A stretch of DNA of 64,000 nucleotides from an uncultured archaeon (lineage in GTDB: Archaea > Thermoproteota > Bathyarchaeia > Bathyarchaeales > Bathycorpusculaceae), in contig CAWALK010000022.1 in assembly GCA_963782915.1 (NCBI GenBank), positions 96,001 through 160,000 of the forward strand. The letters are read 5' to 3'. Positions 1 through 64,000 of this stretch are shown here, in pieces. The notes beneath the pieces are model-generated. The model was not told the DNA's origin. It saw only the letters and a list, made by a program, of their open reading frames with translations, and searched no databases. The stretch's first letter is position 1. Each line of letters starts with the position of its first letter. The position numbers were made by a program, and so were the translations under genes.

Positions 1-30
1 TTTATTAGCTGATTGAACCATTGATTGACT

Positions 31-263
31 CTATAAATAAGGGAGGGGTCTAGTTGAGAGCAGCAAAAGCTCTTCTTATAGGGGCAGGGGATCAGTGGCA
101 AAGCACCAGCTTTTTACATGTTATTTCTGGCGTTGCTTGCTGTTTGCTCCACAACCAGCCTGCAACATAAACCAGGCTCTAAGCGCCAAAAGCAATTGGC
201 AGCACAATTGATTGGTTGTTGTAGTGTATAGGGGGTTTCTGCCAACAACAACTGTAGAAAAAC
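31..263 (+). repeat. Dispersed intergenic repeat element, most complete copy (modules A, A', C, B)
   Basis: A=CTATAAATAAGGGAGGGG 31-48; A'=TTATAGGGGCAGGGG 76-90; C=CTTGCTGTTTGCTCCACAACCAGCCTGCAAC 136-166; B hairpin GGTTGTTGTAGTGTATAGGGGGTTTCTGCCAACAACAACTGTAGAAAAAC 214-263. Homologous modules recur at 7 other loci. Confidence 0.85.
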
Positions 264-300
264 ACACTAAGTAAATAAAAATTAAAAGAAAAATGCTGTT

Positions 301-549
301 TTAAGACAGCCATTTCAAGGGTATATCTTGGAAAGTTCCATCCGGCAGTGTTCTGCGGATAGTGATTGGCAAAACGTTTGCATCGAGTTCTGAAACAGCT
401 ATATCGATTGGGTTGGTGTTGTCTGCTGCGTCAACCAAGATTGGTGCTCCCATCGAGATTTGCAATGCACGTGCGCCGACGATTCTTGCTTTCTCGAAAC
501 GAGTGATTTTTGGTGGTCCTACCACAATTTTTTCGTGTACTTGTTGCAT
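301..549 (-). CDS. rpoK: DNA-directed RNA polymerase subunit Rpo6/K
   Basis: [21 protein letters not shown] and LPITIRR motifs; starts 1 nt after the thermosome stop. Confidence 0.96.
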
Positions 550-550
550 T

Positions 551-2215
551 CTACATCATTCCCGGCATTCCACCCATTCCGCCCGGCATTCCTCCTCCCG
601 GTGGCATTGGAGGAGACTTCATTTTAGCGGTTGAGATGACATCGTCGATTTTGAGTATCATGGATGCTGCTTCATACGCGGATTTTATGATTTGCTTTTT
701 AACTGCGAGCGGCTCGTAAACGTTGATTTTTGTCATGTCCTCGGTTGTGCCTGCGAAGACGTTGATGCCTGCCCATGTTTCGCCTTTCTCGTGGCGTGCA
801 CGCAGTTGAGTCAATAGATCAACAGGATCCAACCCCGCGTTTTCTGCGAGGGTGGTTGCGATGGTTTCCAGGGCTTCTGCGAAGATGCGCACTGCAAACT
901 GTTCACGGCCTGAGAGGGTTTGAGCGTACTTTTTGAGTGCGTTAGCCATTTCAAGTTCAGGTGCGGCTCCGCCTGCGACAACGAATGGTTCCTCAAGGAG
1001 GTCGCGTATGACGCAGAGTGCGTCATGGATGCTGCGTTCGGCTTCGGCTGTTAAGCGTTGGTTGCCGCCTCTGATTAGGAGTGTGACTGATTTGGGGTTT
1101 TTGCAGCCTTCGATGTAAGTCATTTTGTCGTCGCCGGTTTTGCGTTCCTCAACCACTGCAGCTTCGCCGAGGTCCGAGGCGGTTAGGGCGTCGATGTTGC
1201 TGATGATTTTGGCGCCTGTGGCTCGGGCGAGTTTTTCCATGTCAGATTTTTTAGCTCTGCGTATGGCAACTACGCCTTTGCGGGCCATGAAGTGTTGGGC
1301 CATGTCGTCGATGCCTTTTTGGCATATGATGACGTTGGCGCCTGAAGCGAGAACTTTGTCAACCATGCTTTTGAGCATGACTTCTTCCTGTTTGAGGAAG
1401 GCTTCGATTTGAGCGGGGTTTTCTATGTTGATTTTTGCGTCGAGTTCCGGTTTCTCGTTTTCCATAGATGCGTCCAGAAGCGCGATTTTTGCTTTTTCGA
1501 CACGTTTTGGCATGCCAGAGTGGACGATTTCTTTGTCCAGGACGATGCCGTTGATTAAGCTGGTATCAGCGAGGGATAAGCCGGTTTTCTTTTCGACTTT
1601 TACGTCGTCTACGTCTGCTTTCATGCTGCCGTCAGCTTGTTTTTCTGCGACTGATAGCATGGCTTTGACGGTTATGTCGGCGAGGTATTCTTTGTATTCG
1701 GCGACGATTTTGCTGCCCATGGCGGTGACGGCGACTTTTTTGAGGTAATCTGATGATGTTAAATCAACTGGGATGGCGATTTTGTCGAGGACTTCGAGGG
1801 CTTTTTGTGATGCGAGTTTGAAGCCTTCGATGATGATGGTTGGGTGAATGTTTTTATCGATTAATCCCTCAGCGAGGTTAAGCAATTCGCCTGCAACGAT
1901 GACGCTGCTGGTGGTGCCGTCGCCTGCTTCTTTATCTTGGGTTTTGGCGACTTCAACCATCATTTTGGCGGCCGGATGCTGAATATCCATCTCGTCGAGA
2001 ATCGTTCTTCCGTCGTTAGTTATTGTGACATCGCCGAAGTTATCGACCAGCATTTTATCCATGCCTTTAGGACCTAATGCGCTTCGGACGCTTTCAGCTA
2101 CAACTTTAGCAGCTGTAATGTTACCATGTTGGGCTTCTCTACCACGACTACGTTTTGAACCTTCCCTTAAAACCATAATCGGTATTCCGCCTGCTTGTGT
2201 TGGTGCTGCTGACAA
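551..2215 (-). CDS. ths: Thermosome subunit (group II chaperonin)
   Basis: [19 protein letters not shown] motifs; GGM-rich C-terminal tail; TTG start with upstream GGAGG. Confidence 0.97.
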
Positions 2216-2261
2216 ACCTTATAAACCTCCATAATGCGAACAACAACATGATAGTCCTACA

Positions 2262-2275
2262 CATATAAGTTTTTC
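2262..2275 (-). promoter_or_regulatory. BRE-TATA promoter of ths-rpoK
   Basis: Minus strand GAAAAACTTATATG about 47 nt upstream of the start codon. Confidence 0.6.
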
Positions 2276-2395
2276 TAGTGGTGGCATGTTGACGGAAGCT
2301 ACTGTTTAGCGGTTTTTGTATCGTTTAGCTGTTTTTGGGGTGGCTGTGTGTTTGTTTGAAGGCAGTGGCGCATGATGGTTTGGGGTTTGTTTGCG

Positions 2396-2713
2396 TTTTT
2401 TTTCTCTATCCCCCTTATTTATAGGCTCAATAAATACGGAAAAAAGCAAAGAGGATGCGGGCGTTTGTCGGTTTGGAACTGTGGAGGTTGTGCGCTTGTT
2501 GGCTGGGGTGCCGGGTGGCTAGGCGGTTGTGATAGAAGACTGTTTGCTTTTTTGTTTGAGGTTCTGTTGCTTTGCCAAGACCGCCCTATCCCCTATAAAA
2601 AGGTCAAAAAACTGAGATCTACCTACCTCAGAAGTACCTACCCCTCCCTTATTTAAAGGATAAATAGGGTATCTCTGTTGCTTTGCCGAGCTACCCCCCT
2701 CCCCTATATATAG
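2396..2713 (-). repeat. Cluster of four motif-A copies of the dispersed repeat
   Basis: CTCTATCCCCCTTATTTATAGGC 2404-2426, CCCTATCCCCTATAAA ~2584, ACCCCTCCCTTATTTAAA ~2640, CCCCCTCCCCTATATATAG ~2695; 2396-2430 is identical to 60043-60077. Confidence 0.8.
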
Positions 2714-2908
2714 ACTGAATTAGTGAATAACTTGGCAAACAATGACAGCGTAATGAGGTCGGGCACTGGCATGGCCCATTCGAACTATTCGCCCGTAGCA
2801 CACGGGGAACCTCCGGTTGCCTTTAAAGAATTTTCTCAAACAAAAAACACATCAAAAAAGGCATACAACAAACCGCACGAATGAAAAAATCGAAAAGCAA
2901 AACGGTGG

Positions 2909-3119
2909 CTAATTGATCTGCGAAGAGGCAGGTTCACTTGCTGACTGCTGAACCGGCGGCATCCAAACCTGCTCTTTTTTCTCTACAATCAATGTCAACT
3001 TTGTTTCAGTAGAACAACTCAGGATTCGTTGGCTATCTCTTGGCGGATGTTCAAGCCTGCCCTATAGAATATGGCGGCTGCACTACAGAGTACTTCTTGC
3101 TTTTTGGGTCCTCATACAT
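2909..3119 (-). pseudogene. TrpY-like ACT-domain fragment (frameshifted paralog of 6251..6754)
   Basis: With three single-base indel corrections it reads MYEDPKKQEVLCSAAAIFYRAGLNIRQEIANDPELSTETKLTLIVEKK, aligning to VLFKAGLGIRQAIVDDPELSPEPKCTLIVDRK. Confidence 0.6.
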
Positions 3120-3213
3120 ACGAGTAATTGAAACAATCTTTTATAAGATAAATTAACTTACCAATAATTTGGCAAAAAACATTTTTTGCTAAAATTTTAA
3201 GGAGAATAAAAAC

Positions 3214-6058
3214 TTGAACCTTTCTCATAAACGAACGTTCGCTCTTTTGATCATAGCAATCTTGGCGACTTCAATGTCAACTATAGTTTTCATAGAAGCA
3301 GCAAGCGCTCATACACCGCCATGGCAAATCCAACTCTTCGCTAACATTAACGTTGCACCTAACCCTGCAGGCGTAGGTCAATCCGTTACAGTTAACTTCT
3401 GGCTAAATGCACCTCCAATGACCGCTAACGGCCCATACGGTGACAGATTCGGACCATTCACCGTAAACGTCATAAAACCAGACGGAACCAACGAAACATT
3501 AGGGCCATTTATCTCTGATGCTACCGGCGGCACAGCCACACGCTACACACCAACAGCGGTAGGCGAATACAAGTTCCAGATGATATTCCCCGGACAAAAA
3601 CTAACCGGATTCACAAACAACCCATCAGCCGCTTCGGGCATAGCTAGCATCTCAAACCCAACTTACGTCAACGATACCCTCCTGCCCGCGGTTAGCCCCG
3701 TAGTAACGCTCACAGTCCAACAGGAAGCAGTACCGATGCTTCCCACAACCCCACTGCCAACCGATTACTGGCAAACCCCAATAAACGCAATGAACGTTGA
3801 CCAATGGTACCAAATCGGCGGACCCTACCTCAGCCTTTACACAAGCTACGGACCAGGCAAGGGCGGCTCCAACTATAACACCACGACCAACTTTAACCCA
3901 TACAGCTTCGCACCACTTTCATCGCACATAATATGGACAAGACCCGCAGCACCCGGAGGAGTCATCGGCGGAGACGCCGGCGGAACAACCACCTATGGCA
4001 ACTACTATTCAACCTCACAGTACGAACGCAAATACCAACCAATAGTTATGAACGGAATAATGTACTACACCCAATTCCCCGGAGCCTCAACAAACCCACT
4101 ATCAACCATCGCAGTTGACCTATACACAGGAGAAACCTTGTGGGTTAACGATGCAAACAACTGGGGAGGCGGAAGCCCTAACCAGAACATGCTAGTAGGA
4201 AACGGCACCTCAGTTACACCTCTCGCATGCGGACAAGTACTCGACTACGTGTCACCCAACCAATACGGCGGCTTAGCATATCTGTGGACAACAGGCACAC
4301 CAAGTTGGCTCACCAACAACCCATCCTACCCCATACGCCCCGGAACAACAACACTCAACATGTTTGACGCCATGACCGGCAAATACATCCTAAGCATAGT
4401 AAACGGCACAGGCTTCAGCTACGGAAACACAGTCGATGCAAGTGGCAACTTGATAAACTACTACACTAACACCACAGTGGGCACACAAACAATCTACGGT
4501 GCAATCCAACCAATCACCGGACCAACACCCACCAAAGTCACAAACACCGCCGGCAACTCACTGGTCGAAGTATGGAATTCGACACAATGCATAATGCTCG
4601 GCGCCGGCTGGGCAACTGCATCAGCTTCAGGCTGGTTCTGGAGACCACCACAAGGCGCAGTTATCCCATTCGAATACGGAATCCAATCCGCATGGCAACT
4701 ACCAGGCACCATTCCAGTGGGCGCATTTGCAAACAACGCCACATACCCCAACACTTGGACAGTATACGGCGTTAACAGCGGCACAGCACTACTCTATTCA
4801 GCCGCCAACCAGGGATTAACAAACTACTTCACAACAGGATACACAGTCTTCGCAGGCTACGACGTAACCGGCACAAGCACCACCGTAAACAGCACATACA
4901 ATCCCCCATTATTCGTACAGAACCAAACATTCACGCCCTTCGCCGCCGTCAACTTAGATAACTACGGCAACATCGGCAACGGAGTATTCACAACAGTAAT
5001 CAAAGAAACCGGACAAGTACAAGCCTTCGACGTACGCACAGGCAAACAAGTTTGGTCAACATTCCTAGCAGGAGACAACAACGCCTCAATCAACCCCTAC
5101 GACACATTGGGAGGCATCAAAGGAAACATCTACGGAAAAGACTTCCTACTATTCGGCTTCGGCGGAGACGTATGGTCACTGGACATGACAACCGGCAAAC
5201 AAAACTGGTACACTAACACCACAAAACTCCACGGCGAAGCAGGCAGCGACACCCCATACGGCATCTGGCCAATTTGGGTACAAACAGGCATCGGCGGAGG
5301 AGGAGGAATAATGTGGCTTGAAGAAGGACACGAATACTCACCACCCCTATTCAGAGGAGCAAAACTATTAGCCGTCAACACCACAGACGGATCACTTGTT
5401 TGGAGCATAAATTCATTTGACGTAGACGCAAACCCAGCATTAGCCTACGGTATCATGACAATCCTAAACGCCTACGATAACCAAATTTACGCTTATGGCC
5501 GAGGCCCCAGCGCCATCACAGCCTCTGCACCGCAAGTGGGAGCTACAACAGCTACACAAATCACCATCACCGGCACTATAATGGATATTTCTGCAGGAGC
5601 AAAACAGGGAGCAGTCGCAGCAAACTACCCCAATGGATTACCATGCGTCTCTGACGATAGCATGAGCAGCTTTATGGAAGCCGTCTACATGCAGCAACCA
5701 GTCCCCCACAACGCAACCGGAGTACCCATCACCCTGAGCGTAATTGACCCCAACGGCAACTTTAGAACAATCGGCGCAACAACCAGCGACGGAACCGGAA
5801 CTATATTCCTTCCATTGGACACCCGACATTTCAGGCGAATACATAGCAGTTGCTACATTTTCAGGAACTAACGCATACTACGGTTCAACAGCCCAAGCCC
5901 ACTTCTATGCTGCCGGCGCAACAACCGCATCGCCGACACCGACATCAGGCTCCAATGTTGCAACAACAACAGACCTGATGATCTACATTACAGCTGCGGC
6001 AATCGCCATAATCATCGCAATCGCTATTGTCGGAGTACTCATACTTAGAAGACACTAA
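3214..6058 (+). CDS. Large secreted PQQ-like beta-propeller repeat surface protein with C-terminal membrane anchor (frameshift ~5810)
   Basis: Signal peptide; AVDLYTGETLW/AFDVRTGKQVW/AVNTTDGSLVW propeller repeats; many NxT sequons; Thr-rich linker, TM helix and RRH tail in the second frame. Confidence 0.85.
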
Positions 6059-6250
6059 AGTTACAGTCAAACACAAACCAATCTTCCCCTCTTTTTTGTT
6101 CTAAACGAAATTAATAAGTTGTTTTTTATTTAGTTATTGCCGCTGTACCCTCCTGTTTCAACTTCTTCCGGCAGGGTACGCAGATAGTTTTCTTCGCTAA
6201 CCTGAAAACGCGGATATTCTGACTCAGTTACTCAGAAGAAATCGGCAGGT

Positions 6251-6754
6251 TTAGTAAACTGATACTTTTGCCACGCCCGGAATCTTTAGCAGCTCAGGTA
6301 TGAGTTCACCGGGGATTTTCCTATCCACAATCAACGTACACTTCGGTTCGGGTGAAAGTTCGGGGTCGTCTACTATGGCTTGGCGTATGCCTAAGCCTGC
6401 TTTGAACAGTACTTGGGTGGAGTTGGCTAAGATGCCGCGTATTTGGGCGCTGGCGGGGGTGATTTCGATTACGCCTAGGTCAAGGTGTTTGGCGATTTCT
6501 TTTAGGGAGTGGCCTGCGGGACGGATTTCTTCGAATATCATTCGAAGGTCGGGGTTGTCGTGGATGGTGCAGAGGGTTTCGTTGACGGTTCGTCGGTCTA
6601 CGCCTGCGACTCGTGCGATGCGGATGGGTGGGATTTCGATTTGGTTTAAGAATATTTTGTCGTCTTTGGCGGATAGTCCGTTTTCTATGAGGACGCGTGC
6701 GACTTTGAGGCGTTCGGGGTAGCTGTCGAGTTCTGTTTTGATTTTGTTCCACAT
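6251..6754 (-). CDS. trpY: TrpY-like tryptophan-responsive regulator (HTH + ACT, COG2150-type)
   Basis: IARVAGVDRRTV HTH, IRQAIVDDPEL ACT motif; divergent from trpB2 with TRP boxes in between. Confidence 0.75.
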   Translation of the reverse strand: MWNKIKTELDSYPERLKVARVLIENGLSAKDDKIFLNQIEIPPIRIARVAGVDRRTVNETLCTIHDNPDLRMIFEEIRPAGHSLKEIAKHLDLGVIEITPASAQIRGILANSTQVLFKAGLGIRQAIVDDPELSPEPKCTLIVDRKIPGELIPELLKIPGVAKVSVY

Positions 6755-6821
6755 TTAGAATCGCTTTTGTATAGTTCTGTGCGTTTGAGTATAAATGTGT
6801 TGTTTACAAAACAATCGCTCA

Positions 6822-6837
6822 TGTACATAAGTATACA
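6822..6837. promoter_or_regulatory. Tandem TRP boxes (putative TrpY operator)
   Basis: TGTACA-TAAG-TATACA immediately upstream of the trpB2 TATA (TTTAAATA 6845-6852). Confidence 0.65.
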
Positions 6838-6897
6838 CCAAAGCTTTAAATAACGCTTCCAAGAACAATTCACTACTCAAAGAAAGGTCGAATCACC

Positions 6898-8323
6898 TTG
6901 CACGACAAAAAAATTCTACTCAAAGAATCAGACATACCAAAACAATGGTATAACATCGTCCCCGACCTGCCACATCCACTTCCACCCTTCATAGAAGCGG
7001 AAACAGGAAAACCAGGCGTCGGCATCGTCCCAAAAATTTTCCCCAAAGCAATCATAGGCCAAGAAATCAGCCAAGAACGCTGGATAGACATCCCAGACGA
7101 AGTCAGAGAAATCTACAAAATCTGGAGACCAACCCCACTCTACCGAGCGTATGGCCTAGAAAAAGCCTTGAAGACTCCGGCTAAAATTTACTACAAGTAC
7201 GAAGGCACCTCTCCATCAGGCAGCCACAAAACCAACAGCGCCGTCCCCCAAGCCTACTACAACATGAAAGAAGGCATCACCCGCGTCACCACCGAAACCG
7301 GCGCAGGCCAATGGGGCATCAGCTCTTAGCTTCGCAGCAGGCGTATTCGGCCTAGAAGCAACCGTCTACATGGTAAAAGCAAGCTTCGAGCAGAAACCCT
7401 ACCGCAAAGCCATGATGAACGCGTTTGGCGCAACCGTCTACGCCAGCCCAAGCAAGCATACAGCTTCAGGAAGAAAAATCCTAGCTGAAGACCCGGAAAA
7501 CACTGGCAGCCTGGGCATCGCAATCGGCGAAGCCGTCGAAGACAGCTTGGAAAGCGAAAAAACAGGCAAAAAAGCCAACTACACCATCGGCAGCGTCTTC
7601 AACCACGTCTGCATGCACCAAACCGTCGCTGGCCTAGAAACACAGAAGCAAATGGCGATGGTAGAGGATTACCCGGATGCAATCTACGGCTGCATAGGCG
7701 GCGGAAGCAGCTTCTCCGGTTTGTTCTGGCCATTCTACCACGACAAAGTCAGCAAGAAAGCCCCCAAAGAAACCAGATTCATCGCAGTCGAACCCACCGC
7801 ATGCCCCAAAGTAACCCGCGGCTACTACACCTACGACCACGGCGACACCGCAAAACTCACCCCACTCGTCCCCATGCACACCTTAGGCCACGACTTCATG
7901 CCAGCGCCCATCCACGCAGGCGGACTACGCTACCACGGCATCGCCCCAACCATCAGCGTACTTGCCCAAGAACACAAAATCACCACCTTAGCAATCAACC
8001 AAGTCGACGCCTTTGACGCAGCTAAAATCTTCATACGCACCGAAGGCATCATTCCCTCACCGGAATCCACACATGCAATCAAAGCCGTCTGCGACGAAGC
8101 ACGCATATGCGCACAAACCAACACACCTAAAACTTTGCTGTTCGCGTTGACTGGCCATGGCTTCTTTGACATGACAGCCTACGACGAATACTTCAACGGA
8201 CACCTACAACCCTACGAATACCCAGTGGAGAAAGTTGCGGAATCAATGAAGAAACTGCAAGCACTCTACCCGTGGCTAAACGAAGTCACAAAGAAGTACA
8301 TAACACCCTGCGAGTCAACCTAA
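6898..8323 (+). CDS. trpB2: Tryptophan synthase beta chain 2 (TrpB2), frameshift ~7320
   Basis: [19 protein letters not shown]-lysine motif, [24 protein letters not shown] across two ORFs. Confidence 0.93.
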
Positions 8324-8359
8324 ACTCGCCCTTTCTATTTTTCTTTATTTTTTTTTGGG

Positions 8360-8800
8360 TTATTTGAGTTCTTTTAGCAGAGCCTTTGCTTCAGAAGACA
8401 ATTTGGGCTTGCTTTTTCCGCCAAGCAGCAAAAACAAGGCTCCAACCAGAATCAGGGCAGCACCAAAAAACGCGGCGCTCTCCACGGGCAGAAAACCAAA
8501 CCTTATCCCAACCGTAAACACGACTATGGCTATACCCATGATAACCATTATCCAGTTACTCATAGAAGCCGTAGAGTATAGGGCGAATTCTTTTTTGCCA
8601 GTGTCGGTAACTTGATAGTAGCCGGCTTTTTCTTCGATCATGTTTGCGCCGATGAGGTAGTTCCAGTCGTAGTGGAAGTGGCCATCGGACTTGTAGCCTA
8701 AAACTTGGGCGATGTTTGATTTGGTTCCAGGGGCGGCTTTGATGCGGCTGTTGGGGGCAGAGTAGATAAGGTATAGTAATCGTGTTCTTGGTGACTGCAT
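8360..8800 (-). CDS. Putative membrane-anchored winged-helix regulator
   Basis: N-terminal wHTH-like segment (IAQVLGY...YQVTDTGK wing) followed by two TM helices. Confidence 0.55.
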   Translation of the reverse strand: MQSPRTRLLYLIYSAPNSRIKAAPGTKSNIAQVLGYKSDGHFHYDWNYLIGANMIEEKAGYYQVTDTGKKEFALYSTASMSNWIMVIMGIAIVVFTVGIRFGFLPVESAAFFGAALILVGALFLLLGGKSKPKLSSEAKALLKELK

Positions 8801-9050
8801 GTCCGCGCTTATTCCACGAGATTTCGCCAAAGCCCAAACCCTGTTGTGATATTTGCAGAGGGAGCAAATAAATTAAACCCCACCAAACTATGGTTTTTAC
8901 ATGCTTTTCGGCGCTAACTTGATCGTTTGCTTATGACTCTAACCCTTAGAGTTGCATATCTAAAGCCCAGATGCATGGTTCTAAATGTTAGGGCTATATC
9001 TCGACGCCACTATTGTTTGCATAACCGAAAAAAATTCGGAGGAAAATAAA

Positions 9051-9679
9051 ATGAACGTAAACTTCCAATACAGCAAAACATTGGCCATCGAAGGTTCAAT
9101 CCTTCTATTACTTGGCTTAATTCCAACCGTGGGGTGGGTACTGGGCATAGTCGGCATAGTCCTACTCCTTAAAGCAACAAAAGAACTATCATACTACTAC
9201 CAAGATGAAAGCATCCACCAGAACGCGTGGACCGGCCTCAAATACTACATCGTCGGTCTAATCGCCGCAGCAGTCGCCATAGGCATAGGAGTAGCTAGCT
9301 TTGCAACCGCAGGGCTATTCACAGGCGACACCATTCGCATTCACAGCAGGCATCATAGGCGGCATAATCGCAATCATCGCGGGAATAGTCAGTCGCATTC
9401 GTGTTCTACTGTACTCGCAGCATTACACCTAAGAAAAGCATACGAAACACTCGCACAGAAAACAGGCGAAGCATCATTCAGCACAGCAGGCACACTGACT
9501 CTGGGTCGGCGCAATACTGACGATACATCGGCGTAGGCGTAATCCTGATACTGATCTCATGGATATTCGTCATAATAGGCTTCTCGGCAATGAAGCCCAA
9601 AGAATACCAACCCTACACGGCACAACCAAACGGCTACAGCTACGCACCACCAACCCAGCCACCAACATCCACTACCTAA
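9051..9679 (+). CDS. DUF996-like membrane protein (several frameshifts)
   Basis: SKTLAIEGSILLLLG...GIVLLLKATKELS, LAQKTGEASFSTAG motifs; Pro/Thr/Gln tail. Confidence 0.7.
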
Positions 9680-9712
9680 ACACAACCCCAAAGCTAAAGG
9701 AGCAAACAAACC

Positions 9713-10282
9713 ATGACCGAACAAATCCAAACCCAACCCCAAACTGAAGCAAACTGGCGAAGCTTCATACGCAAACACTGGGCCGCTTTCACAGCCTTCA
9801 CAGCCGCAGCCATAGTGGCGGTTGCAGGCGCGGTCTATGTGTTTGTTTGGTTCACAGGAAATGCCCAAGCAACAGGGCTGGTTCCCTCAACCCTGAACCT
9901 GTGGTCAATGAATAACGTCGTGTTGTTCATTCTCCATGGGGTCTTCTGGGAACTCGTCCTAATCGGCATCCCAGCAGCCATAGTAGCCGTTGGGGGTTGG
10001 CAATGGTGGAAAAGAATACCCCAAACAGAAAAAGGCCAACTCCACACAGGCAAAAGTAAAAAGACTTCAAGAGCAGGAGGAGCAATCTCGCCGCTGCTGT
10101 TCATTGCATTCGCCATCAAAGTCTACATCGACGGAAACTGGAATCAAGCCATCGCAAGCTGGACACTCGACTACGTCGTCGGTTCCATGGTTACGATACT
10201 GCTCTGGACAGTTGCCATCTTCGCTATTCCTGCAGTAATTGGGGTCATCTGGTGGTTAAGCCGCGGGATGAAAAAACCCTAA
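9713..10282 (+). CDS. Hypothetical multi-pass membrane protein
   Basis: About 4 hydrophobic helices, upstream GGAG. Confidence 0.75.
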   Translation: MTEQIQTQPQTEANWRSFIRKHWAAFTAFTAAAIVAVAGAVYVFVWFTGNAQATGLVPSTLNLWSMNNVVLFILHGVFWELVLIGIPAAIVAVGGWQWWKRIPQTEKGQLHTGKSKKTSRAGGAISPLLFIAFAIKVYIDGNWNQAIASWTLDYVVGSMVTILLWTVAIFAIPAVIGVIWWLSRGMKKP

Positions 10283-10396
10283 ACCCCTTTTCCCCTTTGA
10301 AGATGAACACCATGATCAACAACTTAGGCCCAGCTGAGTTAGAATTCTATTTTTTATTAACCCCCCACGCGTATTTACTACATAGGTTAACCCACA

Positions 10397-11527
10397 ATGA
10401 CTACAGCACCTATCCCAACCAAAACCATCGGCTTCATCGTAAACCCAGTCGCAGGCATGGGCGGCGCAGTTGGACTCAAAGGCACAGACGGCAAAGCAAT
10501 CCTACAACAAGCCATAGCGTTAGGCGCTAAACCCATCGCAACACAAAGAGCAGAAACCTTCCTAACCGAATTAGCCTCAGCCAAAGAACACCTAAAACTT
10601 GTTGTGGGGGCAGGCCAAATGGGCGAGAATGAAGCCCAGAAACTTGGCTATACCTGCAAAGTTATCGGCGAAGCTAAAACAGAAACTTCTTCTGAGGACA
10701 CCCAAAGCGTTGCCAAAGGCATCGTTGAGGCAGGGGTTGATTTGCTGGTTTATTGCGGCGGAGACGGCACAACCCGTGACATCCAAAAAGCCATTGACAT
10801 GAAGGTACCAGCACTCGGGGTTCCAACTGGTGTTAAAATGCATAGTGCATTATTCGCCGTAAGCCCGCAAGCAGCGGCTAGAGTCGCAATCCGGTATCTT
10901 TGGGGTGGTTTGCCACTTCGGGAAGCTGAAGTTATGGATATTGATGAACAAGCATTCCGTCAAGGACACTTATCTGCGGAACTTTATGGGTACCTGCTTA
11001 GCCCCTTTGAGCCGCACCTCATTCAGGGCAACAAAATGGAGAGCCCCATGACCCAGAACGAATTGGAGAACCAAGCGGCGATTGCGGTCTATATGATCGA
11101 GGAAATGCAGCCAGATATCCTCTATATTGTTGGGCCAGGCACAACAACTCGTACGGTAGCTGACCTCTTGGACCAGAAAAAGACGCTACTTGGCGTCGAC
11201 CTAATCCAGAACAAACAAATAATCGCCCGAGACATAAACGAAAAACAGATCATAGAGGCAACAAGCGGTAAACCCACAAAAATCATCGTAACCCCCATTG
11301 GCGGACAGGGCTTCATCTTCGGCAGAGGCAACCAGCAGATAAGCAGCAGAGTCATCCGTCAAGTTGGCTTAGACAACATCGTTGTAATCGCGACAAAAAG
11401 CAAGTTGGATAGGTTGAAGAGTCTGAGGGTTGACACTGGCGATATAGAACTGGATAACAAGTTTAGGGCACATGGAGTCAAAGTGGTATCTGACTACAAA
11501 ACCACTATAGAAATGACTGTGGAGTAA
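10397..11527 (+). CDS. ATP-NAD kinase family protein (COG3199-type)
   Basis: IVNPVAGMGG, LKGTDG, GGDGTTRD, GVKMHS, GQGFIFGRGNQQ. Confidence 0.9.
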   Translation: MTTAPIPTKTIGFIVNPVAGMGGAVGLKGTDGKAILQQAIALGAKPIATQRAETFLTELASAKEHLKLVVGAGQMGENEAQKLGYTCKVIGEAKTETSSEDTQSVAKGIVEAGVDLLVYCGGDGTTRDIQKAIDMKVPALGVPTGVKMHSALFAVSPQAAARVAIRYLWGGLPLREAEVMDIDEQAFRQGHLSAELYGYLLSPFEPHLIQGNKMESPMTQNELENQAAIAVYMIEEMQPDILYIVGPGTTTRTVADLLDQKKTLLGVDLIQNKQIIARDINEKQIIEATSGKPTKIIVTPIGGQGFIFGRGNQQISSRVIRQVGLDNIVVIATKSKLDRLKSLRVDTGDIELDNKFRAHGVKVVSDYKTTIEMTVE

Positions 11528-11528
11528 A

Positions 11529-11915
11529 TTATTTCCATTCCCAGATTTTGCCTGTCCAGTTATCCGTCATATCCGTCTGGTACTCATGCAGAAGTATCGC
11601 TTTGTTTAACCGCATAAGCTTATCCGAATGCGTCGATTGCACTGAAGCGCCTCTGCTTAAGCCACCGTTTCCAGAAGGATAACCAACTGCATAAGCTTCC
11701 ATTGTCACTGTTTGCCCATCATTAGTTGTTATGGACGAGTTGACTTCTCCGCTAAAAACCCCATTCTCCATTACGCCAATGCTGGTTGTGGCCAAAAAAG
11801 CATCCATCCCCAGGATTTTTCCTGTTCCTTGCCCTGATACCTCCATTACTCCACCGGGAAGCACACGGTAAACTGTGTTTTTGCCTTTGAATTCACCAAT
11901 TAATTCGCCTTCCAT
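11529..11915 (-). CDS. Hypothetical beta-rich protein
   Basis: Open frame ending KIWEWK; GGAG upstream; convergent with the kinase gene. Confidence 0.65.
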   Translation of the reverse strand: MEGELIGEFKGKNTVYRVLPGGVMEVSGQGTGKILGMDAFLATTSIGVMENGVFSGEVNSSITTNDGQTVTMEAYAVGYPSGNGGLSRGASVQSTHSDKLMRLNKAILLHEYQTDMTDNWTGKIWEWK

Positions 11916-12057
11916 TCTCATCAAACACTCCAAACTAACAGAGATTGAGCGCCAAATTAGCGTATGTGACTGTAAACAAGCAGTCACGCTGGGATAGATT
12001 TTGGCAAATTAAAATATAGAAGCGCAACCCTAATTCTATAAAGAGGCTCAACAGAGT

Positions 12058-13161
12058 ATGATACCAATTAACAAGCCACAAATGGATGAGGCAGAGGTCC
12101 AAGCAGTTCTAGAAGTTATGCGTAAAGGACCACTAACCAACGCCTTGGGTGCAGGGCCAAAAACGTTAGAGTTCGAGAAAACCTTCGCAGAATTTGCAGG
12201 CGCTAAACATGCGGTTGCCGTTAACACGGGCACTGCCGCGTTGCATGCCGCAGTCATGGCTGTAGGCGTTAAACGTGATGACGAAGTAATCGTTCCAAGC
12301 TTCACATTCGTCGCCACCGCTGAAGCAGTTGCTTTAGCCGGCGGTAAACCAGTTTTCGCCGACATCGACCCAGAAACCTACACTCTCTCTCCAGCAGCGG
12401 TTGAGAAAGCAATCACCAAAAAAACCAAAGCCATCATGCCAGTTGACCTCTACGGCTTCTCAGCTGACATGAAGCCATTAAGGGAAATTGCTGACAAACA
12501 CAAGTTGGGCTTGGTTTCAGACGATGCCCAAGCTCACGGAACAACTTATGAGGGTAAACCAGCCGGATCCTTTTCGGATGCGGCTTGCTGGAGCCTCTAT
12601 GCAAGCAAAAACATGATGACAGGCGAAGGCGGAGTCGTCACCACCAACAGCGACCAAATTGATGAGAAACTGCGCATGATCCGAACTCACGGCGAAAAAG
12701 CCAAGTACGCCTCTGAGATGCTGGGAAGCAACTACCGCATGCCAGAACTCGAAGCAGCAATCGGCATCGTACAAATGAAGAAGCTGCCTTCATTCATCGC
12801 TAAACGCCGCCAGAATGCACAGCAACTAACCAAGATTCTGCAGAAATCAAGCAAGCTTGTCTTGCCCTATGAAACCAAAGATAGGCAACACAGCTGGTAC
12901 CTCTACACAGCAAGACTAAAGGACGCCACAGAAGCCCAACGCAACAAACTCCTCGAACAACTAAAAGCCAAAGGTATCGGAGCAGAAGCATACTACGTCA
13001 ACCCAGTGAACACAATGCCATTCTACCGCGACAACTACGGAGCCACATCACTGCCAGAAACCGAAAAAGCCGCCAAACAAGTCTTCTCGCTGCCAGTTCA
13101 CCCAGGAGTCACAAGCCAAGAAATAGATTTCATCGGCGAGTCAGTGCTAAGCTTACTGTAG
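12058..13161 (+). CDS. DegT/DnrJ/EryC1/StrS aminotransferase
   Basis: NTGTAALH, PSFTFVAT, DAQAHG, SLYASKNMMTGEGG. Confidence 0.93.
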   Translation: MIPINKPQMDEAEVQAVLEVMRKGPLTNALGAGPKTLEFEKTFAEFAGAKHAVAVNTGTAALHAAVMAVGVKRDDEVIVPSFTFVATAEAVALAGGKPVFADIDPETYTLSPAAVEKAITKKTKAIMPVDLYGFSADMKPLREIADKHKLGLVSDDAQAHGTTYEGKPAGSFSDAACWSLYASKNMMTGEGGVVTTNSDQIDEKLRMIRTHGEKAKYASEMLGSNYRMPELEAAIGIVQMKKLPSFIAKRRQNAQQLTKILQKSSKLVLPYETKDRQHSWYLYTARLKDATEAQRNKLLEQLKAKGIGAEAYYVNPVNTMPFYRDNYGATSLPETEKAAKQVFSLPVHPGVTSQEIDFIGESVLSLL

Positions 13162-13249
13162 TAGATTCAGGCATGGAGTGTAACAGTTAAATTACACTTC
13201 CACACTATACTTTTTGATTTACAACATTTAGGGTTTATTTTAAAGGGGT

Positions 13250-13676
13250 ATGAAGTGTTTGAGTAACGATGAAGGCGTCTCTCGCATTAAAGTCAAATTC
13301 CTCATTGAAGGTTTAGGCGAAGCTGAAGGCGAACTCGTTAGGTTTCTAGCACCCAGATCAATCGATAACATTGTACGCAGATTACCCATGGAGGGTAGAG
13401 CGGCAATATACAAAGAAGAGGTTTACTTTGAAATCCCCTTAAAGATGGGTGAAGAAAAAGCTAAACCAACAGTGGAAATGGGCACGATTGCTTTTTGGCC
13501 CATGGGCAGCGCATTATGCGTATTCTTACGGTAAATCTCAACCCTATAGCCCTGTTAGCGTATTGGGAAAAATAACCAGTAACTTAGAGCTGTTTAAACA
13601 GGTTAAAAGTGGTTCAACAATAAAAGTTGTTCTTGCACCGGCCGAAAAAAGTTTAGAGGGAACTGTCGTTCCATAA
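13250..13676 (+). CDS. Cyclophilin-like fold protein (frameshift ~13525)
   Basis: EVYFEIP, GTIAFWPMGSALCVF|YGKSQPYSPVSVLGKI. Confidence 0.75.
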
Positions 13677-14126
13677 ACTGAGAAGCCGCTCGCATTCTTC
13701 TTTTACGCTTCTATCAGTTGTTTTCTCTTTTAATGCTTGGAGAAACTCGATGCGTTTAGCGATAGACCGTTTCTCTGCGGGTCCACCATAATACATCCTG
13801 CCCGCAACGTATTCTTGCATACTGTAAGCTTTTTGTATGAATAAGCTGGCGGCATCCACTGGGTTGTCTACCGCGAATTTGTTAGCCCAAATCGCAACTT
13901 CAGTTTGACGTAACTGGGTCATGCCGTCGATTTCAGTGATGTTTCGAATGTAAGTCTGCAAATAATCAAAGTACCCTGCAGTTTTAATGTAATCAAGGGC
14001 TTCCTTAACTTTATTTACAAACTCATGTTTGCCTTCAACAGTTAAATTATGCTTGTATCCTTGCGTCACAAGGGTTCTTGCTGTTTTAAGCTCTTTGCTA
14101 GTGTAAACTTTTTCTGGGAAACTCAA
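13653..14126 (-). CDS. Hypothetical protein
   Basis: 157-aa ORF with GGAG upstream, downstream of rps25e. Confidence 0.7.
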   Translation of the reverse strand: MSFPEKVYTSKELKTARTLVTQGYKHNLTVEGKHEFVNKVKEALDYIKTAGYFDYLQTYIRNITEIDGMTQLRQTEVAIWANKFAVDNPVDAASLFIQKAYSMQEYVAGRMYYGGPAEKRSIAKRIEFLQALKEKTTDRSVKEECERLLSLWNDSSL

Positions 14127-14184
14127 AGGTACAACTCCGAAATTAGAAAGGATATTATTTTAATAAAATATGTTGGGAGCAGTT

Positions 14185-14514
14185 TTAGGCTGCTGGCTTA
14201 TAGATTTTGAGATTATGGCTACCTGATACTAGCTGAACTGCACCGTTTGATTCGAGCTGCTCTAGGAAGTCTTTTGCTGCGCTTATGCGTATGCCGTATC
14301 GTGTTGCAACTGCGTATGGTGTTAAGACACCCATCTTTTTGATTTCAGCGACGATTTTTTGGTCTTTGACGTCTGGAACCATGATGCCGACTGTTATCTT
14401 CTTCTGTGGCGGTCCAGTTTTCTTTTCTTCCTTCTTCTTGGATTTCTCGTCGTCAGATTTATCAGCTTGCTGCTTCTCCATCTGCTTTATGCCGAGCTTC
14501 TTTTTTCCACCCAT
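14185..14514 (-). CDS. rps25e: 30S ribosomal protein eS25
   Basis: MGGKKK start, VLTPYAVATRYGIRISAAK winged helix. Confidence 0.88.
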   Translation of the reverse strand: MGGKKKLGIKQMEKQQADKSDDEKSKKKEEKKTGPPQKKITVGIMVPDVKDQKIVAEIKKMGVLTPYAVATRYGIRISAAKDFLEQLESNGAVQLVSGSHNLKIYKPAA

Positions 14515-14548
14515 GTTTTCACCTTGCCGATTATTTTGATTCCAACAT

Positions 14549-16039
14549 CTAGACTGGCTGGCTTATTTCAACCTTATGTTTGTTTTGCCACTCTTTGATT
14601 GGGATGCCTAGTTTCTTTTCTACTTCAGCGCGGTGGATTGAGTTCATGGTGCAGAAGGGTATGATTCTGCCGTCTGGGACTGCATAGTGGATGACGCAGC
14701 GTTGTACGCGTTCGAGGTCAAAGTTGTATGGGTCCATGAAGTGCATTGAGGAAATCAGCATTGCAGAGCGAGCGAAGTCTCCAAGCGATTTGTAGTCACC
14801 ATTAACCAGTACCTTTAGCACGTATTTGCGGAGGAAGCCGAATTTGATATGGCGACCTGCTCCTACGAGGCGGAGTTTAGCTTTGCTCGTGTTGCCTTTG
14901 GATGCATCGTCGTATACGCTTTGGAGAGTTGCGACAAATTTGTCTATGTTGCCGTAGCGTGTGATTGGTATGATTTTGCCGTTTTCGATGAAAACAAATG
15001 TTGCCATGCCACAATGTGGATGCGCTGTGAATTCGACATAGCGTTTGCCTTTGATGGCGCCGACTGCTTTAGAGACGGGGACTACGACTGGAACTGGGTA
15101 GAAGTCGCTGGTTTTGATTACACCGTTAGTCTGTTCTTCGACCCTTTTCATGAAGTCGGGTATGGTGATGCGCATCTTTTCCCGCTCTTCAGCTGGCAGA
15201 CGCCCGCATAATGAGACGGGTTGAACGTTTATGCATCGGACGACGTCACTGTTTTTGGCTGCAAAATTGATTATGTCGCCCAGTTGACTATCGTTTACGC
15301 CTTTAACTAGGGTAACAACCAAAACGACGCTGTTCCAGCCTGCGGCTCGAAGGTTCTCAAGAGCCTTCATTTTTATGTCAAGTAAATCGACGCCGCGAAT
15401 ATACTTGTATACTTCTGGGGTTAATCCGTCAAATTGCAGGTAGAGTGTGCTGACGCCTGCTGCTTTGAGTTCCTTGCAGTATTCAACATCTTGGGAGATG
15501 CGTAAGCCGTTACTGTTGACTTCAACGTGGTTGAAGCCTAATTCTTTGGCTTTGCGGACCATGTCGGGGAGTTCTTTTCGGATGGTGGGTTCTCCGCCGC
15601 TGAACTGAAGTGCCTGTGCTGGTACTGGTTTGGTTGCACGCAAATTCTCAAGCATACCTACGACCTGCTCCATAGTAGGTTCATAGACGTATCCAGCGTA
15701 GTTTGCGTTGGCAAAGCAGACGGGGCATTTTAGGTTACAGCGGTTAGTGATGTCAATGATTGCCAAGGCGGTGTGGGATTTGTGTTCTGGGCAGATGCCA
15801 CAGTCTTTTGGGCAACCCAGTTTTTTCTCTGTGCGCGGGTTTTCAACGCCAGTGCCTTCATAGCGGAATTTTTCGGCGCGCACATATTGGTCATAGTCTG
15901 ACCAGTAAAGTTCAGTACAAAGCCCATGTTCGGGGCATGTTTTTTTGATGAATACTTTGCCTTCGTCCTCGTAGATGGTTGCATCTATGGGTTTTAGGCA
16001 TTCAGGGCAAAGACTTTTTGTTGATTTGATATCTTTCAT
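14549..16039 (-). CDS. tes: Radical SAM tetraether lipid synthase Tes/GDGT-MAS (MJ0619 family)
   Basis: N-terminal SLCPEC...KTCPEHG, CPKDCGICPEH, CNLKCPVC SAM cluster, HPHCG, C-terminal RCVIHYAVPDGRIIPFC. Confidence 0.85.
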   Translation of the reverse strand: MKDIKSTKSLCPECLKPIDATIYEDEGKVFIKKTCPEHGLCTELYWSDYDQYVRAEKFRYEGTGVENPRTEKKLGCPKDCGICPEHKSHTALAIIDITNRCNLKCPVCFANANYAGYVYEPTMEQVVGMLENLRATKPVPAQALQFSGGEPTIRKELPDMVRKAKELGFNHVEVNSNGLRISQDVEYCKELKAAGVSTLYLQFDGLTPEVYKYIRGVDLLDIKMKALENLRAAGWNSVVLVVTLVKGVNDSQLGDIINFAAKNSDVVRCINVQPVSLCGRLPAEEREKMRITIPDFMKRVEEQTNGVIKTSDFYPVPVVVPVSKAVGAIKGKRYVEFTAHPHCGMATFVFIENGKIIPITRYGNIDKFVATLQSVYDDASKGNTSKAKLRLVGAGRHIKFGFLRKYVLKVLVNGDYKSLGDFARSAMLISSMHFMDPYNFDLERVQRCVIHYAVPDGRIIPFCTMNSIHRAEVEKKLGIPIKEWQNKHKVEISQPV

Positions 16040-16147
16040 GTATAGTTTGCCTTCTGTCGTGTAAGCGTTACTTTAGAAGTGCTTAAGAGAGAAGTGATGA
16101 TAATAAGGTTTCCAAACGTTTCCTAAGGTGATTGAGGGGAAAAACAG

Positions 16148-16897
16148 ATGATAAATGAGGAAACCCGTGCAGCACTGCGTGAAATGGGCTTGAACGCCTA
16201 CGAAATTGATGCTTACTTAGCATTGCTTGATGTTGGGCAGATGACGGCTATGGAAATCAGCCAGCAAGCCAACGTGCCCTATAGCAAAATGTATGAAGTC
16301 CTCAATTCGCTTAAAGAAAAAGGCTGGATTAAAAGTAGCGAAACCCGCCCCTTCAAATATTACCCCGTTCCACCCTTAGAAGCCACACGCTTCACTAAGC
16401 TTCGGCTTGAAGACAAATACGTGGGTTGGGAAAACACAGTCGCAGAAACATTGCAGCCGCTCTATGAGAAACGCGAAATCGTTGAGCGTCCAGACATGCT
16501 TATTCTGCGTGGACAACAAGCAGTATTGAGTAAGATTGAGGATGTTTTTAAGAAGGCATCCGTGGAAATTGTGGTTGCTGCACCCGAGTTTGCGAAGCCT
16601 GTGATTGCTTTGGCTGAACCGTTGCTTGAGAATGGGCTTAAGAAAAATGTTAGCGTCAAGTTTATGGCTGCTGGCAAAAAGGAAGAATGGCAGTTCATGA
16701 AAAAGTTCTCTGGTTTGGGTGAGGTGCGGATTCGCGATCATATGTTTGGCGGGGGCATAATTGCTGATGGCAAAGAAGCTATGCTGTTTTTGGGTGAGGA
16801 TAAGCCGACGCTTGTGATTTGGAGTAATCATGTTGGTTTGGTTGGGTTTGCCCGTGAATACTTCCAGTTTTTGTGGGATTCTTCTGCAAAGGCTTAG
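16148..16897 (+). CDS. TrmB family transcriptional regulator
   Basis: GLNAYEIDAYLALL, VPYSKMYEVLNSL HTH, C-terminal IIADGKE domain. Confidence 0.9.
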   Translation: MINEETRAALREMGLNAYEIDAYLALLDVGQMTAMEISQQANVPYSKMYEVLNSLKEKGWIKSSETRPFKYYPVPPLEATRFTKLRLEDKYVGWENTVAETLQPLYEKREIVERPDMLILRGQQAVLSKIEDVFKKASVEIVVAAPEFAKPVIALAEPLLENGLKKNVSVKFMAAGKKEEWQFMKKFSGLGEVRIRDHMFGGGIIADGKEAMLFLGEDKPTLVIWSNHVGLVGFAREYFQFLWDSSAKA

Positions 16898-16935
16898 GCA
16901 ATATACCGTTTAAGGTAAAAGTCGGGGCGGTTGCT

Positions 16936-17045
16936 GTTTTTTCTATAGTTGTTGTTGCCGAAAACCGCCTATACACAACAACAACCCGCGGGCTTGGCAA
17001 GCGGTTGTGTTAAGGTTGCAGGTTGGTTACGGAGCAAACCGCAAG
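16936..17045 (-). repeat. Dispersed repeat copy (modules C and B)
   Basis: Minus strand CTTGCGGTTTGCTCCGTAACCAACCTGCAAC (17045-17015), then GGTTGTTGTTGTGTATAGGCGGTTTTCGGCAACAACAACTATAGAAAAAAC (16986-16936); lies between convergent genes. Confidence 0.9.
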
Positions 17046-17133
17046 CAGAACAAAAGACCCGCTACAATTAGCAGTAATAGCAAAAATTTCGGTTAAAATA
17101 AAAATGAAAAAGAAAAGAGATGTAGTGGCTGGT

Positions 17134-18249
17134 TTAGTCTTCGCGCCACTTAAACAGCTTCACTGCCAAAGCGAAGATAACCACTGTAATGATTGCTAGC
17201 ACAGCGATGTCGATGAGTGCGGCTGGTATGTTGTTGTAGACCATCACATTGTTTAGGCCTTCAGTGACGTAGAACAGCGGTAGCACATGTGCGAATGTTT
17301 GTAGGTATTGGGGCATGCTGCTGATTGGGAAGAAGGTGCCTGCGAGGAACATCATTGGGAAAGTAACTATGTTGCCGATGACGCCTGCGGTTTCTGGGCT
17401 CTTGGTTACTGTGCCAACTAGCATTCCGAGTGCAGCGAAGAGCATTGGACCCAAGATTAGGAAGGGTATTAGCATTGGCGATAGGTTTACGGTTGCGCCG
17501 AAAGCAAAGACACCTACTCCGACCATGAGTAGGAAACCGGCGATTGTGAGTACGATGTACCAGATGACTTTGGATGTTAACCATTCCATCTTTGTTAGCG
17601 GTGTCAATGAGAGTTGCTTGAAGAGTTTATTTTTCTTGTATTCGCTGGAGATGTTGACTAGTGAAAACATTGGGCTTGTGAGGATGGAGAAGCCGATTAA
17701 GCCTGGGATTAGGAAGTCGATGTATTTTGTTTGTTGTGTGTTAACGGTTGCTGAAGTTATGCTGATCACGTTTGTGCCGTGGTATCTTTGTAGGTTGAAA
17801 TAGTTCGCGTAGCCGTTAACGGTTCCACTTACGATACCGCTTGTGCTTGACGAAGGATTACCGTACACTGTAACGTTCACTGGATTCCCAGCGATGTAGT
17901 TGGCCGAGAAATTCTGAGGTATAACTATGCCATCAGAGACTGAATGCCCGCTAAGTAATCAGCAAAGTTCCCTGTATCATTAACTGTAACTACCCTGATG
18001 GTTGTCGATTCATTGAGAGCTAATAGGAACTGTGATGCAACGTCAGGTTGTGTTGCCGTAAATGGACCCATGTCTTGATTCTGGACATAAACCGTGACTG
18101 TTCCTGTGCTGCCGCCAGAAAAGATGGCGCCGAAAATCAGATATCAGTACAACTGGGAATATTAATCCGAAGAATAACCCAAACTTGTTTCTAAGGTAAC
18201 CTACACTAAATACTCTAAAGTCTGCGTAAATGCGTTTTGCGCTCACCAT
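17134..18249 (-). CDS. ABC-2 type exporter permease (frameshifts ~18140, ~17950)
   Basis: FFGLIFPV N-terminus, YIDFLIPGLIG, FPMMFLAGTFFP, LFKW end. Confidence 0.88.
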
Positions 18250-18252
18250 GTT

Positions 18253-19212
18253 TTAGCGCCTCCGTTTTTTGCTGCTTTTTTCATTGGATTCTGTTTCTCC
18301 TTGTTCCCCGATTGGTTCACTGACTAGTTTTATGAATACGTCGTCGAGGCTGTCTTGACGGGTTTGTATGTTACCCCAATCGAGACCTGACTGTTCAGCC
18401 GCTGCCAATGCTGCGAGGGCATCGATTTTCTTTTTGAGCGGTATGGTGATTTCTCCTTTTGATGCATTGTATTCGACTTGTAATTCTGTGTTGGCTTTGA
18501 TGTATTCAGCTAATTTTTCGTTGCCGTGGATTTCAAGCCGTTCCCCTGAACCGTGTTGTAGAATGATTTCTTCTGTGGTGCCCATGGCAACGATTTTACC
18601 ATGATCCATGATTGCGACTCTGTCAGAAAGTTGCTGGGCTTCGTCGAGGTAGTGGGTGGTTAAGATGATGGTTTTTCCTTTTGCTTTTAGGCCGCGTATT
18701 ACTTCCCAGATGGCTCGGCGTGCGTTGGGGTCTAAGCCAGTTGTGGGTTCGTCGAGGAAGAGCAGTTCAGGTGTGTTAACCAGTGAGAGGGCTAAGCCAG
18801 TTTTCTGTTTTTGGCCACCTGAGAGGCTTTCGAAAACATGGTCAGCCATGTCTTCAAGAAGGACTTCTTTTAGAATCTCTTCAACGTTAACTTGTACGTT
18901 GAATAGTTTAGCGTAGTAGTTGATGGCTTCTCTTGGAGTGGTTTTTTCAAAGAAAGTGAAGTCTTGGGGGATGACGCCTATTTTTTTGTGGACTTCATAA
19001 CCGTTTTTCCATGGGTCGAATCCTAGGATTTTGACGTCTCCGCCGTCGCGTTCACGCAGACCTTCCATGATTTCGATGGAGGTTGTTTTTCCTGCGCCGT
19101 TGGGACCCAATAATCCGAAGACTTCACCCTGCTTAACAGTAAACGAGATGCCGTCTACAGCTTTTAGGGATCCATAGTTTTTTTGGAGGTTGGATACTTC
19201 AATCGGTAACAT
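18253..19212 (-). CDS. ABC transporter ATP-binding protein
   Basis: GPNGAGKTT, LSGGQ, FLDEPTTGLDP, TTHY. Confidence 0.95.
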   Translation of the reverse strand: MLPIEVSNLQKNYGSLKAVDGISFTVKQGEVFGLLGPNGAGKTTSIEIMEGLRERDGGDVKILGFDPWKNGYEVHKKIGVIPQDFTFFEKTTPREAINYYAKLFNVQVNVEEILKEVLLEDMADHVFESLSGGQKQKTGLALSLVNTPELLFLDEPTTGLDPNARRAIWEVIRGLKAKGKTIILTTHYLDEAQQLSDRVAIMDHGKIVAMGTTEEIILQHGSGERLEIHGNEKLAEYIKANTELQVEYNASKGEITIPLKKKIDALAALAAAEQSGLDWGNIQTRQDSLDDVFIKLVSEPIGEQGETESNEKSSKKRRR

Positions 19213-19325
19213 TTGTTCGTTCTTCCTTGCTGAAAGTGTAAATTTGTCTTCTTGTTTTACTGATGAGGGAGATATAACTTTCGGCAATAGTAGCGGTAAC
19301 TTGCCCTTGAGGTATATAGGAGCAG

Positions 19326-19835
19326 TTAGGGGTTTGTTTTTCTGAGGACTTTTTTGGTAGAGTCACCGTTTATTCCTTTAAAAATGAAGTCGGTGAGGTC
19401 TTCAGGTGATAAGTAACGGGGACCCCTTTCATGGAACACACGGATTTCAAGTGTGCCTTTGGCATAAGCGGTTCGTATCATGTAGTAATCGAATTTTAAG
19501 GCGGTTCGCTTCTCGCCGTTTCCTTTGTAGTAGCGTATGGAACAGAAGAAATCTAGTACCGCTGCCTTCTCCTGAGCTATAAAATCCAATGCCTTGGTAA
19601 CTTCTTCAGAGTTAATGTAGGTAAAAGAGGCATCTTCCGCTAAGCCAAACTCAAAAATCACTATGCCCTCAGGCACAGTGGGGATAGATACTTCTTCAAA
19701 GAGGAATTCTTTGCGGTTTATATCGCCTAAAAATTGGATGAGGCGTTGCTGAAGCTGCCTGTTGGAAATAAAGGACTGATAGTTTTGGATGTGATGGATG
19801 TTTTCGGGAAAAGTTTCGTAGAAACCAATAGTCAA
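19326..19835 (-). CDS. Hypothetical protein
   Basis: 169-aa ORF co-oriented with neighbours. Confidence 0.7.
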   Translation of the reverse strand: MTIGFYETFPENIHHIQNYQSFISNRQLQQRLIQFLGDINRKEFLFEEVSIPTVPEGIVIFEFGLAEDASFTYINSEEVTKALDFIAQEKAAVLDFFCSIRYYKGNGEKRTALKFDYYMIRTAYAKGTLEIRVFHERGPRYLSPEDLTDFIFKGINGDSTKKVLRKTNP

Positions 19836-19844
19836 AGCCTTGAC

Positions 19845-20210
19845 TCAAGCCTTCATTTTCTTGATTTTCTCAACACTGTTTAGCAGTTCGCTTAGGGCAA
19901 CGGTGAGTTTTTGGAGTTCATCGATATCTTCGGTTTTCTCGATTTTGCCTTGTATGTCCGCTATTTTTGCCATGAGCACTGCTTCTAGCTTGTCGTAGGC
20001 TGTGTTTGGTTGGGGGGCTTGTTTGGGTGGTTCTTCGCCCTCTTTAATTACGATGACTTTTTTCTCGTCTTTGCCACACCACAACGTGCCATCTCTTAGA
20101 CGAAGCAGTGGTGAAGCGCAGACTGGACATGAGAGATCAGTTAAGGTGGCGCCTTGCCGTAGCAGTTCAGCCATTCGCTTGATCGGATTGCTTTCTTTGT
20201 CTTGTTGCAT
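19845..20210 (-). CDS. UPF0148 / autoantigen-p27-like Zn-ribbon protein
   Basis: MAELLRQGATLTDLSCPVCASPL; divergent from UPF0147. Confidence 0.85.
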   Translation of the reverse strand: MQQDKESNPIKRMAELLRQGATLTDLSCPVCASPLLRLRDGTLWCGKDEKKVIVIKEGEEPPKQAPQPNTAYDKLEAVLMAKIADIQGKIEKTEDIDELQKLTVALSELLNSVEKIKKMKA

Positions 20211-20286
20211 GTAGAACCCAAAATAGATACATATCAATACATATATAACTTAATTTACTGCATTGGCAGTAAAGGGGAACTAATTT

Positions 20287-20565
20287 ATGGTTCGCAAAAA
20301 GAAAAGTGAAGAATATGAAGCTAAAATTAAGCAAGCGTTGCAAGTGCTTGGCGAGGTTTCTGAAGACAGCACAACACCACGCAACATTCGCCGCTCTGCA
20401 AAAGACGCCATGAACGCTTTATTGGGCACTGAATATACTGCTGCTGTTAAGGCTTCAAATGCAGTGTCCCTGCTTGATGAAATATTGCAGGATCCCAACA
20501 TGCCGCCTTATACGCGGGTTAAGCTCTGGAACGTTATGAGCTTCATCGAAGCTATAAAAGACTAA
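20287..20565 (+). CDS. UPF0147 family protein
   Basis: DSTTPRNIRR, DPNMPPYTRVKLW. Confidence 0.92.
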   Translation: MVRKKKSEEYEAKIKQALQVLGEVSEDSTTPRNIRRSAKDAMNALLGTEYTAAVKASNAVSLLDEILQDPNMPPYTRVKLWNVMSFIEAIKD

Positions 20566-20608
20566 ACAGATCTTATTTCTGTTTTAATTTCATTTTTTGT
20601 AAAAAGCG

Positions 20609-21079
20609 CTATTTTTTCGTTTTAGCGGATTCTGTGCATTCTTTGTATGAGCGGGCGCAGTGCATGCAGCAAAACGCCATTTCTTTGCCGTCGATGACTT
20701 CGTGGTAGGCGCCTTCGTAGACTTTGCAGCCGCAGTGAGCACAAACAGATAGGCTTGGTTCAATTGCAATAGATACTAAGCCAGCAAATCGCTTGAATAG
20801 GCAAGTGCAGAGTTCTCTGCCTTCTACTGTTAGCTCAAAGACTTTCTTTACTTTGTCGCCGACTGGTTCCAATTTGTGTTTGACTAAGCCTTTGTTTTCA
20901 AGTTGCTCGAGGAATGGGTATACTAGGCTTGGGCTGATTTCTTTTTTGACGCGTTTTTTGAATTGGCTGATTATGCTGTAGCCGTGTGCGGGTCCTTCGT
21001 AGAGTATGGTTAGGATGTAGAAGCGGCTGAAGTCGCTGAGTAATTCGTCTATGTTTTGGGCGTTTGTGGGTTGGGTCAT
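20609..21079 (-). CDS. PadR family regulator with C-terminal TRASH-like metal-binding domain
   Basis: HGYSII, YPFLEQLE, FELTVEG; CAHCG...FCCMHCA. Confidence 0.85.
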   Translation of the reverse strand: MTQPTNAQNIDELLSDFSRFYILTILYEGPAHGYSIISQFKKRVKKEISPSLVYPFLEQLENKGLVKHKLEPVGDKVKKVFELTVEGRELCTCLFKRFAGLVSIAIEPSLSVCAHCGCKVYEGAYHEVIDGKEMAFCCMHCARSYKECTESAKTKK

Positions 21080-21124
21080 GTTGCGTCTGTTTCTATTGGA
21101 GGTTTTGGGGTATTAAATGTTTAT

Positions 21125-21155
21125 TAGATATATCTCAAAAATACACATATATCTA
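21125..21155. promoter_or_regulatory. Putative operator (inverted repeat) between padR and cupin
   Basis: Perfect palindrome AGATATATCT 21126-21135 plus variant ACATATATCT 21145-21154. Confidence 0.45.
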
Positions 21156-21175
21156 TTCAACCCAAGGGAAAAGCC

Positions 21176-21508
21176 ATGAACGTTTGCCATTATAAATGTC
21201 TGCCAGAAAAAGAAGAAAACTGCTGCACAAAAACCACCATAATAAAACTAAACCCAAAAACTGACTCCAAATCCGCAACTGAACTCTTTGAAATGCAACC
21301 CACAGGCTACAGCCCCCTGCACAGCCATAAAGCGCAACATACAATTCTTGTACTGGAAGGCGAAGGCATAGTTTTTGACGGAGAAAAATCGGTGCCCCTA
21401 CACGCCGATGATGTAGTTTCTATAATGGCCAACGAACCCCATCAACTCAAAAACACAGGAAAAAAAGTGTTCAAATTCCTCGCCATAACCACCCAAACTA
21501 AAGAATAA
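21176..21508 (+). CDS. Cupin domain protein
   Basis: PLHSH...VLEGEG and NEPHQLKNTG motifs. Confidence 0.85.
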   Translation: MNVCHYKCLPEKEENCCTKTTIIKLNPKTDSKSATELFEMQPTGYSPLHSHKAQHTILVLEGEGIVFDGEKSVPLHADDVVSIMANEPHQLKNTGKKVFKFLAITTQTKE

Positions 21509-21593
21509 CACGCCATTCCCCTCAACCTCACTGTAGCTAAAAATATATGCTAGTTGTGACATCTAACTCTGGGTTCCAGAGGGGTTAAGTCCT

Positions 21594-22980
21594 TTGAAAT
21601 ATGACGTAATTATTGTAGGCGCAGGCCCAGCAGGCATCTTCTCAGCGCTAGAACTATCTGAAAAAACAAACCTAAACGTTCTCGTAATTGACAGAGGCGC
21701 AGATATTGATAAACGTAAATGCCCCTCTAAACGAGGCTTCGAATGTGTACATTGCGAGCCATGCTCTGTTCTCTCAGGTTGGGGTGGAGCAGGCGCTTAC
21801 AGTGACGGCAAACTCACATTATCCACTGAAGTAGGCGGCTGGCTAAACCAGTATGTTTCCAACAAAGAACTCCAAGCTCTCGTCAAATACTGTGACGAAA
21901 TATACATTAAATTTGGAGCAAGCAAAGAAGTCTACGGCGGCGAAAACGAGCAAGTAGACGAAATCGAACGCCAAGCATCCCTCGTTGGATTAAAGCTAAT
22001 TAAGCAAGAAGTCCGCCACATGGGCACCGACAGATGCCTTGATGTTCTAAAAGAAATGCGCGATTACCTCGACAGCAAAATCACATTCCTGCCAAAAACA
22101 GAAGTTAAAGGCCTCATCGCCGAAAACCACACAATCCAAGGCATCGAAACGGTTAGCGGCGAAAAAATCATGGCCAAATACGTCATCATCGCCCCAGGCA
22201 GAGGCGGCGCGGAGTGGCTACAAACCGAAGCTCAAATACGCGGCTTAAAAACCATCAACAACCCAGTTGACATCGGCGTCCGCGTTGAACTATTGGCTTC
22301 AGTCATGGAGAAACTAACCAAAGTCCTCTACGAACCAAAACTACTCTACTTCTCACGATCATTCGACGACCAAGTCAGAACCTTCTGCGTATCACCATAC
22401 GGCGAAGTCACCACCGAAAGCTACGACGGCGTCTTAACCGTAAACGGCGGTAGCCAAGCAGAAACAAAAACCCACAACACAAACTTCGCCATACTAGTCA
22501 GCACCCAATTCACAGAACCCTTCAAAGAACCAATCGCTTACGGCAAATACATCGCCAGACTCAGCAACCTTCTGAGCGGCGGAGTCATGGTACAACGCCT
22601 CGGCGACTTATACCACGGCAGACGCAGCACACCCAGAACGCCTCGCACACAGCGTCCTAACACCAACCCTCAAAAACGCCACCCCAGGAGACCTCAGCTT
22701 CGTCCTACCATACCGCTACTTAACCGACATCAAAGAAATGCTCGAAGCCCTCGACAAAATCGCTCCAGGAGTCGCCTCACCAGAAACTCTACTCTACGGC
22801 GTTGAAGTCAAATTCTACAGCAGCCACCTACAACTAAACAACTCTTTGGAAACCAAAATCCAGAACATGTTCACCATCGGCGACGGCGCAGGCGTAACCC
22901 GCGGCTTAATCCAAGCTTCAGCTTCGGGAGTTATCGTTGCAAGAGAAATACTCAAACGCGAAAAACTACTGAAGGCTTAG
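21594..22980 (+). CDS. NAD(P)/FAD-dependent oxidoreductase (COG2509-type), frameshift ~22630
   Basis: IVGAGPAG, GWGGAGAYSDGKL, VDIGVRVE, GDGAGVTRG. Confidence 0.9.
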
Positions 22981-22984
22981 TTAG

Positions 22985-23728
22985 ATGGCTGTGGCTGAAA
23001 ACATCCGTTGTTCGCATTGCGGTGCACCAGTGGAGTTTAAGCCAGGCGAACTCATCGCCACCTGCAAATACTGCGGCTTCACAACCGTCATTGAGACGGG
23101 TCAAGCCTTCAATTTCGAACATTCTATTCTCTATAACAGCTATAGCCCTGAGCAGATGGAGGGGTTAGTGCGTGATTGGATGCGCTCTGGCTTCATGAAA
23201 CCAGGAGATTTAGCTAAGAAAGCCAAAATCACCGAACAAACCCTCACTTATCTACCGTTCTGGGTGGTTTCTGTTGAAGCATCAACCAAATACAAAGGCA
23301 TCTTCGAACGCATCGCACCCCCGATTGTTAAAGAAGGGCAAATCGAAAAGAAATATGACTGGCTGGTTTTAGCTCGGCAAGCTTCCGATTTTCCAACCCG
23401 CGCCTACGACGTACCACTGGAAGGTAAGGTTCCTTATGATTTCCGAAAAATCGAAGGCTTCGCAAAATTACTTAACAGCGAAGTGGATAGGGAACAAGCT
23501 ATCGAGATGGCACGGCAGCAGATTGATGTGCATCACCGTTTTCTGCTCCAAGAAGACATCGACCGCATCGTCGAAGCCACCACTACTTTGACTCTTAAGC
23601 AGATGGTGTATTTGCATGCACCCGTCTGGTTCATACGCTATGAGTATAAGGGCAACAATTATCAGATGCTGGTTGACGGCGCTAAAGGTATGGTTTTGAA
23701 GGGCGATATACCTAACAGGAAATTCTGA
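22985..23728 (+). CDS. Zn-ribbon protein (YdjG-like)
   Basis: CSHCGA...CKYCG, YLPFW, PVWFIRYEY...VDGAKG. Confidence 0.7.
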   Translation: MAVAENIRCSHCGAPVEFKPGELIATCKYCGFTTVIETGQAFNFEHSILYNSYSPEQMEGLVRDWMRSGFMKPGDLAKKAKITEQTLTYLPFWVVSVEASTKYKGIFERIAPPIVKEGQIEKKYDWLVLARQASDFPTRAYDVPLEGKVPYDFRKIEGFAKLLNSEVDREQAIEMARQQIDVHHRFLLQEDIDRIVEATTTLTLKQMVYLHAPVWFIRYEYKGNNYQMLVDGAKGMVLKGDIPNRKF

Positions 23729-23794
23729 TTTCGCTAACCTTTAAAAGCAAGCGTTTTTTATTAAACGGATTGCAAAACGTTGAGGAATTGAGAA

Positions 23795-24334
23795 ATGAGC
23801 GAAAATAAAGATGTTTATGCCCAAGCGAAAAGCCAAATGAGGCTCTCCGAGCGCATCGCGGCTGCGCTTCCAGGTTTCCGTGGTTACAAGGAAAAGGAGC
23901 TTCGCCGTGAATCAGACAAACTAATCAGAAACCATCTCTACCTCAAACTCTCCAAAGACAAAGATAATGTCAGGAGCATCTCTCAGAGGATAGCGGATAA
24001 ACGTTACTTAGATGTTCTAGCTGATGTTGACCGCTTAACTGCCAAGATGGATCGCATCACTGAAAAAGTGAACCATGCATCATATGGTTACGCAGGCTTC
24101 TACGACATAGTTAAAATCAAGGAGGAAAACCTTGACCGCATGATAGCGTTCGATAATCAGCTAATCGACGGCGTCAACGCCTTATCCGATTCAATCGATG
24201 CCTTCAAGGCACAACTGCTGGGCGGCGACTACTCGAACCTTAAAGATAAAGTTCAAAGCGTAACTGACAAGCTGGAATTGCTTGAAGATACGTTTGATAA
24301 AAGACAAGAAGTAATCATGGGAGTGACAGCTTAA
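23795..24334 (+). CDS. Conserved all-helical/coiled-coil hypothetical protein
   Basis: LPGFRGYKEKELRRESDKLIR, ASYGYAGFYD; TAATG overlap with the next gene. Confidence 0.75.
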   Translation: MSENKDVYAQAKSQMRLSERIAAALPGFRGYKEKELRRESDKLIRNHLYLKLSKDKDNVRSISQRIADKRYLDVLADVDRLTAKMDRITEKVNHASYGYAGFYDIVKIKEENLDRMIAFDNQLIDGVNALSDSIDAFKAQLLGGDYSNLKDKVQSVTDKLELLEDTFDKRQEVIMGVTA

Positions 24335-25314
24335 TGCCACAAGTTATAGAATGGACAAATGTTGGCGCAGACGATATAGTTTGGCGCTACCCCAACGAAG
24401 ACATCACATGGGGCGCACAGTTAATCGTACACGAATACGAGATGGCGGTGTTCTTCCGAGACGGCAAAGCCTACGACATATTCGAAGCAGGCAGACACAC
24501 ATTAACCACCCTCAACTTGCCATTACTAACAAGCCTACTGACAAGGCTGGCTGGTTTTGGCGGCAACAAACCCTTCAAAGCCACAGTGCTATTCATCAGC
24601 AGCAAAGTCTTCGCTGGCAAATGGGGAACACGAGCCCAAACCACAGAACTCGCCCCACTACAAGCATATGGGCAATTCTGGTTCAAAGTCGGCGACGCAA
24701 CCCTATTCGTTAACGAAGTAGTCGGCGGACAAAAAGCCTACACAACAACGGACGTAAACAATTACCTACGCGGCTTCCTTAACGAGAAAATAATCGATGA
24801 ACTCAGCCACTACGACCTCGTCTCAGTCTTCACAAAACTAGATGAAACCAGCGTTATCGTCAAAAACACCATCATGGATTACTTCAAACGTGTCGGCGTA
24901 GAATTAACTGACTTACGCTTCGAAGGCATAGATACCACACCCGAATACCGTGAACGACTCTTCTGGCTCAAAACAGGACAAACCGCACCAGGCGACGTAC
25001 TACGCATGGAAACCGTCAAATCCGCAGCAGCAAGCCTCGGACAAGGAGGCGGCGGAGCAGGAGCACTCGGCGCAGGCATGGTCCTCATCCCACAAATCAT
25101 GAACCAACAAGGCGCACCACAAGCAGCCCCAGCAGCAGCACTGGTAATCTGCCCCAAATGCGGCGAAAAAGTGCCAGCTACAAGCAAATTCTGCCCCAAC
25201 TGCGGAACCAACCTCACACCACCAACACAGCAAACCATGACATGCCCCAAATGCGGCAAAACCATCCCAGCCAACAGCAAGTTCTGTCCCGAATGCGGAA
25301 ATAAAATCGGTTAG
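24334..25314 (+). CDS. SPFH/Band-7-like (YdjI-type) protein with C-terminal double zinc ribbons
   Basis: IVWRYP, QLIVHEYEMAVFFRDGK, GRHTLTTLNLP, KWGT; four CPxCG motifs. Confidence 0.88.
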   Translation: MPQVIEWTNVGADDIVWRYPNEDITWGAQLIVHEYEMAVFFRDGKAYDIFEAGRHTLTTLNLPLLTSLLTRLAGFGGNKPFKATVLFISSKVFAGKWGTRAQTTELAPLQAYGQFWFKVGDATLFVNEVVGGQKAYTTTDVNNYLRGFLNEKIIDELSHYDLVSVFTKLDETSVIVKNTIMDYFKRVGVELTDLRFEGIDTTPEYRERLFWLKTGQTAPGDVLRMETVKSAAASLGQGGGGAGALGAGMVLIPQIMNQQGAPQAAPAAALVICPKCGEKVPATSKFCPNCGTNLTPPTQQTMTCPKCGKTIPANSKFCPECGNKIG

Positions 25315-25325
25315 GACCACCAGAA

Positions 25326-25677
25326 ATGAGTAGTGAAAGCAATCGGAATCTGTTAACGATCGGTGTCTTTTTCCTCACCATTGTAGTGGCGATACTGCTC
25401 TACGTGGCGGCGGTTATCACCGATTGGGTACTGATTGTGCCGTTGGTTTTCCTGTTCAACGGGCTGTGGCTGCTTGCGTTAGGCGCGATTCGGATGGGTA
25501 AACCCGTCAAGTATGAACGCAGCCCATTCAGCACCATGGCACTTGGGCTTAGCTGCAATCGCTGTGGGCGGAGCATGGTTCCTGTTCAGCTTCAACTGGA
25601 TTTACTCGCTCGTCGTGATCCTGCTGGTCGTTGCGGCATTAGCAATCGCAGCAGCATTCCAACGCCAACACAAATAA
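25326..25677 (+). CDS. Small 4-TM membrane protein (frameshift ~25548)
   Basis: Hydrophobic helices continue in the shifted frame (AIAVGGAWFLFSFNWIYSLVVILL). Confidence 0.7.
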
Positions 25678-25754
25678 TCTCTCGCTGAGCCGCTTTTTTG
25701 GCTCTAAACATTTTTCTATACCCCTGCATAGTCTTTTGGCAGAAGGCAAAATTG

Positions 25755-27381
25755 ATGAGCGAAGAAACCGTCGGCATGGGCACATGGTATGACATGATGG
25801 CTAAGAAAGTCATCGAACGCGAACAATCACTGAAACGCGACATGAGTAGAGTCCGCACTGAAATGGGCTTGGGCGCATCGGGTTTTCCACACATCGGAAG
25901 CTTAGGCGATGCATCCCGCAGCTACGCAGTTACGTTGGCGCTCAAAAATCTGGATTGCAATTCTGAACTTGTTGCCTTCTGCGACGATAAAGACGGGTTA
26001 CGCAAAGTCCCCGCTGGATTACCAGCAGACATAGCCCAGAATTTAGAAAAATATCTCGGTTACTCCGTTTCCACGATTCCTGATCCGTTCGGTTGCCATG
26101 AAAGCTACGGCAAACACATGAGCTCACTCTTGCTGGAAGCCCTCGACAAATGCGGCATCGAGTACAAGTATTACTCAGCCAAAGAAGTCTACGACAAAGG
26201 CTTACTCCTAAACGAAATCAGAACCATTCTAACTAACGCCAAAAAAGTAGGCGAAATCATCAAAGAAGAAGTAGGACAAGAAACCTACGGCGAAGTACTG
26301 CCGTTTTTTGCAGTTTGCGAAAAATGCGGCCACCTCTACACCACACGCGCCTACAAGTTTGACCCCAAAACCGACAAGGTCACCTACAGATGTGAAGGCC
26401 TCGAAATCAAAGGCAGGCTCATAGCTGGCTGCGGCCACGAAGGCGAAGTTGACATAAAAAGCGGCCAAGGCAAACTAACATGGAAAAGCGAATTCGCCGC
26501 ACGCTGGAAGGCACTTGACATCCGCTTTGAAGCATATGGCAAAGACATCGCTGATTCCGTGCGCATAAACGACCGCATCTGCCGCGAAGTCCTCGAATTC
26601 GAGCCCCCATCACATGCAGCATATGAAATGTTCCTCGACAAGGGCGGCAAAAAAATCAGCAAGTCGGCGGGTAACGTGTTTACACCGCAAGTCTGGTTCA
26701 ACTATGGCTCACCCCAATCACTACTACTGCTCATGCTCAAACGCTTCGTTGGCACACGTACCCTCGACGTCTCAGATATTCCAGCTTACATGAATGAACT
26801 CGACAGCCTCGAAGACGTCTACTTCGGCAAGAAACAGGTCGGCGAAAAAGAAGCCATCCGCCTCAAAGGCCTATTCCAATACTGCTACGTCATGAAGCCA
26901 CCAACCAAACCCAGCATACACGTCCCCTACAACCTCATGGCATTCCTAGTCAAAATGGCACCCAAAGACTCCATAAACGAGTACGTTGCCGAGAAGCTGC
27001 AAAGCTACGGTTACCTGCAAAAAGGCCAAGCCATCGATGCAGCACTGCAGACAACGCATAGAATACGCATTGAATTGGACACGGGACTTTGAAGAAATCA
27101 AAGAAACCTCTGTGGAACTAACCGCTGAAGAAAGAAAAGCCCTAACCCAATTAGTGCCAAACCTGCAAACCGAAGAAGACCCAGACAAAATCCAAAACGC
27201 CATATTCAACGCAGCCAAAGACAACGGCATAAAACCCGGCGCATTCTTCAAAGTGCTCTATCAAATATTGATGGGTGCACCCCAAGGGCCACGCCTCGGA
27301 CCATACGTGTTAGCTATGGGCAAAGGTAACGTTATAGCTGCATTGGAACGGGTGTTAAGCGGCAAAAAAGAAGAATCCTAA
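25755..27381 (+). CDS. lysS: Lysine--tRNA ligase, class I (frameshift ~27050)
   Basis: SGFPHIGS (HIGH-like), DGLRKVP, KISKSAG, GPRLG. Confidence 0.95.
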
Positions 27382-27405
27382 TTTTTTTAAAACCCAAAAA
27401 GGGGT

Positions 27406-27636
27406 TTAGGTAAGCGCTGTGATCTTGTTTGCAAGTTCCTGCGCTTTAGCTGGAGCAATCAAGAGTCCAGCGGAGGTGCTTACCCATTTGGCTAATTCTG
27501 GCAGATGCTGCTTTTCCAGTGCGGCGAAGTTTAAGCCGTTCATGTGGGCGGATGTTTGGCGTTCGAGGAATTTTTGTGAAGCTGGACCAATGTAGGCGCT
27601 GGTGAGTTTGAGGATTTTATCGGATAGTTCCGTCAA
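27406..27636 (-). CDS. Small helical protein coupled to HAMP receptor
   Basis: 76 aa, YIGPASQKFLERQ motif; its RBS (GAGGA) overlaps the upstream stop. Confidence 0.75.
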   Translation of the reverse strand: MTELSDKILKLTSAYIGPASQKFLERQTSAHMNGLNFAALEKQHLPELAKWVSTSAGLLIAPAKAQELANKITALT

Positions 27637-27646
27637 TGCTGATTCC

Positions 27647-28465
27647 TCATTGCTTGTCGGTTTGTTCTTGCTCGCTCATCATGAATTTGAGGCTTGCAAC
27701 CATGCGGCTGAATGATTCTGCTAAGTCGCCGATTTCGTCTTTTCGGTTTACGTTGACTGTTACGTTCATGTTGCCTTTGCTGATTTCTTCGGCTGTAGTG
27801 TTTAGTTTCTTGAGGTCTCGAATCATAGTTAGCGAGAAGTATCCGATGATTGCCGCAGCAAACAGGACGGAGGCTCCAATGATTAAGTAAATTGTGTTGC
27901 CGATGAAGTTTTCACGTTCAAGAACGGTTGTGGCGTCCATGTCGGCTCCGATGATTACTGTTTGGCCTGAGGTGGTTTGTATGGGTGCATAACCTGAGAG
28001 GAAGGAACCATATTCGTCAGTGTAGAGATTATCGGAGGCTGAGAGGCCGTTTACTGCCTCAAAGAGTCTAGCTTCGGGTTGCTCGTATTGTTCGCCTATG
28101 GCTACGGGGTCATCTTCGGCGTCATCCGCAAGGAAAGTAACTTGTTCGCCATTAATTTTCATGGCATATATGTTTACTATGTTGGGGCTTAATGCACGGA
28201 TAGACTGCATCTTCGCAATCAAGGCAGTGTACTCGGTGGTGTTTTCTTGTCCAGCTTGCATATTATAGATTGTTTGGGCTTCGGCTGGTGTAAACTGCTG
28301 CGCGATCATACCGATGGCGTTGGCCATGTCGTCTCTTGTTGAGGCTAACATGGCGTTTTTGGTTTCGTTGTAGGTGTATAGGAAAGTGGCTGCGGATACG
28401 AATACAATTAGAATTAGAAAGCTAGCTATTAGTTTAGTTTGTAAACTATGGATTATTTTGACCAT
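27647..28465 (-). CDS. Membrane sensor (TM - Cache-like - TM - HAMP) without output domain
   Basis: Two TM helices, YTDEYGSFLSGYAPI, HAMP EISKGNM...RKDEIGDLAESFSRM, stop about 15 aa later. Confidence 0.85.
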   Translation of the reverse strand: MVKIIHSLQTKLIASFLILIVFVSAATFLYTYNETKNAMLASTRDDMANAIGMIAQQFTPAEAQTIYNMQAGQENTTEYTALIAKMQSIRALSPNIVNIYAMKINGEQVTFLADDAEDDPVAIGEQYEQPEARLFEAVNGLSASDNLYTDEYGSFLSGYAPIQTTSGQTVIIGADMDATTVLERENFIGNTIYLIIGASVLFAAAIIGYFSLTMIRDLKKLNTTAEEISKGNMNVTVNVNRKDEIGDLAESFSRMVASLKFMMSEQEQTDKQ

Positions 28466-28663
28466 TTAATCGCCTTTTACAGCTTATCACGGGGAAAAAA
28501 TGTAATCAAGGTTTGTGCATCTGAAAGTTTACAGTCAACTATCCATGCAACCAAGCGTGCACCCAAAAAAGATTTTTGATAGGTAATTTGCTTCAACAAA
28601 AACCTTAACTTACATAATCCCATCATATTATTAGGCAAATTTTTGGTTAAATCGGAGGAATTT

Positions 28664-30283
28664 ATGGTTGAGTTATCCCCTAAACTAAAACCAACCAGCA
28701 AACTTCAAACAAGGGATAAAAAAGACAGTACCATAAACCAGTCTTCTTCTTGCATCACTTCTTTGGATAAGAACCGCCTCCAAGACATACTAGAGAATAT
28801 ACCGTCTGCGGTAGTTGTTTTCGAAAAACCCGATGGCAAAGTAATCTACGCCAACAAACGGGCCGTAGAGCTTCACGGCAAAAACCCCTGTGGCATCGCG
28901 CTAGAGAAACAAGCGCAGGATCTAAAAATTTTTTCTATGGAAGGAAAACCGTGCCAAACAGAAGAACTCTACACTTACAAAGCACTTTTTGAAGAAGAAA
29001 CCTTCCGAGGGGAACCCATAATTATCGAGCGCCCCGATGGCGAACGATTCATCGTTAACGTAAGCGCCAAACCACTCTACAATAAGAATGGAAAAGCCAA
29101 CGGAGCCATAGCAATCTTCGATGACGTAACAGAGCGGATGCAGACCCAAGAAGCGCTCATGGAAAGCGAAGGGCGTCTAAAGATGGCGCAGCAAATCGCC
29201 CAAATGGGCAGTTGGGAATACCATGTTAACGAGGACAGGGCAATCTGGTCAGAAGAACTATTCCGCATTTTTGGTCTTCCAATCCAAAAGTACGGTCCAA
29301 ACATCAAAGAATACTTCTCAATAATTCACCCTGAGGATCGCGAAGCTATAAACAAAGCTATGGCACTACAAACAACTGGCCACTTGTACTCTAAGGCAAG
29401 TTTTGATTACCGCATACTATGCCAAGACGGTTCCGTTCGAACGATTCATACGGAGCGTATGGTACGGGAAGTGGATGAAGCCCAAAAAGTTACTGTAATC
29501 GCTGGAATTGAACAGGACATAACTGAGCGTAAGCAGATTGAGCAAAAACTTGAAGAATACACCAAAAACCTTGAGCAATTGGTAGAAGAGCGGACTAGAC
29601 AGCTAAAAGATGCTGAGCGGTTGGCGGCTATCGGTCAAACTGCAGGCATGATTGGACACGACATCCGCAACCCCTTGCAAGCTATTACGGGGGAGCTTTA
29701 TTTGATGAAACAAGACATAGATGATTCGCCTGATAGCAAATGTAAACATGATGTGCAGGAAAGTTTGGGTTCTATACAAGAGCAAATTGATTATGTGGAT
29801 AAGATTATTGCGGATTTGCAGGATTTTGCTAGGCCGCTTAAGCCTGAACAGGTAGAAGTGGATTTATGCACCGTGATTCCCCAGTTGGTGGCAACAGTCA
29901 AAGTGCCCAGCAATGTTGAATCCCGCACTGAATGCGACCGTCTATTGCCAAAGGTCAAGGTGGACTTGACTTTTCTCAAAAGGGTCCTTGTGAACTTGAC
30001 GACTAACGCGGTTCAGGCGATGCCAAACGGCGGCAAATTAACCATAAAAGCCATCCAACAAGACAGCAACGTCATCATAACAGTCACCGACACAGGCAGC
30101 GGCATCCCAGACGAGATTAAACCAAAAATTTTTCAGCCACTAATGACCACCAAAGCCAAAGGCCAAGGCTTCGGCTTAGCAGTAGTGAAACGGTTGGTTG
30201 AAGCTCAGGGCGGCACTATAACCTTTGAAAGCAAAGTCGGCGAAGGGGCACAATTCAAAATAACGTTCCCAAAAACAGCTTAA
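28664..30283 (+). CDS. Cytoplasmic PAS-PAS sensor histidine kinase
   Basis: PAS motifs (DVTER, GSWEY, DITERK), H-box GHDIRNPL, NAVQAM, DTGSG, GQGFGL. Confidence 0.93.
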   Translation: MVELSPKLKPTSKLQTRDKKDSTINQSSSCITSLDKNRLQDILENIPSAVVVFEKPDGKVIYANKRAVELHGKNPCGIALEKQAQDLKIFSMEGKPCQTEELYTYKALFEEETFRGEPIIIERPDGERFIVNVSAKPLYNKNGKANGAIAIFDDVTERMQTQEALMESEGRLKMAQQIAQMGSWEYHVNEDRAIWSEELFRIFGLPIQKYGPNIKEYFSIIHPEDREAINKAMALQTTGHLYSKASFDYRILCQDGSVRTIHTERMVREVDEAQKVTVIAGIEQDITERKQIEQKLEEYTKNLEQLVEERTRQLKDAERLAAIGQTAGMIGHDIRNPLQAITGELYLMKQDIDDSPDSKCKHDVQESLGSIQEQIDYVDKIIADLQDFARPLKPEQVEVDLCTVIPQLVATVKVPSNVESRTECDRLLPKVKVDLTFLKRVLVNLTTNAVQAMPNGGKLTIKAIQQDSNVIITVTDTGSGIPDEIKPKIFQPLMTTKAKGQGFGLAVVKRLVEAQGGTITFESKVGEGAQFKITFPKTA

Positions 30284-30368
30284 CACTGGCTTTTGGGACC
30301 ACTATTTTTAAGTTCAAGCTCCGTATTTAGTATTCTGCCCTTTTATTTTGGGGCGCAAAAGAATGTGT

Positions 30369-30447
30369 GGGCTCGTCGTCTAGTACGGATTAGGGCACCG
30401 GCCTGCGGAGCCGGACGTCAGGGGTTCAAATCCCCTCGGGCCCGCCA
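30369..30447 (+). tRNA. tRNA-Arg(GCG), CCA encoded
   Basis: GGGCTCG/CGGGCCC acceptor stem, CCGGC-CTGCGGA-GCCGG anticodon arm, AGGGG-TTCAAAT-CCCCT T arm. Confidence 0.93.
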
Positions 30448-30652
30448 CTATTTTACTTATTGCAGCATAGTTAAGCTCGGTCTAACTATCGTGTTGTATA
30501 TTGACAATTCTATCTTAAAATTAACCAAAGGTCCGTTTGAGTATTACTTGTGCCGTGTAATGGGCGCCTAATGCTGTTATGGCAAAATGTTTTATGCTAA
30601 TATATGCATAGAAAACAAGTGTGTTGCCCAACGCAGCTTTGAAGGTTTTATT

Positions 30653-32170
30653 TTGGAAAATAAATCCAACGCTCAAAAGTGCCCACAATCAGACGAGCTT
30701 CTAAAGAGGATATTTGAGAACAGCTTAGACGCTATGCTATTAACCTTGGCTTCTGACGGCAGCATAATAATGGCTAACCCTGCAGCAAGTAAAATGTTTG
30801 GAATGACAAAAGATGAACTCAGGCAAGCTAACAGGGACAAACTTTTTGTCAAGGACAATTCAGCGCTATCTGCGCTTAATCACAGGGCTAAAGAAGGCAA
30901 AGCAAAAACTCAGCTAACGCTTAAGCGTAAGGACGGCTCAACCTTCCAAGGGGAGTCATCATCTAATGTTTTTATAGATACAGACGGTATCAAAAAAGCG
31001 ATCACAATATTAAGAGACTTAACAGAGCATCAAAAGATCGAGCAGACATTACGAGAAAGTAAAGACCGATTAGAACTTGCCCAGAATGTAGCAGACTTGG
31101 GTAGCTGGGAATTTAACGTAAAAAAAGGCGAAGCATTATGGTCCAAGCAACTCTACGAGATGTTCGGGCTGAACCCTGAGACAAAAGCGCCAAGTATCGT
31201 AGAATACCAAAAACTCATCCATCCAGATTACCTCAAAATATCTATCGAGTATGCTGAAAATCTCCAATCACAGGGGAAACTTGGGGAGACAGTAAGCTTT
31301 GATTATGCTATAGTAACACCACAAGGCTTGACTAAATATATACACACCGTCAGACGGGTCACAGAGGTCGACGAAAACAACAAACCTTCAAAGATAATGG
31401 GTATTGAGCAAGATATTACGGACCGCAAGAATATCGAGCAACAACTGGAACAGTACTCAAAAAGCTTAGAGGCGCTTGTTGAAGAAAGAACAAAAGAGCT
31501 TAAGGATAAAGAACGGTTAGCGGGTATAGGCGAAACAGCGGGTATGATTGGGCATGATATACGCAATCCACTGCAAGCGATTGTTAGTGAATTGTATTTG
31601 GCAAGGACGGCTATGGCTGAAGCTAAAGGCCAGTATACAAGCGAAGTGTTAGAAAGTATTGACTTCATTCAAGAACAAGCCGACTATATCAGTAAAATTG
31701 TGCAAGACCTGCAAGACTACGCGCGACCTTTAAAGCCAGAGTTACTAGAAGTAGACTTATCCGATATCTTGGTTAACGTATTTTCAACCGTAGCTGTTCC
31801 TGACAAAATTAAGCTTAAAGTACATATCAAAGGGACAATTAAAGCCAAAACAGACCCAACTTTCATGAAACGGGCGCTGACAAATCTTATCAATAACGCC
31901 ATTCAGGCGATGCCAGACGGCGGAGAACTAACCTTAGCAGCTTCAAAAAAAGAAAAATCAATCACCATTACAGTCGGCGATACAGGGGTTGGCATACCCG
32001 AGAAGGTTAAGCCTCTTATTTTCAAGCCACTGATGACAACTAAAGCTAAAGGCCAAGGGTTAGGCTTGGCTGTTGTTAAACGGCTGGTAGAAGCGTTGGG
32101 CGGTCAAATAGCATTCGAAAGCCAAGAAGGTAAAGGCACAACATTTACTATCAAGCTTCCGATCCAGTAA
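30653..32170 (+). CDS. Cytoplasmic PAS-PAS sensor histidine kinase (paralog of 28664..30283)
   Basis: GSWEF, DITDRK, GHDIRNPL, NAIQAM, DTGVG, GQGLGL; start could be 30587. Confidence 0.92.
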   Translation: MENKSNAQKCPQSDELLKRIFENSLDAMLLTLASDGSIIMANPAASKMFGMTKDELRQANRDKLFVKDNSALSALNHRAKEGKAKTQLTLKRKDGSTFQGESSSNVFIDTDGIKKAITILRDLTEHQKIEQTLRESKDRLELAQNVADLGSWEFNVKKGEALWSKQLYEMFGLNPETKAPSIVEYQKLIHPDYLKISIEYAENLQSQGKLGETVSFDYAIVTPQGLTKYIHTVRRVTEVDENNKPSKIMGIEQDITDRKNIEQQLEQYSKSLEALVEERTKELKDKERLAGIGETAGMIGHDIRNPLQAIVSELYLARTAMAEAKGQYTSEVLESIDFIQEQADYISKIVQDLQDYARPLKPELLEVDLSDILVNVFSTVAVPDKIKLKVHIKGTIKAKTDPTFMKRALTNLINNAIQAMPDGGELTLAASKKEKSITITVGDTGVGIPEKVKPLIFKPLMTTKAKGQGLGLAVVKRLVEALGGQIAFESQEGKGTTFTIKLPIQ

Positions 32171-32206
32171 GGTCTTGAACAGCTAAAATTATTTTTGGCA
32201 GTGGAG

Positions 32207-32430
32207 CTTGTGGTTTATTGTACAACCAACCTGCAACCTGATTTGGACGCTGAAGCTAAAATGCAATCGCCAGCAAACTCTGCTGGTTGTTGTTGTGTAT
32301 AGGCGGTTTTCGCCAACAACACACTATAAAAAAACAGAAAACTCCAAATCGATCAGATTGGGAGGTCGCTTGGGTAACCTTACCTGACTTTAGCTTGCCT
32401 TTTTGGTGCCTATAAATAGAGGGGGGATAG
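32207..32430 (+). repeat. Dispersed repeat copy (C, B, A)
   Basis: C 32207-32237, 47-bp spacer, B GGTTGTTGTTGTGTATAGGCGGTTTTCGCCAACAACACACTATAAAAAAAC 32285-32335, A GCCTATAAATAGAGGGGGGATAG 32408-32430. Confidence 0.9.
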
Positions 32431-32447
32431 GTTACAGAGAGAGCAAA

Positions 32448-34802
32448 CTATTTTTTGATTTTCAACAGAACATAATGCCCCATCCGGTATAGCAAGCTGC
32501 CTATTGCAAGCGCGAAAGCGGGCATAGCGGGCAAAATGTACCAGAACAGTTTGGTTTGGGCAAAAGTAAACAATCCCAAAACGATAACCATCCAGCCAAC
32601 CAAGCAAGGTATCAGCACGCGACCGCTTAGATACGATGTTATAGATGCAGAATGCAGCCGCAAAAGGCAACAGCACCGCCCAAACCGTTTCATTGGTTAA
32701 CAAATGCTCGAAATAGTACAGGTAACTTTCGCTGTGCCCCTCCAATGGAGTTATGACTCGGTTGACGTTTGAGTATACAAAGAAGCAATCCCAGAAATCT
32801 TTAGAAACCGACAACATATAGGCCACGTATGGACCAAAGATGGCTGCCGCGACTCCCCAAGAGAGCGCAAACCGCTTAGAAAAAGCAAACTTGCCACGCC
32901 TTGTAAACAGCAGATACACAAGCATTATAGCTGGAATCAGCAGGGCTTCAAGCTGCTTAGTCATCAAAGCCAAACCAAAAAAAACCCCGCTAAACGCAGC
33001 GTATTTTATGGCATCTTTTGTTTTGTCTTCGCTAAGCAACAGAAAATAGATGCTTGCCAACATAAAGAAAACAAGCGGAACATCAGTCATCATATGCGTC
33101 GCATACTGATAAAACGTCACAAAGGTTCCAAGAACAAACACCGAAACCAAACCAACTTTAGCGTTGAAAAGTTTCTTGCCCAAAAAGAAAACCATAACCA
33201 ACGATAAAGCACCAAAAAGCGGCATCCAAACTCTCGCCGCAAAATTAGACACACCCAGTACTTGGTAGGAAACTGAAGTTAACCACATGAGCAGCGGCGG
33301 TTTTCCCACCCAAAACGCGGGTTCCCCACCTACCCATGGTGTAAAGTAATCGCCGCTTTTAACAATGTGATAGGAGATTTGGGTGTAGGTTTTTTCGTCC
33401 GCAGCCCAGAGTGGTGACCCATTGAGGCTTAGGAGGTAGATGGCTGAGAATGCCAGAATCATGGCGGCGCAAACTAAGTTGAGGTGGGCTGAAAACCATG
33501 ACTCGACCGTGCTAGCGCCTGTGATTTGCGGGGTGATTTGCTTGTTTCTTCTTGAGGTGTAGAAGTGGCGTATGATTACAAAAACAACCAACCCCCAAGC
33601 AATACAGAATAGAATATCAAAAATTATTGTGCTCCAAAAAATCGGTGCAGACGCCTCTATTGGCTCCACCGAAGAATCGCTAAGCCTAAAGGCGTAGAGG
33701 TGATGGTCATGGGACCCAAAATACAGAGTATCGCCCACGATGCTAGGGGAAGAATCAATTATGCCGTCTGCTTGGTAACTCCATTTCTCTTGGCCCGTGT
33801 AAGCGTCGAGGCAGTAGAGGTGATAGTCCTGGGAGCCAACGAATAGGTTGCCGTTGGCGATTGCTGGGGACGACCATACCCAGTAGCCAGTTTGGGTCTG
33901 CCAAAGTTTTGATCCGTCGGTGGCGTTTAGGCAGTATATGCTGCCGTCATCGGAGCCTATGTAGATTCGCCCATAAGCTGTGGCGGCTGAGGAACTGACT
34001 GTGTCCTGAGTTCTGGTAAGTCCAAGTTCGAATGCCTGTGGAAGCGTTTACGCATGTGATCCAGCCGTCGTATGCGCCGATGTAGATGAAGCCATTATCG
34101 ATGCAGGGGGAATTGAGGTTGCTGCCAGTATATTCCCGCCATATTTTTTCGCCTGTGGTTGCGTTTAGGGCGTATAGGTGGTAGTCGTCGCAGGCAACAT
34201 ACACTATGCCGTTAACTACCGCTGGAGAGGAATCCACACGAGACTCCGTTGGATAAGTCCAGAGAATATCGCCATTTGAAGCATTAAAGCAGAAAATGTC
34301 ATGGGATCCAGAACCGATAAACACCCTATCATCGACCACTGCTGGAGAAGAAAAGAATTTGCCGCCCGCATTCGTCCCCCAAGCAGGTACACCGCTGGAT
34401 AGGTTAATGCAGTATACCCAGCCATCGTATGAACCCACGTAAACATATCCGTTGTATATTGCGGGTGAAGAGTCCACTTCATGGAGGGTTTGCAGGGACC
34501 ACACGTACTTGCCTGTTGATGCGTTGAGGCAGTAGATGTAGCAGTCCTTGCAGCCAAACACTACTAAGCCCTCGGAGATTGCGGGGGATGACAAAACTGA
34601 TGCGCTTGTTGGAAATTCCCAGAGTGGCTGTGCTGAGTTGGCCGTGCTGTTGCTGGCGGTGTAGCCGCTGTGGCTTAAGTCATGGCGAAACATGGGCCAA
34701 TCGGCGCTGGAGGTAACGTCTGCGGCAGAAGCCACCGATAGTGCCGACGAAAGTGGCAATCAGTAACATTAGACTGCTTAGAAGTAACTGTGCCTTCTTC
34801 AT
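32448..34802 (-). CDS. Fusion: signal peptide + PQQ-like beta-propeller + ArnT/PMT-like (GT-C) glycosyltransferase; frameshifts ~34755, ~34010, ~32605
   Basis: DWPMFRHD, repeated SSPA...GS.D..YCLNA.TG...W; these repeats run in frame into LWAADEKTY, KPPLLMW, TDVPL, QTKLFWYILP. Confidence 0.8.
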
Positions 34803-34924
34803 TGCCCACCCTTTACAAGCAATCCAGTGTTAATTGAATGCATATTAAGCTGACGGAACCCAAACAGCTTAAGATGGGAATCTCCGAAAAAGAAAATCGA
34901 TAAGAAAATTGAGAAGAGAGAAAA

Positions 34925-35593
34925 TTAGTCTCTGCTTGAGAGAACCAAAATATAGTCTGCTGTGTCAGCGCACATGTCTGCCGCTTGCTCAATGAACTCG
35001 ATTAAGTCATCGAAAATAACCATGGCTCCACAGTTCATTTCTACACCATACTTGACGAATAAGCCCTTAGCTTTAAGGTACTCATCGTCGATGGCATGTT
35101 CGATGTCGCCGACTTTTTTTGCTTCCCGTATGGCTTCGTTGGGTGCCGAAGAGATTTTCTCTATGCTACCGCGCAATGTTTGGGCGGTTTCAACGAGTTT
35201 TGTAGTCATGAAGACTGTTTTATCGGAGAGCTCTTTTGGAATATCGGTATCAATTAGCATTTCGAGGCATCTTGCAGCATCTTTTGTGTGGTCTGCTAAG
35301 GTGTCTAATCGTTTGACGAGGTGCAGGAGGTCTTCTCTGTAATCTGAGACCAGTGCGGCGCCTTTGGATAACTCCATGAAGGTGTCTGTTCGGAGTTGGT
35401 CAACTTCCTCTTCGGCTTTGTAGAGGTTTTCGATGTATTTTTTGGCGTCTTTGAAGTTTTTTTCAGAGAAGCATTTGGTTGCTTTCTGTAGCCAAGTTAC
35501 CGTATCGAATGCTTTAGTTATTTGTTCATGGGCTAGTTCTAAGCCTCTTGTTTTGCGGCGTTGTTCGAACCAGTCGTAACTCTTTTTTTCCAC
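34925..35593 (-). CDS. DUF47 / PhoU-like phosphate transport regulator
   Basis: EEEVDQLR, REDLLHLVKRLDTLAD, IEHAID, EQAADMCAD. Confidence 0.85.
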   Translation of the reverse strand: MEKKSYDWFEQRRKTRGLELAHEQITKAFDTVTWLQKATKCFSEKNFKDAKKYIENLYKAEEEVDQLRTDTFMELSKGAALVSDYREDLLHLVKRLDTLADHTKDAARCLEMLIDTDIPKELSDKTVFMTTKLVETAQTLRGSIEKISSAPNEAIREAKKVGDIEHAIDDEYLKAKGLFVKYGVEMNCGAMVIFDDLIEFIEQAADMCADTADYILVLSSRD

Positions 35594-35716
35594 CTATACC
35601 ATCTCCGATTACTAATCAACTATTCTAGCTTGTAGATATAACCCTTCCTTTAGCACCACATTCACGCGTGTTTACTGGATAAGTTGTGTTCGTTTAGTTT
35701 TGGGTTGAGTTATTTT

Positions 35717-35809
35717 TTATCTGATGCAAACATCTATGGCTAACAGCCAATCTTTTAAGTCGGCATTCGTAACCTTGGCTTGCTTTTTAATTGCTTTCTG
35801 TTTCAACAT
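35717..35809 (-). CDS. Putative 30-aa small protein (MLKQKAIKKQAKVTNADLKDWLLAIDVCIR)
   Basis: ATG preceded by GAGGGGA, T-rich tract after the stop; below the ORF-track length cut-off. Confidence 0.35.
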   Translation of the reverse strand: MLKQKAIKKQAKVTNADLKDWLLAIDVCIR

Positions 35810-35986
35810 TTCCCCTCATCCATTTGCTCATATGTGGTCATAGTACCATGCGTCTTCTTTTTTTGCCCTTTGTTTCGTGGGTTTTCTGTTTTGCATGGCA
35901 CTGCACGCATGAAAGCAATACCCTTAGGTGCCCTATTTAGAATGCCCACATAATCTATAGAGACCACAATACTCTATAGTTCACAA

Positions 35987-36907
35987 TTAGGCGTATAAAA
36001 CAGCTTTAGCTAATGCAACTTTATCCTCGAGGGATTTCATCACTGTATTAGTCACTGTTACGCCTATGCCGAGTTTTTCAATCCTTTCTTTCAATACATC
36101 ATCTTTGGTATCGATGACCATTGCGTCGAGGAAATCAGCATAAAGCTGGGCTACCCCAAACGCGGAAACTTCAACGCCTAAACCGCGAAGCATCTTATCC
36201 GCCGGACCCTTAATCGTAGCGCCAGCCACAATGGGACTAACAGCAACCACCTTCGCCTTAGTTTGCTGCAAAGCAGACCGTACTCCAGCGATGGAGAGAA
36301 TAGTGCCGACACTAACAATGGGGTTGCTTGGGCAAACAATCACTAATTCTGCATCCGAAATGGCTTCTAAAACGCCAGGCGAAGGCTTTGCTGAGGCTTG
36401 ACCGACGAATTCAACTCCTAAGAACTCGTCTCTAAATTGACGCTTAACAAAGTATTCCTCAAAATGGATTGAGCCATTGGGCGTGTTGATTCTTGTTTCG
36501 AATCGGTCGTTGCTCATGGGAAGAATTTTTACTTTTAGCCCTAAACTGTTGCTAACTTCAGCTGCAATTTGTGAAAATAAGGCGCCCTGTTTGAGTCGGT
36601 TAGTTCTGTAAATATGGGTGGCTAAGTCTTTGTCGCCGAGGTTGAACCACGTGTCTGCGCCAAGACTCTTGAGCATAGTGAGGCACTGAAAGGTATCGTC
36701 TTTGATTCCCCAGCCTTTCGCTTCATCCACAATGCCTGCTAATGTGTAAGTTACGATGTCCACGTCAGGGGAAATATAGAGCCCGAAGAGTTCTATGTCG
36801 TCGCCCGTGTTAACGATGACTGAGAGGTCTTCTTGGTTAACTATCTGAGTTAAGCCTGTTAAGAATCTGGCTGCGCCCACTCCGCCAGCTAATGCAGTTA
36901 TCTTCAA
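35987..36907 (-). CDS. cofD: 2-phospho-L-lactate transferase (F420 biosynthesis)
   Basis: LAGGVGAARF, NTGDD, SPDVD, WFNLGDKD, PSNPIVS, KGPADKM. Confidence 0.95.
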   Translation of the reverse strand: MKITALAGGVGAARFLTGLTQIVNQEDLSVIVNTGDDIELFGLYISPDVDIVTYTLAGIVDEAKGWGIKDDTFQCLTMLKSLGADTWFNLGDKDLATHIYRTNRLKQGALFSQIAAEVSNSLGLKVKILPMSNDRFETRINTPNGSIHFEEYFVKRQFRDEFLGVEFVGQASAKPSPGVLEAISDAELVIVCPSNPIVSVGTILSIAGVRSALQQTKAKVVAVSPIVAGATIKGPADKMLRGLGVEVSAFGVAQLYADFLDAMVIDTKDDVLKERIEKLGIGVTVTNTVMKSLEDKVALAKAVLYA

Positions 36908-37013
36908 AACATGCGCTCTCCCAAATGAGTCATAAAGAACCGCAAGTAAGCTAGATAGAGGTAATTAAAAACTTTTTACAATAAAGGAAAATAAAGGATA
37001 AGATGGTTTTGGT

Positions 37014-37679
37014 TTATTGTGCTGGAGCTTCAGCTTCTTCGTCTTCTTCTGACTCAGGCTCTGCTGCGGGGGCTGGGGCTTCTTTTGGCAGTACTGCTGG
37101 GGCTGCGAGTAGTTTGGATTTGCGTATACCGACGTGTCGTAGTGGTGCAACGAGTTTAGCTTGGTTGTAGATGTCTGAAGCGATTTTGCCAAGAACCATT
37201 TCTTGTACGAATTGGTCAAGTGTTAATGCGGCAGCTTTGTCTCTGATGATTTTCTCCATCATGTCACGGATGATTTTTTCCTGTGAAGTCTTTATGCGTG
37301 AGAGAGTCAGTGCTGAGACGGAAATGCGTAGTTTGAAGCCGTCTTTGGTGTTTAGGTTGAATAATCCATCGACTTTTGTTGTTCTTCTGCGCACTAAGCT
37401 TCTTAGGAAATCACGAGAATATTCGTGTCCCTTGAAGAGGGTCCTAGCGCTTTTTCCTTCGATGTGGTGGATTTGGAAGAACATTTTCAAGTAATGATGT
37501 GAAAAGTCACCTGTTATGTCATAGAGTGTTGCTTCTACGACTCTACCGATTAACATTTGTTCTTCTTGGGCTGGAATAGAACCTAGCTCTATGTTGCCGA
37601 AGAATGACGGCGCAACTACCATATACCATGTTTTACTGCGCCATTTATCGCGAACGTGCTTTGTTGATTTAGCGGACAA
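37014..37679 (-). CDS. rps3ae: 30S ribosomal protein eS1 (S3ae)
   Basis: DKWRSKTWY, GRVVEATLYDITGD, RSLVRRRT. Confidence 0.96.
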   Translation of the reverse strand: MSAKSTKHVRDKWRSKTWYMVVAPSFFGNIELGSIPAQEEQMLIGRVVEATLYDITGDFSHHYLKMFFQIHHIEGKSARTLFKGHEYSRDFLRSLVRRRTTKVDGLFNLNTKDGFKLRISVSALTLSRIKTSQEKIIRDMMEKIIRDKAAALTLDQFVQEMVLGKIASDIYNQAKLVAPLRHVGIRKSKLLAAPAVLPKEAPAPAAEPESEEDEEAEAPAQ

Positions 37680-37730
37680 AGTTATTTCTCCGAACCGTTG
37701 CAGAACATTCTCATAGATATATTAAAACTT

Positions 37731-39020
37731 TTAGAGTTTTCTGCTTATTTTCTCTCTATTACCCATGTACTTTCTAAGCACTTCAGGTATATTTATCGTT
37801 CCATCCTCATTCTGGTTGTTCTCTAGAATAGCAACTATGGTTCTGCCTGTGGCGATGGCGGTTGAATTGAGCGTGTGAACTGGACCTACTGGTGGCGCAC
37901 CCTCTTTTAGGCGGTAACGTACACCTAAGCGTCTTGCTTGGTAGTCGGTGCAGTTGCTGCATGAAACCACTTCGCGGTAGTCGCCCTGCGCGGGCATCCA
38001 AGCTTCAATGTCATATTTTTTGGCCGCTACTGTGCCGATGTCGCCTGTACAGACGTTAACGATGCGGTATGCTAAGCCAAGTTTCTGGTATATGTTCTCG
38101 GCGTTGGCGAGGAGTTCTTCGTGGAGTTTTGGGGAGTCTTCGGGTTTGCAGAATATGAATTGTTCGATCTTGTTGAATTGGTGGGTGCGGAAGATGCCGC
38201 GGGTGTCTTTGCCATGTGCGCCTGCTTCTTTGCGGAAACAGGTACTTACTCCGGCGAGTTTGACGGGCATGTCGTCGAGTTTTAGGACTTCGTTCCAGTA
38301 CATGGCTGCTAATGGGTGCTCTGAGGTGGCGATCATGTAGAGGTCTTCGTCTTGGATTTTGTATAGTACCTCTTCGAAGTCAGCTAGTGCTGTTACTCCC
38401 TCGTATGCCTCGCGTTTCATCATGTACGGTGGAACGACTGGTGTGTAGCCTTTCTGTTGGAGTTCATCGAGAGCAAAGTGCATTAAAGCCATGTCGAGCA
38501 TGGCCACATCGTTTTTGAGGTAGAAGAATCTGGCTCCGGCTATTCTGCCGGCTCGTTCCATGTCAATTTGATCTAGTGCAAGCGCTAAATCAATGTGGTT
38601 TTTGACTGTGAATGTGAATTGTGGGATATTGCCCCATTTTTTTACTGTTACGTTTTCGCTTGAATCTTTTCCAACTGGAACTGAATCTTCAAGCAAATTA
38701 GGCAAATTCAGGAGATAAGTTTTGATTTTGGCTTCTTGTTCAACAACCTGCTTTTCCATAACGGTGACTTTCACATCGATTTCCTGTGCTTTAGCGAATT
38801 CGCCGTTGGCTTCTTTGCAGGCTTTTTTGAGTTTAGCGATTTCAATGGTGACTTGTTTTCGGTCATGGCGTAGGTCGTTTAGTTTTGTGTTGTTCAATCG
38901 CCATTCCTTGTCTAGTGCGATGAGGTCATCGAGCATTTTTAGGCATTCTGGGTTGTTTCGTTTTGATAGGTTGGTTTTGACGAGTTCTGGGTTTTCGCGG
39001 ATAAGCTTGATGTCTAACAT
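37731..39020 (-). CDS. serS: Serine--tRNA ligase
   Basis: ATSEH, FRKEAG...GIFRTHQF, EVVSCSNCTDYQARR, HTLNSTA. Confidence 0.97.
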   Translation of the reverse strand: MLDIKLIRENPELVKTNLSKRNNPECLKMLDDLIALDKEWRLNNTKLNDLRHDRKQVTIEIAKLKKACKEANGEFAKAQEIDVKVTVMEKQVVEQEAKIKTYLLNLPNLLEDSVPVGKDSSENVTVKKWGNIPQFTFTVKNHIDLALALDQIDMERAGRIAGARFFYLKNDVAMLDMALMHFALDELQQKGYTPVVPPYMMKREAYEGVTALADFEEVLYKIQDEDLYMIATSEHPLAAMYWNEVLKLDDMPVKLAGVSTCFRKEAGAHGKDTRGIFRTHQFNKIEQFIFCKPEDSPKLHEELLANAENIYQKLGLAYRIVNVCTGDIGTVAAKKYDIEAWMPAQGDYREVVSCSNCTDYQARRLGVRYRLKEGAPPVGPVHTLNSTAIATGRTIVAILENNQNEDGTINIPEVLRKYMGNREKISRKL

Positions 39021-39339
39021 TATGGGTCACAGGACTAATTCTGTAACTAAGATAAAGTGGTATTTAACTTTACCAGCCTAAATAGCGGTGAGTGTGAAAC
39101 GGTTTAAGGTAAAAAGCAACTAAACGACCCTTTTGCTATAATGAGAAGGGTTAGATTCTTGAGTTTTTTTCTAATAGAAGATAATGGCATTACCTCCCTT
39201 ACTCATCATCTTCCTGTGGGCTCGGCTGATGACTGCTTTTTGGGTTCTGCGCTTGGTGGCGATTGCAGGGTAGTTGAGGCAATTTCTACAAGTATTTCGG
39301 TTAACAACCAGGCAATTTAATGTTCAAGCTTGGGAGAAC

Positions 39340-39529
39340 CTACCTACCTCAAAGCTAGACCCCCTCCCCTATCAGTAGATCAAAATTTGTTGAGCGATTG
39401 GTTTTTTTATATTAGTTGTTGCCGACTACCCCTCTTATTTCAACAACAACCAGTGGCTTGTGTAGGAGGTTGTGTTTTGGTATCGGATTGCGGGACACGT
39501 TGCAGGCTAGTTGTGGAGACTTCCGCAAG
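39340..39529 (-). repeat. Dispersed repeat copy (C, B, A on the minus strand)
   Basis: C 39529-39499, 47-bp spacer, B GGTTGTTGTTGAAATAAGAGGGGTAGTCGGCAACAACTAATATAAAAAAAC 39451-39401, A 39372-39360; CTACCTACCTC shared with ~2619. Confidence 0.85.
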
Positions 39530-39640
39530 CAGAAGGATTCCATGTCCCGCACGATTTGCTGCTGAAGCAGCCAGCGTTTTGTCTTAGAGTAATAGTTAAT
39601 AATGCAACTTTGATTACTTTCTATTGAGGCTTTTTATTTT

Positions 39641-41134
39641 TTGATAACTGCTCAGACATGCCCCTCACTTTCTAGCTACAGCAACTCCGGTGAAGAGACT
39701 ATCGTGCTTGTTTATCCGGGAAAATTTAGGGCACCTGACCCACAAGTTCCCTTAGCAATTTTGCATATCGCCGCCTCGCTACAGCAGGAAGGTTTCAAGG
39801 TACAACTTTTAGATATGCGGTTAAACGATTACCGCCGTTTTGTGGTAGGCAATCCTCTTTTTGTGGGCATCAGCTGCATGAGTGGCTTACAAATCAAATA
39901 TGCCCTAGAATTTGCCAAACAAGTACGACAGCAAAATCCGTCAGTACCTCTGGTTTGGGGTGGTGTTCATCCGACACTGCTACCGGAACAAACCATCTGC
40001 AATGACTTAGTTGATATCGTAGTTCGTGGTGAAGGGGAATTAATCATCAAGGACCTCGCCAACGCATTATCCCAGAATCAACCCCTTGAAGATGTATCGG
40101 GGATAACCTACAAAATTAATGATGCCATCAAAAACAATCCAGATGGAAAAGTCATAGACCTCGACGAAATACCCATACATTTGCCCTATGAACTCCTTGA
40201 CATGAACAAATATCCCTCATATAGATCCGGACGCTTCCACATCCAAACAAGCCGCGGCTGCCCGCACCGATGCGGCTTCTGCTACAACACCATTTTCAAT
40301 AAAAACCGCTGGAGAGCCAAATCTGCGAAAAGAGTCATCGACGAAATACAACACATCACCAGCAAATACCCCCACATAAAAATCATCGACCCAATCGACG
40401 ACAACGTCTTTGTCGACGAATACCGCGTTGAACAAATCTGCAAAGGACTCATTGACAAGAAACTTGGCGTTCAATGGCGTGCAAACTGCCGATTCGATTA
40501 CCTAGCAAACTATGACAAAGACTTCCTTGAACTACTCGAAAAGTCCGGCTGCGTCGAACTCGATTTCGGCGGAGAATCAGGTTCGGATCGCATTCAACAA
40601 TTAATCACCAAAGATGTAAGCAGGGAAGAAATGCTGCAGTCAGTTGAAAATCTAAGACAGTACGCTCCCTCAATTGAGCCGTATGTTTCTTGGATGAGCG
40701 GGTTACCTGGAGAAACTGATGAGGATTTGGCGAATACTTTTGATTTAATGGATAGAATGAGAGAAGTAAACCCGAAAACGCAGCATTACGGCATCTTTGT
40801 TTACACACCGTTTCCAAGCCCAGTCATGGAGTGTTTGCCCGCGGAATTTGCGGCGCCGCAAACACTTGAAGAATGGGGTAACATCCACGTCTTTCATTTC
40901 GATCCGCCATGGCATACTCCCCAGTACACTGCCAAGTTGCACACCATTTCAGCGGTTACAAGAATCGCGTTCTATCCCGAATCAAGAATAAAGGAACGGG
41001 ATTTAGCCTTCAAATTTGCCTATAAAATAATGAATAGGTTAGCGCGGTACCGCTGGAGTCATAGAAACTTTAGTTTTCCAATTGAACTAAAGATTGCTGA
41101 TGCAGTGGCTAGGCGCTTTAAGGGTTTTCTTTAG
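39641..41134 (+). CDS. B12-binding (class B-type) radical SAM protein
   Basis: PLAILHIAA, WGGVHPT, RGEGE, TSRGCPHRCGFC, GESGS, GLPGET; exact start uncertain. Confidence 0.9.
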   Translation: MITAQTCPSLSSYSNSGEETIVLVYPGKFRAPDPQVPLAILHIAASLQQEGFKVQLLDMRLNDYRRFVVGNPLFVGISCMSGLQIKYALEFAKQVRQQNPSVPLVWGGVHPTLLPEQTICNDLVDIVVRGEGELIIKDLANALSQNQPLEDVSGITYKINDAIKNNPDGKVIDLDEIPIHLPYELLDMNKYPSYRSGRFHIQTSRGCPHRCGFCYNTIFNKNRWRAKSAKRVIDEIQHITSKYPHIKIIDPIDDNVFVDEYRVEQICKGLIDKKLGVQWRANCRFDYLANYDKDFLELLEKSGCVELDFGGESGSDRIQQLITKDVSREEMLQSVENLRQYAPSIEPYVSWMSGLPGETDEDLANTFDLMDRMREVNPKTQHYGIFVYTPFPSPVMECLPAEFAAPQTLEEWGNIHVFHFDPPWHTPQYTAKLHTISAVTRIAFYPESRIKERDLAFKFAYKIMNRLARYRWSHRNFSFPIELKIADAVARRFKGFL

Positions 41135-41562
41135 CGGCTGTAGTCTCTGCCTTCTGGTTTTGTGCTTGGCGGTTTTACTCCGGCTTCAGGAATTTGCGGT
41201 AGCGGGATTGGCGGCGGAATGTTGAGTGAACGTGATATCAGAACTGACTCGATAAAGACCACATTGGATATGGATTGAATGATTATCTGTGCTGGAGGCT
41301 TCTTTTGCTCGTAGTCTTTGAGAACTTTGTCGACTTCTTCTTTGTCACCGACTACGTAAGCGTTGCCTTTGAGGCTCATCTGTGCAATAGACGGATTATA
41401 AACAATAGATAAAACAAATGGCACCTCTAAGGATTCATCCTGCTTCTTCTCCATACCCACCACGTTAATGTTCGTGTTTATTTGGATGGGCGGAATCGGT
41501 TTGCGGACATCCCAGAAACGTTCCGCAGAGATGCTTGATACAACTACGTTTACTCTAAGCAT
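41131..41562 (-). CDS. Conserved archaeal protein, possible SecB-like fold
   Basis: Beta-rich N half, then helices and LNIPPPIPLP; follows rps27ae. Confidence 0.7.
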   Translation of the reverse strand: MLRVNVVVSSISAERFWDVRKPIPPIQINTNINVVGMEKKQDESLEVPFVLSIVYNPSIAQMSLKGNAYVVGDKEEVDKVLKDYEQKKPPAQIIIQSISNVVFIESVLISRSLNIPPPIPLPQIPEAGVKPPSTKPEGRDYSR

Positions 41563-41607
41563 TATAGGTCAAAAAAGAAATAGTGCGGAGGGAGGATTTA
41601 AAACTGT

Positions 41608-41886
41608 TTATTTCTGTTTGAAGCGAGTCAGACCGCAATGACCGCAAGTGTATCTAGCATGATGGTCTGCCATGAAGTAGCCTGGACCACAGCGCTCACA
41701 AGTTGGGCGTGCACGAGAGAGTTTTTCGCCTTCAACTTTGTACATGGCTTTAACGCCTTTTTCTTCTTTATGTTTCTTTTCGCGTTTGCCTTTCTCTGCT
41801 TTCTTTGCTGCTGGCGCTGCTGATTCTGCGGCTGCTGGCTTAGCTTCTTCTTTCTTTGGTGCTCCTTTTGCTGGTGCGGGTGCCAT
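41608..41886 (-). CDS. rps27ae: 30S ribosomal protein eS31 (S27ae)
   Basis: CERCGPGYFMADH...CGHCG; Ala/Lys-rich N-extension. Confidence 0.93.
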   Translation of the reverse strand: MAPAPAKGAPKKEEAKPAAAESAAPAAKKAEKGKREKKHKEEKGVKAMYKVEGEKLSRARPTCERCGPGYFMADHHARYTCGHCGLTRFKQK

Positions 41887-42191
41887 TATGCAGTCGCCTC
41901 TTCCTTAGGTTTTGGGTTATTTCTTAATTGGATGTATTCAGGTTCAACTAGTTTAGCTTGAGCAACGGATTTGTAAACGTTAGCAACTCCCTGTGTGATG
42001 CTAGTTCCAGTCTTAGTTCTCATTTGTTTAATGAAAACAACTTCGTCGCCGATTTTCATTTCGATGGCAACGGCTTTCCTAGCTTCCAACCGCTGTGGAG
42101 TTTTCTCTTTTGGACCCTGAACGATAGTGAAACCTACTTCTGTCCGTTTCAGAAGAGGATTCTCCTTGGTTGATTCTATTTTGACTTGCAT
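41886..42191 (-). CDS. rps24e: 30S ribosomal protein eS24
   Basis: ENPLLKRTE, TPQR, EPEYI; canonical position. Confidence 0.92.
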   Translation of the reverse strand: MQVKIESTKENPLLKRTEVGFTIVQGPKEKTPQRLEARKAVAIEMKIGDEVVFIKQMRTKTGTSITQGVANVYKSVAQAKLVEPEYIQLRNNPKPKEEATA

Positions 42192-42235
42192 TAATGTTCA
42201 CTTAAGGCGTAAGTTCATACAATAATCTTCCTTAT

Positions 42236-42764
42236 TTAGGTTTTCGACGTATTCATCTCGTTTAGGAACTTTTTCACCTGAGCTTTCTTTTCTTGGGACG
42301 CTTTTACGACTACAATGCCCACGTGAGGCTGTCCGTAGACGATAAATGAGTTTTCTGGCGCATACAAAACCGCTATTAGCGTAAGCAAGTCTTCCTCGCC
42401 CTCAACCACAATATGCGTGTGCTTATTTGTCTCTAACGCAGTCTTGATGGCGGAGATTGCTTCGTCTGTTATGGTTCCTTGAGGATTCGCTACATACACC
42501 GTTTTTTCCACAGGCGCCTGTTTTGGCATAGGTTGGTCTCTGAGCGAAATGTAATCGATTACTGTAAGCTGCGGGTGAATGTTGAATGTCGTGCATGTTT
42601 TGGGACACTACGTCGCCGACTGAGATCACTCGCGGAGGCTTTTCTTTGGGCAGCATTTCTTTGAGTTTAGCCATAGTTTCTTGAACGGTGCCCTCAATTA
42701 AGGTTCCAAATGGCTCTTTAAGAAAAACCCGTAGCCTCGGCGTTAGAGTGTATTCTATTTTCAT
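42236..42764 (-). CDS. GTP-dependent dephospho-CoA kinase (DUF359), frameshift(s) ~42550-42590
   Basis: LKEPFG, SVGDVVS, NPQGTIT, VEGEEDLL, YGQP; canonical position. Confidence 0.88.
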
Positions 42765-42831
42765 CAGTTGAACCTTACAAAATAGAAGATAGCTGGTAGT
42801 TAAGAAGCTACCGAGAAAACGCTAAAAGCGT

Positions 42832-43017
42832 TTAGCGGACTTTGAGCGCGTATCTGCCTTTGTCTCTAATGTTCATGGCTTTGGCGATGGCTGAATGCTC
42901 TGGGTCAAACATGACCACTAAGCCGCTGTAGTCTTCGCTAAAGCTTGTGGATTTGCATTTTGGGCAAACGTTCTCTTTTGTAATAAAATGGCAGTTAGTG
43001 CATGCTTTCTCGCTCAT
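42832..43017 (-). CDS. spt4: Transcription elongation factor Spt4 (RpoE'')
   Basis: ACTNC...CPKC, SAIAKAM, GRYALKVR. Confidence 0.94.
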   Translation of the reverse strand: MSEKACTNCHFITKENVCPKCKSTSFSEDYSGLVVMFDPEHSAIAKAMNIRDKGRYALKVR

Positions 43018-43030
43018 TTACAATTTCTCC

Positions 43031-43618
43031 TTATGCTTCTTTGGCTGGAACTGGAGCCTCAGGTTTCTTTTCTTCCCTGCCTTGATCTATCTTTAACCAG
43101 TCAAGTTTGCCAAGGAAGGGTTGTCTTGCTGTGACGCCGATTTTGCCTGAGCTGCCTGCTCTTCCTAATGAGACTGCTGTGATTCTGACGCGGACTTGGT
43201 CGCCTGAGGCTAATTTGCGTTTTGATTCTTTGCCTAATAGGACGCCTTGTTTTTCGTCGTAGCTAATGTAGTCGTCCATTAATTGTGAGACGTGGAGTAA
43301 TGCGTCGACTGGTCCGATGCGGACGAATGCGCCGAAGTCAGCGATTTCAACTACGTCGCCTTCAACGACTTCTTGTATGATTGGATAGAATGTTAGTAAC
43401 GAAAAGTTTACTTTATGGAAGGTTGCGCCGTCGCCTGGAATGATTTTGCCGATTGGGCTAACCTGTATACCAGTAACTGCTATAACATAACCTAATTCTT
43501 CATCCACTATGCCCTCGTACTTTTGTTTAACCTGCTCGCGCCCAACTTTCTCAAGTGGGTTACCGAAGGTCTCGGGCGGGATGCGAATAGTATCTTGAAG
43601 AGTAATCAGTTTGAACAT
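43031..43618 (-). CDS. rpoE: RNA polymerase subunit Rpo7/E'
   Basis: IRIPP, GDGAT, S1 domain FGAFVRIGPVDALLHVSQ, RQPFLGK. Confidence 0.96.
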   Translation of the reverse strand: MFKLITLQDTIRIPPETFGNPLEKVGREQVKQKYEGIVDEELGYVIAVTGIQVSPIGKIIPGDGATFHKVNFSLLTFYPIIQEVVEGDVVEIADFGAFVRIGPVDALLHVSQLMDDYISYDEKQGVLLGKESKRKLASGDQVRVRITAVSLGRAGSSGKIGVTARQPFLGKLDWLKIDQGREEKKPEAPVPAKEA

Positions 43619-44041
43619 CTACGATATCAACCCGTCAATGTCTAGACGTGATTTTTGTCTCAGATAAATCACTGGCACACTTATATCTCTTAGCCTCCTC
43701 TTAAGAACTCTGTCATTTGTAAATACAGGCGCGTTCCAGTTTTTCGCAATCCGAACAATAGCATCGTCTGTTTGCTCTTTTCTATCTTCAACCATGACAA
43801 GTCGGCATTTCTCCGCTAGCCGCAACGCAAAACTAGCTTGCCGCCGAGTTTTAGGTTCATCTCCCGCAGCTAACACTTCCAGTTCATGCTTAACAGCTGA
43901 TAGCAGAATGTACTCTATGTTGCGGTTTAGCAGGCGTCTGAGTTCCTCGAAGATATCCATCTTGAATTCCAAGGGAACAAACAGAGCGTTTGAATCCAAA
44001 ATAACTTTAAGTGGTTCAGTTTTTCTCGGTGAAGCCGTCAC
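43619..44041 (-). CDS. PIN-domain protein (Fcf1/Utp24-like)
   Basis: VILDSNAL, DDAIV, VFTNDRVLK, VPVIYLRQ. Confidence 0.88.
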   Translation of the reverse strand: MTASPRKTEPLKVILDSNALFVPLEFKMDIFEELRRLLNRNIEYILLSAVKHELEVLAAGDEPKTRRQASFALRLAEKCRLVMVEDRKEQTDDAIVRIAKNWNAPVFTNDRVLKRRLRDISVPVIYLRQKSRLDIDGLIS

Positions 44042-44163
44042 GTCGTGTGGTTCCTACTTCTTAGACGAGGTTCTGTAGGCATAAAGCTTTTGCCGCAGCC
44101 TCCTTTAGTACTACTTTAAATATTAAGAATTAATGAATTGGGTCACAATCAGGTGAAAGATGA

Positions 44164-44596
44164 GTGCTTCACGAAAAGTCATGTGGCGCTGTTATATACA
44201 TTAATAATCAGGAAAAAACAAGGTACCTGCTTTTGAATTATGCGGCTGGACACTGGGATTTTGTGAAAGGCAACGTTGAACAGGGCGAAACCGAAAGACA
44301 AACCGTTACGCGGGAGCTACAAGAGGAAACCGCTATAACAGATGCTCAATTCATAGATACCTTCCGAGAATCAATCAATTACTTCTACCGCAGGCAAGGC
44401 TTAACCATTAACAAAGAAGTTGTCTTCTTCATAATCGAATCCCAAACAGAAAAAGTCGAATTATCCTTCGAACACATCGGCTTTATTTGGCTAGATTACC
44501 AGCATGCCATGGAAAAATTAACTTTTAAAAATGCTAAAGATGTGCTCATCAAAGCACATGATTACCTACATAAAGAAGGGCTTAGTGAAAGACTAA
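44164..44596 (+). CDS. NUDIX hydrolase (Ap4A hydrolase-like)
   Basis: GHWDFVKGNVEQGETERQTVTRELQEETAI Nudix box, LSFEH; probable true stop 44594-44596 after removing one extra G near 44580. Confidence 0.88.
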
Positions 44597-45840
44597 GCTT
44601 TTATTATTCCGTATCCGATGAGTCTCCATCGGGCAGTTATTTTTCTGCTAATTGCAACTCTTGCGCCTGGCATTGCACAGATGGGTCGTGTCAGTTTTAC
44701 TTTTATGAGGTTCGGTTTGATGTTGATGACTTTGCCTACGTTGACTGCAGCGCCAATGTGAAGAAGCAATGCTTCGTCTGGATTGATTTTTTCGACTTTC
44801 AAGAGTTCTTTGGTTCCGACCGCGCGTTCTAGCACGTGTGTTTCCATGGTGATTTCTGTCACGGTTGGGGGTAGCTGACCTGTTTTTCCTACGATGCTGC
44901 CTGTTAAGCCGTCTGCTTTTGAGTATGATGGGTCAAGCAGTGTTCCGACTCCGACGAGTCCGCCGCTTGTAGCTTCTTGCACATCTGCTCCTGCCTGTAA
45001 ACTGACGATTTCGCTGATTAAGGGATCGTAGACTGTTTTGCCTTCCCTCTCAACTTGAACGCCTGGGCGAATTTCGATTTCTTCGCCTACTGCAAATTTG
45101 CCCTGTGCAATGGTGCCTCCGATGATGCCGCCTTCTAACCCATCGATGGATGTTCCTGGTTTGTTAATGTCAAAGGAGCGGATTACATACATTAATGGTG
45201 AAAGGTTAGGGTCACGTACGGGTGTTGGGATGATGGTTTGTATTGCTTCTAGGAGGACGTCGATGTTTATGTTCCTCTGAGCTGAAATTGGGATGATGGG
45301 TGCATTCTCTGCTACGGTGCCCTTCACGAATGCTTTGATTTCTTTGTAGCTTTCAAGCGCCCGTTTATTGTCCACGATGTCGATTTTGTTCTGTACGATA
45401 ATCATGTTTTTGATGCCGCTGACTTCTGCTGCTGCAAGGTGCTCACGTGTCTGTGGCTGCGGGCAGGGTTCATCAGCTGCGATAACCAAGATTGCGCCGT
45501 CCATGATGGCTGCGCCGGAGAGCATAGTTGCCATTAAGGCTTCATGACCAGGTGCATCGACAAAGCTGATTGCTCGCACGAATTCTGCTTCAGAGTTGCA
45601 GTTTTCACAGAATGGGTGAATGGTAAAGTTTTTGGGGGGTGGACACTTGGGGCATTTGTAGATGGGCATGTCTGCGTAGCCTAGTTTGATGGTGATGCCG
45701 CGTTTAAGTTCTTCACTGTGACGTGAAGCCCAAGTACCAGTCAATGCTTGAACAAGGGTAGTTTTTCCATGGTCAACGTGCCCTATAGTGCCGATGTTGA
45801 CTTCTGGCTGTTTCGGTAGAGCCTTAGTAGCGTTACTCAT
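44593..45840 (-). CDS. eif2g: Translation initiation factor aIF2 gamma
   Basis: GHVDHGKTT, RGITIKLGY, DAPGHE, QNKID, WRLIGYG. Confidence 0.97.
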   Translation of the reverse strand: MSNATKALPKQPEVNIGTIGHVDHGKTTLVQALTGTWASRHSEELKRGITIKLGYADMPIYKCPKCPPPKNFTIHPFCENCNSEAEFVRAISFVDAPGHEALMATMLSGAAIMDGAILVIAADEPCPQPQTREHLAAAEVSGIKNMIIVQNKIDIVDNKRALESYKEIKAFVKGTVAENAPIIPISAQRNINIDVLLEAIQTIIPTPVRDPNLSPLMYVIRSFDINKPGTSIDGLEGGIIGGTIAQGKFAVGEEIEIRPGVQVEREGKTVYDPLISEIVSLQAGADVQEATSGGLVGVGTLLDPSYSKADGLTGSIVGKTGQLPPTVTEITMETHVLERAVGTKELLKVEKINPDEALLLHIGAAVNVGKVINIKPNLIKVKLTRPICAMPGARVAISRKITARWRLIGYGIIKA

Positions 45841-45938
45841 AATATTCTTCTTCTCGTCAATAAATTACTGGAATGAATAAAAGGAATTAAATATGAAGTT
45901 TATAAGGTTTAAGCATGCAGTAAGCAAAAAAATTAAGC

Positions 45939-46334
45939 TTATTGCGCTGCTTGCTCTGGCTTCGCCGCTGGCGCTGCCGCTTGAGCGGGTCTTTCAACAA
46001 TTTTCATGTTGATTTGAGCAATTTCGTCAGTGATAATGTCGCCGCGTACGGTTTTGCGTCTGCGTTCACCCTTTTTATGGGGTTTGAAACCTGCTCCACC
46101 GCTGAGAACAACTGCTCGGCGTACACCACCGTGAACATTTGACCTCATTGGGACGCCGTCTTTGTCAGATCCGCCTAATAATTGCACTTTGTGTGCTGGT
46201 AAATCGACTACTGCGCCGTCTAGTGTTTCGCCCAGTTTTCTTCCGATAAAGGGGCTTGCGCGTGCTTCTTCAAGCTCGACTACTTTGGATGTTCCCGCTT
46301 GTGGGTCGGAAACTATGACCTTAAATTTTGCCAT
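45939..46334 (-). CDS. rps6e: 30S ribosomal protein eS6
   Basis: GGSDKDGVPM, GERRRKTVRG. Confidence 0.95.
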   Translation of the reverse strand: MAKFKVIVSDPQAGTSKVVELEEARASPFIGRKLGETLDGAVVDLPAHKVQLLGGSDKDGVPMRSNVHGGVRRAVVLSGGAGFKPHKKGERRRKTVRGDIITDEIAQINMKIVERPAQAAAPAAKPEQAAQ

Positions 46335-46644
46335 TGATGAATATCTCCAGCGCATATGAAGTTGAAAATCTCTCTATTAAGGATTTAGCCCAAAAAGGAT
46401 TTTAATCATCTTTTTGAGGTTTTACGAATCGCTTGATGAATATAGTGATTAAAGCAAATCTGCCCTTAATAAGTAAACCCCCATATACGCTGCAATAGCC
46501 AAACGTTTTACCGCTAAACTGCATCAATTTCACATAAAATAGCTTACTTATGTAATGAAGAAAGCTACAGTTAGCTATTTTAGAGAAAATGCTCACTTTC
46601 TGAGGGATAAGGTTTTAATTTTACCTCTAAGTCGTTTTGTTCGC

Positions 46645-47920
46645 ATGTGGCGGCTTGGGTTCTTCTTCCACGATATGGCGTTCGGATTACTGACAGTATT
46701 CATACCGCTATACGTGGTAACTTTTCAAGATACCAGCATACTTGGTGGACCGCTACTTGCCCTTGGAGTAATGACTTCAATCGCCATATTCTGCTCAATC
46801 CCAGCATCGTTTCTTCTGGGGATACATCTGCGATAAAACGCGGAATTACAAAATTTTCATATTGCTATCTTTCGCTTCAATCGCCGTCATACTTTTCCTT
46901 ATGACATTACCTTTAGCCCAAAACCTGCTAGTCTTCGTGGGTCTATACATCGCAATGCAGATGCTCCATGTAGCCCATGAATCACCCAAAAATGTGCTTG
47001 TAACCGAAAATTACAGTCGCTGTGATTGGGAACGATCCTTTGGATTCTATGAAGGGCTCACTGAAATCGGTTTTATTATCGGCTTAGGAGCAGGGCTGGT
47101 CCTGTTTGCATCTGCTCTAGGTTTCTCTACCTTAGCAAATTATTCATTTTACCTCTGTAGCGCCTTGAACGTGGTCGCCTTTGTTTTAGCCGTGCTTTTG
47201 ATTGCTGATCCCTTGATGATTTTTGAAAGACGATTAGTAGGCATAGAGCGAACTCTTGATTTTAGCCATCGCGGTTTTGAAGGTTCAGGTAAACTTATGG
47301 ATGGATTGCATTGGAAGGGCTCACTTAAACAGGACAGTTTCATAGGGTTTGCTTGCGCCATCGTTTTGTTCTCTTTGGCAACCAGTCTGTTTTTCACGCC
47401 ATTGCCAATTTACCTAAAACATGTGTTTGGCGGACAGGAACAATACGTGTATTTAGCATACATCCTAAACTCGGTCGGTGCAACAGTGGGTTACTTCCTA
47501 ATTCGAAGCAGAGCCCATAGTACTGATATAAGAAAACAAATGCCTCGCTTCATATTTCTACGAAGCATACTTGTTTTCGCCTTAGTTGGCGTAGTTATGT
47601 TCGCTATTGCACCAACCATACTGACGTGTGTTCTTCTTGTCTGCTTAGGATTCGTATACGCCTTGTATTACATTATGATGCTTTCTCTTTCTATGGAAAT
47701 CATACCTGAGGGAAAAGCAGGATTATTCGATGGAATGGTAGGTTTAGGTGCGGCAGTCGGTGCATTTCTCGGACCCTACCTTGCCAACAAGTTTAGTTAT
47801 CTGCCTGGGGAGACCGTGTATGTTCCAATTTTCGTAATTACTGCTGTGCTCTTTTTGGTTGCTTTCATAGCGAATAAAAGTCAGACAGATAAAAAATTAA
47901 AAAGAAAAAATAAAAATTAA
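46645..47920 (+). CDS. MFS transporter (frameshift ~46820, 3' end uncertain)
   Basis: About 12 TM helices, motif-A-like WGY.CD..R across the shift, GAFLGP. Confidence 0.8.
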
Positions 47921-47940
47921 GCGAGCGTTTTGCCGCTCGT
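47921..47940. terminator. GC hairpin between convergent MFS and fae-hps
   Basis: GCGAGCG-TTTTGC-CGCTCGT next to a long A/T tract. Confidence 0.45.
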
Positions 47941-47948
47941 AGTTTGGT

Positions 47949-49388
47949 TTATTCTGTGTGGACTCTGTATAAGTCGACGTCTTCACGCATGCTTGGTGTC
48001 AATTCAAGGAAGTCTCGAACTGAACGTTCAATGTCTTTGCTTTGTGTTACGTATCTGCCTACGATGAGTATGTCTGCGCCTTGGTCTAGTGCTTCTTTGG
48101 CTGTTTCTGGGACGATGCCGCCTGCAACTGCGATTAGGAATTTCTTGTTGGGGAATGCTTGGCGTATGATTTTTATGCGTTCTAATCCGCTGGATCTGCC
48201 TGTTTCTTGGTCGATGCCTCTGTGTAGGATGACGATGTCTGGGAAATCTTTGATTGACTTCAATTTGGCAAGAACGTCTTCTACGTTTAGCATGTCGATG
48301 ACTGCGTAGATTCCTAAGCGTTTAGCTTCCTGTACTGTTGCGTCCAATGTTTCTGCTGGTGCTAAGCCTGCTGCAACAACTGCGTCTGCGGTGTCTTCGT
48401 ATGCGATGTCTACTTCAACTTTGCCAACGTCAAGTGTTTTTAGGTCTGCTATCATGAATTTGTCTTTGGCTAATTCGCGTAGTTCGTTGATGCCTTTTGT
48501 GCCGTAGCGTTTGATGAATGGTGTGCCGACTTCAAGGATGATTCTGTCGCTTCCTGGTAGTGCTTCGATGACTTTCTTTGCGCCTTCCATTGATGGTGCG
48601 TCAAGTGCGATTTGTAGGTATGGTGGTCTCCATAGGCGTGGAACTTTGAAGCCCATGATTGGGTGTTTTGCACGGTCTTTGTCGAAGTTGATTTTTTCCA
48701 GTGTTGGGTACTTCTTAAGTGCACGTGATAGCGCCATTTTGGTTGCGCCATAGTTGTATTGGTAGATTTTGCGGTAATCTGTTGCTTTTGGGTGAATGAA
48801 AACACTGACAACGATGACCCATTCGTCAAGTTTGCTTGCTGGGATGATGCCTTCTTCTGCGGAGTCAGCGATGGCTTTGGCTACTGCAGCTTGTGCTGGA
48901 CCGAAGATTTTGCCTGTGTCTTCCATGTTTTTAACGGTGACTTTTGGTACGATGAGTGTGTGTGGTTTAGGTGGCAAGTTGGGGCGGATGACTGCGAGTA
49001 GTGGTGTGTGTCCTGCTGATAAGCTTGTCATGCCGTTAGCGAATGCTTGGCCGACTGGACCGTTTTTGTCGCCTACCATGAGGTCGATGTGTGCAACTTC
49101 GTTTCCTTCTCCCAGAAGGGATTCACCGATTAAGTATGCTGGGCCACTGTATTCGTCTGCGTCGTCACTGGCTGTCGGTACTTTGTCAACGATTTCTTTG
49201 AAATCGACATTGAATTCCTTTAGCCATGAATAAAGTGTGTCTCTGTGAATGTCCATTTCTTTGGCTGTTCCGATGATTGTCGGTTTTGTCGGCTTACCTT
49301 TAGAGCCAACCTCTTTTTTTGCTGCTTCTGTTAGCAATTTAACAAATTCGTCGCGTGTTTCTGGCTTTTTAACCTCTGCTCCCGACAT
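47949..49388 (-). CDS. fae-hps: Bifunctional formaldehyde-activating enzyme / 3-hexulose-6-phosphate synthase with N-terminal HTH
   Basis: GNEVAHIDL, FGPAQAAVA, NYGATK (Fae); YLQIALD, EVGTP, ADLKTLD, HRGID, VAGG (Hps); about 80-aa N-extension AKEMDIHRDTLYSWL. Confidence 0.92.
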   Translation of the reverse strand: MSGAEVKKPETRDEFVKLLTEAAKKEVGSKGKPTKPTIIGTAKEMDIHRDTLYSWLKEFNVDFKEIVDKVPTASDDADEYSGPAYLIGESLLGEGNEVAHIDLMVGDKNGPVGQAFANGMTSLSAGHTPLLAVIRPNLPPKPHTLIVPKVTVKNMEDTGKIFGPAQAAVAKAIADSAEEGIIPASKLDEWVIVVSVFIHPKATDYRKIYQYNYGATKMALSRALKKYPTLEKINFDKDRAKHPIMGFKVPRLWRPPYLQIALDAPSMEGAKKVIEALPGSDRIILEVGTPFIKRYGTKGINELRELAKDKFMIADLKTLDVGKVEVDIAYEDTADAVVAAGLAPAETLDATVQEAKRLGIYAVIDMLNVEDVLAKLKSIKDFPDIVILHRGIDQETGRSSGLERIKIIRQAFPNKKFLIAVAGGIVPETAKEALDQGADILIVGRYVTQSKDIERSVRDFLELTPSMREDVDLYRVHTE

Positions 49389-49592
49389 GTATTAAACCTC
49401 AAGGCTGTTTGTATTTCATGTTCTATATAAAAATGTCGGAGTAACTAGGGTAGATTCTGGAATATGCCTGTTGCTTTAGCGGTTAATTGTCGTTTCCCAT
49501 TTGTTTCTTGGAGGCGCGGTGTCTTGGGTGCTTTTCTGTAAATCTTTATATCCCCACAACTGCATTGAATGCTAATTCACCGAGGAACCTAA

Positions 49593-49814
49593 ATGTCTTG
49601 GACTGACTGGTCACTACTGGCTGTTTTCATTTCCGGTTTTCTGCTTTTCCTATACGGCGCCAACACTTACAACTCAGTTGTCGGTTACAGTGGCATTTAC
49701 CTCTTCATCGGTTCCATCGCAGCATACATCATAATTTACCTTTACAAAGAACTTAAAAAGAGAGATAACTGTGAGGTTCCAGCCCCATCTCCAGTTCAGC
49801 CTCAAAATCCGTAG
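49593..49814 (+). CDS. Small 2-TM membrane protein
   Basis: GAGG upstream, TTTATA box ~49546, two hydrophobic helices. Confidence 0.7.
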   Translation: MSWTDWSLLAVFISGFLLFLYGANTYNSVVGYSGIYLFIGSIAAYIIIYLYKELKKRDNCEVPAPSPVQPQNP

Positions 49815-51324
49815 ATGCGGCTGTACTTCTGGTTTAGGTACTGCAGAAAGGGTGTTGAATCCAGATTTGTTCCTGTTGCATGTTTGATTAGTTCTTCTGG
49901 GTCATAGAGGTCGCCTTTGCTGTGGATGTTTTCTTTGAGCCAAAGGTTGACTTCTCCAAGTTCGCCGTTTGCGACTTGGCTGCGCCAGTTTGGCAAGGTT
50001 TTAGTTATGGCTGACAGAATTTGTCCATCGTAAATGTTGCCTAATGCATAGCTTGGGAAGTAACCGTAGAGTCCGCTTGCCCAATGGGTATCCTGCATTA
50101 CCCCTTCTGAGTCATTTTGAATTTCCACGCCGAGGTAATCAGAGTATTTCTGGTTCCATGCTTGGGGGAGTTCGTCGATTTTGATTTTGCCGGCGAATAA
50201 GTCTCGTTCCAACTCGAAGCGTATGATAATGTGTATGCTGTAGGTGACTTCGTCTGCTTCGATGCGGATTTTTGAGCGTTCAATTTTATTTATGGTTTGT
50301 ATGAAAGAGGTTAGGTCGAGTTTTGAGAGGCTTGGCGCCGCTTGTTTTACTTTGGGTAAAAAGTTTGCCCAGAATTCGTTGGAGCGGCCGATTATGTTTT
50401 CGTAGAAGCGGGATTGGGATTCGTGGATGCCGAAGCTGCATGGGCTGCCTACTGGTTGATACTGCCATTCTGACTTGAGGTTTTGTTCATAGATGGCGTG
50501 TCCAGATTCATGGAGGACTGAGAAGATTGAGCTTGCAAAGTTGTTTGGGTGGTAATGTGTGGTTATGCGGACGTCGTCGTAGTAGCCTGTGGTGAAGGGA
50601 TGTTCGGTTTCGTCTACTCTTCCCGCAGCATTGGGTGAGGCGGTGTCGTAGCCGAGTGTTTGGGTGATGAGTTGGGTGATTTTGCGTTGTTCCTCCACTG
50701 GCACAGGTCCATCGAGGAGTTTGCGAGGTGGCTGGGTTTGGCTGTTTTCTATTTTGGCTATAAGTGGCTTGAGCCCTGCTAGCAGCCCATTGAAGGTTTT
50801 TGTGATGGTTTCAGCGGACATTTGGGGTTCAAAGCCGTCGATTAAGGCTTCGTAAGGTGTCTTGGTTTCTTTAACTTTCATGAGAATTTCGGCTGCTTCC
50901 ATGCTGAGGTTAAAGAGCTTCTGCAAATCCGATTTGTAGAGGTTGAAGTCTTTTTTTGCCTTGGCTTTTTTCCATGTGTTAACGGTTATGGCTTCCTGCA
51001 TCGCCAAGTCGCCAACAAGCTTCTCGGGCAACGCGGTTTGTTCTTTGTAGCTTTTGTTTATGAGGTAGATGTTGCGTTTCTCCACTTGCCCCATAGCTTG
51101 GATAGTTTGGGCTGGTTTGGATGGAGCCGAGGAGTTTGCCTATTTCTGGGTCTGTGCCCAATTTGTGGTGGATGCGGCTAAGCAGCGCCAGCTGTTCGCT
51201 GCGTTGCTCTACCGCTTTGGGCGGCATCATGGTTTCCATATCCCAGTGGATGATGCCTTGAGCGGTCCCAGAGCACGATGGTATCTTTGGATTTTGATAA
51301 AAGTTCCTTGTAAGCTGAATTCAT
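49802..51324 (-). CDS. Carboxypeptidase M32 (frameshifts ~51270, ~51090)
   Basis: WDMETMMP, HPF, DVRITT, HESGH, HESQS, IRIEADE, QDTHW, GYFPSYALG. Confidence 0.93.
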
Positions 51325-51554
51325 TGTTAGTTGTCAATGGGTGATTCTTCCTATGGTTTTCAATGTTGGGGGTCTTTATTTACTGTTAGGTATTCAGGTT
51401 CTGTTTAGCGCTTGCAAAAACATTGACCCTAAATAAGCTAAACCATTGATAGCATCAAGCGTTAACTTTATAGTTATACTAAGAAGTTAGTCTTGTTTGC
51501 ACAAGTTTTTATCTTACAGTAAAGTGCCGTTTAATAGAGGAATAAGTGTTTTAA

Positions 51555-52265
51555 ACACTCCCAGTTTAGAATCAAGCAAGACTTAGCTGGCAATAATAGG
51601 CTCAATATTACTAATAATCGGCGGTTTAGTTCCGGTAGTAGGGCATCGTAGGAATAATTCTGTTATCATTCTGTTTAGATGGCAATCAAAGGATTCTCTA
51701 CATACTACCAAGACACCTCCGCATGCCGTATGGGACGCAATGTTTACGGCATCGCAATAATCGCTACATAATTCGCTGGCTATTGCAGGCTCAGTAGCAA
51801 CCAATGTCGTTAGCAACGTGGCAACTGGTTAGCCATCGAGCCATAATCGGCTTCGGAGTTGTCATTTTCATCGCAGCTCTTAGTCGTCGCGTTTCATATT
51901 CTATTTACTCATGCCTATCGACTACGCAAAATTCCTCAGACCTTTCAGCAGACAGATCTGGCGAACAAAGCTTCCAGAACCGCAGGAACTTTGCTTTGTG
52001 GGGCGCAATACTGACAATAGTTTTCGTAGGCTTAATATTGATATTCATCGCTTGGATAATCGCGACAATCGGCGTTCTTCTCAATGAGAACCACCAGGGC
52101 AACAGCTATCAGCATACAACCTTATGGCTAGCACTCCACCAACACCAACCGCAGGTGTCCCACCAGATAAGCGGCGAACAAGGTACTGCCCCAACTGCGG
52201 CTCAACCCGTAGACGCCACCGCCACCTTCTGCCCACACTGCGGAAAACAGCTACCGCCAGCCTAA
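51555..52265 (+). pseudogene. DUF996-like membrane protein with C-terminal Zn ribbon, heavily frameshifted
   Basis: Fragments GSILLIIGGLVPVVG, SGEQSF...LWGAILTIVFVGLILIFIAWI, YCPNCG/FCPHCGK in shifting frames; may be sequencing error. Confidence 0.55.
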
Positions 52266-52354
52266 ACCTTCCTTTTTTTTTTTGTTGCTGTCTCTTGGCA
52301 ATCACACAGCTTTATGAATGTAGCAAACGGGCTTTATTTTGAAGTGTAAACCTT

Positions 52355-52543
52355 ATGCAAAAAACACCAGTTTCTTCAACCCATTCAGCTTTACCTAAAG
52401 CACCCCCTGTTCCAGAAGAGCCACTTGAAAATATGCCCAAAAGTGAGCTTGTCTGTGAAATATGCGGAAAAACTTTCAAATCCCATACCCAACTCGACAG
52501 GCATAAAACAACAGAACATGAAGTGCCTGAACAAAGAGATTAA
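52355..52543 (+). CDS. Small C2H2-type zinc-finger protein
   Basis: CEICGKTFKSHTQLDRHKTTEH. Confidence 0.8.
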   Translation: MQKTPVSSTHSALPKAPPVPEEPLENMPKSELVCEICGKTFKSHTQLDRHKTTEHEVPEQRD

Positions 52544-52555
52544 GGTTAGTTGAAG

Positions 52556-52630
52556 TGCTCCGGCCGGGATTTGGACCCGGGTCGCCGACTCGAAAGGCCG
52601 GCATACTTGACCGGACTATACTACCGGAGC
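52556..52630 (-). tRNA. tRNA-Glu(UUC)
   Basis: GCTCCGG/CCGGAGC acceptor stem, CCGGC-CTTTCGA-GTCGG anticodon arm, T arm CCGGG-TCCAAAT-CCCGG. Confidence 0.92.
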
Positions 52631-52700
52631 ACAATTGCTAGAAGCATCAAGCAAAATACAAACTCCTTCGAATAAACCTTACCCTTCCAGAAGCGCAGTT

Positions 52701-53222
52701 TTAGCTGTCAAGCTTCTTCTGTTTGCCCTTTTTGGGTGTAAAGAGAAAGCCAGTTATCTGCTCGACGAGTTTGGATTGGTTCTTATTGGATTCTTCGAGT
52801 GTTGCAACGCGTTTTTCTATGTCGTTTGAGATTATTTTGCCTTCGATGCGGTTGGCGCTGCGGAACATGAGCATCATCTTGAAAACTTCGTCGATTGCTT
52901 TTTCCTGTTCATCGGCGGAGGCTGGTTTGATGCCGGAGACGACTGAGAGCAAGTCAACGTAGTGTTCTTTGATTTTTAGTTCCGCATTCACTGAAGGATC
53001 AGTTGGAAATGCGATGCTAAGCGGCGTTTTTTTGGCTAATTCAGCGGCTGTTGGGAAGCGGATGACTATGTCGCCACGTATCCATGAAGATACGAATTCG
53101 TTGACGAATTTGTGCACGTCTTCTTTGGAGTAGATTAGTGAGGGTTCGTCTTGTGTTTCAGGCTTACGTTTGATTCTTACGCTGATAATTTTTTTGTCAT
53201 CTGCATTAGCTGAATTCGACAT
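52701..53222 (-). CDS. Hypothetical protein with C-terminal coiled coil
   Basis: 173-aa ORF, upstream GGAAGGGA, DIEKRVATLEE heptads. Confidence 0.7.
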   Translation of the reverse strand: MSNSANADDKKIISVRIKRKPETQDEPSLIYSKEDVHKFVNEFVSSWIRGDIVIRFPTAAELAKKTPLSIAFPTDPSVNAELKIKEHYVDLLSVVSGIKPASADEQEKAIDEVFKMMLMFRSANRIEGKIISNDIEKRVATLEESNKNQSKLVEQITGFLFTPKKGKQKKLDS

Positions 53223-53304
53223 TTTGTTCCCTTCCCACGCACTCTTCTGTTCTATTTATTCTCCTTAGCAATGACTAGTATATAAGAAACTGCATGCTGT
53301 GAGA

Positions 53305-54594
53305 CTAAAAAGAGATTTTTGCGGATGATGGAATCTGGCCGAGTACTTTTGATGTGGCTTTTTCGACTTTGGCGCGGTCTGTCTGATCGGTGTATACGCG
53401 CAGGATATTCATGAAGCCTTTGAGGGTTTCAAAGATTTTTGAGCTCTCGCTTAATCGCTGAAGTTTCTTTTCCCCCGCGGGGCTTCGGATGAAAACTGGA
53501 ATCTCCGTTGACTCCATCAACACAGCATGATGATAGGGTACTGATGGAACAGTTGGTACATCAATTATAACTGCCTCTATCCCGACGCCTGCTTCTTTGG
53601 CGATTTCACCCCGAATTTGATTGCGATAGGATTCCTGCCCAAACAAATTCGATATCATATCATCTTTTTGGTAGAAGGTGCGTTCGTAGGCGCATTTGAG
53701 CATTCGCCGATTTTCCAAGTTATTGATGATTTTATTTGAGGCTTCGCATTTTTTGAGTGCCGCCCAGACAGTGTAATCGTCGAGCGCCAAATATTCTTCG
53801 GGGGTTTTGAATGCGGTTAAGCCGAGTTCCTCGTTGGCTTTATCCATGGCCGATGCGAGCATGATTTGTGCGGCTCGTCCGACACGGTGGAAATAGATGC
53901 TCTTGAATGATTCGATGCGGGCGATTACGAAGGCTTCAAGCGCGGACAGTGCGCCCAGTTCAACTGCTAAGTTTTCGCCTAAAAGATCAAGGGCGTGTAT
54001 GAGACGGTAAACGTCGATGAAGCCGTATTCGGCGCCTGTATGGTAAGTGTCTCGGACGATGAAGTCCTGTTTATCAACGTCTACTGCGCTGCTAATGATT
54101 TGGTCGAGAAATGCGCGGTCTTTTTTATGCAGCTTCCCAACTGCTAGCCCAGCTACTTCTTGGGGGTTGTAGCCCATTTTGGATAGTTTGTCGGCGACTT
54201 CGCTTTTTTCGATAAGCCACGAAGTGATGTCCTCATGAGTTTTCCCTAAGTCTTTTATGAGTAGGTGCTCGAAGACGTGTGAGAATGGGCCATGCCCACA
54301 GTCGTGGAGCAGAGCGGCGATGCGGCACATGTCCACTTCTTCCCCGCTTACGACGCGAGAAATGTTTGGGTTCACTAGAACTTGTCCTGAGAGAAACATT
54401 ACGCCTAAGCTGTGTTCGAAGCGGGTGTGGTTGGCGCCTGGATAAACGTATTCGGAGCCAGCTAGTTGGCGCAGTCTGCGTTCTCGTTGCATGGGGTAAG
54501 TGTCGATTATGGTTTTTTCTTCTTCCGTAATGTACACGTAGCCGTGTACGGGATCTTTGATTTCTCCCCAGTAAGCTTTAGCCACAAGCGTCAC
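53305..54594 (-). CDS. HD-domain phosphohydrolase (SAMHD1/dNTPase-like)
   Basis: DPVHG, HTRFEHSLG, LLHDCGHGPFSH, DVDKQDF.RD, IYFH. Confidence 0.92.
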   Translation of the reverse strand: MTLVAKAYWGEIKDPVHGYVYITEEEKTIIDTYPMQRERRLRQLAGSEYVYPGANHTRFEHSLGVMFLSGQVLVNPNISRVVSGEEVDMCRIAALLHDCGHGPFSHVFEHLLIKDLGKTHEDITSWLIEKSEVADKLSKMGYNPQEVAGLAVGKLHKKDRAFLDQIISSAVDVDKQDFIVRDTYHTGAEYGFIDVYRLIHALDLLGENLAVELGALSALEAFVIARIESFKSIYFHRVGRAAQIMLASAMDKANEELGLTAFKTPEEYLALDDYTVWAALKKCEASNKIINNLENRRMLKCAYERTFYQKDDMISNLFGQESYRNQIRGEIAKEAGVGIEAVIIDVPTVPSVPYHHAVLMESTEIPVFIRSPAGEKKLQRLSESSKIFETLKGFMNILRVYTDQTDRAKVEKATSKVLGQIPSSAKISF

Positions 54595-54664
54595 CTCAGT
54601 TGGTAGGTTATTATTTATGTATCTCCCTATAATGTGTAACGCTAAGCATCAGGGTGAAGCAAAT

Positions 54665-55273
54665 ATGGGTAAAAAGGGCATTTTCCTGGTTATCGAGGGT
54701 TTAGATGGGAGCGGAAAAACCACTCAGGCAACGCTTTTAGCTGAGAAATTCTTTCGGGCATACAACGTTTTGCTTACTGCGGAGCCCAGCAGAGGCAAAA
54801 TCGGCTCGTTTATCCGTGAAAGCTGCCTCTATGAGCAGGAACGTTTGCCCACTGAAGCTGAAGCGCTGCTTTTTGCCGCTGACCGCATTGAGCATATGCA
54901 AACTGAACTCAAACCAGCCTTAGACGAGGGCAGACTGGTTATCTGCGACCGCTACATTTACTCGTCATTGGCTTATCAGGGCAGCGCAGGCTTAAGTTTA
55001 GACTGGATAAAAACCATCAACGCCCGAGCTTTGCAGCCAGACATATGCATCTTTATCGATGTGCCGCCTGAGAAGGTGATTGAGCGACTGCAACGCAAAA
55101 AGTCTGTAATGGAGACGCTTGAAACCCAGCAGAAAGTGCGCGAAGTCTACATGAAATACGTCGAGAAAGGCGAGTTGGTTCGGGTTGATGGCGATAAGGA
55201 GAAAGAGCAGGTTGCCGAGGACCTCTACAAAACCGTTTCTGGCTTGATTGAAGCAGCCCAAAAATTCGTCTAA
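54665..55273 (+). CDS. tmk: Thymidylate kinase
   Basis: IEGLDGSGKTT, LFAADR, CDRYIYSSLAYQG. Confidence 0.95.
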   Translation: MGKKGIFLVIEGLDGSGKTTQATLLAEKFFRAYNVLLTAEPSRGKIGSFIRESCLYEQERLPTEAEALLFAADRIEHMQTELKPALDEGRLVICDRYIYSSLAYQGSAGLSLDWIKTINARALQPDICIFIDVPPEKVIERLQRKKSVMETLETQQKVREVYMKYVEKGELVRVDGDKEKEQVAEDLYKTVSGLIEAAQKFV

Positions 55274-55297
55274 GCAGCCCAAGTTGTTCTTCTTTTT

Positions 55298-55400
55298 TTA
55301 TGGGGGCAGGGGGTCAATCACAACGCAACAAACCGTTTCTATGATACTTACGGTTTAACTTGCGGTTTGCTACGCAACCAGCCCACAACACAAGCCCAGG
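55298..55400 (+). repeat. Dispersed repeat copy (A', C)
   Basis: TTATGGGGGCAGGGGG 55298-55313 and CTTGCGGTTTGCTACGCAACCAGCCCACAAC from 55359; colinear with 76-170. Confidence 0.8.
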
Positions 55401-55489
55401 CATAAGAAAGCAGTCGTTGGTTGTTTGAACAAGTTATGACGCGCATTAAGTAATGTCCCTGAATATGGCAGGTTAGCTCAGGTTGTTTA

Positions 55490-55948
55490 ATGTTGAATAC
55501 AAAGGGATTAACAATAATCGCCGTGTTGCTCGTGGCGTCTGCGGTTGGTACTATACTTTTGGCAGGTTACGTTAACTCAACTGACCCAACTGCACATGAA
55601 CAGGCACCCGTATTGTTTATCAAAGATCTAAGCTTGATAAATAACACTGAAAGCCTCAACGGCTCCTTTGCACTAGTAAGCGCAGATGGCCGTGCTATAG
55701 AAGTAAACGAATTCCGCATTAACCGCATTACTCTAGACAAAGTTTCAGGCTTAACTGTATACGTTAATGGGACATCGATTAACTATTTGGCACCCTCACT
55801 CTTAGAGCTCAAACCAGGCGATACTATGGATGTAAACCTGATAATCCCCAATGAGAACAACTCTGACCTTTTGAGCGCACTAAAGTCTAATCATTTTGAA
55901 ATACAGGTATGCACACCGCAGGCTCTATTCTGGGGAGAACTCAAATAG
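55490..55948 (+). CDS. Hypothetical exported/membrane-anchored protein
   Basis: N-terminal KG followed by a hydrophobic helix (possible class III signal peptide), beta-rich body, NxT/S sequons. Confidence 0.65.
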   Translation: MLNTKGLTIIAVLLVASAVGTILLAGYVNSTDPTAHEQAPVLFIKDLSLINNTESLNGSFALVSADGRAIEVNEFRINRITLDKVSGLTVYVNGTSINYLAPSLLELKPGDTMDVNLIIPNENNSDLLSALKSNHFEIQVCTPQALFWGELK

Positions 55949-56347
55949 GAGTTACTTGTTTTAGCGGTTTTTTCCTGCAAAAAATTAATACATCTTTACT
56001 CGAAAAGCATTTTCAGAACAACCATAAACATCAAAACAGGCCTTCACAGCAGAAGCAACTTGTAGAAATCGCCTCAATACCCTGCAACCCAAACCAGACG
56101 CTGACACAAAAATGCAGCTGCAGCAAGACTCACAGGAAGAAGATGAGTGAGGGAGGTCATGCCATTATCTACTACTAGAAAAACCAAACCCACACTTTTC
56201 CAACACCGACCAAACCAACTAATCATTTTCCGGCTGAAAACAACTGCATAACAAAACCACCATAGAACCCAACAAACCCCTAGCCGAACGAACAAGAAAT
56301 ATTGACACCCATACAATCCACCAAGCACCCAACTAGGCAATTGTGGA

Positions 56348-56479
56348 GCCTATAAATAAGGGAGGGGGTAGGTTGTGTAGAGCAAAAGACCTCTGTTTTC
56401 ATTTGATTAAGCTAATTAAACAAGACCATTAGGTGGTTGTGTATAGGAACTTTTTGGCGACAACAACTAGAGTAAAAAC
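56348..56479 (+). repeat. Dispersed repeat copy (A, degenerate B)
   Basis: GCCTATAAATAAGGGAGGGGGTA 56348-56370; GGTGGTTGTGTATAGGAACTTTTTGGCGACAACAACTAGAGTAAAAAC 56432-56479. Confidence 0.82.
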
Positions 56480-56542
56480 TTAACAGTATACAGAAGCATC
56501 AACAAAAAATAATAAAAAACGAAAAATAAGAAAAGGGTTGGT

Positions 56543-56935
56543 TTATTTTAGAGGCACATACATCGAAGATCGTGAAGCACCGATACCTGGAGTACCATGT
56601 CTAACTGGTTTGTTAGTTATGGCGAACTCGCCGAGGTAGTGGCCGATCATTTCTGCCTTTATATCTAGGGCTACGAATTCTTTGCCGTTGTGTACGCTGA
56701 TTTTTGCGCCTACCATTTCTGGGAGGATGATTAAGTCGCGTACGTGGGTTTTGATTCCGAGGTTGCCTGCTTCTTTGGCTGTGCGTAGTTTTTCGAGCAG
56801 TATGCGTTGTTCGGCTGTGAGTCCGCGTTGTAGACTTCGGCGTTGTCGTGATGGAAGCATATTGATGAATTCGTCCATAGACATAGCTGAAAGACTTTCA
56901 AGGCTGTGTCCACGGTAACTAAATTCTTTGGGCAT
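56543..56935 (-). CDS. rps19: 30S ribosomal protein uS19
   Basis: [29 protein letters not shown]. Confidence 0.97.
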
Positions 56936-56963
56936 TTTTCATTCTCCTAATTTATGTTATATT

Positions 56964-57707
56964 TTAACCTCTAATTGCTCGTTTCTTCTTTTGACCTGGA
57001 CCCCTTGCAGCGATTAAGCCGACTTTCTGTCCTGGAGGAGCACCGTGACTTGTTGTTGTGCATCTGCGAGAGCTACGTTTGCTGGATCCGAATGGGTGAC
57101 AAGCTGGAACCATTTTGCGACCGCTAACTCTTGGGTACTTGTGGCCTTTGGCTTTCATCCAGTGGAACATGGAGCCTGCTTTAAGGAACGGTTTATCGAT
57201 GCGTCCTGAAGCGGAGATTACACCGACGGTTGCTAAGCAGTAATCGTCAACATAGCGGGTTCTTCCGGAAGGCAATCTGATCATGGTGCCTTGTGGAGTG
57301 TGACCTACTACGGTTGCGTATGCGCCGGATGAACGGGCCATTTTGCCTCCGTCGCCTGGGCGGAGTTCAAGGTCACAGACTAAGGTTCCTTCAGGCATCT
57401 TACCGAGTGGTATGATGTTGCCGATTTCAGCTGGAGCTTTACCACCATAGGTGATTTCTTGTCCAGTGAAAACGCCTTCAGGAGTAATGCTGTAAACGGA
57501 TAGGCCGTTGTCGAATTCGATGAGTGAGAGTGGTGAACCGCGTCCTGGATCATGCACTAAATCAATTATAGTGCCCATGAGTTCTGCTTCAAAGGATTCT
57601 TTTGGTGTAATAGGTGGATATTTTGCTGGAGCTACACGTTTGTGAGTTGAGGCACGCCAGTTTTGACCGCCGCGACCTCTTCTTTGTACACGAATACGTT
57701 TTCCCAT
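56964..57707 (-). CDS. rpl2: 50S ribosomal protein uL2
   Basis: MGKRIRVQRRGRG, HDPGR, RLPSG, HPFG. Confidence 0.97.
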   Translation of the reverse strand: MGKRIRVQRRGRGGQNWRASTHKRVAPAKYPPITPKESFEAELMGTIIDLVHDPGRGSPLSLIEFDNGLSVYSITPEGVFTGQEITYGGKAPAEIGNIIPLGKMPEGTLVCDLELRPGDGGKMARSSGAYATVVGHTPQGTMIRLPSGRTRYVDDYCLATVGVISASGRIDKPFLKAGSMFHWMKAKGHKYPRVSGRKMVPACHPFGSSKRSSRRCTTTSHGAPPGQKVGLIAARGPGQKKKRAIRG

Positions 57708-57727
57708 AAGTCAAGCCTTCTTTAATT

Positions 57728-57988
57728 TTAGAGGATTCCTAGTTTAATTGCTACATCGGAAGCGCGGTATTCTGGTTTTAGTTTCACGAATGCCTTCTTT
57801 ACGCCTTGTGGAGTAACCAGTACGTTTACTCTGGCAACTTTAACTTCGTACATTGTTTCTACTGCGCGTTTAATGTCTGCTTTGCCGGCTTTGAGGTTAA
57901 CGATGAAGATTAGTTTGTTGTCTTTTTCAACCATGACACTGGCGGATTCTGTCATCAGTGGGTAGGTGATAATTACGTCTGGTTTCAT
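57728..57988 (-). CDS. rpl23: 50S ribosomal protein uL23
   Basis: PLMTES, NKLIFIV, KKAFVKL. Confidence 0.96.
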   Translation of the reverse strand: MKPDVIITYPLMTESASVMVEKDNKLIFIVNLKAGKADIKRAVETMYEVKVARVNVLVTPQGVKKAFVKLKPEYRASDVAIKLGIL

Positions 57989-58770
57989 TGTGGACTTTCT
58001 CCGTACATTGTGGATAGTTTTTCGATTGCACCGTTGGTCCAGACTGTTAATCGGCCTGGGTGTGTTCCGGGTGCTAGCATTTCGGTGTTTAAGTTGGTTA
58101 CTGTGGTTATTTCGACGCCGGGTAGGTTGCTGGCTGCGTTTACGAGGGTTTTTCCGTCTACGACGACGATGAGTGGTCCGACGGCTTGCTTCATTTTTCT
58201 GCCTCTGTGTTTGCCTTTGCCTGCGCGTACGTTGCGGCTGTCGCGTACTCTTGTGAATTCTGCGTCGAAGCCCAACTTTGAGAATGCTTCTTCGACTTCT
58301 TTTGCTTTGGTTAAGCTTTCGAATGCGTTGTCAACTACTAAGGGTAAGCCTAAGACGTCGGCGATTCTGTGTCCGCGTCCTGCAACAAAAGTTTTTTCGG
58401 CTGTTGCTGCGATAGCGGAAGTTAATGCCAATTTGGCTTCTTTTTTAGGTATGTTTTTGACTATGATTTTTTCGGCGCGTGGTGGATGTGGTTGTCTGCC
58501 TTTGACGGTGCTTGGAGCGAATGCTGCTCTGCCGGCGCCTTTCATGCGGGGAACTCTTGCTTGGGCGCTGCCAGTTCCGCGTGATTCTGCGGTGGTTTTC
58601 TTTCCAGCCATTGGGTCTCGGCCTTGTGGCTGGATACTGTTGGATTGTATTGCTAAGACTGCACGTTTGATTACGTCGGGTCTTATGGGTGTATCAAAGA
58701 CAGCCGGAAGATTGATTTTTCCGGTTGCTTTGCCCTGTAAGTCAAAGATTTCTGCTGTTTTCTGTGCCAT
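57985..58770 (-). CDS. rpl4: 50S ribosomal protein uL4
   Basis: IRPDVIKRA, ARVPR, RAGKGK, LAPGTHPGRL. Confidence 0.97.
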   Translation of the reverse strand: MAQKTAEIFDLQGKATGKINLPAVFDTPIRPDVIKRAVLAIQSNSIQPQGRDPMAGKKTTAESRGTGSAQARVPRMKGAGRAAFAPSTVKGRQPHPPRAEKIIVKNIPKKEAKLALTSAIAATAEKTFVAGRGHRIADVLGLPLVVDNAFESLTKAKEVEEAFSKLGFDAEFTRVRDSRNVRAGKGKHRGRKMKQAVGPLIVVVDGKTLVNAASNLPGVEITTVTNLNTEMLAPGTHPGRLTVWTNGAIEKLSTMYGESPQ

Positions 58771-58781
58771 TTTTATTCAAC

Positions 58782-59795
58782 CTATTTTCCCTGAGGGGAC
58801 TCCAGTGAGATATATGTTACTTGTGGTGGTGCTTCCGGCGTTTCTGTTGGTGGACGTGCTGGAACTCGCAGGTGTATCTGGCGTTTTTCTGTGCCGGGTA
58901 TGCTGCCTGAGATGAGCATGTATGGTCCGTTGACTTCGCCGTATCGGACGTATCCGCCTTTTACGGTGACTTCTTTGCCGTCTTTTCCGATTTTCATGAT
59001 GCGTTTGTTAAATTCGATTCTTTGGTGGTAACCTGTTTGGCCTGCTCTTGGGATGCTGTACATGAGGTGGTGGGGGTTCCATGGACCGAGGGTGGCGATG
59101 CCGCGTTTGGTTTTTCTGCCTTTGTGTTGCAGTTTGGTTACGTGCCAACGTTTAACTGGGCCTTGGAAGCCTTTGCCGACTGTGATGCCGGCGATGTCGA
59201 TGAATTGTCCGTCTTTGAAGACTTCTTCGGGTGTTACTGTTTTGCCGAGGAGTTGTTTGGCGTATTCGAATTGTTGTGGGATGGTTCCGCCGCCGATTTG
59301 GATTTCGCAGGTTTCGGGTTTTTTCTTTGAGAGGCTGGTTAATGTTGGTTGGGTGGCGATGATAACGCTGACGATTGCTGCTTGTTCTAGGCTTGCTTGA
59401 ACTTTTTCTAGCATAGCCTCCGTGTTGAAGGTCTCCGGCAAAACCAGTAAACGGTCAAGGCTGGCTGGTGGTTCTTTCATCCAGGCTTCCGTTAGGTTTT
59501 GTAGACCGTACGGTGTTTTAGTGTATGTTCTTATGCCACATATTATGATAGGTGGCGTTTCGAGGATAGTTGCGGCTCGCATGACTTCTTTACCGAAGTT
59601 TGGTGAACGTTTCCGGTCTTCGATTGTAAAGATGTAGGTCATGCCTGCTTTGTAGGAAGTGAATCCTAAAAGTTTAGGTGAATCTGACTCTATCTTTGGC
59701 CAATATCGAATTCGTGCAGTTGGAGATTTAGCACGATGCCTAGGTAAATAAGCTAGTGAACCATGTTTTGGAGCATGAGTTTTACGATGTCCCAT
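58782..59795 (-). CDS. rpl3: 50S ribosomal protein uL3
   Basis: YKAGMT, GKGFQGPVKRW, RAGQTGYHQR. Confidence 0.97.
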   Translation of the reverse strand: MGHRKTHAPKHGSLAYLPRHRAKSPTARIRYWPKIESDSPKLLGFTSYKAGMTYIFTIEDRKRSPNFGKEVMRAATILETPPIIICGIRTYTKTPYGLQNLTEAWMKEPPASLDRLLVLPETFNTEAMLEKVQASLEQAAIVSVIIATQPTLTSLSKKKPETCEIQIGGGTIPQQFEYAKQLLGKTVTPEEVFKDGQFIDIAGITVGKGFQGPVKRWHVTKLQHKGRKTKRGIATLGPWNPHHLMYSIPRAGQTGYHQRIEFNKRIMKIGKDGKEVTVKGGYVRYGEVNGPYMLISGSIPGTEKRQIHLRVPARPPTETPEAPPQVTYISLESPQGK

Positions 59796-60042
59796 AGTAC
59801 TTCCGCTTCGCGCCTTTAGCAAATAGTGAAAGGGGTTATAAATGTTGCCATTTAAAACGCAAAAGTAACGTATAGCTGCATAGAAAACAAATTAGCAGCT
59901 ATCACATGCACCTATATATGTAAAGCGTTTGTAGTGGTAAGCTATCGTTTGCAACACTATACCATAGCAGAGGTTGCTTATGATTATTTCGATACCAAAA
60001 CAAATGTAGCCTACGACAAGCAAAAAAACGAACAAAGATGTA

Positions 60043-60247
60043 TTTTTTTTCTCTATCCCCCTTATTTATAGGCTCAACAAGTGCTCAAATAGGAAAGAGA
60101 AGCACCAGCATTCATTGAAGACCACTGTCTGGTTGTAGGCGTTTGCTAGCTATGCAACGGGTTTTTCTAGGCAGTTGTGCCGAGCATCTATCAAACATTA
60201 AGCCGCCTCGATTTGTTGCTCTCAGGGACCTCCCCTCCCCTTATATG
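60043..60247 (-). repeat. Two motif-A copies of the dispersed repeat
   Basis: TTTTTTTTCTCTATCCCCCTTATTTATAGGCTCAA 60043-60077 (identical to 2396-2430) and CCCCTCCCCTTATATG 60232-60247. Confidence 0.82.
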
Positions 60248-60356
60248 AAGAAAGAAGCGCGGTGGTTCTGTATACGGAAGCATCTCCCAAACACACAATT
60301 TTTTTTCTTTAACCTTTAATTAGCCCGCCTAACTCCAAATTTCTCAGTGAACGTTT

Positions 60357-60644
60357 ATGCATATAGCTGAATTCCAAGAAATGATGAAGCGCCTCTACGG
60401 CGACCGTGACAAGGCACGCGGAGTGGACGGCACTTACAATTGGCTTCTCGAAGAAGTCGCCGAGTTGGGTCAAGAGCTCAAGGGCAGTGACCGTGTTGCC
60501 ACGGAGAAAGAATTTGCCGACGTCATCGCGTGGCTAGCATCGCTTGCCAACATTATGGGCATTGACTTGGAAAAAGCTGCACTTGCAAAATATCCTGACA
60601 AATGCCCTAAATGCCAAGCCGCGCCCTGCCAATGCATACTCTAG
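60357..60644 (+). CDS. MazG-like nucleotide pyrophosphohydrolase
   Basis: EEVAEL, EFADVIAWLASLAN, C-terminal CPKC...CQC. Confidence 0.9.
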   Translation: MHIAEFQEMMKRLYGDRDKARGVDGTYNWLLEEVAELGQELKGSDRVATEKEFADVIAWLASLANIMGIDLEKAALAKYPDKCPKCQAAPCQCIL

Positions 60645-60901
60645 TTTAGGCGTTTTTGGCCCAGACCCGTCGGCAACCAAACGTAGCGGCGGTCGCCATG
60701 GCGCTCCACGGTTCCTTCACTTTTCAGAAGCCTCAGATGATACATTACAACGTTGTAGGTTAGCTTGGATTCCTTGGCGATTTTGGCTGCGCCCAACCCC
60801 TGAGCATCGAGCAGCAACAGAATTTTGGTTCTGGCCGACAGCCCGCATCGTACGTTGCGGATGCTTTTGAGGTAAGCGTTGGGATGCCAAGTTTGCTTAA
60901 T
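60641..60901 (-). CDS. ArsR-like winged-helix protein (86 aa, absent from ORF track; apparent ATT start)
   Basis: (M)KQTWHPNAYLKSIRNVRCGLSARTKILLLLDAQGLGAAKIAKESKLTYNVVMYHLRLLKSEGTVERHGDRRYVWLPTGLGQKRLN*. Confidence 0.8.
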   Translation of the reverse strand: MKQTWHPNAYLKSIRNVRCGLSARTKILLLLDAQGLGAAKIAKESKLTYNVVMYHLRLLKSEGTVERHGDRRYVWLPTGLGQKRLN

Positions 60902-60951
60902 GCTACGCCACCGAGTACAGCAAAATGCGGTTATCCTTGAAAAGCTTTAGT

Positions 60952-63900
60952 CTATCCGAAGTCGAAAAGCTTCGCCTGTTTGGGTTTCTTGTTATCGAAC
61001 ATCAGGGTGATTTCTTCTTTGATGAGGTCCATGCGTTGCGTGTAGTACTTGGGCAAACCGTACTTGTCGACTAGTTCCTGTGCTGCGACAAGGTATTTTT
61101 CGATGCCGCCGCGGTAGACTGTGAGGGTTAATGCTCCGCCGCAGAAGGGGCATTTGCCTATGAGCGGTAGTCGGCGGAATTTTTTGTTGCATGATTTGCA
61201 GCGGAAACCCTGTGTGGAGAACGCGCGCATGTTGCCTGCGATGTCACGCATGAAATGTGTGTTGAGAACTTTTAGAGCTACGCGGCGTGCGTCTACGGCA
61301 TCGATTTTTTCGCCTAAATCCAGTTGCATGTGGAGTTTTTCGATCATGGATTTGAATTCTTTGTAGCTGCTGTTGGCGTTGCCCAAGTTGATGTTGGTGC
61401 AGGGCGTGGTGAATTGGAAGCCCTCGTACTGCCCCTCTGTGCCTAAGCGGTGGCTGATGACATCCATAAACGCGCTTACAGGTCGGGATTCTCCTTTGTC
61501 CCAGGTTTTGCGGTAGAACTCGAGGGGGTAGGTTTGGCTGACGTCGAAGTCGTGGGCTTGGCGCTGTACCTCTTTGGTGTTGCAGAAGGGGATGAGCAGG
61601 ATGGGGGCATCCATGATTCCGCCGATTTGGCTTGGCAGAAACACTTTAGAGAAATTGATGAGGGTGTCGAGTCCCAGCATGATGGCGTCTTCGTCGCCGT
61701 CGCAGTCCCGACGTTTCGCTGAGTGCCAAACGGGATGTGCATAGATTAGGTTGCGGTCGGTGTAGCCTACGATTCTGCCCAATATGCAGGCGCATGTGTG
61801 GGGCGCTAACCCAAAGATGAGGTGCCCAACTAAGTCTTCGGGTTTCTTGACGTTGTAGTATGGGGGCAGCTTGTAGACGCGGGTTAGGAGGTCGTCGATG
61901 AAAGCGGCGATTTGGATAAAGTATACTCCGGCGCTAACGGGGATGACGACGTCTTGGATTTTTAGTTCGCACACTTGATTAGGATCAGTCAGGGGCAAAC
62001 CGTGCGTGTCGGCTTGGTAGCCCATTTGATGCATTTTTTCGATGGACACACCGATTTCGGCAGGGGTGATGTGGGTTAGGGGGGCGTTGGTTCCGTCAAA
62101 GCGTATGGTGCCATCTTTGTAGGTGGATACGCCGTGCTTTGCGCGTAGGATGCCTTTTTCGATCATTTCAGGGGTTTTGTCAAGGTTGGTTAAGCCTTTG
62201 ACGCCTCGGAGCATCTTTGGAGGTTGGCAGCCAAGGTTGGCGCTGGCAGTTGCTACCAAGTCTTTGAAGTTGAGCGGTTGACGCTGGTACATGACGGCGT
62301 CGGCTTTGCATGTGCCGCAGTAGTTGTCTTTTAGGGGTCGGCGGCATCGGGGGCAACTCTTCTCCTGAACAGTTGGTATACCGCAAGCGTCGCATCTGAT
62401 TTTCATAGTGTAGGATTTGCAGTCGGGGCATTTGCGTTTGACCATATCCACGAATACAGGGCCTTTTTTGGCTGCTTCACAGAGGTCGCGGTGGGACCCG
62501 CCTGCTAGGCTAACTGGGAAGAGTACGTGTACCATGGGGCGCATTTCGCGGTGTTTGGCTTTTTCGGGTCTGCCCATGCGTCCTCCGACATAAGTTGGGG
62601 CTTTATCTTTAACCTGCACACCACAGAGTAGGCTCAGCAGTTCCAGAACGGTAGTTGCCTGCAGAGTTTCAGTGAATTTTGGCGTACCATAACCCAGAGT
62701 GAAAGCCAATGCAGCCGCATCCTCACCCACCAGTATAGCCTTGCCTTCTACGATTTTGTGAGGAAGAAAAATCCTACGCAACAACTTCACCGCATCATCG
62801 TCTGCTGGCCCCTTTATTCTGGTTGTAACGCCCTCTTCCACGCTAACCTCGCAAGTCGCTAACCATTTTTTCAAAACCTCAACCTCTGGAACCGTAGTTA
62901 GGCTAGTCCAGAAAAGCGTACAATTAGGCGCTAACGGCACACACAAACTTTGACTAATAGCTGCTGCTTCTTTAGTGGTTGGCTTGTTTTTGAATGGGTC
63001 ATACATGAAACCCTCAAGCGCCTCAGAGGAAACTTGGCACGCTTCCGCAGCTAGTTTGCAGTCACTCCCATACTTTGCTAAGATGGCGTTTTGGAGGTCT
63101 TTTGCCCACCATTCCTCAACGTAGCCAGAAGGCGGCAACGTCTTGTTGCTGTAGAGAAAATCGCCAAAGTCAATCAGCATGTCGCCTAAGAATAGGATTC
63201 TTTGTACTTTGCCTTTAACTTCAGGATAGTTTTCAAGTGATACTCGAACTACAGAGTTGTCTTTGAGCATGACAACGGGTTTTTCGATGCTGTCCACGGG
63301 TAATGTGACGCCGCCTTTGCCTGGCAACTCAAGACGCATTTGTGTGCCTGCGGCTAGGAAACTTTCCACTACAAACATGGTGGCGGGGTGGATTCCGACG
63401 GCTGAGAGGCCGGTGTTGCGGGAGCGGCCATATCGGAGTCTGAAGCCGCCTTTGGTTGAGGGGAAAGCAAAGATGGGGCGACCCGCGATGACATCGTCCA
63501 TGAAGCCGCCTGATTTCTTCTCAGACTTCTTCTTGAAATTCTTTAGCCAATCCCAACCTTGAAAACCGATTTTATCTATGATGACGTAGACTTTTTGGGC
63601 GCGGCCGACGATGCCGTCGTTGATGACTCTGAGTGCGCCGCCGCGGACACGGTTTGTTTCTACCCGTTCCAAGTTACGATAAGAAGAAACTTCGACGGGG
63701 TCGGATTCGGTGCCTGTGCATTCAACGGGAACCAAGTTGAGTGCCTTGCGCAGTTCCTCATCGGGAATGTGATATTGGAAACGGCCAACCGAACGTTCAT
63801 AGAGTCTGAGCTCTTCCACAAAGCGAGAGACTTCTTCTTCGGTGGGTCTGTAAACGTCTAATCCTAGTTCACGGCGCACGTAGTCTCCGACGACTAGCGT

Positions 63901-64000
63901 TAAGGCTTGGTCTGTTCCACCGGCAGAGCGAATTGGGCCAGCGAAGTAAATTCCGAGATAACGGGTTTGGTCAGCGTTCTTTTTTATTTTGACTTGGGCA
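60952..64000 (-). CDS. polC: DNA polymerase II (PolD) large subunit DP2, 5' part outside window
   Basis: GPIRSAGGT upstream of the track start, GGFRLRYGR, RMGRPEKA, KRRDCDGDED catalytic motif, C-terminal Zn finger and PIP-like QAKLFDF; no intein at the catalytic motif. Confidence 0.97.
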   Translation of the reverse strand, partial: AQVKIKKNADQTRYLGIYFAGPIRSAGGTDQALTLVVGDYVRRELGLDVYRPTEEEVSRFVEELRLYERSVGRFQYHIPDEELRKALNLVPVECTGTESDPVEVSSYRNLERVETNRVRGGALRVINDGIVGRAQKVYVIIDKIGFQGWDWLKNFKKKSEKKSGGFMDDVIAGRPIFAFPSTKGGFRLRYGRSRNTGLSAVGIHPATMFVVESFLAAGTQMRLELPGKGGVTLPVDSIEKPVVMLKDNSVVRVSLENYPEVKGKVQRILFLGDMLIDFGDFLYSNKTLPPSGYVEEWWAKDLQNAILAKYGSDCKLAAEACQVSSEALEGFMYDPFKNKPTTKEAAAISQSLCVPLAPNCTLFWTSLTTVPEVEVLKKWLATCEVSVEEGVTTRIKGPADDDAVKLLRRIFLPHKIVEGKAILVGEDAAALAFTLGYGTPKFTETLQATTVLELLSLLCGVQVKDKAPTYVGGRMGRPEKAKHREMRPMVHVLFPVSLAGGSHRDLCEAAKKGPVFVDMVKRKCPDCKSYTMKIRCDACGIPTVQEKSCPRCRRPLKDNYCGTCKADAVMYQRQPLNFKDLVATASANLGCQPPKMLRGVKGLTNLDKTPEMIEKGILRAKHGVSTYKDGTIRFDGTNAPLTHITPAEIGVSIEKMHQMGYQADTHGLPLTDPNQVCELKIQDVVIPVSAGVYFIQIAAFIDDLLTRVYKLPPYYNVKKPEDLVGHLIFGLAPHTCACILGRIVGYTDRNLIYAHPVWHSAKRRDCDGDEDAIMLGLDTLINFSKVFLPSQIGGIMDAPILLIPFCNTKEVQRQAHDFDVSQTYPLEFYRKTWDKGESRPVSAFMDVISHRLGTEGQYEGFQFTTPCTNINLGNANSSYKEFKSMIEKLHMQLDLGEKIDAVDARRVALKVLNTHFMRDIAGNMRAFSTQGFRCKSCNKKFRRLPLIGKCPFCGGALTLTVYRGGIEKYLVAAQELVDKYGLPKYYTQRMDLIKEEITLMFDNKKPKQAKLFDFG

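Follow-up and report, generated by a model that had tools for sequence, protein, structure and literature searches.

REP, BIME and REPIN sequences of Proteobacteria are built on a palindrome of 20-40 nt and are mobilised by RAYT. BOX, from Streptococcus pneumoniae, and ERIC are modular intergenic repeats that have no transposase of their own and may be co-transcribed with their neighbours. SINE-type retroposons have internal boxes, start at a defined 5' end and finish in a 3' tail that is A-rich and varies in length, their target duplications being variable or absent; archaeal promoters are not known to be internal. MITEs have been reviewed (PMC10969869) and surveyed (PMC11602168), and the insertion sequences IS1634 and IS1549 have been described as making, on insertion, long direct repeats of variable length, from 8 to 514 bp (PMC2266710).

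The repeat analyzed here, the C-B element, was found in the 3.28-Mb genome of a soil archaeon of the Bathyarchaeia, where its behaviour is that of a small mobile repeat of a new kind. Like REP, BIME and REPIN sequences, it is high-copy, extragenic, non-coding, hairpin-bearing and present in both orientations, is sometimes arranged in tandem or in a mosaic with other short modules, and is tied to genome rearrangement. Unlike them, it is about 135 nt long, contains three conserved boxes, resides in an archaeal host and comes without a RAYT-type Y1 transposase in copy-rich genomes. It resembles BOX and ERIC by its few conserved boxes in fixed order, its at least ~100 intergenic copies, the lack of its own transposase and a possible co-transcription with adjacent genes, but shares no sequence relation with them, has a top strand that is strongly A+C-rich, is accompanied by a separate promoter-like module and does not extend beyond a part of a single archaeal family. 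As the original prediction supposed, no described element matches it: Rfam, one phage collection and one plasmid collection gave no match, nor did searches of the literature.

A search profile built from four copies of the window (the whole stretch of 64,000 nucleotides that was analyzed) and run on the 3.28-Mb genome gave 185 matches at E<1, of which 150 had E<1e-5 and 95 were near full length with E<1e-10. With best E-values of about 1e-38, the family cannot be attributed to chance, and it is thus as real as first proposed, with ~150 copies in the genome. The eight that lie within the window were scored by R1, a sequence-only covariance model, and comprise four full, two variant and two partial copies, the latter reduced to the front half and to the hairpin half, respectively (Table 1). 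The element consists of a 5' box (C box), a 47-nt A+C-rich spacer, a 10-bp hairpin (B) and an A-run tail; the C box and both hairpin arms are three related A/C-rich triplet-repeat stretches. Its core measures ~135 nt, or ~150-165 nt once the variable A+C-rich tail is included. The announced fixed spacing was borne out, since, among 94 distinct full copies, 69 have the left arm 64 nt from the C box and 81 have it at 63-65 nt; the shorter spacer of copy c was also correctly described. On the other hand, the "~190-bp element" of the original prediction proved to be a composite of two families of real repeats, the C-B core and the P module discussed below. Two of its eight loci, 2396-2713 and 60043-60247, hold P modules only, on the minus strand and without any R1 match, and copies e2 and g0 had been overlooked. 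The element is non-coding, with 126 of the 150 matches at E<1e-5 free of overlap with ORFs of at least 90 aa.

Table 1. C-B elements and P modules of the window, with the evidence on which each is placed
Feature	Position	Strand	Evidence
Two tandem P modules upstream of copy a	31-49, 76-90	+	sequence, regex family
Copy a, full C-B	130-264	+	R1 105.4 bits
Copy a, C box	134-166	+	
Copy a, spacer (47 nt)	167-213	+	
Copy a, left arm	214-224	+	
Copy a, loop	225-243	+	
Copy a, right arm	244-253	+	
Copy a, A-run tail	254-264	+	
Cluster of four P modules without C-B core	2396-2449, 2563-2602, 2640-2665, 2674-2713	-	repeats D10, D19, I14, I21
Copy c, full C-B, spacer 19 nt shorter	16934-17053	-	R1 88 bits
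Copy d, full C-B	32203-32337	+	R1 113.1 bits
Single 41-nt P module	32409-32449 (approximate)	+	pairwise alignment A6
Copy e2, variant C-B	39165-39294	-	R1 44.9 bits; inverted repeat I1
P module remainder + 16-nt insertion-sequence end	39338-39370 + 39370-39385	-	sequence
Copy e, full C-B, alternative loop type	39399-39535	-	R1 86.5 bits
Copy f, P-like module + C-B front half	~55293-55314 + 55354-55421	+	R1 20 bits, model positions 6-91
Copy g0, variant C-B	56058-56186	+	R1 35 bits; inverted repeat I1
Copy g, P module + C-B hairpin half	56350-56368 + 56432-56478	+	R1 23.4 bits, model positions 90-139
Two P modules without C-B core	60043-60096, ~60220-60247	-	repeat D10, sequence

The P module, a TATA box plus a G-rich block of ~40 nt in all, forms a second repeat family linked to the first, with 223 regex matches genome-wide (~220 copies). 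Its canonical TATA box makes it promoter-like. Among the 128 C-B copies having a C box, 42 are preceded on the same strand by a P module within 250 nt, at 50-69 nt in 31 of these 42; opposite-strand P modules near C-B elements number only 3, and the position of the module is mostly upstream. The A' motif of the original prediction therefore does keep a fixed distance, but belongs to a separate module that stands beside part of the copies; about two thirds of them lack it. A run of at least 5 T occurs in 3 of 34 intervals between P module and C box. With a same-strand P module upstream and no terminator between, the P-headed third of the copies is probably transcribed, judging from sequence, as an A+C-rich RNA ending in the hairpin. 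P modules are also found away from C-B cores. The four-module cluster precedes the thermosome gene (551-2215, on the minus strand; Pfam Cpn60_TCP1), and a block spanning 2357-6244 is missing from the closest relative, G155; the single module that follows copy d is absent from the orthologous G155 site. The two last modules of the window precede the L3 ribosomal-protein operon, whose conserved promoter adjoins the gene, by ~250 nt. Among 13 aligned upstream regions of this operon, only those of the window and of the closest relative have a full P module at this position; L121 has a partial look-alike.

The clearest structural signal of the C-B element is its hairpin. Across copies, 89% of the cells of the stem are paired, and 26 cells are double-changed; shuffling yields 9.4 +/- 2.5 such cells, with 0 of 500 shuffles attaining 26. 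In the variant copy e2 as well, the arms have an altered sequence and have kept their complementarity. These compensatory changes are limited to the hairpin, and RNAalifold, applied to both strands, gave no further consensus structure; support for the structured RNA that had been suggested is thus limited to stem B, where the expected covariation was indeed observed.

One could then assume that C-B is a multi-copy family of small-RNA genes, whose RNA would be a regulator or a sponge for an RNA-binding protein, a hypothesis that we regard as rather unlikely. In a first version, the top strand would be transcribed from the P promoter into an A+C-rich, largely unstructured RNA with the B hairpin at its end, in line with the canonical TATA box, the preferred distance of the P module and the rarity of T-runs before the C box. 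In a second version, a G+U-rich RNA would be transcribed on the bottom strand from the tail, which in reverse reads as a T-run plus a TATA-like box inside the unit, and the hairpin dyad over the start site would be an operator. Supporting this idea, the tail has an A-run of at least 5 nt in 97 of 111 copies, a trait kept across genera together with several boxes and the covarying hairpin, and one ordinary gene promoter of the source genome resembles the tail read backwards. However, no consensus structure extends past the hairpin on either strand, and no terminator is seen at the expected RNA ends: a T-run of at least 5 within 40 nt 3' of the tail is present in 9 of 111 copies, and on the bottom strand 17 of 111 have the corresponding run ahead of the C box. 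The lack of a P module in most copies also speaks against small-RNA genes, and the stem mismatches (7 G-U versus 3 A-C) are too few to name a transcribed strand. Selection on each copy, finally, fits poorly with the many congeners in which the copy number is 0, with truncated orthologues and with element conservation that does not surpass that of the flanks.

The distribution of the family bears directly on this last point. Of the 24 other species of the genus, 13 gave matches, from 1 to at least 77 each, and it was not found in the remaining 11, the copy number within this one genus ranging from 0 to more than 77. It was found in 0 of 16 genomes that represent the order's other families. Within the family, 100 genomes were sampled, and 5 of them, from three other genera, have weaker full-length relatives. 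As the original prediction called for, empty sites were sought at orthologous loci, and copies are indeed present or absent both between species and between strain-variant contigs. Five copies of the copy-rich genome G007 are at sites that are empty in the source genome, and four copies of the source genome are absent from G155. A 384-nt composite on contig C17 is absent from its strain variant C2, with flanks ~96% identical, and C14 has an extra tandem copy that C20 lacks. An outgroup polarised the inversion described below; at other sites, gain and loss are not always separable. Copies also decay: f and g are truncated in the window, and G007 has full copies at the same places. The hairpin of f is degenerate. 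Copy g lies beside the S19 gene, at its 3' end; in the orthologous place G007 has a full copy together with a P module, and G155 has none. Copy e2 is common to the window and G007. In four orthologous pairs with well-matched flanks, element identity does not exceed flank identity, so that such copies show no more conservation than their surroundings. The fixed spacing had been taken as a sign of selection; by itself it does not show this, since shared ancestry passes on spacing.

These data also weigh on the proposal of a host-serving DNA element, REP/BIME-like in function, in which a host protein would bind the boxes and the dyad, and the copies would act as transcription insulators or terminators between genes, or as nucleoid-organising sites. 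The intergenic location is consistent with it, as are a mild excess 3' of same-strand genes (91 versus 59), the bottom-strand T-run facing outward at the tail in the same 97 of 111 copies, and the triplet-repeat stretches of the C box and two arms, which could be protein sites; box conservation across genera would fit a host function as well. We nevertheless find such a role improbable: copy-rich genomes have no RAYT-type gene, orientation shows no association with GC skew, AT skew or gene-strand bias, the family was not found in 11 of 24 congeners, and copies decay at orthologous sites. In addition, the arms vary yet stay complementary, a better fit for a nucleic-acid hairpin than for a fixed protein half-site.

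C-B copies mark the ends of synteny. In G007, 36 of 40 copies lack two-sided synteny to the source genome, and of 28 source-genome copies in regions homologous to G155 contig C9, 20 match on one side only. In the window, homology to G155 stops exactly at the right edge of copy a. Both ends of a 15.7-kb inversion relative to G155 (39588-55273) are inside clusters of oppositely oriented elements, with copy e in the left breakpoint and copy g0 in the right one; g0 and e2 form the inverted pair I1. The inversion may thus have been caused by recombination between copies. Copy c has an orthologous copy in G155 with a different spacer and loop type. Copy d lies just 3' of a histidine-kinase gene (30587-32170); at this site, the G155 copy belongs to another loop type, and the 2-kb kinase gene is missing from G155. 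We read such differences in loop type and spacer as replacement.

What could mobilise the element? Three enzyme families are absent from the copy-rich genomes searched: Y1 transposase of the RAYT/IS200 type and reverse transcriptase had 0 matches in the source genome and in G005, G007, G008, G014, G015 and G024, and DDE_Tnp_1 had none in G007, G014 and G015. The co-occurring RAYT/IS200 TnpA looked for on the strength of the original prediction is thus missing from seven copy-rich genomes including the source, no real TnpB was found, and no transposase gene is flanked by a C half and a B half as an autonomous parent would be. The REP/BIME label was consequently dropped, the unit not being a short palindrome either. 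Most copies lack terminal inverted repeats, and it holds for those of the window that no transposase is nearby and that neither terminal inverted repeats nor target duplications are obvious.

The source genome does contain a resident 1.13-kb insertion sequence that has 16-nt terminal inverted repeats, identical in sequence to 39370-39385, and encodes a weak DDE_Tnp_1 match (20.6 bits, cut-off 23). That C-B is an ordinary MITE, descended from this insertion sequence and moved by it, would be suggested by its left repeat immediately upstream of 13 of 150 C-B copies, its right repeat just downstream of 8 of 150, and a 240-bp unit (C23:146395-146634) in which a C-B core lies between both; duplications of the IS1634/IS1549 type could be claimed for it too. 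This origin is nonetheless very improbable. Only 2 of 150 copies are flanked by both repeats, whereas we estimate that, at the observed divergence, ~60% would retain them within three mismatches if ancestral, and the insertion sequence has no internal C-B sequence. Four inspected units bounded by these repeats (1.07-1.32 kb) each lie within the TATA box of some P module, and this explains most of the juxtapositions. Moreover, the new G007 insertions have no such repeats at their ends, and G007, G014 and G015 are copy-rich without DDE_Tnp_1. More generally, C-B is like the MITEs of the accounts cited above in being small, non-coding, non-autonomous, multi-copy and insertion-polymorphic between relatives, and unlike them in that most copies have neither terminal inverted repeats nor a fixed-length target duplication and no autonomous match was found.

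Target duplications give a mixed picture. Two new G007 insertions are flanked by duplications of 27 bp and ~85 bp, well above shuffled controls, but a clearly significant flanking repeat accompanies only 2 of 10 gain/loss events, and the 94 copies of the source genome show no excess over shuffled pairings. In the sources cited here, IS1634/IS1549 is the only described behaviour that resembles these two duplications; those are, however, autonomous elements of 1.5-2 kb with a DDE transposase, G007 has no DDE_Tnp_1, and 8 of the 10 events lack a clear duplication. A parallel can also be drawn with SINEs, whose defined 5' end, A-rich 3' tail of variable length, fixed-spacing boxes and variable or absent target duplications are all found in C-B. 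Unlike SINEs, C-B has no reverse transcriptase in copy-rich genomes and no excess of 5' truncation (23 hairpin-only versus 21 front-only partial matches).

Altogether, we give about even credence to C-B being a non-autonomous, recombination-prone mobile repeat that is mobilised in trans and is no member of the REP/BIME group. Of the three options first put forward (protein-bound DNA, structured RNA, element mobilised in trans), the last fits best, given presence and absence at orthologous sites and variable copy number; counting against a mobile element, no near-identical independent copies were found, the best pairs being ~90% identical, which gives no sign of recent activity in the source genome. 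C-B would be a selfish dispersed repeat of a Bathy-6-type lineage of Bathyarchaeia, of which a trans-acting activity would copy the ~135-165-bp unit into intergenic DNA. The conserved boxes and hairpin would be the cis sites required for copying, which would explain their near-invariance across copies and genera while subfamily spacers differ and copies decay. Once dispersed, the copies would become substrates for homologous recombination, and may overwrite one another through gene conversion; they are located at the breakpoints of inversions and indels.

A profile made from an alignment of four window copies, from the C box to the tail, was searched against the 3.28-Mb, 25-contig genome (93.5% complete) and gave 185 matches, of which 150 had E<1e-5 and 95 were near full length at E<1e-10. 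The repeat that they define, the C-B element, is a non-coding unit of ~135 nt composed of a 5' C box, a 47-nt A+C-rich spacer, a hairpin called B and an A-run tail. Many small contigs repeat parts of large contigs at 86-98% identity (e.g. C5 versus C22:179478-206767, C14 versus C20:394517-451695); the genome bin seems to hold two related strains, so that these copy counts are slightly inflated. The fixed spacing that had been claimed is borne out, the C box being separated from the left arm of the hairpin by 64 nt in 69 of 94 distinct full copies and by 63-65 nt in 81 of them. The proposed "modular ~190-bp unit" is aptly called modular, but it is a composite of two families rather than a single unit, namely the C-B element and a block that we call the P module (the A' motif of the original prediction). 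R1, a sequence-only covariance model from 24 copies, matches eight sites within the window: four full copies, two variant copies that had been overlooked, and two halves. At two of the loci first listed, 2396-2713 and 60043-60247, R1 and the sequence agree that the A' motif is present but the C-B core is absent.

Coordinates of the C-B copies in the window, of the resident insertion sequence and of the gene blocks absent from the closest relative, G155
Feature	Location	Strand	Remark
Full C-B copy a	window 130-264	+	R1
Full C-B copy c	window 16934-17053	-	R1
Full C-B copy d	window 32203-32337	+	R1
Full C-B copy e	window 39399-39535	-	R1
Variant C-B copy e2	window 39165-39294	-	R1
Variant C-B copy g0	window 56058-56186	+	R1
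Half C-B copy f	window 55354-55421	+	R1; front half
Half C-B copy g	window 56432-56478	+	R1; hairpin half
Resident insertion sequence (1.07-1.32 kb)	C23:82970-84102		weak DDE_Tnp_1 match, 16-nt TIRs
Resident insertion sequence	C15:305347-306480		as above
Resident insertion sequence	C22:78440-79514		as above
Resident insertion sequence	C18:122592-123914		as above
Block absent from G155	window 2357-6244		P cluster and 885-aa PQQ-repeat protein
Block absent from G155	window 27438-30066		HAMP protein and PAS histidine kinase
Block absent from G155	window 30447-32451		second PAS histidine kinase

The element is high-copy and extragenic, since 126 of the 150 matches at E<1e-5 fall outside ORFs of at least 90 aa, and the copies show only a slight preference for sites downstream of a co-oriented gene (91 versus 59). 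Protein coding was rejected: at most 35 of the 94 copies can be read through in any one frame, and the spacer indels are not multiples of three. A role as a polar chromosome motif of the KOPS or Chi type was rejected as well, as the orientation of the copies follows neither GC skew, AT skew nor gene-strand bias. When the whole window was compared with Rfam at gathering thresholds, two tRNAs were matched and nothing else; six copies with their flanks gave no Rfam match at E up to 1, and neither a phage collection nor a plasmid collection contained a match to the element.

Hairpin B, with a 10-bp stem and a loop of ~19 nt, accounts for no more than the final third of the unit. RNAalifold predicted almost no pairs on either strand of 94 copies, and no structure for 82 sequences from several genera. 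Covariation was tested on the ten pairs between the two box-B arms in the 82-sequence alignment, against 500 shuffles. The stem cells are paired in 89% of cases and 26 are double-changed, against 9.4 +/- 2.5 in the shuffles, none of which reached the observed value. The covariation score is 0.107 against 0.042, again reached by none of the 500 shuffles. This score calls for caution, since the arms are triplet repeats and a shift of the partner by three columns yields a similar value, 0.117. One stem pair is U-A in 61 sequences and A-U in 12; the stem is also kept with different arm sequences in the two variant copies of the window and in the copies of G085, a genome from another genus. When arms change but remain complementary, a nucleic-acid hairpin is a better fit than a fixed protein half-site. 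Among the mismatches of the stem, G-U is seen 7 times and A-C 3 times, too few cases for the RNA strand to be named from wobble pairs. A pairing of the C box with the left arm of the hairpin, judged by eye, was dropped since the G085 copies are unable to form it.

Model searches of 41 and 101 sampled genomes gave the distribution beyond the host. Of the 24 other species of the genus that were searched, 13 contain matches to R1, numbering from 1 to at least 77 scored ones per species; 16 genomes that represent other families of the order contain none. Among 100 further genomes of the family (70 genera), weaker full-length matches occur in five genomes belonging to three other genera, with 17 such matches in G085. 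The cross-genus alignment keeps the parts in one order, with conservation of the 5' box, two spacer blocks, a loop motif and the A-run tail, and nearly all bases of the top strand are A or C. The constant spacing had been read as a possible sign of selection on a protein-bound element; a protein-bound element serving the host appears to us very unlikely. The L3 protein of the window has its nearest relatives in MAGs of Bathyarchaeota/Bathyarchaeia, including Candidatus Bathycorpusculum at 84-86% identity.

The second family, the P module, is, judged from its sequence, a putative promoter of ~40 nt, in which a canonical TATA box leads straight into a G-rich block and then a short conserved leader. 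A regular expression finds 223 non-overlapping P sites in the genome, which have downstream of them a C-B element (55 sites), an ORF start within 150 nt (21) or something else (147). Seen from the other side, 42 of the 128 elements with a C box have a same-strand P module within 250 nt upstream, at 50-69 nt in 31 of these 42, and the opposite strand carries just 3 of the P sites near elements. Clustering by the DNA downstream of P puts 122 of the 223 modules in a single network, in which some arrays read P, A+C-rich body, P, C-B. Since a run of at least five T lies between P and the C box in only 3 of 34 intervals, a P-driven transcript would run into the C-B element, and from their position behind P modules many copies are probably transcribed. 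On this basis one could wonder whether the family consists of small-RNA genes. The covariation lies in the B stem only, the P module precedes 42 of 128 copies, and no terminator signal is seen on either strand where an element-sized RNA should end; we regard a small-RNA gene family as possible, though unlikely.

Other roles proposed for P were rejected. It is found upstream of none of the 41 tRNA genes, which excludes it as a stable-RNA promoter, and it is not the promoter of the L3 operon, where a conserved promoter adjoins the gene instead. Of 13 aligned L3 upstream regions, just two carry a full distal P, those of this genome and of its closest relative; locus L121 has a partial look-alike. 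Nor do P modules stand chiefly before co-oriented genes: 96 are on the strand opposite to the gene and face the 3' end of a convergent one, against 67 that share its strand and face the start of a co-oriented one. Two short blocks upstream of the L3 operon are near-invariant across the 13 Bathyarchaeia genomes (window 59823-60122; loci L119-L193, positions 1-300), one BRE/TATA-like beside the gene and the other of 18 nt, ~130 nt upstream. At locus L123 (a Bathyarchaeia MAG, positions 1-300), a full C-B element takes the place that P modules have in this genome, immediately upstream of the L3 operon and oriented like it. Elsewhere, G155 cleanly lacks, at the orthologous site, a single 41-nt P module of the window (~32409-32449) that is not flanked by a duplication, so that P modules may come and go by themselves.

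The presence or absence of C-B copies at orthologous sites shows that the element is polymorphic among relatives. In G007, whose genes are 72-82% identical to those of this genome, two copies occupy sites where the genes are adjacent here (window near 25690 and near 37750), and copies f, g and e2 are common to both genomes. Among 40 further G007 copies compared with 900-nt flanks, 36 had no two-sided synteny here, 3 stood opposite empty sites and 1 opposite a filled site. Differences also appear between strain-variant contigs, with a 384-nt composite on C17 that is absent on C2 and one extra tandem copy on C14 that is absent on C20. For G155, which is much closer (87-93% identical), we compared contig C9 (372 kb). 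Its 14 copies comprise 9 shared, 4 with a one-sided match, 1 unclear and none private to G155, and the 28 copies of this genome in the homologous regions comprise 20 with one-sided homology, 4 shared and 4 private; the two shared counts differ because the criteria were applied separately from each side. The orthologous copies c and d differ from those of G155 in loop type and spacer far beyond point mutation at that divergence, which points to their having been overwritten by other copies. In four orthologous pairs with well-matched flanks, the elements are 70-85% identical, equal to or below the identity of their flanks. The comparison of elements with neighbouring intergenic DNA covered about nine orthologous pairs. 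Copies f and g are truncated in the window and complete in G007. Between these two halves, whose model coordinates abut (3-91 and 90-135), lies a 152-aa ORF without Pfam match (window 55490-55948).

We then have to ask how such copies are made. Flanking direct repeats are no more frequent at the 94 copies of this genome than in shuffled pairings. Of ten gain/loss events, two have clear flanking duplications, of different length: 27 bp (score 17 versus a null of 8.3 +/- 1.5) and ~85 bp (score 25 versus 9.6 +/- 1.6). In a third event both junctions show a 14-16-bp match, which is not above the null, and the remaining seven have no flanking duplication. IS1634 and IS1549 are reported to make long, variable direct repeats (PMC2266710), and for the C-B element this is a resemblance only. 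Terminal inverted repeats are missing from most copies, and a repeat search of the window found none at the element ends. The 16-nt repeat of the resident insertion sequence stands beside 13 of 150 copies on the left and 8 of 150 on the right, and on both sides of only 2. Terminal repeats suggested by a motif in the downstream flank were rejected, this motif being the end of the same insertion sequence, which inserts into P modules. It lies inside the TATA box of a P module at all four TIR-bounded sites inspected, which suggests that it targets this motif; a solo end of it, joined to the remainder of a P module, lies between copies e2 and e (remnant at window 39370-39385).

Candidate mobilising enzymes were searched for as well. 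The Y1/RAYT transposase (PF01797) has no match in this genome or in G005, G007, G008, G014, G015 and G024, and the genomes that carry it have few or no C-B copies. Reverse transcriptase (PF00078) is absent from this genome and from every copy-rich genome; among the 41 genus genomes it occurs in 4, each of which either gave no element match or lay outside the element search. TnpB was not found in this genome, to which its search was confined, and a single weak PF07282 match is the zinc ribbon of an SPFH-domain protein (window 24334-25314). DDE_Tnp_1 was not found in G007, G014 and G015, G014 being a single-contig genome with 53 element matches. None of these four enzymes co-occurs with high copy number, and all were rejected as the mobiliser. 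An autonomous parent was rejected too, as in no case is a transposase gene flanked by a C half and a B half.

A parallel can be drawn with several known classes. A REP unit is a short (~20-40 nt) imperfect palindrome, and REPIN systems co-occur with a RAYT (Y1/IS200-like) gene. The C-B element shares the high copy number and extragenic position of the REP/BIME-like system that had been proposed, but not the rest: its unit is ~135 nt and not a short palindrome, and RAYT has no match in this genome or in the six other copy-rich genomes named above. Like MITEs, it is small, non-coding, multi-copy and insertion-polymorphic among relatives; unlike them, most of its copies have no TIRs matching an autonomous insertion sequence and it has no target-site duplication of fixed length, and that it would be an ordinary MITE of the resident insertion sequence seems to us highly improbable. 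It differs from IS200/IS605 derivatives (PATE-like elements, TnpB omega-RNA ends) in that this genome has no Y1 or TnpB and in having one hairpin, near the 3' end, instead of one at both ends, and from SINE-like retroposons in that the copy-rich genomes have no reverse transcriptase. The C-B element is not a member of REP/BIME, of the classical MITEs, of the IS200/IS605 derivatives or of any Rfam family, and in the literature we found no description of such repeats in Bathyarchaeia. The reading we favor, with confidence that is about even, is that of a non-autonomous, recombination-prone dispersed repeat, whose boxes and hairpin would be cis sites for a copying activity acting in trans.

The window segment 39588-55273 is inverted relative to G155, with copies e2 and e, both minus, at the left breakpoint and f, g0 and g, all plus, at the right one; e2 and g0 form an 80-nt inverted pair. 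The S19 end is on the side of the radical-SAM gene in both G155 and the more distant G007, so the arrangement of this genome is derived. G155 has one variant copy at one inversion junction and none at the other. The simplest cause is recombination between inverted copies, and an alternative would be a replicative insertion inverting the segment. In addition, copy a sits exactly where homology with G155 ends, and copy d is beside a 2-kb gene indel. Three gene-sized blocks of the window are absent from the otherwise collinear G155 (see table). Three 87-nt direct repeats, ~359 nt apart inside a beta-propeller (PQQ-like) gene (window 33793-34597), are ordinary internal protein repeats.

Bathyarchaeia are abundant, uncultured archaea of soils and sediments and, to our knowledge, their non-coding DNA is almost unstudied. 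The C-B family and the P module make up much of the large intergenic space of this genome, and many of the breaks in assembly and in synteny between close relatives are explained by them. They provide a concrete archaeal case of dispersed repeats at inversion ends, and a model such as R1 can flag C-B elements during annotation, which would keep them from being found anew as isolated oddities. One would also wonder what copies an element without terminal repeats, regular target duplication or a known mobilising enzyme. A bold and rather unlikely answer is that it spreads by a transposition route undescribed in archaea, in which copying would be primed from a nick or from the hairpin by a host or unrecognised enzyme instead of a transposase, RAYT or reverse transcriptase. 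The products would have a defined 5' end and an A-rich tail, and their target duplications would be either lacking or long and of varying length; C-B units and separately mobile 41-nt P promoter cassettes would then keep altering how genes are transcribed and ordered in these soil archaea. Should P modules act as promoters, gaining or losing them would offer a fast route to expression change.
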